From Glycera tridactyla (Eukaryota), in NCBI GenBank assembly GCA_965644265.1, contig OZ286459.1:34906001-34970000 (forward strand): a DNA stretch of 64,000 nt, given 5' to 3'. Numbering within the stretch: the stretch's first letter is position 1; each line of letters opens with the position of its first letter. Below, one piece after another: positions 1 through 64,000 of this stretch. The notes under the pieces are model-generated. The model searched no databases. It saw nothing but the letters and a program-made list of their open reading frames with translations, and had not been told where the DNA came from. Made by a program: the position numbers and the translations under genes.

Positions 1-843
1 GTACATGCCCTAGTTTATGAACATTTCAGAACCACTGAAGCAAGGATGTACACTGGGAGGGCTGCGTTAGTCCTGACCAATTTTGTTTGAAGTTGAATTT
101 TTTTTTCGAATCCACAAACATGTCATTTTGAACAACCCTGAAAAAAGTACCCATCAACCTTTGAGAGCGGAATTTCCTGATTTATTTTTACCAAACTTCT
201 ATTTTCATGACCATCCACATTAATAAGAGTAGTGGGGCAAGTACTTGGAACCCGGTCCCGGGGGGGGGGGGGGGGGAATTCGTGAGATCCAGACATCCAA
301 GGTATAATTTATAGTGATTTATGGAGTAGCATCATGCATAAATTGTCAATGCTGGCGGAAAAATAAGTCACTATTCCAGAATCATAGTGGTTACATTCAT
401 TATCAGATAAGTGCCATAGCCTTTAGTATATTTGTTATGATTTTGCCAGACATATCATTCACGTTTACATAAAATGCCCAAATCACCGACCAGGATTGAA
501 ATCCACTGACTGTTTACCGATTCGAAAAATTAAAAAAAATCATGACTATATCTGAATACGTGATACGTCACACGTTACAGATACTTCACATCAGCGTCGT
601 ACGTGCTATATTATGACGCCCATGCAATGCACATGTTAGGGATCAAACGGGGTCTCAAAAGGAAGATGAAATTATATGAAATTCACAGACTGACAAGGAG
701 TCATTTCATCCTTGCTGATGTACCATCTTTAACAGGAGTATATCAGAGAATATTCATCTATAGAGAATGATATACACTTTGTCAGATGATTGCCGAGAAA
801 AGGAAAAATGGGAAGATAAGGCGAGTTGCTATGGGGCATTTAC

Positions 844-953
844 CTGTTGATGAGCCCAATTTGTGGTAGCCAAGACAGGGAGGCTGGTAAAGTGGTCCAC
901 ATAATACCTCCGTAGTCCTCCGGATTCCACACCAGATGTACATCATTCCAATG
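844..953 (-). CDS. Copy A exon 4 ([36 protein letters not shown])
   Basis: 110 bp; acceptor gtttccag, donor GTAAAT. Confidence 0.94.
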
Positions 954-3900
954 CTGGAAACAACCATAAATACAATTCAAGATGAGTAAGTAGCTGGTGT
1001 GTGTGGGGGGGGGGGGGCAGTCGAACATGTATGGGGTATCCATCCACGTGTGCATCGTTGTGTGCACTGGTATGTGGTTGATTGATTGATTGATAATTGA
1101 TTGATTGATATCTATTGGTATATATCAACCCAAAACATTATACACGCTGTGTGTACCTGAATTATACAAGTTGGATGTTCTGTCCTCTGAAGGCGTCGAT
1201 CACACAACGCTGAACACAAGTTGTGAAGGTAGCTGACAGTTCAGATACAACTTACTGTACCTCAAATGAACCTGACTTAACTTATCGATGGCATATCTAA
1301 CTATGTAATCGACTGGATGTTAAAAGACTATGATATCCAGGTCTGATTGCAATGCTTTCATTGATGAGTGAAAATACCAGAGATATGCTTCGATTGCTGA
1401 TTTGAGCTAATGACACGATTGGGGGTACGTTGAAATTAGTTAGAACCTCGTATTAATTGTATAGTATATTTGACGCTTGATACCTGTCCTGATACCCAGT
1501 TTGCATTAGTTTGTGATACGACCCTCCGGGGTCTCGCGTTATTTTGTTTGTTGTTCCTGTTATTCGTTACATTTACTTATGCAATAAACAACACTTATCT
1601 TATCTTATCTTATCTTATCTTATCTTATAAGGGAGGACGACACAGTACTTGAAACAAGGAAATGCTTCAGGTCCTGAGAGTACCTAACAAATGTTTTCCT
1701 TTTTGGAAACTTCACAGCGATGTGTGGAGGTCAATTTGCAGTCATATATCATTTATGGGAGCAGTGAACAATACTACCACTTACCATTGTCAACTCGACA
1801 GATGTAGACAGCACCTGGTTGCGTCCATCCTATAATATAAGCATACTCAGAGGGAGGACACTTAAAATATTCGAAACACCATACNNNNNNNNNNNNNNNN
1901 NNNNNNNNNNNNNNNNNNNNNNNNNNNNNNNNNNNNNNNNNNNNNNNNNNNNNNNNNNNNNNNNNNNNNNNNNNNNNNNNNNNNNNNNNNNNNNNNNNNN
2001 NNNNNNNNNNNNNNNNNNNNNNNNNNNNNNNNNNNNNNNNNNNNNNNNNNNNNNNNNNNNNNNNNNNNNGGATCCGGTTTTACTTTGTGAAAAATATCTA
2101 CTATCATTACAGGATATATATGTCCCTGGGATATCATTGTCTCCAAATATTCCAGGGGTAGGGCTTCAGGGAAGGTGGTTACATTCACAAGATTCAGAGA
2201 CAAATCTGTTTCATGAAAAGATGAATCTGTGGTTATTGAATGGAAAACTATATCCCACTTGGGCACACTGCCAAGATATTGCACCCGTCTTGTGTCCTCG
2301 TTATATCTCAATGAACTCTCACCTCATGGGATATCATAATATAAAGTGGAGTACCACAAATCCTGGATATATTAGCTTTCGTAGTGTGTGAGTTTTTTTC
2401 TCAATTGTAAGTGAATACACAAGACAAAATCCTTCATTGATTTGGTTTTGGTATAGTTTGAGAGCAGCAGCTGGATTATATTGGAATGCTCATGCAATCG
2501 GCATAGGTGAGAACACCCAAGACTTGTCCTCGATACCCAGTGAAGGGTGGAAATCTATGATTGTTTAACATCTCTGTGATGAGGAGTGGCAGAAGTGAGA
2601 ATCGTACCAGTTCGATGATTTGCAGGAGATGCATGAAGAGTGAGAGATCGAGAGGAGTTTTCTCAGTTACGGGCAGAGTGGCTTTATAACCAGACATCAG
2701 GTCATCAAATAGCGAGTCATACGGAGTGGTCACTGCAATCAGAGTACACAGTATACAACCAATAGTGGCAGGTTACAGTCAAAACAAGAGTGCTTAGTCA
2801 CTCAGTGGAGAAATTGCACAATCGGTATTTGCTTATAGTGAAACAGTGCCAGCTTCCAAGCTCCACCTCCTGCCTGCTAAGACTCTACCAACCATCTCTT
2901 TGACTGGAATCGCACGGTTTTACCTACGTGGCATTCCCAGATTTGTTCATTTGTTTGTTTGACTGTTTTGACTGATCTCGGTCCAGTACTACTAGAACGT
3001 CCCCTAGGCCCCAAGAATCAGTGAGGTTATTCCCCAAAACTGGGGATTATATATCGTGTTTCTGTCTCTATTTGGAACTCCCCTGGTCAGGTGATACATC
3101 AGGTGACATAGTCATGTGACATCTCTCCTCCACTCACGTGTAACTCATGGAGCATGACAAGCGCGCTCAAGCTCAGTGCACATGCTCCCCTCCCCCATGC
3201 CGAAAGCATGGTCACTGGAGCATGTCCATCGACATCGGCGAGGTTATTCACGTGTCGTTACACATAAGTCACCCCATGCCATTGGTATGGCGGCTTTGCT
3301 GATACAATTCTGCATGTATGGTTTTATACGAATTTATTGAACTAACACTACCACTGGCCGACGCAGCTCCCCCATTTGCCCCATTAACAACGGTCCATAC
3401 TAAACTGGACATGCTGCATGTGGTTCACAATAGATGGTTGGAAAAGGTCAAATATCATGGATATCGTCAGACTCCCTGAACAAGCGAATCGCGGATATAG
3501 GTTTGTTAAGTAAATAGAGAAAATCTGCTCTGAGCTAGTGGTTTCATCTGATGTAGATCCCAGTGTTGACCTGTGTGAGTTCGAAAGATCGCTTAAATAA
3601 GGGCCAGACTGGAACAAGAAAAGGAGTCTGCAAGTAAATCCAAGCTTTGTATATACGTAAAACGGCAGGCTAATGAACCTATATCCCTTGTGCAGTCGAG
3701 GCTGACACAAAACGAAAGATCCCTGGTAGACAGGTTTCCTTGTGAAATACTCCCGATAGAGTTTAGGTTAGGCAGGGATGGTGGTAAAGAGCTGTGAGAA
3801 AGATGTTTGTGATGTGTGATGAGGGCCAAATTGAGGATGAGGTTCATTTCGTGTTAGGCTGCCCTGCATATGTGGAGACAGGATGTAGCATATTGGAACA

Positions 3901-6900
3901 CATGAAGCTCTTGAACATATTCACACCCTTAAGTGACATCGGTGAGTTGAAGTGTCTTTGTGAAATGCAAAATATGAAGTTGTTTGGTCGATTCCTGAAA
4001 GAGATGCGGGAGTATAGGGGCACTGTCTATTGGTCCTCTATTTTCACCTGCACACAACAACCTGAAGATCATCCCTTAGACATGGATCTCGAAAATTGAG
4101 AATTCCACCGTAATGATAATAATAATGATAATAAAAATAATAATACACACTTCTTTATTCACGCAATTCAATTGAGAAATGTCACTCTTGGATGTATGTC
4201 ACCTAGATTCACTGTGGCCGCTGGAACGTTTACACATTCCACGGTCATTCGCATGGGTCACAAGTGCAATCAACAATGTGCAGCCACGGGGTCTTCATAT
4301 AACAGATTATTCCCCAATAAATAACAAGGTGAATTTTAAAGTAAATCATAGTCAGTATGGAACCAAGTCAAAACATATAATTGTGATATGAATATACCTT
4401 TTATTCAAATCTATTCGTGGTATTTCCATGACAATACTGATTTTCGTGGTAATAGATGCTCTTTTGAAATGGTAGAAAATTTGCAGTGAGCACAGGAAGC
4501 ACCAATTGTGTACTGCATAAGTGCAGTAATTAGAGGGCCACCAAAATTTCATGACCATTACAATCTTAAATCTTAATAGGGTCATTACCAATGACCCTGG
4601 ACGGTATGACTCTGTTCCATACTCCATATGACTATAGCATAGTAGTTCAATTCTACATATGCAAGTACATGATAATATCACACAATGAACTACTCCACTC
4701 ATCCCGGTCTTGCATTAAGGTCCTCAGTTAGGTGGTGTTAGTTGCTCCAGCGTATTTCTTGAGAGTACCTTGCTTTATCCCTCCAAGAGTGGGTTCCCAA
4801 AGGAGAAGTGAGGATGCTGGCAACTCAGGGTGTCTGAGGCAGTGACCTGCTAGCTTGGGTCTTCTTGTAGCTATCTTATACGTGACTTTAGGGAGAGTCC
4901 CATAGAGATCTTTGGTGGTTAGGTGTTGCTGCCAACTGATGTTATAGACCACTCCCAGCATTCATGTGTAGCAACCATCCAGAGACTTTGACAGAACAGC
5001 AGTCAGTGTCCATGTCTCACAGCCATAGAGTAGGATGTAGCAGTTTAAGGCTATAAGATGCTGCATACTGATAAATGACATGGCCATAGTCAATTATAGA
5101 AGGTACCAATGACTTGAGAAGAATAGTGCAATTCTTAACACTTAGATATCCACATGCTATCTTTATAACTTCGAGCCTCTTATTTACTTCCGAACTTAGG
5201 TGAAAAATATGGTCTCTAAATGTCAAGTGGGTATCCAGAATGTAGCCCAAATATTTGTAATTCCTAGTTTCTTCCACCACAATATTGTTCAGTCTTGAGG
5301 ATATCGGGGAGTCTATGTGGGTATTTTGGGTGGTAAAGAATCTCATTACGCTAAATTTGGCAACATTCAGTGTAAGCTTGTTCATGTTGAGCCATTGCTC
5401 CACTCTTTTCAAGTCAGACTGCAATCTATGTTCGGCTCCATTGATATTTGACGCACTAAAGTAGATTGCAGTATCGTCTGCATAAAGCGATATATATTGC
5501 AATATCCTTGTGATGTCATTCATATATAATATGAAAAGCAGAGGGCCAAGTATTGACCCCTGCGGGATGCCAAAACTTATTTGTGACTTATCTGAAAGTA
5601 CACCATTCAATTAAGTATTTTGTGCACAATCACAATTTCTAAACCATCTTAGGGACGACGCTGAAGAACCAAGTTTGTCCAATTTGGCGAGGAGATGTCA
5701 ACCGTATTGAATGCTTTCTTTAAATCTAGGAAAGCTACTACTGTTATTTTCCCTAGTTCAACAGCATTATGAATATTGTCCAGGAATTGTATGGTTGCAG
5801 TGGTTGCTGAATGGACTTTCCTAAAACCTGATTGGTATATTGTTAATAATTGATTGTCCTCTATCGATAAAGTTGACCGTGGACACCTCTCTCCAAAATC
5901 TTCATAAAAATGCTTAGCATGGATATTGGTCTGTAGTTGGTAGGTATATTTCGTGGTCCCTTTTTTATGTATAGGCGTGAAAGTGGCTGTATTCCAATTC
6001 GGAGGAATGCTGCTAGTATCAATCGCCATTTTCATCATGCAAAGCATATGGGGGTGCTATGTGGTAAGTGGACAATCTTGCATTTATACCATTTAAGTCA
6101 GTTGATCCGTGTGTTGGCAGTGTTTCCAGGGCCTCAGTGACCTCATCCATTGATAGATGCTCCATGATACATGGTAATCGTCCTCTGATAATGGGACGTC
6201 ATAAATCATCTGGATCAACATATTGGATATTTCTCGCTGAAGACTCGCCAACCTGACAGAAGTGGTTTGCCATATCATCGTCTGTGGGGTGATCATTACT
6301 CAGAGGTACACTGGTCTGAGTAGCGGACTTTGGTAGAAACTTTTTCACAGCTTGCAAAAAGTTTTCAGGCTTATTCCTATTCTCTATGAGGTCCTTTGTA
6401 TATATTCCCTTGGAGAGTTAGTGCTTTATCGAAAATTGAAGTAGAGATTCTCATCCCACTCTCTAGTGACCACCGCATCACATCAAGATGAGGAGTACTT
6501 CAAAGACGCTACTTCGAATGTTGCAAAGGGAGTAGGAAATTTGGGTGTGTGATATATCTGCTTTTGTGTGGGGAGAGTCTGTAGCAGGAAAAGTTACAGC
6601 CACTCTCATGATCATTTTCCAAAGGCGTCTAAGATAGGACTTCTCTCAACCGACCACATGCTGCATACAATCATACACAAACATTGATCGCTCATCCACC
6701 CCCGCCCACACATATACACATGATTATGACAGACAGACAGACAGACAGGAATACGGACAGACGGACCCACCCTTTCCCCATTTCACATATCCCACGAGAT
6801 TAAACAGAAGGCCCTGTCTGGGTGGCTGGTGAGGGTTTTATTGACATACAACCAGCATGAGCCAACAGTCACACGTGGGAATAAAGCCATGTGGTGGGTA

Positions 6901-9900
6901 GAGATCGACTGTTCTCTCGGGCAACAATCGGTCTCCATGTACCCTGCTCAAACATTAATGGTTTCTGTAATATCTAGCATCAACTCCACTCAGGAATCTC
7001 ACCAGTACAGAGATGGTTGGCTGTTTGATCACCATCCGGGCTATATTGAGATGCTCATGCAATGGTGAGATTATCGGAGGCCCCCTTCTTGGTGCAATAG
7101 GGTGGTATACCTCGTAAATGAAATGTGTGAATATTGCAAGCATTCCGATTGAACAGAGCAGATTTGTTGTATCTTGTACTTCAGGCACACCTCACTCTGA
7201 CATAAACATGATCAATTTAACGTCAACATCATCAGGTTGGGTCTCCTGATGCAATAATGGCATGCCAGATTTTGTGGTCTTCCATGCACGACTTGATTCA
7301 AGCTGCAGATCACATCCCTGTGTCTTGTCTTAGTTGTTCATCAAAGGTGTATTGGTGTGGGGCTACCCCTTGGGCCAGCTCCCATAAGATGGGGTTGCTG
7401 ACTGCCAGTTCCTGGTGTCACATGCAGTGTCCAGCCATTCAGAGGAGATTGGTCCTAATTTTCCTGGAGACTTGAGTGAGTTCAGCATACAGGATCTCAT
7501 TGCTGACATGATCCTTCCATGAGACATTTAAGGCCACTCTGAGCATGCCTGCCTAACACCCATTGAGCCTTGCTTCATGTTGCGAAGTGAGAGTCCAAGC
7601 TTCTGAGTCATAGAGCAGGATAGATTCAACAGTTGCAACAAATAGCTTCCTCTTCAGGCTATCAGCCATGTCAGACTGCCACACATTCTCAACTTCATGG
7701 AAACCCCGTCAAGCTCGGCTCTTCCATATTCTGATGTCTTTCTCTGATGAGCTGATGTAGAAGCCAAGGTACTTGAAGTGTGCCTTGACTGCTAGGACTG
7801 ACTTGTCCAATTTATTGATCTTGACATCTTCTTTGATGTTATATGCCATCACCTTTGCATTGGGCCTTAGTCCCACTTTTCTGCATTTCTGTTCCACACT
7901 CAGAAGCAACTGTTGTTCCTGCTTGATACAGTCAGTGGTTGTTGAATGGACTTCCCTAAAACCTGATCGTAATATTGTCAATAATTGATTGTCCTCTACA
8001 TATTGATGAAGTTGACCGTGGACACCTCTCTCTAAAATCTTCATAGAAATGCTGAGCACGGATATTGGTCTGTAGTTCGTGGGTATATCTCATGGTTTCT
8101 CTTTATGTATTGGCGTGAAAGTGGCTGTATCCAATCTTTTCATGGGATAATTCTGTATACTTATTAAGTTAACCGGGCTATCAGATTCGAGCCATGTCTT
8201 ACTCAGACAGAGGATAGATAGCTTGTATGCAGTGGTTGTTGAATGGACTTCCCTAAAACCTGATTGTAATATTGTCAATAATTGATTGTCCTCTACATAT
8301 TGATGAAGTTGACCGTGGACACCTCTCTCTAGAATCTTCATAGAAATGCTGAGCACGGATATTGGTCTGTAGTTCGTGGGTATATCTCATGGTTTCTCTT
8401 TATGTATTGGCGTGAAAGTGGCTGTATCCAATCTTTTCATGAGATAATTCTGTATACTTATTAAGTTAATCGGGCTATCAGATTCGAGCCATGTCTTACT
8501 CAGACAGAGGATAGATAGCTTGTATGCTAGTAGCAGCAATTGAAGTTGTTCCAACTTATTAGTCATGCTACGGACATTTAGATGTGCCATGTGTAGCCCT
8601 CGTTTGCTGCACAGTTGATTAAAAAAATCAGAGTTGCCTCATATAGATGTATGAGGGACTGACATAGGGCCAGACACAGAACATTAATGCTAAGTAATCA
8701 ACATGGCTCCCAGGTAGTTCAGAGGGCATCTTGTTTTGGTCAAACCGATTATAGATCATGGTCCAGATAAAGTAACTAGTACTCTCTCATTCTGTGCAAA
8801 ATGTATATTAAGGGTAATATATGAAACACTTATTAGTAAATAAATGCCTTCAAGTATGTTATACATACAGAATGTTCTATATGATGATGTATTGCTATAA
8901 TGTATTGCTATAACATTGATCTTGGGTCCAATATCGAACCCTTTCTACTGACAAATCTGATATCAATTATACACAAAAGATGTGCACTGAAATACACCCT
9001 GCGAACAGATCCATGCACATCTCACGTTTATTTTCATAAAAGTGAAAACTGTGAAGAGATATCACTTGGAGAGTTAGTGCTTTATCGAAAATTGAAGTAG
9101 AGATTCTCGTCCCACTTTTTAGTGACCACAGGATCACATCATGATGAGGAGTACTTCAAAACGCTACTTCGGATGTTGCAAAGGAGGGTAGGACATTTGG
9201 GTGTGTGATACATCTGCTTTTGTGTGGGGAGAGTCTGTAGCAGGAAAAGTTACAGCCACTCTCATGATCATTTTCCAAAGGCGTCTAAGATAGGACTTCT
9301 CTCAACCGACCAAATGCTGCATACAATCATACACAAACATTGATCGCTCATCCACCCCCGCCCACACATATACACATGATTATGACAGACAGACAGACAG
9401 ACAGGAATACGGACAGACGGACCCACCCTTTCCCCATTTCACATATCCCACGAGATCAAACAGAAGGCCCTGTCTGGGTGGCTGGTGAGGGTTTTATTGA
9501 CATACAACCAGCATGAGCCAACAGTCACACGTGGGAATAAAGCCATGTGGTGGGTAGAGATCGACTGTTCTCTCAGGCAACAATCGGTCTCCATGTACCC
9601 TGCTCAAACATTAATGGTTTCTGTGATATCTAGCATCAACTCCACTCAGGAATCTCACCAGTACAGAGATGGTTGGCTGTTTGATCACCATCTGGGCTAT
9701 ATTGAGATGCTCATGCAATGTGAGATTATCGGAGGCCCCCTTCTTGGTTCAATAGGGTGGTATACCTCATAACTGAAATGTGTGAATGTTGCAGGCATTT
9801 CGATTGAACAGAGCAGATTTGTTGTATCTTGTACTTCAGACACACCTCACTCTAACATGAGCATGATCAATTTAACGTTATCATCATGAGGTTGGGTCTC

Positions 9901-12691
9901 CTGATGCAATAATGGCCTGCCACATTTTGTGGTCTTCCATGCACGACTTGATTAAAGCTGCAGATCACATTCCTGTGTCTTGTCTTAGTTGGTCATCAAA
10001 GGTGTATTGGTGTTCACCAAGTGAAGCTACCCCTTGGGCTGGCTCCCACAAGATGGGGTGCCGACTGCCAGTTCCTGGTGTCACATGCAGTGTCCAGCCA
10101 TTCAGAGGAGGTTGGTCCTAATTTTCCTGGAGACTCAAGTGAGTTCAGCATACAGGATCTGAGTCTTAATGCAGGATAGATTAAACAGTTGCAACAAATA
10201 GCTCCCTCTTTAGGCTCTCAGCCATGTCAGACTGCCACATTCTCAACTTCATGGAGAGCCTGCCAAGCTCGGCTTTTCCATATTCTGATGTCTTTCTCTG
10301 ACAAGCTGATGTAGGAGCCAAGGTACTTGAAGTCTGCCTTGACTGCTAGGACTGACTTGTCCAATTTCTTGATCTTGACATCTTTGATGTTATATGCCAG
10401 CACCTTTGCATTGAACCTTAGTCCCACTTTTCTGCATTCCTATTCCATGCTCAAAAGCAACTGTTGTTTCCTGCTTGATACAGTCAGATACCGGTGCAAT
10501 GTCATCTGCGAAGTCTAGGTCAGTTTGTTTCATGGGCTCAACTCGTCTGCTCTTTCTGGGAGTCACTGTGAAGCCATATTGTTCCTCTTTTCCTGATATC
10601 ACCTGACATAGCACATAGTCAAGGAGGATTATGAACAGATATGGTGCCAATTCGTCTCCCTGTAGAACACAAGAGAGTATGGAGGAAGTTCTCGTTTCCC
10701 TATCAGGTGAAAACACTGTAATTGTCAATCTTGGTTAGGTCTCCAGATTTAGGGATAGGTATGATGTTGAGGTCTGTCCATTGATCTGAGAGCTCTTGGG
10801 CTATGTGTGCCTTATTACATATATAGAGTACAATCAATATGGACCCAACCATCTACACCTGAGACCATTTCACAGAAGAATCAATAGAAGCCTAGGATAG
10901 AACAGACCTGTTAATAGTTCAGTGAAAAATGATTAACAAGCGATGAATAAATAAGAAGACATCTTTTTATCCTCCACACCACGGACCTACATTAGATACG
11001 TCCATGTCCACATTGAAAGCTATTGAGAAAATAGAGGAGGTGCTGCTACACCTAGGCCAGATCATCCATGATGGCAACACTTAAAAGTAAATATCCCTCA
11101 TTCATTGGTGGCTGCCATCTATAGAGACCCTGGTCTTCAACTCTATCCACATGCTATGGGCAGTGTGAGCCATATGCAATATTCATGGAGTTGAATGATC
11201 TCAGCTCTTGGCAGCGATTGTCAATAGGCTGGCAAATACTGAATACCTGTAATGAATATCTGACCAGTTAATTACTGGAATTTTTATGGATTACATCCCT
11301 AGTTCATGGCATTATTGACATGCCAAGTATTGCAGAAATACATATAAAAAAATCTATCAAGTGCACATTTCATCGTGAGATATATAAATTACTCGGTCAC
11401 ATGGGATTTCACGTGGACAATAGCCATGTGAAAACTAGTCGAACTTGTCCCGCATGCGTTCTTCCATTTTATCCTAAGAAAAATTAAATTTTCTCCCACC
11501 TCTCGTTGCACTTCCTGCCTGCTTACATCGGTCCACACAATTCTTAATATCTCTGAGGATGGCTTTTATACAACATATCAGTCATGAAGATGATTTCTGT
11601 GCTTACCATGATGCGGGTTCATGTTGAAAATCTGAAGTTTGAGATCACACCGAAAGTGCTCATGTGATTTACCCCATAAGTCAACCACATTCAGAAAAGA
11701 GAAGCGCAAGAACTTTTTGGTAGTCAGCCACTTCATTTCCATTTCGGAAGTAATTTCCTTCATAATTTGGTATCCACCACCACCACCACCACTACCACCA
11801 CCACCACCACCAACAACATCAACAACAACAACAACCAGCCGACCACCAACCCATGCAGTTTCCAGCCAGTTACATAGTTAGATATTCCATCTTCGGGTTC
11901 ATTATGTTCATGTTGAGGAGTTGGAGGTGTGTCAGAACTGTTAGCTACTTCCACTTGACAACCCTTCAGGTCCCCCATCATCTTGTGTTCTGAGTTTGTG
12001 TGAGTGATGTCTGCAGAGGAGAGAACATATAGATTGTATTGACCAGGAACCTACAATACACATAATCCTCTGGGTTGGTACATGTCGTTAAACCCAACCA
12101 CCACCCACCCACCACCCACCCACCAAGCACACACCACCCACCCACCCACCACCCACCCACGGCGGTGTTGCCGTGAGCTGCGCTGATGTCAGGTCAGAAA
12201 TGACATTACAACCCTGATCTACAGAACGTAGCACTTATTCGGACACTCCATCAAAACAGGGGATATTCTCACATCATATTAATGTTCATCAGGTGATATT
12301 TCACCCGAGAAAAAAGTTCAATACAGACACGAGGTGCAATTTTACAGCGTTTACGCGAAATTCTCTGCATATTGGTGAATTCCGTGTTATTAAATCGATT
12401 CTGTGATTCCGTGAGGAATTTCTGTATAGCAGTATATGACTGGCCCTAATGATGCCATTATAAAAATCAGTTCATGTTAAGTACAGATTAATCACAGCGG
12501 GAACTACGTTGGTGGGATGAACGGAAATGTGTTGCTTGGGGCAAAGTCGACGATATATTTAGACAATACCTAAGAAATAGTTGGCTCATCACCAGTGTGC
12601 GCCATCTTGGACACTCACCATTCATGGCTTGAGTTGATAATAGCTGCAGTAGAGTCACCAGTAGGAGAAGGCTACTGTGGATGCCCTTCAT
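844..12691 (-). CDS. Divergent nAChR-like subunit, copy A, exons 1-4 (12619-12691, 2608-2732, 1785-1829, 844-953); remainder lies left of the window
   Basis: Same exon lengths (73/125/45/110 bp) and phases as copy B; 96 of 117 visible residues identical by hand count; open frame. Confidence 0.9.
1785..1829 (-). CDS. Copy A exon 3 ([15 protein letters not shown])
   Basis: 45 bp; donor GTAAGT; differs from copy B only by two synonymous changes. Confidence 0.92.
2608..2732 (-). CDS. Copy A exon 2 ([42 protein letters not shown])
   Basis: 125 bp; acceptor ctgattgcag, donor GTACGA. Confidence 0.92.
3720..4030 (+). mobile_element. LINE 3'-end relic (Cys/His knuckle), intron 1 of copy A; counterpart at ~29880-30130 in copy B
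   Basis: Translates to CDEGQIEDEVHFVLGCPAY, the C-x2-C...EDE.HF...CP.Y C-terminal motif of non-LTR elements; same position in both paralogues. Confidence 0.7.
4720..4960 (-). mobile_element. RTE-clade LINE C-terminal fragment
   Basis: RRPKLAGHCLRHPELPASSLLLWEP motif. Confidence 0.75.
4995..6330 (-). mobile_element. CR1/L2-type LINE reverse transcriptase relic, frameshifted
   Basis: GIPQGSILGPLLFILYMND, YADDT, FLDLKKAFNTVD, QSGFRKVHS and YKYLG motifs across broken frames. Confidence 0.9.
6409..7935 (+). repeat. ~1.5-kb direct segmental duplication; partner at 9065-10487
   Basis: Near-identical sequence starting cttggagagttagtgctttatcg at 6409 and 9065 (offset 2656); the second copy lacks a ~120-bp internal piece. 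Confidence 0.92.
7260..7935 (-). mobile_element. RTE LINE relic inside duplicated block
   Basis: FKYLGFYISSSEKDIRIWKSRA and following RTE C-terminal motifs. Confidence 0.8.
7933..8600 (-). mobile_element. Internally deleted CR1/L2 piece (endonuclease start fused to pre-RT region), two tandem 297-bp copies
   Basis: AHLNVRSM...CLSKTWL (APE endonuclease) runs directly into TATFTPIHK...QSGFREVHSTTT; units start at 7933 and 8230. Confidence 0.85.
9910..10870 (-). mobile_element. RTE LINE RT relic; counterpart at ~31300-31780 and ~32110-32690 in copy B intron 1
   Basis: VLQGDELAPYLFIILLDYVL and DLDFADDIA motifs. Confidence 0.88.
11775..12160. repeat. (CCA/CAA)n and CCAC low-complexity tracts flanking a SINE-like family-2 copy (~11860-12100)
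   Basis: Visible simple repeats; the middle matches 31880-32120 and the reverse complement of 17195-17375. Confidence 0.8.
12619..12691 (-). CDS. Copy A exon 1, signal peptide MKGIHSSLLLLVTLLQLLSTQAMN
   Basis: Donor G|GTGAGT; splices to exon 2 giving ...AMNVTT (an N-glycosylation sequon); upstream in-frame ATG at 12709. Confidence 0.85.
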
Positions 12692-14704
12692 CAGGATGGT
12701 CACCGCCATCAGAAAATACGGCACGATCTAAGCTGGGTATTATGGCAGGTTTGGTTTATAGGTCCAGGTTTAACAGGACTATGTCTGCCGTGTGTTCCTG
12801 ATCAATGAATTGCACCAATAGGTATAGGAGAGGCTGGATACAGTATATACACCGTATTTATTTGCTGCATGTCATTGTGTGTATGGAGGGGGGGGGGGGG
12901 TGGTCACCATCGAGATCTTACATCCTGGCAGTGCACCTCCCAGCATATTGCAATTGTTGCATATCGATCTTGCATCAGCTAGAAGCAACTTGATTGGTGG
13001 GCTGTTTGTTTTATTACACATGGACGTTACCTGTGCTATATTAGGACACCCATGGAATGGGCATGGGCGGGATCATTCGACTCCCCCAATGGGCTCATCC
13101 AAGACTCTTCCACTTGTGTTCTGGATTAAAGGTGATACCATATAAAAATCAGACGCACAGATTGCCATTTCAGAAAACTTTACCTGTTATTATTCGAGCA
13201 CCATCAGTGCAATATTGTAATGCCCTTGCAAGTTAAATGGTCAGCACCGGAAAGTAAATCCTTGTGAAATCCTCGACATTCGATAGCCAGCGGTGGTATG
13301 ATTCGGGATTTTGATGCAGCAACACCATTTAGAAGACCAGATTTCTAATGCATACTGACCGGAGGCAGATAGCCACGTCTAATGCGATGTCTCTCAATGG
13401 AGCCAAATAAAAAGGCCACCTACCTACAAAATCAACCCTAGGCCAATGCAATGGGCTAGGCTGCGATCATTCATGACCTCCTGGATCCCCAACGGGAGGC
13501 GAAAATTTATCAAATTCATAGACACTAAAGGTGTCATTTCTGTTACTGAAAATGTTGGTCATGGTGCTACCCTGTTGCTACAAGGTCAGTAACTGGCTGG
13601 AAGTTGAAATGCCTGAAAGACTTCAAAATGATATGCATTTCCATCTGGACTTTGTAGAACTCGTATCCCCAGAACTTCTTCACCGATCCACGCCAAATCA
13701 ACTTAGCCTGAAGCATCTTGATGTGATGGGCGGTTGAAATGTTTGATGGTATGGACTTGGAGGAATCAATATTTTGTGGACTGCGGCATCAATCCACACT
13801 GGATCAACTTTTCCTGAAGCATCTCAATGTGAAGATGTGCACGGGCTCCTTTACTCCGGGCATGGACCAGTGATGGGCTACCCTATGGTCAGTTGAAAAG
13901 CCTGAAACACTTCAGAATGGCATGCACTCTGTGGAACCCATATATTCAAAGCCATTGCATTGATTCATATTGAAACTACTCTTCCTGGTGTGTCTCATTG
14001 TTTACATGTGCATTGGCACCTTTATTCAGGGCTTGGGTGAGTGCTGGGCTGCCCATGGGCAGTTGAAGAGCTTAAAACGCTTCTTAATGGCATGTATATA
14101 CTGACTCATTTATTCTGGGATTGGTCAAGTGAAGGGCTGCTTACAGGTAGTTGATGTATTGATTCACACCAGATCAATGTTACATTTAGCATTTTGCTGA
14201 GTGAACATGGGCTGACATATTTATCCACTTCAAAGCTTGGGTAGGTGATAAGATACTTATTGGCAGTTCAAATGGCAGAGGTGCTCACTGTAATAGCTGC
14301 TACACCGGTGGAGGACCTTACATCACTGATGCCTAGTATTGTTTCTGGATTGAAAACTGGTATCTTCCTCTATGCAAGACAATGGGTACCCAGTATGCTA
14401 GAGTGATTCCTTTCTCACCACGTGTTGATTCGCATGGTTGTATCACTTCCGCTTATGATCGAGCTGGTTGAATACCATGTGACACCTGTTTTGTAGAATG
14501 GTCCGGAAATGAATGACAGTTCGATCATGGCACTTGAGTACCTCGTTATGAGGGTACATCCAGGTTCCACACGCATATGCACCAGCATGAATACGAATTC
14601 ACATACAAGGAGTGAAATATTTATTATTCCTGAGTGTAGATGACATTGTAGACAAAATCAGCAACAACATAGGTATACTATTCATGTCCTCATGAGAATT
14701 GTGT

Positions 14705-14940
14705 GTGTGATTGTTTGTTTGGGTTTAACGTCCTTTCAACCACTTTGGGTTATATCAGACTGATGAAAGTGCTGAAGAAAAGAGGCACCACTGCTGGGGC
14801 TGTCTCTAATCTTCGCAAGAGACAGCTGTGGTTCTTTTATGTGCATACACAAATATATTCCTATATACACGGCCTGCTTTTGATATCCCAGTCAGGATGC
14901 TCTGGGTTTGACCTCACAAGATGGGGTAGACACTCAAGGT
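14705..14940 (-). mobile_element. SINE-like family 3 copy; others at ~27660-27900 and ~37900-38040
   Basis: Shared body (gggttatatcagactg...gctgaag...gacagcagtggttctttta) with (AAAC)n-type tail after gttaaaccc. Confidence 0.6.
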
Positions 14941-15439
14941 GCAGAAGTAAATATGATGAATGATAGTAAGTACCTGATACAGGTAGTTAAATGGTAGACA
15001 TGGTGGGGTCTACACAGTGGGGGCCACAGAGCGTTCCCTCTCCTCAAAATATATATCTGGCACCAAAAATGTGTAAAGTGGCACTGCTGTAACAGACAAA
15101 CCATCAACAACCGACACAGGAATAAGGAGACGGTTTTTCGCATACGATAAGATAGCTATGAATTAACAATTAACCCCAGAGGAGTGTATCACATGCTTAT
15201 GCAATCAGGTATCTTATCTACTATCCGAATCAACAATTTTGGATAACATTCATGTGCAATTGTAGGAAACATAGTGAGCGGTATGAGGTGCAAATATGAT
15301 AGTGGTAAAGACAATAAATATGGAGCTCTGGTGAACAGTGGGAATGGTTAGCACAGTTGTTGGCAGTGAGTCAGTGGAGTACCCCCTCCAGAATCACCAA
15401 GATTGAGCAGATTTTGCTTGGTTATGAATTCATTGGCTT

Positions 15440-16030
15440 GTTGATGAACAAACTTTACGAGGATCTTACCAATGATAAACAATAGGGGGATTTTCCGAAG
15501 TTACCAAAATCACTAGAAGGGCCCGCTTTATGTAGCACGGTCACAATTGCATGTTTCCAAGTCACTTGTACAGATAAGTCAAGATTGTACAAACACCTGG
15601 ACCAGATATCTTCGGGGAGTAACTGCTTGTGCCATCTGACCTTCATGATGTAGAGTTACTTGCATTTTTCATACCTTTCATTCACTAGGGTGCAAGGCCT
15701 GAGTGGGAAGCTCTACAGGAAAACTTCCTGCCACTTTGGAGCTGGCAAAAGTGAAGTAATGGTTGCTGTTGCTGGCTGTTTCAGCTAAGTTATCACTGGC
15801 CAATGAATCTGTGCTAAATGTGAGAATCATCTTTTCAGATATCAGTTGCCAGAAATGTTTGATTTGCTGCCACATGCGTTTACTATCCCCCTTGGTATTG
15901 TTTAGACATTTGCTCATATATTGTATTTTTGAAGTCTTGCTGAGTTGATTTCTAATATGGAAGGCATCCCCCTCCTTGGCAGCATTAAATGGGGAGAGAC
16001 TCGTCATAAGTGCAAGTTTGATATTCACAA
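15440..16030 (-). mobile_element. Decayed CR1/L2-type LINE fragment
   Basis: WKHAIVTVLHKAGPSSDFGNF (cf. WK.A.V.P..K.G...D..NYRP) and upstream TKGDSKRMWQQIK...SNHYF. Confidence 0.65.
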
Positions 16031-16624
16031 TAGTTTATTAGACTTAGCATGAGAGAACATATAGATGGAGTGCGGTACGGCGACCTTCAAATGACATCAG
16101 CTCTGATTGTAACTGTTTTCCAACAGCAGGGGGTGAACATTCCATAAAACAACACCCCACATTCAACCCTCTCCCTTCACACTAACCACCAAGTCTACAA
16201 GTCACCACAGCTCGAAGACAGCACAAACATGTTGTCATATTCTCTTTTCACTTTGGTCATCACACTTTTCCCAACAATGGCCCCCGGAGAAATCGATGAC
16301 CTAGAGGCTGGTATTGATCTGCTCCATGATGGGTAATTTCAAAACAAAAGGTCCACTACTACAAGAGATTGTTGATCAAGACAGGTCAGGTAAGGGGAGG
16401 GATAGCCTCCCACCTGCCTAGGGCAGGTAGTGTTTTGAGGTGGGCAGGTAATATTGATTTTACCTGCAGTTTACAAGTGAGAAAAGATAAATGCGAAGAT
16501 CATATAACTGGGACAGGCTGAAACGTAGGGGCTGTTGGATATCAAATCCATCTTCCCACTGGACAGGTAGATATCACTCTCATCCTGCAGATTGTTGGCT
16601 GGGGTCACTTGCACCGGCAGGCAA

Positions 16625-17195
16625 AGAAATACCACTCAGTGCAAATGGCCTTTTTATCACACACTAGCTACCCATGTCATATAATATATAGGCAGTATTA
16701 AACGAGCTTGCGGTGAAGAGTTATTCATCAATCTTGTGGCGGCAGGCATATGAACATCACTTGTGCAAATCAGTTTTAATCACACATTAGCTACCCATGT
16801 CATGGAATAAATAGACAGAATTGAACAAGTGTTCCGTAATTAGACATTCTTCAAACACCTGGCGGCCGGCATAGGAATATCACTCAAGTGCAAACTGGCT
16901 CTTTATCACACACTAACTACACATGTCATATAATGAATAGACAGAATTGAATGAGCATCGGGTAATGAGTCGTTCTTCAAACACCTGACGGCCAGCAGAG
17001 GAATATCACTCAAGTGCAAACCGGCTCTTCATCACACACTTACTACACATGTCATATAATGAATAGACAGAATTAAATGAGCATCCGGTAATGATGGCAG
17101 CAGGCATAGGAATATCACTTGTACGTAATTCGGCTTTTTATCACGCGCCAACTACACATATCACATAATGAATAGACAGAATTGAATGAGTATCC
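16625..17195 (+). repeat. Tandem repeat, ~5 units of ~110-126 bp
   Basis: Anchor atcacac..ctac.catgtcat recurs near 16657, 16779, 16905, 17030, 17140. Confidence 0.85.
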
Positions 17196-17375
17196 GGTTT
17201 GTTTGTTTGTTTAAGGTTTAACGGCATGTATCAACCCACAGGATAATGTATGCCGTGTGTTCCTGTTCAGTGAAAGCTAAATGTCTCTCCCCTGCAGACA
17301 TCACTCTCACAAACCCTGATCACAAGATAATGGGAAAGGTTGTCAAGTGAGGAAAAGTATTAGATTCAGTGAATA
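17195..17375 (-). mobile_element. SINE-like family 2 copy; also ~11860-12100, 12770-12810, 20630-20680, 31085-31260, 31880-32120, 33690-33755
   Basis: Shared ...ggaacacacggca...gggttgatacatgccgttaaacc 3' end followed by (AAAC)n/(CCAA)n tail. Confidence 0.65.
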
Positions 17376-18185
17376 CTTGACCGATGAGTTTAATTACAAA
17401 CTTCAAGCCAGCTTTACAATCATGGTATGCCCTATGCTCGCAGTACAATGCCATCACACAACCCGAAATACAATGTATGCTATGTGTTCCTGATCTATGA
17501 AAGCTGCATGTCTGATCCTTGCAGGTATCACTCATGAACCCTAAACACAAGATGATGGGGGAGATCAGAGAGGTTGACAAAAGGAGATGGCTCACAGTTC
17601 AGACATGCGTCAATGGCATGTCTAACCATGTGTCTGGCTGGAAGCCACACTTAGCTTCATCTGTGATGTGCTACATTGGTAGAGGTGTGTCTGAGCTGAC
17701 AGATACTACCATCTGACAATGTTTTTGGGTCCCCTTTATCTCATCTCTAGGGTCTATAGAAGTGATCGCTGGACGAACCAAAGTATCCTGTTCCATTACA
17801 TCTTGGGCACAAAATATACATAATTCCATGAAGCAACAACCTCCAACCAACCAATCAACCAATCTGGATTAAAGGTGATAACATATGAAAATCAGACGCA
17901 CAGATTGCCATTTCAGAAAACCTTACCATTTATTTTTCGAGCACCATCAGTGCAATATTGTAATGCCCTTGCAGGTGACATGGTCAACACCAGTCACAGT
18001 GTGCCCACCAGAAAGTAAATCCTTGTGAAATCCTCGACATTCGATAGCCAGCGGTAGTATGATTCGGCAGAATCACTTGGTCTATATCAAGACATTATAT
18101 AATGGGCGTAGAGGTATAATTTACGAGGACTCATTAAATGTACGTGTATATGAAAACCACGCATTTTAAATATTCACTAACTTGA

Positions 18186-18691
18186 CTAATTCCCTGCTTG
18201 GTCCAACGGGTACGTTATGAGCAAGCTCATGGTACCCAGCCCGACGATCATCATGTAAACAATGAGAAATATGCGATCGAGCACACGAGCCGCCAGATGC
18301 CACTCTCTGCCTTGCTTCTCTTCTTCTGCGTCCTGCTTCTTGGACTCCGCCATCTGGTGTATTTCTTCAGCAATCGATTCGATGACTGGCGTCTGGTGGG
18401 GTAAAGGAGCACTACTCAAGTGACGCTCTTCATGGCTGACAGCATGGCTTAAATCGACCTCCTGTGGGTGTGTCTTTTGGTGAATATGCAATCGCTTGAT
18501 TGCAGTTTGGGCATTTTGCCCCATTTCCGTCGAATCTGTCAAGTGGAGTATTCGCCCTAGCTTGTTGATCAGTATTAAACGAAGGAGGGGTGGTATTGGA
18601 CGAGCGGGATCTCTGTAGTGAATGTTCAACGTGACCACTGTGCAGACCAAGGACAAGCCCGTGATCACCATGATGCCAGCGAGGTAAACAC
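18186..18691 (-). CDS. Copy B exon 8 (M3, intracellular loop, MA, M4, stop)
   Basis: Acceptor gtttcag, phase 1; [29 protein letters not shown]...[30 protein letters not shown]; TAG at 18186-18188; AATAAA about 250 bp downstream (17929-17934). Confidence 0.95.
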
Positions 18692-21559
18692 CTGAAACGT
18701 AATTCAGACGGAATCCACAATCATGGAAATATTCACGTATTCCTGTCCTGAGATTTCCAATATGAATCAAGACTGATACATTCAGATTCAATCCTGAAAT
18801 TACGACGACAATGAATGCGGTGTGGAACTACAGATCATATCATTCCTATTTTGAGAACAAATCCCCTGATACATCTCTGGAGGAAGTACTAAATTCGAAT
18901 TCAGATTCAAAAACTCTGATTCGAACTTGAAACCCTTAACCTATGCATTGGTGGATGATACAAATGTACACAATATTATCAGCAAATCACTGTGAGTGTC
19001 TATCAGTGAACATAGGGACATTTCTATGCCGGGTTGGTCTTCCGAGCGAAATTGGTGATCGAAATTTTCTCCCTTGCTTCTCCGTCATCATCTCTACTAA
19101 ATATCAAGACACACGCTTTCCTTCCCCATGATCAAAGCAGGGATGTGGCGCTTCTATTCATCGTTGAATACAGACATATTTGTCATTCTGTTAAGCAATC
19201 TGCAGGATCTGGTTGCAGTTCTTCCCGCCCATTTTGGCATATTCAATATAAGATCATCTGACGAGGATCTAATATATATGCTTGCTGCATGGAACACCCT
19301 GTAGGTTACAGACATTTATGAGCATTCCTCCGACAGACAATCAATCAATTTACCTCAAATCTTTGCCCGCCCCATGGGGCTCAAGAATATAAGCTAAGAA
19401 AAAGGGTTGGTAATTTCTAAGTCCCATGGAATTGTCTCACATCAGGTCGGTAGGTTGCTATTGGTGGCGTTTGTGCTATATTGCGACACCCATGTAAAGG
19501 GCAAGAGTGGGTTCACCCAAGACTCCTCTCTCTCAGTCTCTCGACGGAAGTCTGGAGTGAGGTTGAGGGGGGGGGGGGGGTACAGATGAACTTTGAAACG
19601 TTTCTCCAAGCCATTGAATGTGATGCTGAAGTTCTACTTCCATCGAATAAAACAAGAACGCCTTGGTATTGGAAGCCCCATTTCTGGGCGAGATGTTGGT
19701 TGGTTGGTTGTTCAAAGTCTCATGAAAATCCGTCATTAGGAGTAAGTGTATTTAGCTTTCACTTGGTCGAATCTAGAGTGATATCTTATGGCAGTTTCAC
19801 TGATTGGGATATGCAGACTCTATTCACCAACCAATGAAGGATATATTACTGAATGGATGTAATGGGAGAATTGAACATCTCCTGGATGTCGTGTAAATTC
19901 AAATTCAATCCAATTCAATTCAATAATCTTTATTCAAACACGTATTAATAAGTATATACAAATTAAATTTTCTTCGAGATCATGAACCCGAGTTTAATTC
20001 CAGCCCAGAAGAGCTGTTGGTTGGTTGCTTGTTTCGAGGGTGATACTTCAAGACTCTTTCTGGTCCCCATCAGACGGTGAACTTTCATGAAATTCATAGA
20101 AAATCGAGATGTCATTCCGAATGAGCTATATTATGACGCCTATGTAATTTACATGAGTGGAATCGTTCAAAATGGTCGGTTGGTTGGTTGTTTTCTCCAT
20201 CTGGGCTATAACAAGACCCCCTTGCAATGGCTATGGGTGGGATCATTTAAGACTCTGGGTCCCCGACCGAAGGTGACATTCAAGAAATTTGACGACCCTC
20301 ATCATTCGAGACTCCTCCTTCTGGGTAGGGAAAATAGAAAATCCCGTGATGCAAAATACTTACTGAGTGTTGGAACATTTTCGGATGTTCTTGGCGTGAT
20401 GTCACTGAGCAGGATGAGGAAGACAGAGAAGGAAAGGAGGATGGTGATGGAGATGGAGAGCTTCTCTCCTGCATTCACGGGGATGCTGAAGGGTACACAT
20501 GCGAGGATCGAGAGTACCAGACAGGGAATCAACAGGTTGAGAATGTAGTAGGCCGGTTTCCGCTGTAGGACCAGCTCAAACTCAATGTTCCCGATCACAT
20601 ACCTAGGAAGCGTGCTGTGAAACAGACATGATGATTAGGAACACATTGCAGAGTATCCTTTGGGTTGATACATGCCGTTAAAGGAGATAACGAAGACTTT
20701 TGCCACGATCGGCATGGGTTTGTAGATGTCTAAGCCCCAATTAACAAATTCCAGTCATTTTTTTTCGAATCCAGGTTGTTTTGTCAGAGAACAGAATTTT
20801 ATGAGGCAGCTGCTCAGATTTCCGAATCAGATTTAGATTGATAATAGTGTGCCAGTCCAACGCCAGGGGTTTGCCAAGTGGTCACGGCTGTATAAAAGGC
20901 TAGAAATCAGGCTCTTTAGATGAGACAGCCATATGGTGGATCAGGTGCATCATCTCCAGTTCCCCTGCTATCCACTGACAGGCCCTAGCAACAGTAGTAG
21001 GGTCCATGGTAGCTAAGATGGCCACCCAACCTGGATGCTGTCTGGTTTGGGCTAAACTTCTCATTCTTCATGACATTTTTATATGTGAAAGGTCATGTGA
21101 ATGACCTTGAATATGGGTCAGGCATGTAGCTGATGATTGAATCTCCAGACTGTGAGGTCATTTGCACTATATGAACTCTGGGTCACTGTTTGGACTTCGG
21201 CTCTCTATGTGAAACACAACTCTGGATGTTGGGAGTCAGTGTAAATATTAGTGGTCACACAGGAAATTAATCATCTATTGATTGGAGCCGATTACTCCCT
21301 AATTACTTATATGTTGTCAAAGAATAACACCATGAGGACAGTTTGGATGCTTGGCATATGTGGATCAAATTTCCTTGTGAAGTGAATGACCTCTCACTAT
21401 AAAGACCACTTTTTTATGCAACTGAAGGTGGCCTTTAAAGACAGGTTCAACTGTACATATATTCTCATCAGATATTGTTGCAAATGTATAAGTCTCACTG
21501 GGTTTCAGCTATAAGATTTAATATTCTCTCATATGATTTGATTTAAAGATCCAGAATTT

Positions 21560-21618
<59 letters not shown>

Positions 21619-24600
21619 AAAGGGGGCAGGCACACAGGCAGACCAATATGCATAGGTGCTGGATAAACAGACACTGAGAAACAAATGTAGACACAGATTC
21701 AGAGAGATTGACAAAGAGGTATTCATCGAAATAGAGGATGAGACTGTCACACTGACATTGCTTTTCTACTACTATATAGACTCCTGTATTTCTTCAAATC
21801 CTTCATTCTCGGGACTGATGCATCTTCTGAGATGGCACCATCCTTTTTTTAGTTTCACATTTCAAGGGTGAAACTAATTGTCCTTGTTGAACTTTCATCA
21901 GATGGGAATCCGTGGAGATATCCTGTCAATCCACTTTTGTTTCAATTCCCATTACGACATCCAAATACCACTGAAGGGCATGATGAGACCTGTGTGTTTT
22001 GACAATGTGTTGTTTTGACCTATTATTTTTGCACTGAGCTTGAGATAGCGGTGGACCTCTTGATGTCACATACCCTTCACATGCCGATGATACCCGAGGA
22101 ATACCAATGTACCAGATTCAAACATTCCAACAAGTATATGTAAATGTTCATATTCTTTCACATCGTTTAAATATGATTCATTCTTTTTATCTCCTTTAAT
22201 GATTAGGAACACATGGCACAGTATTCTCTGGGTTAATACATGCCATTGATAATTAGGAACACATGGCAGAGTATTCTCTGGGTAAATACATGCCATTGAT
22301 AATTAGGAACACATGGCAGAGTATTCTCTGGGTTAATACATGCCATTGATAATTAGGAACACATGGCAGAGTATCCTCTGGGTAAATACATGACATTGAT
22401 AATTAGGAACACATGGCAGAGTATTCTCTGGGTTAATACATGCCATTGATAATTAGGAACACATGGCAGAGTATTCTCTGGGTTAATACATGCCATTGAT
22501 AATTAGGAACACATGGCAGAGTATTCTCTGGGTTAATGCATGCCATTGATAATTAGGAACACATGGCAGAACATCCTCTGGGTTGATACATGCCGTCAAC
22601 CAACCTTAACCAATCTAGCTATGCACAGGCACAGTCAAGTCATTTTGAGGATTGTCTGAGTTGTGTGGGTTATATTGAAATGTGCCAATAGAAAGTATCG
22701 AAGTACTCAAAAAATCGGTTTTCCATGGTTGCGTGGCAATCGCCAGTGGTGCATTTGCTAGGTATACGCGATTAGTAACAGTAATATGTCTTCCCCCTCT
22801 TTCGTGTTCATTATTAGACAGGTCTACTTGAATACAACACTAGTTATGTAACAGTAATATTAACGACAATAATTATAATAGCTGTGCCCTCATAGTGGCA
22901 CCATAATGCGCCTTTGTTGCAGCTTCATAATGAATGACGTACAAATCGAGATGGTGTACTTGTGTGTAATCTATTAGTGCGATTCAAGTGCTGAGACAAC
23001 ATATCCCAGCGCACAACGATAATTCTGTTGGGCATGTTCATCACAGTCTGTCAAGTCTGGATGGGACGAATATCTTTTCTGATAAAGTGTATCTCACAGA
23101 CATTGTAGACATCTTCCGGCGACTTGGAATTGGATCTCAATGAAGTTTGATCACACATTTGACCCGTGGGTATCAAAGCTGTCAGGCTTTTACAAAGAGG
23201 ATGGTGGTCGTTTCGCATGGTTTCAGTTGATAATATCGAAAGAATCACCTTATGAACGCAATGAATGAAATCAGAAAAGAGTCATTGTAACTGTAACTCT
23301 GATCAGATGAGATATGGTGACTTATGAGAATCATACCCCGATCTAACAGAACTAACTGTCTGTATGTCTATACCCTCCTCTCTCCTCCCTATCTACCTAT
23401 CCAACCATCCATTCAGTCANNNNNNNNNNNNNNNNNNNNNNNNNNNNNNNNNNNNNNNNNNNNNNNNNNNNNNNNNNNNNNNNNNNNNNNNNNNNNNNNN
23501 NNNNNNNNNNNNNNNNNNNNNNNNNNNNNNNNNNNNNNNNNNNNNNNNNNNNNNNNNNNNNNNNNNNNNNNNNNNNNNNNNNNNNNNNNNNNNNNNNNNN
23601 NNNNNNNNNNNNNNNNNNNNNNNNNNNNNNNNNNNNNNNNNNNNNNNNNNNNNNNNNNNNNNNTTGGTGCGGGTTGACGTCTTCTTGAGCAGTTCAAACT
23701 CTTTACTCCCGGTGTAGAATTCCAGGTTGATCTCATCATGTTGTGCTATCAGGTTGACCATTTTCACCCCATGAACCAGGTTACCAATCTACAGCATGCA
23801 ATAATATACTGTCTGCAAACTGCTATCATATCAATTCGACATCACAGCAAACTGCTATCATATCGATCTGACATCACAGCAAACTGCTATCATATCAATT
23901 CGACATCACAGCAAACTGCTATCATATCGATCTGACATCACAGCAAACTGCTATCATATCAATCCGACATCACAGCAAACTGCTATCATATCAATCCAAC
24001 ATCATAGCAAACTGCTATCATATCAATTCGACATCACAGCAAACTGCTATCATATCAATCCAACATCACAGCAAACTGCTATCATATCAATCCAACATCA
24101 TAGCAAACTGCTATCATATCAATCCGACATCACATCAAACTGCTATCATATCAATCCGGCATAATAGCAAACTGCTATCATATCAATCCAGCATCACAGT
24201 AAACTGCTATCATATCAATCTGACATCACAGCAAACTGCTATCATATCAATCCGACATCACATCAAACTGCTATCATATCAATCCGGCATCACAGCAAAC
24301 TGCTATCATATCAATCCGGCATCACAGTAAACTGCTATCATATCAATCTGACATCACAGCAAACTGCTATCATATCAATCCGACATCACAGCAAACTGCT
24401 ATCATATCAATCCAACATCATAGCAAACTGCTATCATATCAATTCGACATCACAGCAAACTGCTATCATATCAATTCGACATCACAGCAAACTGCTATCA
24501 TATCAATCCAACATCATAGCAAACTGCTATCATATCAATTCAACATCATAGCAAACTGCTATCATAACAATCCAACATCACATCAAACTGCTATCATATC

Positions 24601-27600
24601 AATCCGGCATAACAGCAAACTGCTATCATATCAATCCGGCATCACAGTAAACTGCTATCATATCAATCTGACATCACAGCAAACTGCTATCATATCAATC
24701 CGACATCACAGCAAACTGCTATCATATCAATCCGGCATAACAGCAAACTGCTATCATATCAATCCGGCATCACAGTTAACTGCTATCATAACAATCCAAC
24801 ATCACAGTAAACTGCTATCATATCAATCAGGCATCACAGTAAACTGCTATCATATCAATCCGGCATCACAGTAAACTGCTATCATATCAATCCGGCATCA
24901 CAGCAAACTGCTATCATATCAATCTGGCATCACAGTAAACTGCTATCATATCAATCCAACATCATAGCAAACTGCTATCATATCAATCCAGCATCCCAGT
25001 AAACTGCTATCATATCAATCCGGCATCACAGTAAACTGCTATCATATCAATCCGGCATCACAGTAAACTGCTATCATATCAATTCGGCATCACAGTAAAC
25101 TGCTATCATATCAATCTGGCATCACAGTAAACTGCTATCATATAAATCCAACATCATAGCAAACTGCTATCATATCAATCCAGCATCCCAGTAAACTGCT
25201 ATCATATCAATCCGGCAGAACAGTAAACTGCTATCATATAAATCCGGCATAACAGCAAACTGCTATCATATCAATCCGGCATCACAGTAAACTGCTATCA
25301 TCTCAATCCGGCATCACAGTAAACTGCTATCATATCAATTCGGCATCACAGTAAACTGCTATCATATAAATCCGGCATCACAACAAACTGTTATCATATC
25401 AAATTGCTTTTACATCGATTACATCTTTTGTCAAATCACTGTTGTATTTTTCTTCTATCATATCAACCTGCTGTTATATCAAACTGCTATTCTAATGATC
25501 TGCCCTCTAATTGAATTGCTCCCATACTAAAGTCCTCTCATTTCAAACTGCCATCATATCAGACTGCTCTCATACCAAACTGCTCCCATATCAAACTTCT
25601 ACCATATCAAACCGCTCTCATACCAAACTGCTATCATATTAGACTGCTCCCATATTGAACTGTTCCCACATTAAACTGTCATATTAAACTGTTCCCATAT
25701 CAAACTGCTCCCATATCAAACTGCTCCCATATTAAACTGCTCCCATATTAAATTGTTCCCATATCAAACTGCTCCCATATTAAACTGCTCTCATATCAAA
25801 CTGCTCCCATATCAAACTGTTCCCATATCAAACTGTCCCCATACCAAACTGCTATCATATCAAACTGCTCTCATATCAAACTGCTATCATATTAGACTGC
25901 TCCCATATTGAACTGTTCCCACATTAAACTGTCATATTAAACTGTTCCCATATCAAACTGCTCTCATATCAAACTGCTCCCATATTAAACTGTTCCAATA
26001 TTAAACTGTTCCTATATGAAACTGTTCCCATATCAAACTGCTCTCATATCAAACTGCTGCCATATTAAACTGTTCCCATATTAAACTGTTCCCATACAAA
26101 ACTGTTCCCATATCAAACTGCTTCCATATCAAACTGCTCTCATATCAAACTGATGCCATATTAAACTGTTCCCATATCAAACTGCTTCCATATCAAACTG
26201 CTCTCATATCAAACTGATGCCATATTAAACTGTTCCCATATCAAACTGTCCCCATACCAAACTGCTCTCATATCAAACTGCTGCGATATTAAACTGTTCC
26301 CATATTAAACTGTTCCTATATCAAACTGTTCCCATATCAAACTGCTCTCATATCGAACCGCTGCCATATTAAACTGTTTCCATATTAAACTGTTCCCATA
26401 TTAAACTGTTCCCATATCAAACTGTTCCCATATCAAACTGCTTCCATATCAAACTGCTCTCATATCAAACTGTTCCCATATTAAACTGTTCCCATATTGA
26501 ACTGTTCCCATATCGAACTGCTTCCATATCAAACTGCTATGGAATCAAATTTATCTCTCATCAAACCGCTATCAAATCAAACAGCTAGCACAAAAAGCTG
26601 CTGGCACATCAACCTGCCAGCATACCAAATGCTATCATATCAAAAAACTATCACTTCCACATAATAGTGGTATCACACCAAACTATACATTGATAACAAA
26701 CTACTATCATATGATAGCTTGACATGCTAGCAGCTTGATGTGCTAGCAAATTGATGTGGCAGCAGTTTAACATGATAGCAATTTGATGTGCTAGCAGCTT
26801 GATATTATAGCAGTTTGATGTGCTAGTAGACTGGTACGTTAGCAAATTGATGTACTAGCAGTTTGCTCTGCGAGCAGATGAAGAGGACATGTGTCCTCTA
26901 AATAGGTTATAACGGAAGTGATCATTCATGAGAATCACATTCGGAGATCTGAAGAGAATATATGATCAAGGTCAACTCTTTGCTATGTCTGGACGGGTGG
27001 TTGAATGCATGCAGACGAGGGTGTCTGCATGGATGAATAGGCAGATGCATGGATGCATGCACAGATGCATGCGTGTATGGTGGTTGAATGAATGGATGGA
27101 GCGATGGACGTAGGAATGGCAAGTTGATAGAAGGGCGGATAAAGAGCTAAGTGGAGAAAGGATGGATGGATGGATGAATGATTGATAAAGAAAAAGATGA
27201 ATAAATGGATGGATGGATGGATGGATGGATGGATGGATGGATGGATGGACGAACGGATGGATGGATGGATGGATGGGGTAATTAACCATGTGATCATCCG
27301 GTCATTTTCACTCAAACTGGATCGAATGGATAATTTGGGAGTGGAACAAAAAATTCACAAGTGATGCCAGAATGGAGTAATCCCAAAAGAAATTTGGCTA
27401 AAGTACGAATGATTTGACCGAAAGTGGGACAGGACACACCAAATTGACCTCTGCTGAGTGGGTGAGAGAGATTAGAGGTAATCGACAAACTTACAGTGAT
27501 CTTGCATTTCTGGACGTCAAATGGGAAGAACTGCATATTGAGCGTACATGAGGAGTGGAAGACAGCGGTCACCTTCCAGTAAACGCCACCATCATATGCA

Positions 27601-28728
27601 AAAATCACAGGGAAGAACTGCTCCCAATTCTCGTCCCGTACAACTCCAACACTGCAAACACACAAGTTTGTTTGTTTGTCAGGGTTTAACATCCCCTCGG
27701 GCTGTTTGGCTTACATCAGACTGAAAAAACTGAAAATGCTGAAGAACTGAGGCATCACTGGTGGGGGCAGTCCCTACTTTTAGCAAAGGACAGCAGCGGT
27801 TCTCTCACATGCATACAGTAATAGACTCCCATACACACGGCTAGCCTTTGATATCCTAGTCGGCATGCACTGGGTTTGGGAGTGGGACGAGAATCTAGGA
27901 CGATATATGGAATGATGATGGTATGGCCATTTTCTCTTTATATGAAATAAGATTCTGGTTTGAGAACGAAATTTCATACATGCCTCAGTTCATCGACATT
28001 TCACAACCACTCTCTAAAAGCAAGGATATACGCTAGGAGTGATGCGATAGTCCTAACCAAATCTGATCAAAGATGGTGGCATGAAAATATAATGACACTA
28101 CTAGAAAATTATAGTGGTTGCATGCAACATAAGATAAGCCTTTTGTATATCTGCTCTAATATTGACAGACATTCTATTCACGTTTACGCCAGATGCCCCG
28201 AATCACTGACCAGGGTTGCCTACTGACTCATGATTGAATAAATATCAAAATAAAATTCGTGACTTTATACAGATCACTGAGACCCTGCTGAGGTATCACT
28301 AGTTGATCGGTTCAAATTTAACGTCACATCAGCTGTTAGCCCCATGCAATGGGCATGAGAGTGATCATTCAAGACTCATTCAAGATTCCTGGCCCCTAAC
28401 TGCAGGTTAAATGATATGAAATTTAGAGACTCACAAGGTATCATCTCATCCTTGCTGAGGTATCATCTTTAACAGGTGTTAACATGTGGATATCCACTTG
28501 TGAGAATGTGATATGCACTTTGTGGGATGATTTCCAAATGAAGAAAGAATCACAAGCTGAGAAGAGGTGCCAGAGGCTGTTTACCTGTTAATGAGCCCGA
28601 TTTGTGGTACCCAAGATTGGGAGGCTGTTAAAGTGCTCAACATGATACCTCCGTAGTCGTCCGGATTCCACACCAGATGTACATCATCCCAATGCTGGAA
28701 ACAACCATAAATGGATTGCAACTCGAGA

Positions 28729-28817
<89 letters not shown>

Positions 28818-31800
28818 CCACCCACCTGTCCGTCGATACCCATCCATCGACCGATACACACTCCCACCAACCGATCCACCTACCCCACCCACCCACCCAA
28901 CCTTCCATCCATCCATCCATCCATCCATCCATCCACCTATCCACCCACCCACAGATCTGAAACTGGGAAACACTTTCTGAGGATAACTAACAAATGTCTT
29001 CACTCATGAACAGGCTACGTCAAATCAGCCTTGCAGTCATATATCGTTATGGGCAGTGAACAATAATACCACCTACCATTGTCAACTCGACAGACGTAGA
29101 CAGGACCTGGTTGCGTCCATCCTAAAATATAAGCATACTCAGGTGGGTAAGGATGAGATCATCCAAGACTCTTCCTTCTTGGTCTCCAGTGGAAGGTGAA
29201 TATGTATGAAATGTTATCATTTTTGTGATTGGAGTATCGAAAGTGGGGATATTACCAGTTCGATGATCTGCAGGAGATGCATGGAGATGGTGAGATCGAG
29301 AGGGCGGTTGTCGGCTGAGGGCAGGGTGGCTTTATAACCCGACATCAGATCATCAAATAGCAAGTCATACGGGGTGGTCACTGAAATTAAAAGTTCACAG
29401 TATACAAGCAATAGTGGCAGGTTACAATGAAAAGGAGAGCACCAAGGCGCAAAGTGGAGAAATTGCACAATCGGTATTGCTCATGGTGAAAGTGCCTGCT
29501 TAGAATTGCAAGATTTTAAATAGATGGCATTCACAGATTTGACCAATTATCAGCAGTCCATACTGAAATTGAAATGGTACATAGCTTTACAACAGATGGT
29601 TAGAAATGGTCAAATATTACAGATATGATAAGACCGCCAGAACAAGATAATTGCAGATATTGTCTGGGTAAATAGTATAGAGAAAATCTATTCTAAGCTA
29701 GTGGTTTCATCTATTCTAGATGTTTGAGAGATCATTCATAATTAGGGTCAGATAAGGACAAGAGAAGAAGGTTGCAAGTAAACCAGAGCTTCGTGTATGT
29801 ATAAAACAGAAGGAGGCTAATGAACTAATATCCTGTATGCAGTGGGGGCTGACACAAAATCAAAAAGCCCTTGAAGCCAAGTTCCCTTGCGTGACACTCC
29901 CGATTGAGTTTGACAAAGAGCTGGAAGCGAGATGCTTATGATATGTGATGAGGGCAAAATTGAGGATGAGGTTCATTTCGCGTTAGGCTGCCCTGCATAT
30001 GTGGAGACAGGATGTAGCATATTGGGACACATGAAGATCTTGAACATTTTCACAGTCTTAAGCGACATTGGTGAGTTGAAGTGCAAATGCAAAATGCGAA
30101 ATATGAAGTTGTCAGGCCGATTCCTGATAGAGATCGGGGGGGGGGGAGAATCTCTATTTGTCCTATATTATCACCTGTATAAAACAACCTGAAACTTAAG
30201 AGAAATGACACCTTGAGTGTCTGTGAATTTCACAAATTTTCGCCTTCTGTTAGGGATCCAGAAGGAGGAGTCTTGAATGATCCCACCCATGCCCATTGCA
30301 TGGGCGTCACAATATAGCCCAGATGGAGCGGACGTGACGTTAAACCCCCAACAAAACAAACAAACAACCTGGAACTCATTCTCAAAACACTAACATCAAA
30401 TATAGAAAATCCCATAACCATCCACTGATCATGGTTCCAGTATCGGGCCCTGTTCACTGACAAATCTGGAATCAGTTATGTACAAAAATTGTGCATTGGA
30501 TTACAACCTAAGCATAGATCCATGCTTATCACACGATCTTGTTTATAGAAAAGTAAACTGAGATATCACATGTAATCACAGAACCCACGAGATCAAACAG
30601 AAAGCAATACCTGGGTGGCTGGGGGAGGGTTACATTGCCATACAACCGGCCTGAACCAGGTGGGAATGAAGCCACGTGGTGGGTAGAAATCGACTGATCT
30701 CTCGGGCAACAATCAGTCGTCGTGTACCTAGCTCAAACACTAATGATTTCTGTCATAATCAACGCCAACTCTACTCAGGGATCTCATCACTACGGGGATG
30801 GTTGATTGATTGAGCGTTATCTGTGCTATATTGAGAGGCCCATGCAATGAGTATAGGTGGGATCATTCAAGACCCCTTCTGGGTTCAATGCGGTGGTATA
30901 CTTTGTAAATGAAATGTGTGGATGTTGCACAGGCATTCTGTTTGGTTAGAGCAAATGTGTTGTGTCCTCTGTCTAACATGAGCATGATGAATTCAACGAT
31001 TGCATACATAATTATGTGACTGACTGGGAACTGACATCCAAGCCTAGCAAATGAGCCAATGGTTTCATTTCAAGCAAGTTGAAGTACTTGATTTTTTTTT
31101 TGATTTTTTTATTTGAGGTTTGACGGCATGTATCAATCCTAGTGTTATATGCCGCGTTTTTGTGGCTGATGAAAGCTAGATGTTCTCTTCCCTGATGATG
31201 GGGAACCTGAAAGGTTGTCAAGTGGAAGTAGCTGACAGCTCAGACACACCTCTACCTACTCTACATAAACATCATCATCATCACGTTGGATCTCCTCGGA
31301 CGATAATGGCATGCCAGACTTTGCAGTCTTTTATGCACGACTTGATTCCAGCTGCAGATCACATTCCTGTGTCTTGTCTCAGTTGACAAAGGTGTATTGT
31401 TCTTCACCATGTGGTGCTGCCCCATGGGCCGGCTCTCATCGGATGAGGTTGCTGACTGCCAGTTCCTGGTGTAGCATGCATTGTTCAGCCATTTTGAGGC
31501 AGTTAGTTCTAATTTTCCTGGAGTCTTGAGGGAGTTCACCATACAGAATCTCATTCCGGACATGATCTTTCCATGAGTCATTTAAGGCCATTCTGAGCAT
31601 GCATGTGAACACTCATCGAGCCTTGCTTCATGTTCCATAGTGAGTGTCCAAGCTTCTAAGCCATAACGCAGGATAGATTCAACTTTCGCAACAAAGCTAC
31701 CTCTTGCGGCTATCAGCCATGCCAGACTGCCACATATTCTTAAGTTTATGAAGAGCAAGCCAAGCTTGACAGTTTGTAATTGAACAGATTGGTCGAGTAT

Positions 31801-33621
31801 CCTATGAATCTAATGCTTTTCCTTGTGTCAAGTGCTGCGCTTCGCAAAAAAAAACATTGCTATCAGGCTTGAGTGTTATCATCCAGCCAGTTACATATTC
31901 AGATATGCCATCATTAGATTCGGTCTTTTATGAAGAGTAGGTAGAGGTGTGTCTGAACTGTCAACTACTTCCATCTGACAACCTTCCAGGTTCCCCACTA
32001 TCTTGTCTTCAAGGCTTGTGAGAGAGATGTCTGCAGGGAAGAGAAAACCTAGCTTTCATTGACTACGAACACACGGCTTACATAACCCTAGGGTTGATAC
32101 TTGCCTTTAAACCTCAAACAAACAGACGAGCTTTCCGTATTCTTATGTCTTTCCCTGATGTGCTGATGTAGGAGCTAAGGTATTTAAAGTCTGCTTTCAC
32201 TGCTAGGACTGACTTGTTGAATGTCTCAGACTTCTTTGAGTTGAGTCTCAGTCCCACTTGTCTGCATCCCTGCTCTACACTCATGGGCGACTGTTGTGCC
32301 AACTCGATAATGTCAGATACCAGTGATGTCGTCTGCAATGTCTAGGTCAGTTTGTTTCATGGGCCAAACTTTTCTGCTTTTCCTCGGAGTCAGTATGAAG
32401 CCATATTGGTGCCAATTTGTCTCCCTGTAGAACACCTGCCAGTATGGAGAAAGTGACGAGGATGAGTCGTATTCTGTGTGTTCAGATTCATCCTGTTGAA
32501 GACTAGTACTGAACTGAGACTGATACCTCTGTAGTTGTCAGTCTTGGTTATGTCTCCAGTTTTAGGGATAGTTATGATTTTGAGTACTGTCCACTTTTTG
32601 TGAGTTCTTGGTCTATGTGTGCCTTGTTACATGATATATAGAGTACAAGGTCATCGACATGGGCCCAGCCACCTACACCTGAGACCATTTCACTGACAGA
32701 ACAAGAAAAGCCTAGGATGGAACAGAAGTGAAGAAAGAGACCTGTAAATGGTCGAGTGAAAAATATTGAATAACAAATGTCTGATAATCAAGAAAACATA
32801 TTCTATCCTGCACACCACGGACCTACATTAGATACGTCCATGTCCACACCAAAAGCTATTCAGAAAAAAGAGAGGGATGGTGCTACACCTAGGCCAGATC
32901 CCCCATGATGGCAACACTTCATAGTGAATGTCCCACACCCAATGGTGACTGCCAGCTATAGAGACCCTGGTCCTCAACCCTATCCACACGTTGTGGGCAG
33001 TGAGCCATATGCAATATTCATGGAGTTGAATAATCCCAGCTCTCAGCAGCGAATGTCAATAGACTGACAATTACTGGACGCCTGTGATGAATATCAATTG
33101 CTGACCAGTCGATAACTTGAATTGTTATAAATTACATCACTCGTTCACGGCATCATGGACATACCAAGTATTGAAGAAATACATGATAAGGGAAATCTAC
33201 CGATTGGAAATTTCATCGTGAGATATATAGATATATCTCCGTTGCAAGGGCTTTTATGTGAACAATAGCTATGTGGGAACTGGTCGAACTTGTCTCAAGT
33301 ATGATGCCATGATCAAAATCAATCCAGGATCGGTATCATGAACGATGGGTCTTCTCCAGGGTGTAAAGATGTGAATACTATTGCGATAATGAAAAAGTTC
33401 ATGATCAGTACAGGTTAATGACAGCGGGTAATACGTTGGTGGCATGGACAGAAGTAATGCATTGGCTAGGGTGAAGTCGACGATATATTCATACAATACC
33501 TAAGAAATAGATGGCCCATCACCAGCGTGCGCTGTCTAGAACACTCACCATTCATGGCTTGAGATGATGATACCTGCAGTAGAATCACCAGTAGGAGAAG
33601 GCTACAGTGTATGCCCTTCAT
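18186..33621 (-). CDS. Divergent nAChR-like Cys-loop ligand-gated cation channel subunit, copy B; 8 coding exons: 33549-33621, 29256-29380, 29077-29121, 28585-28694, 27495-27651, <23664-23788, 20364-20602, 18186-18691
   Basis: Exons join with GT-AG ends and compatible phases (junction 6/7 lies in a gap). The product has a signal peptide, N-terminal helix, the 45-bp and 110-bp exons typical of nAChR genes, Cys-loop [15 protein letters not shown] (C-x13-C), pre-M1 RKP, M2 [24 protein letters not shown]3, MA helix/M4 ([13 protein letters not shown]) and a TAG stop. No stops or frameshifts in the visible exons. Confidence 0.93.
20364..20602 (-). CDS. Copy B exon 7 (beta10, M1, M2, M2-M3 loop)
   Basis: 239 bp; acceptor cttcctag, donor GTAAGT; [14 protein letters not shown]...[33 protein letters not shown]. 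Confidence 0.95.
21561..21616. repeat. (GA)n microsatellite
   Basis: Direct reading. Confidence 0.97.
22199..22596 (+). repeat. 50-bp minisatellite, 8 copies
   Basis: ttaggaacac recurs every 50 bp from 22203 to 22553. Confidence 0.96.
23664..23788 (-). CDS. Copy B exon 6, partial ([41 protein letters not shown]...), 3' end lost in N-gap 23420-23663
   Basis: Phase-0 acceptor ctgtag; aligns to loop B, loop F and beta9 (canonical FGSWTY...NGEW). Confidence 0.85.
23815..25402 (+). repeat. 32-bp minisatellite, ~50 copies (aaactgctatcatatcaatccgacatcacagc)
   Basis: Period of 32 read from successive tgctatcata positions (23821, 23853...). Confidence 0.96.
25540..26868. repeat. 16-bp minisatellite (caaactgytcccatat), degenerating rightward and inverting after ~26710
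   Basis: Period 16; reverse-orientation units (gatgtgctagcagttt-like) from 26711 to 26868. Confidence 0.9.
27160..27275. repeat. (GGAT)n tetranucleotide repeat
   Basis: Direct reading. Confidence 0.95.
27495..27651 (-). CDS. Copy B exon 5, containing loop E and the Cys-loop
   Basis: 157 bp; acceptor gtttgcag, donor GTAAGT; [17 protein letters not shown]. Confidence 0.95.
28585..28694 (-). CDS. Copy B exon 4 ([36 protein letters not shown])
   Basis: 110-bp exon with W..D..L.WNP.DYGG and WxP motifs; acceptor gtttccag, donor GTAAAC. Confidence 0.94.
28728..28950. repeat. (TC)n microsatellite followed by (CCAT)n/CCAC tract, next to the exon 4 acceptor
   Basis: Direct reading. Confidence 0.95.
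29077..29121 (-). CDS. Copy B exon 3 ([15 protein letters not shown])
   Basis: 45-bp AG/GT-bounded exon equivalent to the canonical nAChR DEKNQ...WLQM exon; missed by the ORF track. Confidence 0.92.
29256..29380 (-). CDS. Copy B exon 2 ([42 protein letters not shown])
   Basis: 125 bp; acceptor ttttaatttcag, donor GTAATA; alpha1 helix and beta1 strand of a pLGIC extracellular domain. Confidence 0.92.
30190..30367 (+). mobile_element. SINE-like family 1 copy, best-preserved example; ~15 copies or fragments between 575 and 39909
   Basis: Consensus ...gagtcttgaatgatcccacccatgcccattgcatgggcgtcacaatatagcac...gacgtgacgttaaacc + (AAAC)n tail; copies near 575, 13000, 13420, 19435, 20180, 28310, 30810, 33945, 34105, 34590, 38040, 38455, 38565, 39525, 39830. 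Confidence 0.7.
33549..33621 (-). CDS. Copy B exon 1, signal peptide [24 protein letters not shown]
   Basis: Hydrophobic N-terminus ending at phase-1 donor G|GTGAGT; homologous to 12619-12691. An in-frame upstream ATG lies at 33639. Confidence 0.85.
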
Positions 33622-35804
33622 CTGGGTGGTCACCGCCATCAGAACGTCTGGTAGTATCTAAGCAGAGGATTCCGGCAGGTTTGCTTCACTACAGATGTAT
33701 CAACATGTATCAACCCGGAGGATTATGTCTGCCGTGTGTTCCTCATCAATGATATCCACCAATGAGGTTATATATGTATAGGAGAGAGGTCACTGGCTGC
33801 ATATACACTCCTGTATTCATTTACCGTGTAATGTGTGTGCAGGGGGGGGGGGGGGGGTCAACACCGAGAGCTAATATCCTGGCAGTGCACCACCCAGCAA
33901 ATTGCTGCATATTGATCTTGCATCTGCTAGAGGCAAGTTGATCGGTGGGTTGTTTGTTTTATCACCCATGAACGTTACCTATGCTATATTAAGACACCAA
34001 TGCGATGGGCATGGGTGGGATCATTCGACTACCCCTACTGGGTTCCCAAGCGAAGATGAAAAGCTGTCCTTTTGGAGATCAGGATTGTTAATTTAGTTGA
34101 TTCTCGTTGAACGTCACGTCAGCTCCTTTCATGCTATATTGTGACGACCATGTAAAGGGCATGGTGGGATCATTCAAGACTCCTCCTTCTGGGACCACAA
34201 AAGAAGGCGAAAATTCATGAAGTTCATGGACACTCCAGGTGTCTTTTCTGTAATTGAAAATGTCGACCATGGTGCTACCCTGTGAACATGAGATAGATTC
34301 ACAGGTTCCACTAGGTCATTTGATTATGGCCACTGTGTCACGCAGTGAAGATGAGATCATTCCACTAAACCAGTGTATCCGCACGAACATGTGATCAACT
34401 AATAACCAAGACTAACACATGTACCTAATTAAGTAAACTAACCACTCGTGGCCGCCATAAAAAGCTCCGCGAGCTAACAGCGGAATATTTATGTAAATAT
34501 GTTACGAGTATAAATAAAGAGTTTTGAATTGAATTGAATTGAATCACAAGCCCTCAATATAGGCTGGCTTGTGAGTACCGAGATGGCAATATTGAGATGA
34601 TTGTGCATTGGGATCATTCAAGACTCTCCCATCTGGGTCCCTGACAGGTGATATGATATGAAAATCAGACGCACGGATGTCTCCAAATGTATACTGACTG
34701 AAAGCGGACAGCTGAGTCTAAAACGATGTCTCTCAAAGGAGTAGAAGATGGTCAAATGTGCTTCAAAGGCAATCTGCCCACAAAATCCACCCCGGGGCTC
34801 TGATCCGATATGGGTGTGTTCGCAAATGTGGTGCCCGTTAGTGATCGCGTATGTCCACTCATTTCTTTCATGAACAAAACGTCACAAACTCATCCAAAAC
34901 ACCTACAAGTGTGCCACTTTATGTTTTAGCATCCGCGGAATACGAATATCACGTCTATTTTGAGGAAAAACAAGGACTTCTCACTACAATCGCCTGCAAT
35001 ACCGGCAGGAGATGGCCATTTTCGAAGAACACATACCAACTTTTCAACTTTGAAAATTCATATCTCAGCTTGTAATCAATGTAATTTCACAAATCGGGTG
35101 TCTATTGAAAGAAAACACCCTATATTTAACAAGCTTACTCAGTATGCGCCTGTCAGATGCTGAGAAAAAAATATATCCAACATAGAAAAGATCGTAACAT
35201 TTATCGAGCCCCTGTTACGGCACAAAACGACCTTGAGCCCATCCATTATTCCATGGAATAGTTTCCCATTCGATGTTTTTTCTTAAAGATGGTGATTTCG
35301 TATATATCATACCCAAAAATCCCCTCAAAATTCTGAGAATATCCAATTCAAAACATGGGATAAGGAAATGTCCAGATAAAAAGCTGTTACGATCCTAAAT
35401 TTTCCCCCCTTGTCTAATCATACAAAATAAGTATCAGAGGAGAACAATCTGCATACACTTGCTTTCTCTACAGTGCCATCTTCCCGAAAATACAAGTGGT
35501 CTTGACCCTGCAAACACTGGAGAAGTTTCTCTCCTTCAAGAAAGTCAAGTGTCTTAAATTGTCCTATGTTACGACTGCGATGTCCAAAGATGTCCTGTTA
35601 CGATTTTCTGCATCATGGTTTATTGAAAGATTTCACGAGGAAAACTTGCTTTGATGAATTTTTGAATGGTAATTGTCGGCTGCTGGTACCATCAGCTGTC
35701 AGAATAGTCATAGTAAGTTGTCGTAACCGGTCGTAACTGAGACATTAGCAGTGTGTTGTAACTGAGACAGTGAATAGGACACTGTGTTGAAATCGAGACA
35801 ATCC

Positions 35805-36545
35805 TATTTTCACCAACCTTCACCTTCACTGACCACCCACACTCACTCAGACTCACCATCCACACTCACCACCTACTCACCCACTCACCCACACTCACCA
35901 CCTACACCCATCACCCAAACCCATCTCACTCACCACCCACACTCACTACCCACTCTCACCACCCACACTCACCCCATTCACCACCCACACTCACCCTTAC
36001 TCACCACCCACACCCATCTCACTCACCACCAACACTCACTACCCGCTCACCACCCGCACTCACCCTCACTCACCACCCACACTCACCCTCGATCACCACC
36101 CACACTCACCCCATTCATAACCCACACTCACCACCCACACCCATTTCACTCACCACACACACTCACTACCCACACTCACCACCCACACCCATCTCACTCA
36201 CCACCCACACTCACCACCCACACTCACCATCCAGATCCATTTCACTCACAACCCACACCCATCTCACTCACCAACCACACTCTCCACCTACACCCACCAA
36301 CAACACTCACCACCCACACCCATCTCACTCACCACACTCACCACCACCCACACTCACTCCCCACCCATACTCACCCCATTCACCACCAACACTCACCACC
36401 TACACCCATCTCACTCACCACACACATTCACTACCCACACTCACCACCCACACTCACCACTCACCATTCACCTACCACCCACACTCACCACCAATACTCA
36501 TCCTCACTCACCACCCACACTCACCCCAGTAATTACCCACACTCA
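35805..36545. repeat. C/A-rich low-complexity array (ccacccacactca-like units)
   Basis: Explains the spurious Thr/His/Pro-rich 293-aa ORF. Confidence 0.92.
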
Positions 36546-36554
36546 CTGTGTAGT

Positions 36555-37030
36555 GAGCAGGATTGTCCTGGTTACAACATACATGTCCAGTTGAATGTCT
36601 CCATCACCCCCCCCCCCCCCCGTGAGGAGGTGTTTATGGGTGCAGCAGTGTTTGTGAAGTCATGATGGTCATGGACTGTCATCCAGTGTGGAGTTTATTT
36701 ACAGACAACTCATGTTTAGCTGATATACTGTGTAGTAACTCAAGATTGTCCTGGTTACAACATACATGTCCAGTTGGATGTCTCCTTCACATCTCTCCCT
36801 GTGAGGGAGGTGGTTATGGGAGCAGCAGTGCTTATGAAGTCATGCTGGTCATGGACTGTCATCCAGTGTGAGCTACTTTAGAGAAAAGTCATATTGAGCT
36901 GGTTTACTGTATAGTAACTATGATTGTCCTGGTTACAACACACATGTCCAGTTGAATATCTATGTCACATCTCTTCCTGTGAGGAGGTGTTTATGGGTGC
37001 AGCAGTGTTTGTGAATTTTTGATAGTCATG
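36555..37030 (+). repeat. ~180-bp tandem repeat, ~2.5 copies
   Basis: gattgtcctggttacaaca.acatgtccagtt near 36561, 36744, 36922. Confidence 0.85.
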
Positions 37031-39909
37031 TTGGAGTGAACCAGGTAGATATTTCGAGATGGCTGGTGAATTACACTCCCAAGTGATGAAGTAATTTTCA
37101 AATTCTGTGTTGTAACTAGGACACAATCTTGCAGTCCAGCCTACAATTGTATAGAGAACCAGCAGTTCAGTCACTACCTCAAAATTTGATGTATACCAGC
37201 GTACACATCCTTCCAGCTTGGAATTACTTCCTTATTATTTCTTTGAAGTAACCATGTCCAGTTACAACACAGCACTTTTTTCATCTTCCCACCGCCAGTA
37301 TCTCTACACTTCACGCTTGCTAGACTGGAAAAATCTTGTAGATGAATGTAGAGGTACTGTTGGGACAAATGGAAGCAGAAATATCAAAGACTCGTGAGTG
37401 GCACTCACCAGTGAACTTGTGATTATTAAATTTGTGTTGTAGCTAGGACACAATCTTGTGAATCTGCTTATCATTGTACTCAAGCAGTTGGCAGATCAGT
37501 CAGTGCTTGAAAATTCGAAGAACCACCAAACACATCCTCCCAGGTGGGAATGACAAAAAAACTTCCATATGCATCCATATAGCCTGAAAATGAAGTAGTG
37601 AGCTGGTTCTAATAAAAAGGTCGCTGTACAATTTCACATTACAATCTTTCAAAATGGGGAGCAGATCATGACAACATTAAGGTTTCCATAGCTGGATGTT
37701 CAGAATAGTAAAAATTGGTTACAACACGAAATTGTTCCTACACCCAGAACGATATGCCCCAGGCATGGGGTAACAACATCATACAGAAAACTTGTGATAT
37801 AAATGATTTTGAAAAATCCGCCTTCTGGGAGCATATGGGCACCACATTTACAAACATCACCATATTCTACGCGAGGGAGCACTGCCTGCCAGGGGCAAGT
37901 GGTTTCATTGGGTTTAAATTCCTTTCAACCACCTTGGGTTACATCGGACTGAAGAACTGAAAATGCTGAAGAGGCACTGTTGCCGGGAGCCGTCCCTACT
38001 CTTTGCGAAGGACAGCAGTGGTTCTTTTACGTATATACAGGGGTTGGTTGGTTCTGGTTCAACGTCACGTCAGCTGCCGTTGTACTATATTGCAATGGGC
38101 ATGGGTGGGATCACTCAAGAATCCTTTTTCCGGGTCACCAACAGAAAGTGAAAATTCATGAAATTCAGACAATTAATGTAATTTCTTTTATTAGAAATGT
38201 CGACCATGGCGTTACCCTGTGAACATCTTTCCCGAGGATGAATTTTGTCAACAGTTTGAAATATACCTAGAAGACGGAAATGTGTGAGGCTCGGAGAGTT
38301 ACAGTTATTTTCTCATCCTCATTAATATAAAATGAGATATTGCCAGGTTGATTGTTCGGTTGGTTTATCAGCTGTCTCATATCATGTTCACATTATATGG
38401 ACAATATTGAGGCGATGATTATGGCTGGAATCATCCAACCCCTCATTGGCTAGATGGTTGGTTGGTTCCGGTTTAACGTCACATCGAAGCCATATGTGCT
38501 ATATTGAGATGCCCATGCGATGGCTATGGATGGGATTTTTCAAGACTCTCCCTCCCGTGTAAATGAAATTACACCTTGAGTGTCAGTGAATACAATAAGT
38601 TTTCGTCTTCTGTAAGGGACCCAGGACTAGGAGTCTTGAATGGCCCCTTCCATGTCCATCACATGGGCGTCACAATATAGCGCAAATGGAGCTGACGTGA
38701 CGTTAAACCCAAACCAACCATCCCCAAAGTAAGGTGACGTTTCATTTGATTCACGCACTTGAGGTATCATTTCTGTTATTAAAAATAACTTGGGATTGAT
38801 TCATATAGCGTTCCACAGTGAATAAGGAATCAATTCACAGGGTCATCACTGCGAGCGCTGGATCATCTGTCCTTCGCAAGCGCAACTCTCACAAACCCAG
38901 GACAAAATGATGGGGTCCAGAATGGTTGTCAAATTGAAGTAGCTCGCTGACCTGAAGAACCGAGCGATGTGTATCCATGTAATTGACAGACACTCGTGAA
39001 AGTGGGCGCCATAAAGCCAGCACATGTTTGAAGAGATTGATTGATTGAGTCTTGTTTAACGTCCTCTCGACACCACATGGGTCATTTCGGACTCAATTAT
39101 TCTATCGTACCATGGAATTACTCTTCTATACAAATTATTGTATCCAGGAAGTAATGTGTGGAAACAAATATTGGATTGCAAATAAATAAATAAGAAAGTA
39201 TTGTTCATTTTTTCCAATCTTTGTTTCTTGATATTATTCTATTATGTTCATAATATATAAACTTTTTGCTGCAGAATGACACTGGATTCGAATTGTGCGG
39301 GGCTCTACTGAAACGATCGTTCTTGATTCCTTCTTTCGTAAATTCTCATTCAAATTTGATCAATTGCAGGATTAGTTTCATAAGTATTGCCCTGAATGAT
39401 CGTATATTTCATGTGGTAAATATTGTGGCCTGCAGGCATCCCTCTCAGAAGCCCCAAATGACAGTAGTTGACAGCACTTTCATTACAAATTGATGAAACT
39501 GTCGATGGCATATCTATCTAAGTAGCTGGTTGGTTCTGGTTAACGTCACGTCAGCTCCATCTGTGCTATATTGTGACGCCCATGCAAAGAGCATGGGTGG
39601 GATGATTCAAGACTCCTCCTTCTTGATCCCCATCAGAAGGCGAAATAAAATTCAAACACTCGAGAGATTGATTCACATGGCTTCCACTAGGTCAGTATTA
39701 GCTGGAAGCCGGCACTCGAGACCCATAGTAATGCTCTCCTTTCGATCAAGGAGTAGGATTTGGAACAGGGAAATGCATTTTCTTTGGGGGGATTAGAACC
39801 AGTGATAATGGATGTCAAACCAACATAACGTTGGTTGGTTGGTGTTTAATGTCACATCAGCTTCATTTGTGCTAAACTTTAACGCCCATGCGATGGGCAC
39901 GGGTGGGAT

Positions 39910-40020
39910 TGTTGAGGGGTAGATTGTGTGGTGTGTTAGACATCACCGGGTTGTGGTACTTTGTGGTATGTAGTGAATAAAGCTGTTGTTATCCTGGCAA
40001 GATGGCCTCCTGTACTAACT
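39910..40020 (+). repeat. 5' LTR (~110 bp)
   Basis: Starts TGTTGAGGGG, contains AATAAA, abuts PBS; right end uncertain by 1-2 bp because it reads ...AACT rather than ...CA. Confidence 0.88.
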
Positions 40021-40040
40021 TGGTGTCAGATGTGGGATTC
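40021..40040 (+). promoter_or_regulatory. Primer-binding site, tRNA-Leu type
   Basis: TGGTGTCAGATGTGGGATTC; one mismatch to the complement of the metazoan tRNA-Leu 3' end (GAATCCCACTTCTGACACCA, from memory). Confidence 0.8.
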
Positions 40041-40210
40041 CAATTATCCTACTCACAGTCTGCATAGAAGAAAGAAGAATGTGTAGGCATCCAAAAGAGA
40101 GAATAACAGAGCTCCATCGAGGCATAAATTCATCCACATACTGTGAGCTATAACCTTCAATTTTGCCATTCAATCAGTCAACCTGGGTGATAATAGAGAG
40201 ACAAGTCACC

Positions 40211-40540
40211 ATGTGCGCAGCATTCAAGCTCCCAGAGCTGAATCACTCAGCAAACATGAAAGATGCATTCAGGCTATGGAGAACTCGTTTTAATGATTAT
40301 TGTATCATTAAAGAATACCGTGATGTTGCATCAAGTGACAATGAAAGACATTACAAAGAGGAAAAACGAGCTCTGGAGTTGGCATCATTCAGGTCAGCCC
40401 TGTCAAATGAAATTCTGAACATTGTCCAGTACACCATTGCTCCCCAAATTGATGAGGTTGACAAGCCCAAGCCTTGGGTTTGGATGGAAAAATTAGCCAC
40501 TCACTTTGAAGGGGAGGACACTGTAATGGCCGAAAGATAC
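40211..40540 (+). pseudogene. gag: Truncated gag
   Basis: MCAAFKLPEL...AFRLWRTRFNDY...LATHFEGEDTVMAERY; stops where the rest of gag should follow. Confidence 0.75.
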
Positions 40541-40550
40541 CATAACGACA

Positions 40551-43500
40551 GTGAAACTTCTGTGTGAGACAGCAAATCGTTTCTTTACATTGGATTTTGA
40601 GGTAGTCGAAGGTGAACTGATCAAAAATAAACCAGCACTTCTGGGTTTGAAAGACTCGCTACGTATGGGCCTGGTTGATTTTGACAATATGCGTGTATAC
40701 CCTCATGGAGACAACCGAGCTTCCCCACGTGAAAACCGTGAGGATGCACATGGACTGGCGGCAGTGACATCAGCAGACGTCCCTCAATCAGATCTCCGGC
40801 CAGGCTACATCACCAAGGAGGATCTCACCAGGACATTTAAGCACAATTTTGTCGGTTTAGGTAAACTAGGTAAACCTGTATGCTTAGAACTCAATTCAAC
40901 AGTTATTCCCCGACATGCTCCGGTTCACCGAATTCCAGTGTCCAAACGTAACGCAGTCAAGGCGAAACTCGATGACATGGTGCGGGAAGGAAAACTGGCA
41001 AAGACTGAGGTGGCCACAGACTGGTGCAGCAACATGACGGTCGCAGAAAAACGGCGTAGTGATGGTTCCATGAAAGTTCGGATCTGCCTCGATCCTAGTC
41101 AAACAGTTAACAAGGCAATCACCATTCCGCGATACCAAATACCGACTACAGCTGAACTGCTCCCGAGACTTGCCGGTCACAAATATAAAACATTTTCCAT
41201 CTTTGATGCATTGGATGGATTCACACAGGTGCCGCTTGACGAGTCGTCGAGTCATCTCACAACAATGCACACACCGTGGGGCCGTTACCGCTGGTGCCGC
41301 CTTCTGTATGGCATAAGCAGTGCCCCAGAAGAATTTCAGCGTCGAATACACGAAGCCCTTGAGGGGTTAGATGGTCTATTTTGCATCGCAGATGATATCA
41401 TGGTGTTCGGTCAGGGTGACACGCGTGAAGATGCAGACAGACAACATGATGATAGAGTCCTGGCCCTCATGCAGCGCTGCACTGAGCGGGACTTAAAGCT
41501 CAACCCACAGAAAATCCAGTTTAAGTTACAAAAAATCCGCTTCATGGGTATGACCATTTCTGAAGAAGGGGTATATGCCGACCCGGAGAAAGTGCGAGCA
41601 ATATCTGATTTGCCACCTCCTGAGAACAAACAAGCTGTGATGAGGTTCTGTGGCATGGCAAACTACCTTAACAATTTCTGCCCCAACCTGTCGAGAACCA
41701 TTCAACCGCTCTATGATTTGACAAAAGACTCGCATGATTTTGTCTGGTCAACTGCACACCAGGTGGCTTTTGATAAGGCCAAACACCTCATAGTCAGTGC
41801 CCCTTGCTTAGCATTTTTCGATAATGAGAAGCCTGTGTTTCTACAAGTGGATGCCTCCCAAGGAGGACTTGGAGGTGCACTGCTCCAACCAGACACAGAT
41901 GATAAGTTACAGCCAGTGGCATTCTGCTCGTCGAAGATGCGTCCCAATGAGGAGAATTGGGCGCAGATTGAAAAGGAGTGTCTGGCTATCGTGGCAGCGT
42001 GTGAGAGATGGGACTTATGGCTGTATGGACGTGATGTCACAGTGCACTCCGATCATCAACCATTGGAGACCATATTCAAGAAACCGCTTCGTTCGGCACC
42101 CCGTCGACTTCAAAAGATGATGTTGAGACTTCAACGATACCGCCTGAACATAGTTTATAAGAAAGGTTCCAGCCTGGTACTTGCGGACACACTGTCGAGA
42201 GCAACCCTTCCAGATGAGAATGCAACCAAACAGAATAACTTTGATATATTTCGCATCTCGCTCGAGGAGGATACGCCGCTTCACCAGGGTATATCCTCGA
42301 AAACGCTAATAGAAGTCCAGCAGGCCACAGCTCTTGACCCCGAATCCATTGTGCTGACATCAGTGATAATCCAAGGGTGGCCTAGTCACAAATCGCTGGT
42401 GAATATTCTCATCACTCCTTATTGGCCGTATCGTGACGAACTGTCTGTGATTGATGGCATTATCCACAAGGGTGATCAGGTGGTGATACCACCCTCTCTC
42501 TGACGTGGCGTTATGGAACGTATTCATGTTTCCCACATGGGCCCGGAGTCGAATATCAGGCTCTGTAGAGAGCTAATCTTCTGGCCAGGGTTGAGATCAG
42601 ACATAACACAGATGTGTGAGGCCTGCACCAAATGCGCTAAATTCAGGGCACAGAATGCGAAGGAACCCATGGGATCTTGCCCTGTACCATCGTTCCCTTG
42701 GCAATTCGCAAGCCAGGACCTGTTCTCGTTTGATAACAGGTCTTACCTTGTAACAGTCGATCATTTCTCCGATTTCATTGAGGTGGACGCCCTCGACAAC
42801 ACATTAGCGAGCACCATAGCCTCTAAGACTGAGATCCAATTAGCTAGACATGGAGTTCCAGAGGTGATGTTGACCGACAATGGGCCACAGTTTATAGCCT
42901 GTGAGTATGAGGCACTCTGTCACCGATACAACATCACCCACATTACGAGCTCCCCATACTGGCCTCAGGGCAATGGAAAGGCGGAGGCGGCGGTCAAGAT
43001 TCTGAAGCGCCTCCTGCAAAAATCGGGAAGTGATAATCTACAAGAAGCTCTCATGACATTGAGGAACACTCCCCCACAAGGCCATCATCTTAGTCCTGCA
43101 CAGCGTAGCATGGGTCACAGGACACGTGGTCTTCTACCGGTCTCTCGCAGCCTCCTGTCTCACTCAAGGGAGTCCTCAAAACAGGTGCAGCTAGACATCA
43201 CACGAAAAAAGCTCAGTGCAAAACACAGCTATGACCAACGCGTACCATCCCGTGAACTTCCAGGCCTGACTACTGGCCAATATGTATGCGCGAAACCGCC
43301 TCCAGCTCAGCGCTCACAACCATGGCGACATGGCGTCGTATCTGCTTCAGCTGGTCCAAGATCATATGTGATCGACCCACCAACAGGTCCGATTCGCCGC
43401 AATAGGGTTCATCTGAATACTGCACCGCCACCAACACAAGGCCCTCAAGGTCCAGCGGAGTATCCAGATTGGCAGAATGGGTTCCCGAAGAATGCCCACA

Positions 43501-43739
43501 ATGCCCCTATTACGCCGGTGACTGGGAGCCCAGCTAGGCCAGAGAATCGTGCTCCACGTAAGGGCATAGTCCAGCCATCAGAGAGTGTGAATCGTACAGG
43601 AGCACAATCTGAGGCTATGTCACCCCAAAACCATCCACTAATGAGCGCGACATCCCCGTCTACTAAAATTCATCACGAAGTGGCCACCAGATCTGGCAGA
43701 CTCTCGACCAAGCCTCGTCGCTGGATAGAGGAAAACTGA
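40551..43739 (+). pseudogene. pol: pol (protease C-terminal half, RT, RNase H, integrase) with one in-frame TGA at 42501-42503
   Basis: RICLDP, DALDGF, LLYGISSAPEEFQ, IADD; RNase H DAS/EKE/DHQPL; integrase HVSH...CEAC and D(QDLF)-D(TDNG)-E(KAE). The 650-aa and 408-aa ORFs share a frame. Confidence 0.95.
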
Positions 43740-44320
43740 AGTTAGTCTGATATTAGTCTGACCATTGGCACGGGCAGAATAATCCCTGGGGCATGAGGAC
43801 AGTCTACTCCTGTGATTGCTTCCAGTGCCATAGGTTCGACTCATTTTAGGGTGTCACATTCTGCAGTCACAATCTGGCGTGCATGATGTTGTTACAAGTG
43901 CGTAATCTCTACTCGTCACCCAACAACTCGAGTTGTGTTCAGCCGTTACACAGTGACTCAGAAGAATCCCTATGTAAAAGATCAGTGACGATAATGAACT
44001 AGTCATCATTATACAAACAATATTTAGTCAACATCAATACCACATATCTGACCCGTAGTAGGCCCTTGCATCCCAACAGTTTTGGTGTGTTCGCCATTCA
44101 GTATTTTCATTTTGTCCTTTTTCGCTAGTCAGAGTCTATGAAAAACATGACAACCAATGACTCTAGTCATACTCACTGATACCCTGTCTCGAAGGAAGTC
44201 TCTATCAGTGACCAGTGCGAACAATATGCTAGTCTGTGCTGTCCTTGCAGCAACTCAAATGTCTTACACCATTGACTTTTTTTGTTTTGTTTACATGTAC
44301 TTAATTTTCTTCTTTCTTTT

Positions 44321-44333
44321 AGAAAAGGGGGGA
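44321..44333 (+). promoter_or_regulatory. Polypurine tract
   Basis: AGAAAAGGGGGGA directly before the 3' LTR, preceded by a T-rich tract. Confidence 0.9.
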
Positions 44334-44396
44334 TGTTGAGGGGTAGATTGTGTGGTGTGTTAGACATCACCGGGTTGTGGTACTTTGTGGTATGTA
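44334..44396 (+). repeat. 3' LTR, first 63 bp only
   Basis: 63/63 identical to 39910-39972, then interrupted. Confidence 0.95.
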
Positions 44397-45042
44397 ACGT
44401 AGGGTGTCCTAATATGGGCAGGGTCCTAATATCGTCACCAAAATTGAATGCTTCCTCCCTTCCCTCCCCAAGGTCGGATTCTAGCCAGGTTGGTCTCATT
44501 TGAAAGAGCTCCTTATTTGCTTTGATTTGAATGCAATCATGATGTGTGGCTGCTTGGAATGATGTCATTCTTCTTTGCTCAAAGTTTGAGGCACCTAAAA
44601 TGAGGACAGTGGCCTTGATATAGATGTGTGACACCCTCACTTGCATGTTGTTTTTCTCACTTACTTCTCATGCCACCAGTGTAAACAAAGTCTTAGCATA
44701 AGGGAAAACTTCCCAATTATCACTCCTAGGTGTTTGTGGGCGGGGATACATAATTTTATCAACTTTGCAAAGGAATAAAAAATGTGACCATATTAGGACC
44801 CCTAAAACAGGCCAAATGACAGATTTAGGACCCCCCAGCATGTAAAGTGCCCCTAATATCGCCGAGGGGTCCTAATACTGTCACCCGTGTAGTTGGGGGG
44901 ATTGTAATATCGTCATCGGTGCATTTACTATGAAAAGAGTGATTATAACGAGAGAAAACTTGATGCAAGGCATCAACTAGGCTTATCAGCCTCAAATGCT
45001 GAGTGTGAAAGCGATGGACCATGTCAGTTTTGGACATGCCCA

Positions 45043-45105
<63 letters not shown>

Positions 45106-45141
45106 CAGCATACCCGATTCAGACAATTGGCAACCATTCTT

Positions 45142-45214
<73 letters not shown>

Positions 45215-45308
45215 ACTCTCTGTGATTTACAGATCACCATGCCTGCCCCTCTGTGCACTGGATGTCAGCCCAACATCAGGCATGTCATGTGTCTGTGTGT
45301 GTGTGTGT

Positions 45309-45357
<49 letters not shown>
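45043..45357. repeat. Cluster of (TG)n, (TC)n and (TG)n microsatellites inside the DNA transposon
   Basis: Direct reading; source of several spurious ORFs. Confidence 0.96.
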
Positions 45358-45360
<3 letters not shown>

Positions 45361-45949
45361 AAGAGTGTGTAGGTGTCTGTAATTAGTGACCACCTGCTTA
45401 CAATGGGGTCTAAAAGATCAGGGGTCACCGAAAACTACTGATCATCATCAAGACAGATTTGACTCAAGTCAGAAGTGTGTTAAACATTACTCTCTCTGAA
45501 AGATCACAATTATGCATTGCAGCTTGCCAGGTTATCATTGTGGACAAGTTTAACTGCCAGTGACTTTTTAAGCTCAGATGATGCATCAGTTCAAAGAGTA
45601 GGTTCGGTAATAGATGACATGTCTAACCAAGCATTCAAACATAGTCAAGTTATCAATTTTGATCACCTTTCCACAATTTTGTTCTCTAAACATCTAAGGT
45701 CCCTGAAAGCAACAGCGCATCAACACAGTGTGTACATGGCAGTCAGAAGTGTGTTGAAGGCCATAGCTCTTTATAGACCACCAATTGCAATTTTTCAGAT
45801 GGTCACCATTAACAGATTTGATTACTGGGGAATTGTTAAGTTCATATAACATATTGATTCCATGAGAGGTGAAGGATAAGCTGAATTAGATTTTGGTACG
45901 TATAACATGCCCAACTCACATATCAAGCGGGTATCTCCACTGAAGTATT

Positions 45950-47010
45950 AGTCCAAGAGCTGGGGGTCACTTATTTGCTCGGAATGACCAGATGTCTGGT
46001 TGTTATTTTCAGAAAGGACTATCACTAAGGTGTTTGAAACATGCAGTCTTAAGTGTTCCTAGTGGTGGATTAGTATTTCAGAGCCCATCGTTGATTTGAA
46101 GACAGGCATAATGACGCAATACTGGAAAAGGACTGTTTTGGATCTCATATGACTTTCTGATGGCCCAATATGGTCATATTTGTTATCAAAATGTAGGTCT
46201 TGATAAGACACACTGACTTAGAGCACTAACGTTGATGTACAGAGAGATTGGAAGATGTTGCCTGCTAATAAATGGTATTTTTCTGTGATTTATTTGGATC
46301 AGGCTTCATAAAGTTCATCCAAAAAGTAAAGAATAGCAGTTACCAGATATTTGGTTGTTATATGCAGATAGTACTAATACTCAGGTGTTTGGAACATGCA
46401 GTCTTAAATGTTCCTAGTGGTGGATTAGTTTCTGAGAGACCATTGTTGATTTGAGGTCGGCAAAAAAATGCAATAGTGGAAGAAGGCTGTTCTTGACATC
46501 ATATGACCTTCTGATGGCCCAATATGGTCATATTTGGTATCAAAATGTAGGTTCTGACATGACACATTAATTTAGAGTACTTACGTTGATGAACATGGAG
46601 AATGAATGGTGTGGGCTGCTAATAAATGGTATTTTCTGGTGATTTTCGGGATCAGGCTTCATGAAACCTCAACCAAAAAGTGAAGAATCACAGTCACCAG
46701 ATGTCTGGTTGTAATATTCAGAAGGGATTATCACTCAGGTGTTCAGAACATGCATTTTCAGGTGTTCCTAGTGGTGGATTAGTATTTCAGAACCCAATGT
46801 TGATTTTCAGATGAGATGGGCATGAATGCACAATACTGAGAAAGGGATGTCATTGACCTCATAAGACCTTCCCATGGCACAATGTGGCCATATATGGTAT
46901 CAAAATGTAGGTCTTGATGGGATACATTGATTAGGACCATGACAGTAGATGTACGGAAGAGTGAACTATACAATTGCTCCACAAAGTGTTGAATCTTCAG
47001 AAACCTCTTC
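45950..47010 (+). repeat. Three tandem ~354-bp units
   Basis: ccagat.t.tggttg anchor at 45988, 46343, 46697. Confidence 0.88.
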
Positions 47011-47529
47011 CTGTACGATGGACGTGTTTTCCCGACCTGCCCAGAAAAACTTGCAATTGCATAATGTTATGTCAGTGACTGTTACATCCATACCAATAAC
47101 AGGTGAATTATTGATATTTACAATTGAAATAACATATATTTCACTGAATAATACAAAAACGGGCAAATGTCAAAAAGAAAGTAGGTTTCATTGTCAGTGA
47201 CATGAATCCAAACTTGTCATGGCAGAGTGTAGGTGAGATTAACTGTACCCTTCTGAATGATACATGACATTCTCATTCTGAATAATCTCCCCCATCAGTG
47301 GACACCTCAGCCATGTGTTTATCACCATTCTTGGTGTCACTGGTAATGTCACTTGTGTCAAACTTAATGCCATTGGGATTTTTTTTTGTTCCACTGTAGA
47401 TCATTTCCAGATTGCCCCAAGTGAGCAGCCATCCATGTCCTTCTGGTCTGAATTCTGTAAACTGTGCCTCTCTGGCCTTCATGTGTGTCTCATAGTTTAT
47501 TCCTAAAACCTCAACATTTCATTTCATTT

Positions 47530-49310
47530 TCCCTTCATCTCCATCTTTATCTTTATCAGATGCTTTGATTTGCTCGAGGTACCACCGATTTTCAATCACA
47601 AATTTCAACAAAGTGTTGAGATCTTGCACCATCTACGAGCAATTTAGAGCTGCCACGTACGGACAAACTTCTCACGTGCTATGCAGACTGAGACAGGAGC
47701 ATGCCTGCTTCTCCAAGTTGTGAGAAGGCCTCAATGACAGTGGGATATTGGATCATCAGGTCCTGTTTTTCCCTGTCTTATAAATGCTGCTCTGTAGTAA
47801 CACCCCGTGAAGGCATGGAATCTAAGAAATGTCTCACACATATCAGCACCAAGGTACTCAGCCAGATCACTTAATGTTTGACAACAGAGACCATGGTCAA
47901 TCTGAGTGATGGCTTAAAAGTAGTGGACATGATACAGAAGCAGCAGAAACACATCTGTCTCATTGCATCGAAATACAAGATTCTGATCAGGAACTCGCTT
48001 AGCATGGTATGAGCCATGATACATCATTCTTGCTTCTCCTCCTTCATGAGAACTTCCCAGCCATGGGAAGTTCTCTCGAATGACCTGTGTACTTGTATCA
48101 CTGTTCTATCACACCCAGATACAGGCAGGCAATGCTGGATTGGTAGTGTGCCATAGTTGTTCAGTGATCACTTGTTGGCAGAAAACATGCATAAGACCAT
48201 TTTGGATGAAGAGGACAAAGTGCCTGATTTAAGGCACTGGGCCTATCCTGAAGAGGTCCTGTATGTGATGATGTATTTCATTTGAATTGAATGTCTCAAT
48301 GAGATTGTTGTGTTCATGCTTTGACAGATGGGCCATCTGGATATGAACATACAATATGAACAGCTAGTCAGTGCCAGATCATATAGTCTCTCGAGTGCTA
48401 CTTTGGCAACACCACCATAGGTCACAGGAATATTTCGAAACTTGTGTGAAGAAAGCACTTGGGTAGCCATCTGCTGTTACTCATTGAACAGGATCTAATA
48501 GGCTACAATTGTCTTCCTGAGTGTTGATTTGTTGGTCTGCTTTATGGAGCTAGAGATAGTGGTGCACTAATAAGAGGATAAGTCAAGACACTGCTCAAGT
48601 CCATATGCTGTGGGGCAGCAAGATCAACTAAACACCCAAACATGTCTCTGGCACAACATACAATTGGCACTTTCATGTCTTTTCAGTTATAATTGGATCT
48701 TTTGGGCATCCTGTACAGAGTTTCAATCTTGCATTGAATTGGCTGCTCAAAACACTTGTCCTTGAATTCCAAGATGAATCAGAGTGTACCAATATCACTG
48801 ACAACAAGAAGGACATTGGCTACTTCATCTGAGCTTGGTTTTGCACTGGCAACAAAGTAGAGATTGTGATTAGTTACCCATCATTGAGAGGATACAGGGA
48901 TTCTTCAAATCCTTGGATCACATTTGTGAAGTCATTTTCATCTCTCTTGATTCAGTAGGCGTGAGTTCTTGGCCCCCCTCATCTTACCATACTATAGCCA
49001 TGGCCATTAAATGACTGACAAGAACTCTTCTGAATGGCTCTGCGACAGACCATCTCTTCCTGGCGTTCAGTAAATGAGTGAATCCTGCAATGCACACCAT
49101 GCCTCAAAGCAGCATCTTTGTCTATCTATCTGCTTTGTTTTGGTGATGAAACTGTATTGTGAGGACTCATAGGCATGTAAAATGCGGTACTGCCATGGTA
49201 TTATAGCCTTCAAAGAAGCCTGAGATATACCGGTACATTGGTTTCCCCATCTATCACCTTCCCTGAAATTCAGCAAGCCTGGCAGTCAATATATCATGTT
49301 GCATCAGTTG
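47530..49310 (-). pseudogene. Decayed transposase with XPG-like nuclease motifs (Academ type)
   Basis: Hand translation across frameshifts: IKRDENDF, RDMFGCLVDLA...DLSSVLTYPLISAPLSLA (~48545-48650), SHEGGEARMMYH (~48016-48052), NETDVFLLLLYH (~47929-47964), FHAFTGC (47800-47820)...GK. No ORF of this protein appears in the ORF track. Confidence 0.75.
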
Positions 49311-49414
49311 TTTTGAACATTATAGAAATAGAATAGAGATCATGCTGTTTAAATGATTCAGTTTTGGTTGTCATAGCATCAACTCGACATAATGAAAGAG
49401 GGGATCACATATAG

Positions 49415-49925
49415 GGTTTCTGAGGATTTGACACTTTGTGAAGCAATACTCCACTTTGTGGAGAAAATATATGAAATAGCCATTTATCAGCAAACCACAC
49501 ATTGCAACCCTCCTGTACATCAACTATAGTGGCAATGTATCCCATCAAGACCTACATTTTTATACCACATATGGCCACATTGTGCCATGGGAAGGTCATA
49601 TGAGGTTAATGATATCCTCTCTTTAGTTTTGCCCCTTTATGCCATCTGAAAATCAACTTTGGGTTCTGAAATACTAATCCACCATTAGGGACACTTGAGA
49701 CTGCATGTTCTCAACACCTGAGTGATAGTCCCTCCTGAATATTACAACCAGACATCTGGTCACTGTGATTCTTTAATTTTTGGTTGAGCTTTCATGAAGC
49801 CTGATCCCGAAAATCACCAGAAAATACCATGTATTAGCTGCCTACACCTTTTTTCTCCATGTTCATCAAATAAGTGCTCTGAATCAATGCGTCCTATCAA
49901 AACTCACATTTTGATACCAAATATA
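49415..49925 (-). repeat. Inverted copy of ~46525-47010
   Basis: e.g. caaccagacatctgg at 49745 and gaagcctgatcccgaaaatcaccagaaaatacca are reverse complements of 46625-46710. Confidence 0.88.
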
Positions 49926-52900
49926 TGCAAGTAATTGCCATGAAATCAATATGTTTTGATGTTTGATTCTGTGTTGCAATGTTCATATGTTTGTTAAATA
50001 TTTTCAATAACTCTAATCCTTTCCTATGGACTTGAAAGCAAGGATTTGTGAGGACCAAACACAGAAAGAGAATTTGGAATGGACCCTATATCCTTTGTAG
50101 ATACATGTGAAAAATGTTTCCACTTCGTTTTGAGTTCACTGATGTAAGTCATGCTTGGTGATATTCGTCATTTGACAACTTGATAATCATCTGTTTTTTC
50201 TGCAACAGCTATTGTCATGAAAATATGCATGAGTCGATGGAATGGTTTTTGATCATTTAGAAGCTGTGTCCTTTACTGTTCAGACATTCAATAAACATTT
50301 ATTTCAATGGCTGCCTTGCTTTAATTACATCTGTCGATCAGTCTTTGAAATGTCCAACATGGGCTGTGAATTTCATATCATGAAACACTGCTGTACTGAT
50401 CTGAGAAGGATCATTTGTTGTATTAATTACTGAGTTTAATTATTCGCCTTGAAGAATGGTGATAAAAATTGCATTTCCATGCCATGATTTCGATTATAAG
50501 ATCTTATTTTGATTGGGTGACGATAAAAGGACCCCCCTTGTGATTCCCCTAACGATATTAGGACCCCTTGACGATATTATGACCCCCCTTGTGACGATAT
50601 TAGGTACCCGGGGTCCAAATATCGTCACCACTAACTTTCCATTTTTGAATCGCTCTAAAAGCCTAAAAAATACAGCTACAATTGATTTTTTTTCGAAATT
50701 CAACACAAAAGAAGTGCAAAAAACAGATGGAAACTGTCCAGGAAGGATACTCAGATCATACATCCAACCCTAGGGTGGGAACTGAAAGTAGTGACCATAT
50801 TAGGACACCCTACGTTAGTAGCTGCCAACAGTTAGCCCGACGCGCTCTCCCTCAGAGCGTCGGGCTATCGATGTTCGCAGCTAGGTATGTACCCAGATAG
50901 CATAAGGACGGCGGCCCGAGATCTGCTAGCGGCGGGTCGGCAGCGGTGGTGGTGGCAGCGGGTGCCCGATGGCGGACCCTCGGTGGTCCGCCATCTGTAG
51001 CCTGTGCCGCCATTGGTAGTGGCATCAGCGACCATGCCCCGGCTCCGGCCTTACCGCCACTGATCCGATACTGATCACGTGATACCACAGGCTCGAGTGT
51101 TTACGTCTGCAGCAGGAGCCTCGTGTTCGGGAGTGCAGACGCCATGTTGTGGATGAGTTGAATGTCTTTTTAGCCTGTTAACTGAATTTCTCCTGACAGT
51201 GTGCTTGTTTGAACAGAGATATGACGAATGAAGGGTGAGAAACCATCACAGCATTACGGGGAACACGTAAGACCGCTGGGTGAGTCAATTTTCATGATTT
51301 TTTTGGAGGGCTGAGTGATCGTGTTTGGAAGGCCTGCAGAGTGCAGTGCTGGAATGCCGGAGACTGCTCGTACCCTGTACACGGAACCACTTGTACCCTC
51401 GGCGATCACGGGTTCACGGGTAGGCTGATTGTCACCTTGCGGTCTCGTGATTCCCGTACTCAGAGCTCAGAATTGTTGACAATCTTCGTTTCAACAAAGT
51501 TCCCAGCTATGAAATTCGATAAAACTTCACATACCTATAGAAATACTTATTGACAACAATCGCTCAAATTATCAAATAAGAATTACTAACAGTTCCTGAT
51601 TAATTATTAGTCAAATCATCGGAAAACCGCCGCGGTTACGAGCTGTCCGGTGATATGCGGGGTACGAGCGGTCTCGGTTATGAGTTGTCCTGATCCCGGG
51701 TTTGTGGAGAGCATGCAGCGAGGTAGACCGAGCTTTCTGCCCCGATCCCGGCCGTGTTTACATATGGCCATTATGGGCGTTTAGTGGCCGCTCCAACGCC
51801 AATATCGAAACAAGGCCATCTACAACGCCAATATCGAAGAAACGGCCGGAAACAGACAGATCGCTCGGTCTAGCAGCGAAGGTGATCATGTGTGTAGCCC
51901 ACCAGCAGCTGTAACCGAACACAGCACGCACCTGCACATGCACATTAATGTAATAGCTGGCCTGCATCTGCCACCTCTCTCACACATGTAATTGACGCGG
52001 TCCTTTTTTATACAAATGCGAGCAAACATGTTCTAATCCAGTGCTCCACGTTGAGGCCTGCCCTACTGGCACAAACATAAAGATTGATGGGTAGGTAGTT
52101 GGTTTTGAGAACTGCCCGCCCTTGTAACAAGTTTATGGTCGAAGACAAAAAACAATAAGCAGACTGCTGTCTGTCAACCTACCTCATATCACTAATGTAT
52201 ACATTTGCCTATCTTGATTCAGACTCAGTGAAATCGGTTCTGATCATGAGGTCACAAAAATCGATGAAACTCTGATCTTGAGTGGTATGCTCATCAGTTT
52301 AGGCCTTGTGCGTCAGATTTCGGCCACTGCATGCATATGCTTGACGCCTGTTGCAAATAAACCTATCGATTAGTGTATTAGGTACAGTGACTATGCCTGG
52401 TGGCCAAAAGAAAAGGATGCCTGGCAAGAGAAAATCAAATCAGAGCACAATCTCACTTTTATTTGAAAAATTCAGGCACAATTTCTCTGATTTATATTCA
52501 AGGACAAAAATCCGGCCTTGGATATATCAATACTCAAGTCACATTTATGTAATTCCTCGGGTAAATGATGCAAAATCCAAAGATAGGCAGGAAAATTCAA
52601 CCAGATATTCAGGTGGGATACCTGGGTAAGATATGTAAAAGGAGAACATTTTTCAGCGAAATCCTTCTGAAGAGCAAAATCCATTTCCACCTGAATCAAT
52701 CTGTCGGGTTTCATATATTGATAAATTCTATCACCAGGTAGGGATTGTATAGCTTTGAGTAATTTTTGGTCAGGGTTCGGGAAAGTGATTTTCAAAGTTC
52801 CTTGAATATACAGCTTGTAAGTCACTCAGGGTCCCAAAATGGGATGTATCAAACCAAAATAAATGCTTCAATACATACCAGTTTCTAGCAGCGAGTGTGC

Positions 52901-53878
52901 CAGGAAATGTGTAATAAGGTGTTCCAGGCATATGATTGTATTTAGTAGGTCTATGTTTTTCATCTTCTTTATGAAATCCATACAGACAAGAATGGGAAAG
53001 GCAGATTGCCCTCTGGCAGATGAAATGATGCTGGTATTTTGAGGAAATTTCAGTATTTCAGTCAGAAAGAGGGCGCAAACCTGTGCCTCATGTCAGGGGG
53101 GGGGGGGGATAATGAACACTAAACTGGTGTGCCTGGAAACCGCTTTTCGGTGGTCTCCTGATGGGGATGGTCTCCAATCGGGGGTCTCTCATTGCAGGGC
53201 CCACTGTGTAGGCAAACTATCAGGAGATAGAAAAAAAGGTGATGACAAAACAACCTGGTGATACAATGTAGTGGCTTGGGTGGTTCACAAAATTCAAAAT
53301 GCAAAAGTTTCTGGAATTGAGCTGAAAGTTTCAAACCTAGTGCTTTTGGGAGAATATAGGGTATCTTCAGGAAATTTTGTTTCAGCGCACTTTCNNNNNN
53401 NNNNNNNNNNNNNNNNNNNNNNNNNNNNNNNNNNNNNNNNNNNNNNNNNNNNNNNNNNNNNNNNNNNNNNNNNNNNNNNNNNNNNNNNNNNNNNNNNNNN
53501 NNNNNNNNNNNNNNNNNNNNNNNNNNNNNNNNNNNNNNNNNNNNNNNNNNNNNNNNNNNNNNNNNNNTCAGTATAGGGCTGACAGGAAGAGTGTGTTGAT
53601 GCTGCACTGGGAGGTAATCAGAGGGACAGATACATCTGCTCGTGACAAGAGGCAGTCTGTGGCTGGAACAGCTACTGCCACTCTTGCAACCAGTTACTAC
53701 GGGCTTCTAAACAAGGCCTCAGAGGGACGAGATACCCTGCACACAGTGGGTCACCCATATCATTGAGATGTTTGGTTGGCTATGTAATAAGACACTGGGT
53801 CACTGTGAAGAATGTGAATATCTAACAGTAGCACCTGTAACCTTTACCTTGTCCTATGACTCAGGGTCACATGCATTG

Positions 53879-54036
53879 CAGGGCGAGAAGACATCAGGAA
53901 AATCAACCTGCCCACCAGGAAAATCAACCTGCCCTGCTTATATAAGCAATTAAAGTCATTTATAATGAATTTCTGCCTGCCCACCTGGAAAATCTACCTG
54001 CCTCGGGCAGGGGGGCAGCTATCTCTTCTCACCCTG
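53879..54036. mobile_element. 158-bp MITE with CAGGG...CCCTG ends (hAT-like); related copy at ~16385-16480
   Basis: TIR CAGGG(C/T)GAGAAGA; CATTG directly on both flanks. Confidence 0.6.
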
Positions 54037-54639
54037 CATTGAAAGGGAGATGTTGCAACATTGCTTGATCATGCCAGCTCAGTTTAATCTTTATCCAAAA
54101 ATGCTAGCCTGAGTTATTGTGCGAGATGCAGAAATAAAAAACCTTGACCTTGACCTTTTACCTCGGGTCACATGAATCAAAATGGAAATGTCTTACCAGT
54201 TTGGTGCATATCGATCAATTCAAGCTTGAGCTGTTGTGTAAAATGAGAAACTCTTTGAACTGCTGTGACCTTGACCTACCTTCGGGTACAAAAATCAAAT
54301 TCTGGAATATGATTATTCCATAGATCCCAGTTATGAAGTTTTATGGAAATTGAACCATCTGATCCAAAAGGATAGTACACATAATAGAAAGCCATTATTA
54401 ACAATCAAGCTCACAAATATCCACTGACAACCATAACTTGCTGGCCCAGTCAAACCTGCAATCAGGCCTACCTAACTGCACACAAATCTACAGATTATTT
54501 ATATTACTGTATATCAAAAGTGAAAGATGTAGATCTACAAATTATTTTACAAATAAGGTCAAACTGCTCTATAAAGACTGCCTTCAGTCGCATAAATAAG
54601 TGGCCTTTATACACCACACACACACACACACCACATATA

Positions 54640-55244
54640 CAGTCAAACCCCTCTGTAGAGACCGCCTTTGGTCGCACCAAAATGTGGTCTTTATAGGGAG
54701 GTATACACGTATTTGACTGCCAAACAGTTTACGTTTTGAAGTCCGACCCCCCCCCCCATGTGAACCCCCTCCCCCCCCCCCCCCCACATGTGCACTGGCG
54801 TGTTCGCAAAATTTCGTCACCGGGTATGAGGTTAAATGCGCCAGAACGTGGTAAGCCATGGGATGGTTAGGATTGGGGTTTATTTACATTGAAATCCCGA
54901 TGACGTCACCAGGGTACCCCTATCCAGTGAGTTGTTGGTGGGTTTTTCATTAAGGATTCGTTAAACAAACAGTCGTTTTTCACGGAAATTCCGCTTTTTT
55001 CCAGATTTCCACGACCTTGCCGTTTTAATAACTGTTTCCGTTGTTGTGCCACAAAAGTGCCAATATCCGTTAAAACGGCCTTTTTTCTGTTATCGTTGAA
55101 AAAGCACATCCCTGTATAAAGACCACCCTGAGCTGCGACCATGATATTAATTTCAATGGTGGACAACCTCTCTATAAAGACCACCTGCCCTTAATACCAC
55201 TATTTGATGCGACCAAAGGCGGTCTTTATAGACAGGTTCGACTG
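54640..55244. mobile_element. Tc1/mariner-pogo type MITE (605 bp)
   Basis: TA|CAGTCAAACC...GACCGCCTTTGGTCGCA and TGCGACCAAAGGCGGTC...GGTTCGACTG|TA; ~40-bp TIRs, TA duplication. Related ends at ~21400-21455, ~53130-53200, ~55720-55860. Confidence 0.88.
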
Positions 55245-56739
55245 TACAATCAAATGCAGATTGATGGGTAGGGAATAAGACACCAGAATGTTCGATGGTA
55301 TAATGTGCATGTTCAAAAAGTGTTTTTTGTGTCAAAATTGTATCTTTGCAGTCAATGTGAAATATTCTGTACTATGTGCAAATCGGCATGTTTTTTGCCA
55401 AACCTCAGAATGAGAGAATTTCTGCCCATTGGTAGATATTTTAAGTCAGGGATGTGATTGGCTCACAACTGGAAACCCTGAAAACCTGACCGGAGGTGCT
55501 TATCATCAAATTTCATGGACCAAGAAACCCTCACAGCTTATTGACTGATGGCTACTATGACTGCATATAAACTACCGTATGTGCTTCATCTCCACTAATA
55601 CTGGTCTGATTTTCATTATCTAAAATCCAAAACGTTTAGCATGAGATGTTTTTTGCTGTATTTGTGATGAACAACCCATGAATCACATATCTGTTTAGGT
55701 ACAAGAAAACTCCTCAATAGGAGACCACCTCCAACAGGAGACTGCTTTCGCAGGGCAGCTTCTCTATTTAACATAGTCAAATACACCTCTGATCATAGAC
55801 CACCTCTATTGAAAGACCACTATTCGGTGATATTTAGGGGGGTCTCTCGCCGCAGGTTTCTATATATATGTTGAAACAGAATAATCTTTCTGTTTGATTG
55901 GACGTCAAGCTATGCAGAAACATAGTCATGTGGACCATCCATTTTTCAAGAAAAACATCGTGAAATTTTTTTTTGACCCTGCCAGCCAAAATGATCAAAA
56001 TAACATTTTCTTGAGCAACAACCACTAAGCTCATAAACTTGATTCCTGGATCAGATCAAAAATCCCTCGAAGCATTATACATTTAAATAAACTTTTTATC
56101 CAAGATAATATATTTTCAAAAAGGTTTTTCCGTCGGAGACGGTACTATTTTCACTTTGGGATTCCCACTCAATCTAGACATTACTATCGTCCATTTTACG
56201 GGGTCATCCGCCATGATTTGAATATGTTTGACACACATGTTCCGTGGGACACCATTTGTAAACGATCGCTATTTCATTATCAGAAGTGAACAGAAACTGC
56301 ATAAAACATAAGCGAAATGTGTCAGAAACATTCCTTATTGCGTGAAATACTGCTAAATTCGGATATTGTAGATGACTGACTGTGTGAGAACGTTTAAGAA
56401 GAAAAATATTTTATCAAAAGCGACACACGGTGGATAAAGAGAGCGCTAATCCTGGGGAAACCCTTCTGTGACGTCATAACAGCTCGCAAACATGGCGTGC
56501 AGGGAAGAAGTTGCCACTCGATCGATAGTTCACTGTTTCTGGCGAGTATACGACGGATTCACGCAATTTATACATGGGTTATACACAGCTGGATATGAAT
56601 TACTTCATTTCATCATCAAGATGAGTCATAGTAATCTTATTCGCCGGTGAAGTCTCTGTTGTTCTCGCCGAATGCTATTAACTACTATTAGCGTGTGTGC
56701 GCACGCTCCTGTCATTGTCAAACAACAGTCTCTCCTCCT

Positions 56740-56764
56740 TAGCGATGATGATGTTTCTCGCTTG

Positions 56765-56826
<62 letters not shown>

Positions 56827-57500
56827 CGTTTGCCAGTCTCTCCTCCCTGGCGATGATGATGTTTCTCGCTGGCATTCACGCCACTGAANNNNNNNNNNNN
56901 NNNNNNNNNNNNNNNNNNNNNNNNNNNNNNNNNNNNNNNNNNNNNNNNNNNNNNNNNNNNNNNNNNNNNNNNNNNNNNNNNNNNNNNNNNNNNNNNNNNN
57001 NNNNNNNNNNNNNNNNNNNNNNNNNNNNNNNNNNNNNNNNNNNNNNNNNNNNGGCCCCGACAACCATCACCCCATTGACCACCACCAGCACCACCCCCAT
57101 GGACCACCACCACCACCATGGACAACCACCCCCATGGCCCCAACAATCACCACCCCAATAGACCACCTCCATGGAACACCACCGACCCCATGGACCACCA
57201 CCACCACCCCCATGGTTCACCACCAACCCATTGACCACCACTACCACCCACCACCACCCCATCGACCACCGACGCCACCCCATCGACCACCACAACCACC
57301 ACTGCTCCCATGGACCACCACTCCATGGTCCGCCACCACCCCAATGACCACCACCACCACTCCAACGACCACCAGCACTACCCCATTTACCACCCCCCTG
57401 CACCACCACCACCACTATCTGTCTGTCTTTGTGGTCCCACCCCCCCCCCCTCTCTCTCTTTCCTTCCCTCCCCCTCTCTCCCCTCTCTCTCTCTCTCTCC
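56740..57500. repeat. (CT)n microsatellite with duplicated flanks, N-gap, and (ACC)/ccccatggacc low-complexity array
   Basis: Direct reading; accounts for all ORF calls in 56672-57640. Confidence 0.9.
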
Positions 57501-59792
57501 ACTTCATGCATTCTCCCCCTTTAAATCACCACCTCTCCACTGTAAATCGACGACCATTCTTCTTTTTGAAGAAATTTCATGTTTACGTATATAGTCCCTC
57601 TGATCCAGTTGCTGCAACTTATCTCAGTAGGAAATTCTGAAGATTCCAACAAATACTTTTGACCGTGAGAACCATCATTGATGTAAATCAATTTTGATTG
57701 TTTGTAGAGTCTGGGGGCCGAATTATCAATGAGCAGGTGGATTGATTGATTGATGAGTGGTGGTTTGATTGATCTCAACTATGACCTCCAAATCTGGTTA
57801 TGATCCACCAGCTCAAGGCATAGAATTCATCGGCAATGATTATCTATTGTGGAGTCCCTCTTTTGATGTAATTGTTCTGTGTGATTTTGTGCAAAATTAA
57901 TGATTCCCTATAAGAAAATCGTTTTCCCGGAACATAACCAAACTATGAAGAAATTGAAAACCTGATTTTATTCAAAGTCAGGAAAAGTCAAATGCTAAAG
58001 AGGAGCATGGTTTTATTACGGCCGCCACCTCCTTGTTCAACTGCCACTATAAACACATCTGATTACCACGGATCAATGCTCATCTCTAGGGGTGGGGGCT
58101 GAGTTGACAGTAGCATCTGCATGAAATCACCTGTTTTCAGAGACCACTTGCCCACAAAGCACACTGTCAGTCAAGAACCATTTCATTCCACAGTAGAACC
58201 CAGAATAAGAGACCCTCTGATCACATTCTGGAAACCCCTCTTCTGTTTGACTTACTCTCATTCAGTCTGCTTTTCAAATAGGGCATGTAGATCTGAGATA
58301 TTCCTTCCTTGGTGAATGTGATGGCTAGAAACTTGGCATGTTTCATAGTGCAATTCTCCCTACATATCCTCTCTGATTTGGTAAGAAAAATGCAAACTTC
58401 AGTAAGAAGTAAGGAATTTAAACTTCCATGAAACCTGCGGGCACCCAGATGTACTGTTATCTTGTTAAATAATCTGCGCTGTTTAATGAAAATCTTGGTC
58501 AGGTAAGTTCTGTAGAAGTCAGGGAAATTCCGGGAATCTTCATGTGTCTGATCGGTATCGGAATTGACTGTGTAAATTTGAGCTCATTTATTTTGTTGGA
58601 TTGTTTCTTTCACTCGTATCCAATTTACTAATTTCATATTTGATGTCAGCCAGTCAGCTGAGCTGCTGCAAAATGTCATTACATTTCCTTTCCAATAGGT
58701 GATGTGTTGCTGGGGGCAGGGAATGCAGATTCATCCAAGGACTGAATGAGGATACTGCAAGAAAATGCTTCATTGAAATAGTGTCTCGCAGGATACCACA
58801 TCAACATGTCCGAATGCAAACTTAAATCACCAGATATCAAGAGGATTGACCTAATAAAAGGTGATTATGCGCTGAATGAGTTTGGCTTATGAAAGTGTTG
58901 GACTGTGCCACCAGACAGAGAATGCACTATCTCTATTGTTGGAGTTGAGTCCAGGAAAGTGATTTCGAATATTTCTTAACTAAACAGACTGAAACCCATT
59001 CAGGATGCTAAAATGGGATGTACAAACACTGTACATGAATTACCGTACGTGTTGGATTAAAAAAGGTGATGAATCAAAGAGAATGGGACAAACCTGAGTA
59101 TACCATGCTTCAGATGACAGTCAAGAGTCCATCCCTTCAATGACTACTCAAAAGTGAGCGGAAGTCCTATCTGATTAAAATTCAGCGATCTCTTAGAAGG
59201 TTGGACTCCTGCTGGGTGATTACCCCAGTGATTATAGACACCCGAATACCCCTTGTAAAACCAACTGGCTTATGGTCTGCCACCTCCCTCACATCTGGAA
59301 TTACACAGGGCCCCGTCTTGATACCAGTATAACATTTTTAAGGATGGCAGTTTGTCAGGCTTGATGTAATTGAGGCAGATGAAGGATGCAAGAAAATTGT
59401 GTGAGATTTTTCAGATGCTTATCTGGATTGCCTCCAAGAAGAAAAACTTTTAGCAAATGATTTTAGCAAAATGGAAATAATTTTAACAATGCAGAAATCA
59501 TTATGTTGGAATCAGAAAGTATTTCATTGAATCAGTTCACAAACATTGAAAATTGATGGCATTCTTATGTCAAATCAATTTCTATATCAGTTCTTCCACC
59601 AAAATAAATGGAATTAGGAAAACATTCATTCACAACAAGGCTCACATGCACGCTGCTTNNNNNNNNNNNNNNNNNNNNNNNNNNNNNNNNNNNNNNNNNN
59701 NNNNNNNNNNNNNNNNNNNNNNNNNNNNNNNNNNNNNNNNNNNNNNNNNNNNNNNNNNNNNNNNNNNNNNNNNNNNNNNNNNNNNNNNNNNN

Positions 59793-61753
59793 AAGTCAAC
59801 CCCCGATTTCGCCTCCAAAAGTCAGGATTCAGTCAATTTCTTGTATATAAGTCGACCCCATATTCTTGGTCAAACAATGCCAGGCGAATTGTAAATTACC
59901 GGCAAGAATATCAATGAGAAATGACACTTTAACCACTGAGAGAAGCCAATTCGCACCTTACCCCGGCTATCTGTAGTCGTTCGCGCCGTCACACATCAAT
60001 AATTCATGGGTCCAATCCATGATAAGATGCTTCCTGCTGCTGACAACACGTGTCAACACCGAATATTCCTGTATTTTGCAATAAAAACGAAAGGCTGGCA
60101 TGTTTTATAGCAATTTGGGTGGTATTGTTATGAAGTCAGAATTCTTGGATGTACATCAAAACCAGAGCTGCATCCAGGAATTCATCAAGTGGGGCCAATT
60201 TCATGCCAATTGGCGCCATTTGTAGAAGAGATGGCGCCAATTCTGAAAAATTGGCGCCAGCAGAAAGACTGGATTCATAAATTGTCACAGGATACATTTG
60301 TCCTGCCAAATCGATGTCTAGGAAACGTGGCCAACTGGCTGGTATTCATGCACGATTCTTCTCCAACCCATCATCAGTTCCGACTATCGCCGTGGAAGAC
60401 GAGGTGGCGCTGCGAAAATTCATTTCTACATGAATGTTCACCATCTCACGGATATTTGACGAACTGCGCAGTTTGAAACGTGCGCGCTGATTGGTCAAGA
60501 TCGACCAGTTTAGTGTCCACGAGCCAATCAGGAATGAGATGACATTTAGCCGTCGTCTTCTCACCATGAGCAATGGCTGCAGTGAGTCATATCGCCAGAT
60601 TTTCTCAGATTAAACATCATAGAATACAGGTTTGTGGCGCGGTTTGTGGCACGACAAAAGCGTAGCGGTTGGCGCGCAGTCATATTCGAATCGCGCCAAT
60701 GTTTGTTTTTTTGGCGTAAATCCCGCCAAGGCACGGCCTGGATGCCGCTCTGCAAAACACAGAACCAATTTGCATACAGTCTTGACCTCATCATTTGCTC
60801 GAGATGGCGGAACTATCTGGATTTGTTGTTTCCGTCTAATGTTTTCATCATGTTTATGGCGAAATCATGAGGATTTTCTCAAAAACAATCAAGTAGAGTC
60901 ACCATTCCTGTGTTTGGTAGTATTTATAGACATCCGGGTGTATTCTGGCCATTTTCGGGCGTGATCAGGATTTGAGAAAAACATCGTTGGCAAGGCCGAA
61001 AGAGCATGTATTTCGCGATGAGAATGAAAGGCTGGCTTCACCAATAGCGATTTGGGCGCCATTGTTAGGTCATGTGATGAAGCTGAAGACCCGGATGTAC
61101 AAACCAAAATACCTAATTTGCATACGGCCTTGACCTCATCACCTTGCTCAAGATGGCGGAACTTTCTCGAATTGTTGTTTCTGATCAATGTTTTCATCAC
61201 ATTTATGGCGAAATCATCACGATTCCCTCAGAAGCAATCATCGAACTTGCCATTAGATTCGATATTCGTGCATCCGGGGCTATTTATTGACATCCATCAA
61301 GTTTTTTTTGCGTTTCAAGAGCGATCGGCAGTAGTCATGAAACGAACATTTTCAGCATCAGTCTTCAACAACCGGCAAGTGTTTCGCAATGCCGTCGGTA
61401 CTCATGATAGATTCTGTGTCATAAGAATATTAATTTCTCAGGAACCACTTGATGAATCGACTAACGGCTTATGGCATGAGAAATAGAACAATATTGCTGA
61501 CAAATCTCCCGCATGGATAGAATTTTACTGGTTGGGGAAGCTTGTCAAATTTGATGATATTTAGACGTGTTTTTGTTGGTTCTTTTGAAATCCAAGATGG
61601 CGGCGGCCGCTAGCGAGCCCTTACCTGCTCACAGGTCTTGTTCACTTTGACATTTCGTTCTGACGAAATTCATACTTGTGTATAAGTCGCCCCCTGCTTT
61701 TTCCCCGATTTTTTGTCATCAAAAAATGGGCTTGGATGGGAGTATATACGGTA
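59793..61753. mobile_element. Non-autonomous pogo/Tc2-like DNA transposon; left end inside N-gap
   Basis: Right end ...tataagtcgccccc...gagtatatacgg|TA; left part ...aagtcaacccccg...tataagtcgaccc; internal ~200-bp direct repeat (~60760 and ~61110); related decayed piece at ~63420-63735. Confidence 0.65.
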
Positions 61754-62081
61754 GTCTATTTCTCTGCAAATCAGGTATTTTTCATGCGGTTTTGGGTTTA
61801 ATTCTGATGATTCTATAGCAGCCATTTACAAATGGTAGCCCACTTAGTGTGTGAGGTGAACCTTGTCAAATCGGGCCACAAAATGGATGATAGTATTGTC
61901 TATAGTGGCAGGGACTCCCAAACTGAAACCGACATAAAAGAATTCTTATTTCATATGTTAGCAGTCATTATGTACACCTGTATTCATTTGCTGCATTCTA
62001 TTTTAGTAGGAAATTAAAAAAAAAACATTTTTGACTGTGATTAATTTTGATTGATTGGAGAATGTGGGGGTCAAATGATCA

Positions 62082-63292
62082 ATGAGCAGGTGGATTGATT
62101 GATTGATAAGTGGTGGATTGATTGATCCCAACTACAACCTCAAAATCAGGTCAAGATCCACCAGCTCGAGGCATAGAATTGATTGGTAATGATTTTTCAT
62201 TGTGGCATCCCTCTTTTGATCTCATTGTTCTGTGTAATTTTGTGCAAAATTCATGATTCCCTATAAGAAAATCATTTTTCCAAAAAAATGACCAAAATAG
62301 GAAGAAATTGAAAACCTAATTTTATTTAATTAGACGAGGTGGTGGTGGTGGTGGTGGGGGTGGTGGTGGTGGTAGTGGTGGCGGCAGCAGTGGTAGTGGT
62401 GGTGATGGTGATGCCTATAGTTAATCAGAAGCTGAGAGATGAAGGGAAGGACATCATCCCAGCTCAAGTCAGGAAAAGTCAAATACCCCTTCTGGGTGCA
62501 AGGTCGAACGGGAGCCTGGTCAAGATGTCCCTTATGCAAGAGGAATTCTCGATGGTTATATTATGGCCACCACCTGCTAGTTCAATTGCCACTATAAACA
62601 CATCCGATAACCACGGATGAATGCTTATCTCTAGGGGTAGGGGGTGGGGTGAAACTCCAGCTCGGGATGGACATATGACTGATGAGTGATCTTCAATATT
62701 TCAGAATGTAACTGGTTGAAACCCACACATTATGCCAAAATACATGATTTATACAAGGGTAAAATGATGGAATTGGACACAGTCATAGGTCCATCCCGAG
62801 CTGGAGTTTCACCCCACCCCCTACCCCTAGAGATAAGCATTCATCCGTGGTAATCGGATGTGTTTATAGTGGGAGTTGAACTAGCAGGGGGTGGCCTAAT
62901 AAAACCATCAAGAATTCCTCTTGCATAAGGGGCATCTGACTAGACCAGGCTCCTGTTCAACCTTGCAAGCAGAAGGGGAATTAGAATTTTCCTGACTTGA
63001 GCTGGGGTGATGTCCTTCCCCTCATCTCTCAGCTTCTGATGTACAGTACTACCACTACCGCAACCACTGCTGCCACCACTGCCACTGCCACCATCACCAC
63101 CACCAACACCACAAATTGAATGAAATCAGGTTTTCAAATCATTCATATTTTGATTATTTTCTTGGAAAAATTATTTTCTTATAGGGAATCATGAATTTTG
63201 CACAAAATTACACAGAACAGTGAGATCAAAAGAGGGATCGCGCAATGAAAAATCAATCCACCACTCGTCAATCAATCAATCCACCTGCTCAT
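62082..63292. repeat. ~1.2-kb imperfect palindrome, arms 62082-62680 and 62781-63292, 100-bp spacer; a third, direct copy of the arm at ~57690-58110
   Basis: ctcgggatggacatatgact (62661-62680) vs agtcataggtccatcccgag (62781-62800); atgagcaggtggattgattg vs caatcaatccacctgctcat at the outer ends. Confidence 0.92.
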
Positions 63293-64000
63293 AGATAGGG
63301 GTGAAATGATTCGCTGGTACACCGATGCTCCGGTGCGCTTTATATATCGATTCACACCACGATATATGTCTTAATATACACGGTATGATAAGCCTGGACG
63401 AAAACTTGCGAGTGCCGATCAAATTACAGTGAATCATGATGAATGTATATTTGAATTCATCTTGCGTGTTGATATTGACAACTTGGCTTCCTCCGCGAGA
63501 CTGGTCCCTCCTGCGCATACACCCGTGAAATCGTCTTTCGCACATCTCGTTCCATCTTCCGCCACCACGTGGCTCTGCAAAAATACGTTTAAACTCCACC
63601 ATCTCACGGATTTTCTCTGAACTGCGCATCTCGTTTTCGTTTGCAAATACAAAAGTTTCACCTGGCAAGATGGTGTGACGAATAAATAAACGAATGCCGC
63701 CTTTTTCTCGCTTATTTTTGCGAGTATATAGTTTGTGGACAGATTTGCTCTTTGGTTCCGATTTTGTTGATTACTGATTTTTGCAAGTAAGCGCTTGATT
63801 CGTCACGGGAACCATCCGGGTTTTGACTAGATTCGATCATCTTTCCGGTTGACCATAATGCAAAGCCACGGGCGGCTTGCTCAAGACTCGCACCGGGGAG
63901 GACCACAGCTCCAGATTCCTGAGGAGGGATGGTGGTGTGTGTGTTGTGAAATATCATGGAATGTATCATATCGTGAGTGGCATATCGTGCAATGTATCGT

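What the first reader, a model, noticed from the sequence alone, without database searches (positions are those of the whole stretch)
844..33621. Tandem nAChR-like channels that have lost the acetylcholine aromatic box: candidate orphan or chemosensory receptor cluster
Seen: hand alignment to alpha7/alpha1. Loop D W55 is Glu (STSVELTM vs TTNIWLQM) and loop A Y93 is Ile (WxPQIGLIN vs WxPDIVLYN) in BOTH copies. In copy B, loop B W149 is Leu (IGNLVHG vs FGSWTY) and the Y198 position aligns to Ile (YVIGNIEF vs YPDITY). Frames are open, splice sites canonical, and exon 3 differs between copies only at synonymous sites. Established: these aromatics form the cation-pi cage for ACh and related amines. 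Cephalopod chemotactile receptors are a known case of nAChR-derived, tandemly expanded channels that lost this cage and sense other chemicals. Inference: these are functional channels for a non-cholinergic ligand or other stimulus, in a lineage-specific expanding family.
Basis: partly seen in the sequence, partly recalled or inferred. Interest (0 to 1): 0.8.

Follow-up and report, generated by a model that had tools for sequence, protein, structure and literature searches.

The report
Divergent orphan nicotinic-type channel gene pair
Two neighbouring worm genes encode nicotinic-receptor-like ion channel subunits that kept a normal cation pore but lost three key acetylcholine-binding residues; this kind of orphan is already known from the large receptor expansions of worms and molluscs, and its ligand is unknown.

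Summary
The core observation holds. Two paralogous nAChR-like genes lie in tandem on the minus strand. Copy B spans 33639-18189 and has at least 8 exons. Copy A starts at 12709, and only its exons 1-4 are in the window.

Three independent alignments show loop D Trp to Glu and loop A Tyr to Ile in both copies, and loop B Trp to Leu in copy B. All visible splice sites are AG/GT. Exon 3 differs only at two synonymous sites.

Two limits apply:
- Copy B's exon 6 reads open straight into the assembly gap at 23420-23663. The tip of loop C is therefore unread, and the "Tyr198 to Ile" claim cannot be settled.
- Copy A runs off the window after exon 4.

The genes look functional. Shared exons carry no indel, while aligned non-coding DNA has 2.8 gap openings per 100 nt. 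dN/dS is about 0.5. The Cys-loop, the pre-M1 and M2-M3 motifs and a canonical cationic M2 pore are intact.

No protein I recovered is more than about 30-39% identical. The branch is very long and its place in the tree is unstable, outside every canonical subunit group in my sample.

No RNA run was listed, so expression and the chemosensory idea are untested. I read this as a new member of the known lophotrochozoan orphan nAChR-like expansions, not a new kind.

The parts
33549..33639 (-). Copy B exon 1: ATG at 33639 (second in-frame ATG at 33621), putative signal peptide, donor GTGAGT, phase 1
   Evidence: Read from DNA. It is 91% identical to exon 1 of copy A, against about 80% in the flanks. 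There is no homology support, as expected for a signal peptide.
29256..29380 (-). Copy B exon 2: N-terminal helix and beta1 (ends ...LLQIIEL)
   Evidence: AG/GT sites. Aligns to the N-terminal part of alpha7 and alpha1.
29077..29121 (-). Copy B exon 3 (45 nt): beta1-beta2 loop and loop [16 protein letters not shown]. Glu stands where Trp55 would be.
28585..28694 (-). Copy B exon 4: [16 protein letters not shown]...WVPQIGLIN. Loop A has Ile where Tyr93 would be.
   Evidence: Pfam PF02931, E 6e-06. HMMER alignment to alpha1 structures. Also.
27495..27651 (-). Copy B exon 5: loop E and an intact Cys-loop, C-x13-C with FPFD
   Evidence: Pfam PF02931, E 4e-10. PDB nAChR hits.
23664..23788 (-). Copy B exon 6 (partial): loop B IGNLVHG with Leu where Trp149 would be, then loop F. 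The frame runs open into the assembly gap.
   Evidence: No PDB match when searched alone.
23420..23663 (.). Assembly gap that hides the end of exon 6 or its donor, and therefore the tip of loop C
20364..20602 (-). Copy B exon 7: end of loop C (x-YVIGNIEF), pre-M1, M1, M2 (GEK...9'L...13'V...20'D) and the M2-M3 loop
   Evidence: Pfam PF02932, E 6e-13. Alignment to human alpha7, E 1.3e-17.
18189..18691 (-). Copy B exon 8: M3, intracellular domain, MA helix, M4 and the stop codon
   Evidence: Pfam PF02932, E 4e-17. The best library relative is only 39% identical.
12619..12709 (-). Copy A exon 1 (ATG, signal peptide)
2608..2732 (-). Copy A exon 2
1885..2069 (.). Assembly gap inside intron 2 of copy A. 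No exon is affected as far as can be seen.
1785..1829 (-). Copy A exon 3: loop D with Glu. It differs from copy B at two synonymous sites only.
844..953 (-). Copy A exon 4: loop A WLPQIGLIN with Ile. The gene continues beyond the window start.

Best explanation
The window holds a segmental tandem duplication with a unit of about 21 kb. It covers introns and about 400 bp upstream of the start codon. The duplicated gene is intron-rich and encodes a very divergent nicotinic-type (cationic Cys-loop) channel subunit, in what earlier notes of this scan call an annelid genome.

Shown:
- Both copies are kept in frame by selection.
- Copy B keeps the Cys-loop, the pre-M1 Arg, the M2-M3 loop Pro and a textbook cation pore: -1' Glu, 2' Ser, 6' Thr, 9' Leu, 13' Val and 20' Asp.
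- Both copies have replaced loop D Trp with Glu and loop A Tyr with Ile. Copy B has also replaced loop B Trp with Leu.

Inferred:
- Neither face of this subunit can build the classical cation-pi cage, so it does not bind acetylcholine in the classical way at its own interfaces.
- It most likely works as a cation-conducting subunit in one of two ways. It may be gated by some other ligand, or it may serve as a non-binding accessory subunit beside acetylcholine-binding partners.

I file it as a fast-evolving orphan of the known lophotrochozoan nAChR-like expansions.
For: - Gene models and canonical splice sites.
- Pfam LBD and membrane domains.
- Nearest solved structures are nAChR subunits and alpha7.
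- The three substitutions appear in three kinds of alignment.
- The M2 and M2-M3 region aligns without a gap to human alpha7 with the pore residues conserved.
- Selection: shared exons are 89% identical with 0 indels in 371 nt. Aligned non-coding DNA has a 16.6% mismatch rate and 2.8 gap openings per 100 nt, so about 10 indels would be expected. dN/dS is about 0.5, one-sided p 0.04.
- Divergence: the best relative of exon 8 among 1.84 billion representatives is 39% identical, and full-length relatives are 25-30% identical.
- Tree: very long end branch, unstable placement, outside the starred alpha7, alpha1-6/beta/gamma and ACR-16/alpha10-like groups.
- Literature: large tandem nAChR expansions in molluscs and annelids (PMC6896357), and orphan annelid nAChR-like channels (PMC10338036).
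Against: - No transcript evidence was available; no RNA run was listed.
- Copy B's coding sequence is interrupted by an assembly gap, so an intact full-length frame is not proven.
- Copy A is seen only for exons 1-4.
- The dN/dS test is marginal and covers only 123 codons.
- Loop C aromatics could still be present.
- The beta1-beta2 loop has Gly at the position that I align, by eye, with the coupling Glu45 of alpha subunits (DGRNQ against DEKNQ). This was not examined further.
Confidence: 0.7

Rival explanations
1. It is an accessory (structural) subunit. It binds no ligand itself and co-assembles with acetylcholine-binding subunits to tune assembly, conductance or desensitisation. From general knowledge, vertebrate beta1, alpha5 and beta3 behave this way.
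For: - The canonical cationic pore and coupling motifs are kept while the binding residues on both faces are lost.
- Known subunits lose the residues of a face they do not use. Fish gamma has Glu and Gln at the loop A and loop B positions, and frog alpha1 has Arg at the loop D position.
Against: - It does not nest with any canonical non-alpha group in my trees.
- Loss at all three positions is rare in my sample: 3 of 245 full-length relatives have no aromatic at any of them, and one of those is gaps only.
- No co-expression data exist.
Confidence: 0.3
2. It is a chemosensory channel, convergent with cephalopod chemotactile receptors. It would be expressed in sensory epithelia and gated by environmental molecules through a remodelled hydrophobic or acidic pocket.
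For: - The aromatic cage is replaced by aliphatic and acidic residues (Ile, Leu, Glu).
- It is tandemly duplicated and fast evolving.
- Precedent exists in octopus and squid, as cited in PMC10338036.
Against: - There are no expression data at all.
- Only two copies were seen in the window.
- There is no special sequence affinity to CRs.
- Alpo4 shows that such orphans can resist wide ligand screens, so a lost or odd site does not by itself indicate chemosensation (PMC10338036).
Confidence: 0.12
3. It is a decaying duplicate or an assembly artefact. One or both copies would be pseudogenes, and their odd residues would reflect relaxed constraint.
For: - The branch is very long.
- dN/dS is 0.5, not very low.
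- Exon 6 sits between a 1.6-kb minisatellite and an assembly gap.
- The introns are full of retroelement fragments.
Against: - No stop codon or frameshift occurs in any visible exon of either copy.
- There are zero indels in 371 shared exonic nt, against about 10 expected at the intronic rate.
- All splice sites are intact.
- The functional motifs are intact.
- The same three-residue state is conserved between copies that differ by about 19% at synonymous sites.
Confidence: 0.1

Closest known systems
Lophotrochozoan nAChR-like gene expansions (Jiao et al. 2019, PMC6896357; 649 sequences in 25 families in De Gieter et al. 2023, PMC10338036)
   Same: - A nicotinic-type Cys-loop subunit in a lophotrochozoan.
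- Tandem duplication.
- A highly divergent ligand-binding domain.
- Other members from my searches also lack some box residues. Lineus has Thr/Ser/Leu at the three positions; Physella has Gly and Leu at loops D and B; Helobdella has Leu and Met at loops D and A.
   Different: - It is intron-rich (at least 8 exons), not the intron-poor retrogene type emphasised for bivalves.
- No relative above about 39% identity was recovered.
- Loss at all three of loops D, A and B is rare in my sample.
Alpo4, orphan nAChR-like channel of the annelid Alvinella pompejana (PDB 8BX5/8BYI; PMC10338036)
   Same: - An annelid orphan about 27-30% identical to nAChR alpha subunits.
- An isolated position in trees.
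- Alpo4 lacks the vicinal Cys pair in loop C. In copy B the loop C tip is unread, and none is seen in what can be read.
   Different: - Alpo4 keeps the aromatic residues F103, W159, Y199, Y205 and W65 (paper). This gene has Ile, Leu and Glu at the loop A, B and D positions.
- Alpo4 has a 16' Met constriction. This gene has 16' Ile by my numbering from the alpha7 alignment.
- Exon 4 matches Alpo4 no better than it matches muscle alpha1.
Cephalopod chemotactile receptors (octopus CRT1, squid CRB1; PDB 8EIS, 9E6B)
   Same: They are nAChR-derived and tandemly expanded. They lack the acetylcholine signature motifs and keep a cation channel (as cited in PMC10338036).
   Different: - The lineage is different, and this gene shows no sequence affinity to CRs beyond the superfamily level.
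- Sensory expression and hydrophobic ligands are shown for CRs and are entirely untested here.
Vertebrate non-binding or one-face subunits (muscle gamma/delta/beta1, neuronal alpha5/beta3)
   Same: They lose aromatic residues on faces that are not used for agonist binding (fish gamma and frog alpha1 rows).
   Different: - This gene does not nest with them.
- It lacks the key residues of both faces.

Membership tests
Cys-loop pentameric ligand-gated ion channel superfamily | Neur_chan_LBD plus Neur_chan_memb domains | tested here: met
   PF02931 on exons 4 and 5, and PF02932 on exons 7 and 8, all above the curated cut-offs.
Cys-loop pentameric ligand-gated ion channel superfamily | Signature disulfide loop, C-x13-C with FPFD | tested here: met
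   The motif [15 protein letters not shown] is in exon 5 of copy B. Copy A's exon 5 is outside the window.
Nicotinic-type (cationic) branch | Cation-selectivity signature in M2: -1' Glu in GEK, no -2' Pro insertion, 13' Val, 9' Leu gate, 20' acidic ring | tested here: met
   Gapless HMMER alignment of exon 7 to human alpha7 M1-M2-M3. The best PDB hits are all nAChR subunits.
Acetylcholine-binding (alpha-type or complementary) nAChR subunit | Loop D Trp55 | tested here: not met
   Glu in both copies.
Acetylcholine-binding (alpha-type or complementary) nAChR subunit | Loop A Tyr93 | tested here: not met
   Ile in both copies.
Acetylcholine-binding (alpha-type or complementary) nAChR subunit | Loop B Trp149 | tested here: not met
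   Leu in copy B. Copy A was not seen.
Acetylcholine-binding (alpha-type or complementary) nAChR subunit | Loop C Tyr190, vicinal Cys192-Cys193 and Tyr198 | tested here: inconclusive
   The loop C tip lies in the assembly gap at 23420-23663. The Tyr198 position is Ile by gapless extension, but a Tyr lies two residues upstream and HMMER does not align this stretch.
Cephalopod chemotactile receptors | Membership of the cephalopod CR clade, or closer similarity to CRs than to ordinary nAChRs | tested here: not met
   Exon 4 matches 8EIS and 9E6B at E about 0.08-0.09, against 1.5e-5 for alpha1. CRs are absent from the 60 best PDB hits of exons 5 and 7. CR sequences could not be put in a tree because they have no protein id.
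Cephalopod chemotactile receptors | Expression in sensory epithelium and gating by poorly soluble environmental molecules | not testable with these tools
   No RNA run was listed. No functional assay was possible.
Lophotrochozoan expanded nAChR-like genes (Jiao 2019) | Lineage-specific tandem duplicates with a divergent ligand-binding domain in a lophotrochozoan genome | tested here: met
   Tandem pair with collinear intron similarity. Divergence is shown. The host being an annelid rests on earlier notes of this scan, plus the highest identity being to a Paralvinella protein.
Lophotrochozoan expanded nAChR-like genes (Jiao 2019) | Intron-poor retrogene structure (typical of many expanded bivalve copies, not required) | tested here: not met
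   At least 8 coding exons.

The most novel reading that the evidence does not exclude
An annelid lineage has independently turned a nicotinic-type channel into a receptor for non-cholinergic, possibly environmental, ligands. The aromatic cage would be replaced by an Ile/Leu/Glu-lined pocket, and this tandem pair would be part of a still-growing family. That would be a second, convergent case beside the cephalopod chemotactile receptors.
Probability: 0.12. Interest if true: 0.65.

Novelty: new member of a known kind. Interest (0 to 1): 0.3.

Why it matters
If these subunits are expressed and form channels, they add a clean natural example of a nicotinic-type receptor whose orthosteric cage is dismantled on both faces while the pore and gating machinery stay canonical.

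Such genes are the raw material from which new ligand specificities arose in cephalopods. They are candidates for de-orphanisation in annelids.

On present evidence the pair is one more divergent orphan in a phylum-wide expansion that is already documented. It does not open a new question on its own.

Tried and rejected
- RNA evidence: the look-up of sequencing runs on 23664-29500 listed no run.
- Close relatives: the exhaustive representative search with exon 8 gave at best a 39% identical exon-sized fragment from a metagenome contig of 815 bp. Full-length hits were scattered over all animal phyla at 25-30% identity.
- Word searches: a search with a mixed alignment of divergent relatives plus the window's exons (A2), and another with the Lingula relative P0013, brought no closer protein when re-ranked against the copy B model.
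- Alignment A1 (one full-length protein plus exon fragments) scattered the fragments and was discarded.
- The spliced protein has no reference. It therefore could not be handed to the word search, the structure predictor or the atlas. No 3D model of the pocket was made, and the sequence was not typed in.
- Further copies: tblastn of the copy B model against the whole window found only the two copies.
- Clade with Lingula and Lineus: supported in the first tree (SH-aLRT 98) but dissolved when more taxa were added. I treat it as unproven because of long-branch effects.
- The search of earlier findings by sequence and by place near the finding gave nothing.
Full report
**What is there**

Reading the minus strand stop to stop and checking junctions gives two paralogous genes.

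Copy B has these coding exons:
- 33639-33549: start codon and a hydrophobic signal-like peptide
- 29380-29256
- 29121-29077
- 28694-28585
- 27651-27495
- 23788 down to at least 23664
- 20602-20364
- 18691-18189: ends in the stop codon

Copy A lies downstream on the same strand. Its exons are 12709-12619, 2732-2608, 1829-1785 and 953-844, and then the window ends.

Every visible junction is AG...GT and the phases fit. The exons hit Pfam Neur_chan_LBD and Neur_chan_memb above the curated cut-offs. Their best matches among solved structures are nicotinic receptor subunits. A tblastn of the copy B model against the whole window finds only these two copies.

**The assembly gaps, tested first**

The gap at 1885-2069 lies inside intron 2 of copy A, between exon 2 and exon 3, and touches no exon.

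The gap at 23420-23663 is a real problem.
- Exon 6 of copy B reads open up to the last determined base, 23664.
- The only GT sites in the visible exon that would keep phase with exon 7 are poor donors: AGA|GTTTGA and GAC|GTCAAC.
- The exon therefore either continues into the gap or ends at its edge.
- Compared with relatives in alignment A2, I estimate that a few to about a dozen residues are unread. That stretch is the tip of loop C.
- Continuity and frame across the gap are unknown. I did not try to fill it.
- Exon 6 also sits directly beside a 32-nt minisatellite of about 50 copies, so this region is hard to assemble.

**The residues**

Three independent alignments agree:
- HMMER pairwise alignment of the copy B N-terminal model to an alpha7 and an alpha1
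- HMMER alignment of exon 4 alone to solved alpha1 structures
- MAFFT alignments with 22 and with 245 full-length relatives

Each gives the same result:
- Loop D Trp55 is Glu, in both copies.
- Loop A Tyr93 is Ile, in both copies.
- Loop B Trp149 is Leu. This is seen in copy B only, because copy A's exon is outside the window.

The claim that Tyr198 is Ile cannot be decided. HMMER starts its alignment to alpha7 at the Ile of IEF. A gapless back-extension puts Ile at the Tyr position, but a Tyr lies two residues upstream. The rest of loop C is in the gap.

Exon 3 differs between the copies at two sites, both synonymous.

**Are the genes alive?**

- The duplication includes introns and about 400 bp upstream of the start codon. 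Aligned non-coding DNA is 75-83% identical, with a 16.6% mismatch rate and 2.8 gap openings per 100 nt.
- The 371 nt of shared exons are 89% identical and carry no indel, where about ten would be expected at the intronic rate.
- dN/dS over 123 codons is about 0.5. The excess of synonymous changes is only marginally significant, p 0.04.
- In copy B the Cys-loop (C-x13-C with FPFD), the pre-M1 Arg, the M2-M3 loop and the M2 helix align without a gap to human alpha7.
- M2 carries the cation-channel pattern: -1' Glu in GEK, 2' Ser, 6' Thr, 9' Leu, 13' Val and 20' Asp.

This argues for functional, cation-conducting subunits. It does not prove a full open frame for copy B, because of the gap, or for copy A, because it is truncated by the window. 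No public RNA run was listed for this stretch, so expression is untested.

**Relatives**

- An exhaustive search of 1.84 billion cluster representatives with the last exon found nothing above 39% identity. The best hits are exon-sized fragments from metagenome contigs.
- Full-length hits come from every animal phylum at 25-30% identity.
- Two word searches, one with an alignment containing the window's exons and one with the Lingula relative, brought no closer protein.
- In a 39-row tree the gene joined a brachiopod and nemertean group with SH-aLRT 98.
- With 54 rows, including annelid sequences, it moved to a loose set of other long branches with SH-aLRT 89.
- Its end branch is among the longest in both trees.
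- In both trees it lies outside the well-supported groups: alpha7, vertebrate alpha1-6/beta/gamma with arthropod and nematode alphas, and the ACR-16/alpha10-like group.
- In my sample it is therefore not an orthologue of an ordinary structural non-alpha subunit. Its true sister group is unresolved.

**How unusual is the loss?**

My sample of 245 full-length relatives is biased towards fish alpha7. In it, 193 have Trp at loop D, 189 have Tyr at loop A and 216 have Trp at loop B.

Three rows have no aromatic residue at any of the three positions: two nemertean (Lineus) proteins and one row that is only gaps there.

Partial losses are common among divergent lophotrochozoan members and in vertebrate subunits that use only one face. 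Fish gamma has Glu and Gln at the loop A and B positions. Frog alpha1 has Arg at the loop D position.

**Comparison with what is known**

- Massive, largely tandem expansions of nAChR-like genes with very diverse ligand-binding domains are documented for molluscs and annelids (PMC6896357).
- The annelid orphan Alpo4 was screened widely without finding a ligand. Its authors already draw the parallel to cephalopod chemotactile receptors (PMC10338036).
- Alpo4 keeps its aromatic residues, unlike this gene.
- Cephalopod chemotactile receptors in the PDB match exon 4 far more weakly than muscle alpha1 does. Any likeness to them would be convergent and is untested.
- Two other first-reader notes in this genome mention nAChR-like oddities. 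They were not checked here.

**Verdict**

The sequence observation is real, except for the loop C residue. The genes are probably functional orphan subunits of a known kind of expansion. Whether they sense another ligand or act as accessory subunits cannot be told from sequence. The chemosensory idea has no direct support. The result is of moderate-low interest and is a new member of a known kind.

Noticed in passing
window 23815-25402 and 25517-26538: Intron 5 of copy B holds two long minisatellites. One has a 32-nt unit in about 50 copies at 91% match. The other has a 16-nt unit (80-nt higher order) in about 64 copies. They explain the strong GC skew of 24-26 kb. The first ends 27 nt from exon 6, which is itself followed by the assembly gap.
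   Followed up: partly
window 22202-22594: A 50-nt tandem repeat of about 8 copies at 95% match lies in the intron between exons 6 and 7 of copy B. It gives a run of similar open frames on the minus strand.
   Followed up: no
window 40551-43739 (+): Two long open frames carry reverse transcriptase, RNase H and integrase domains. This is an LTR-retrotransposon pol region upstream of copy B. It may be recently active, given open frames of 650 and 408 residues.
   Followed up: partly
window 5020-6047 (-), also about 7700-8400 and 10230-10730: Fragments of non-LTR-type reverse transcriptase (RVT_1) sit in intron 1 of copy A. That intron is about 9.9 kb, against 4.2 kb in copy B. Parts of this repeat recur within the intron (6783-7170 and 9439-9825 both match 30576-30963).
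   Followed up: partly
window 28729-28814: A (TC)43 microsatellite lies about 35 nt upstream of the acceptor of exon 4 in copy B. Copy A has a C-rich and CA-rich stretch at the same place.
   Followed up: no
window 35784-36665 (+): An open frame of 293 residues has no Pfam match. It was not examined further.
   Followed up: no
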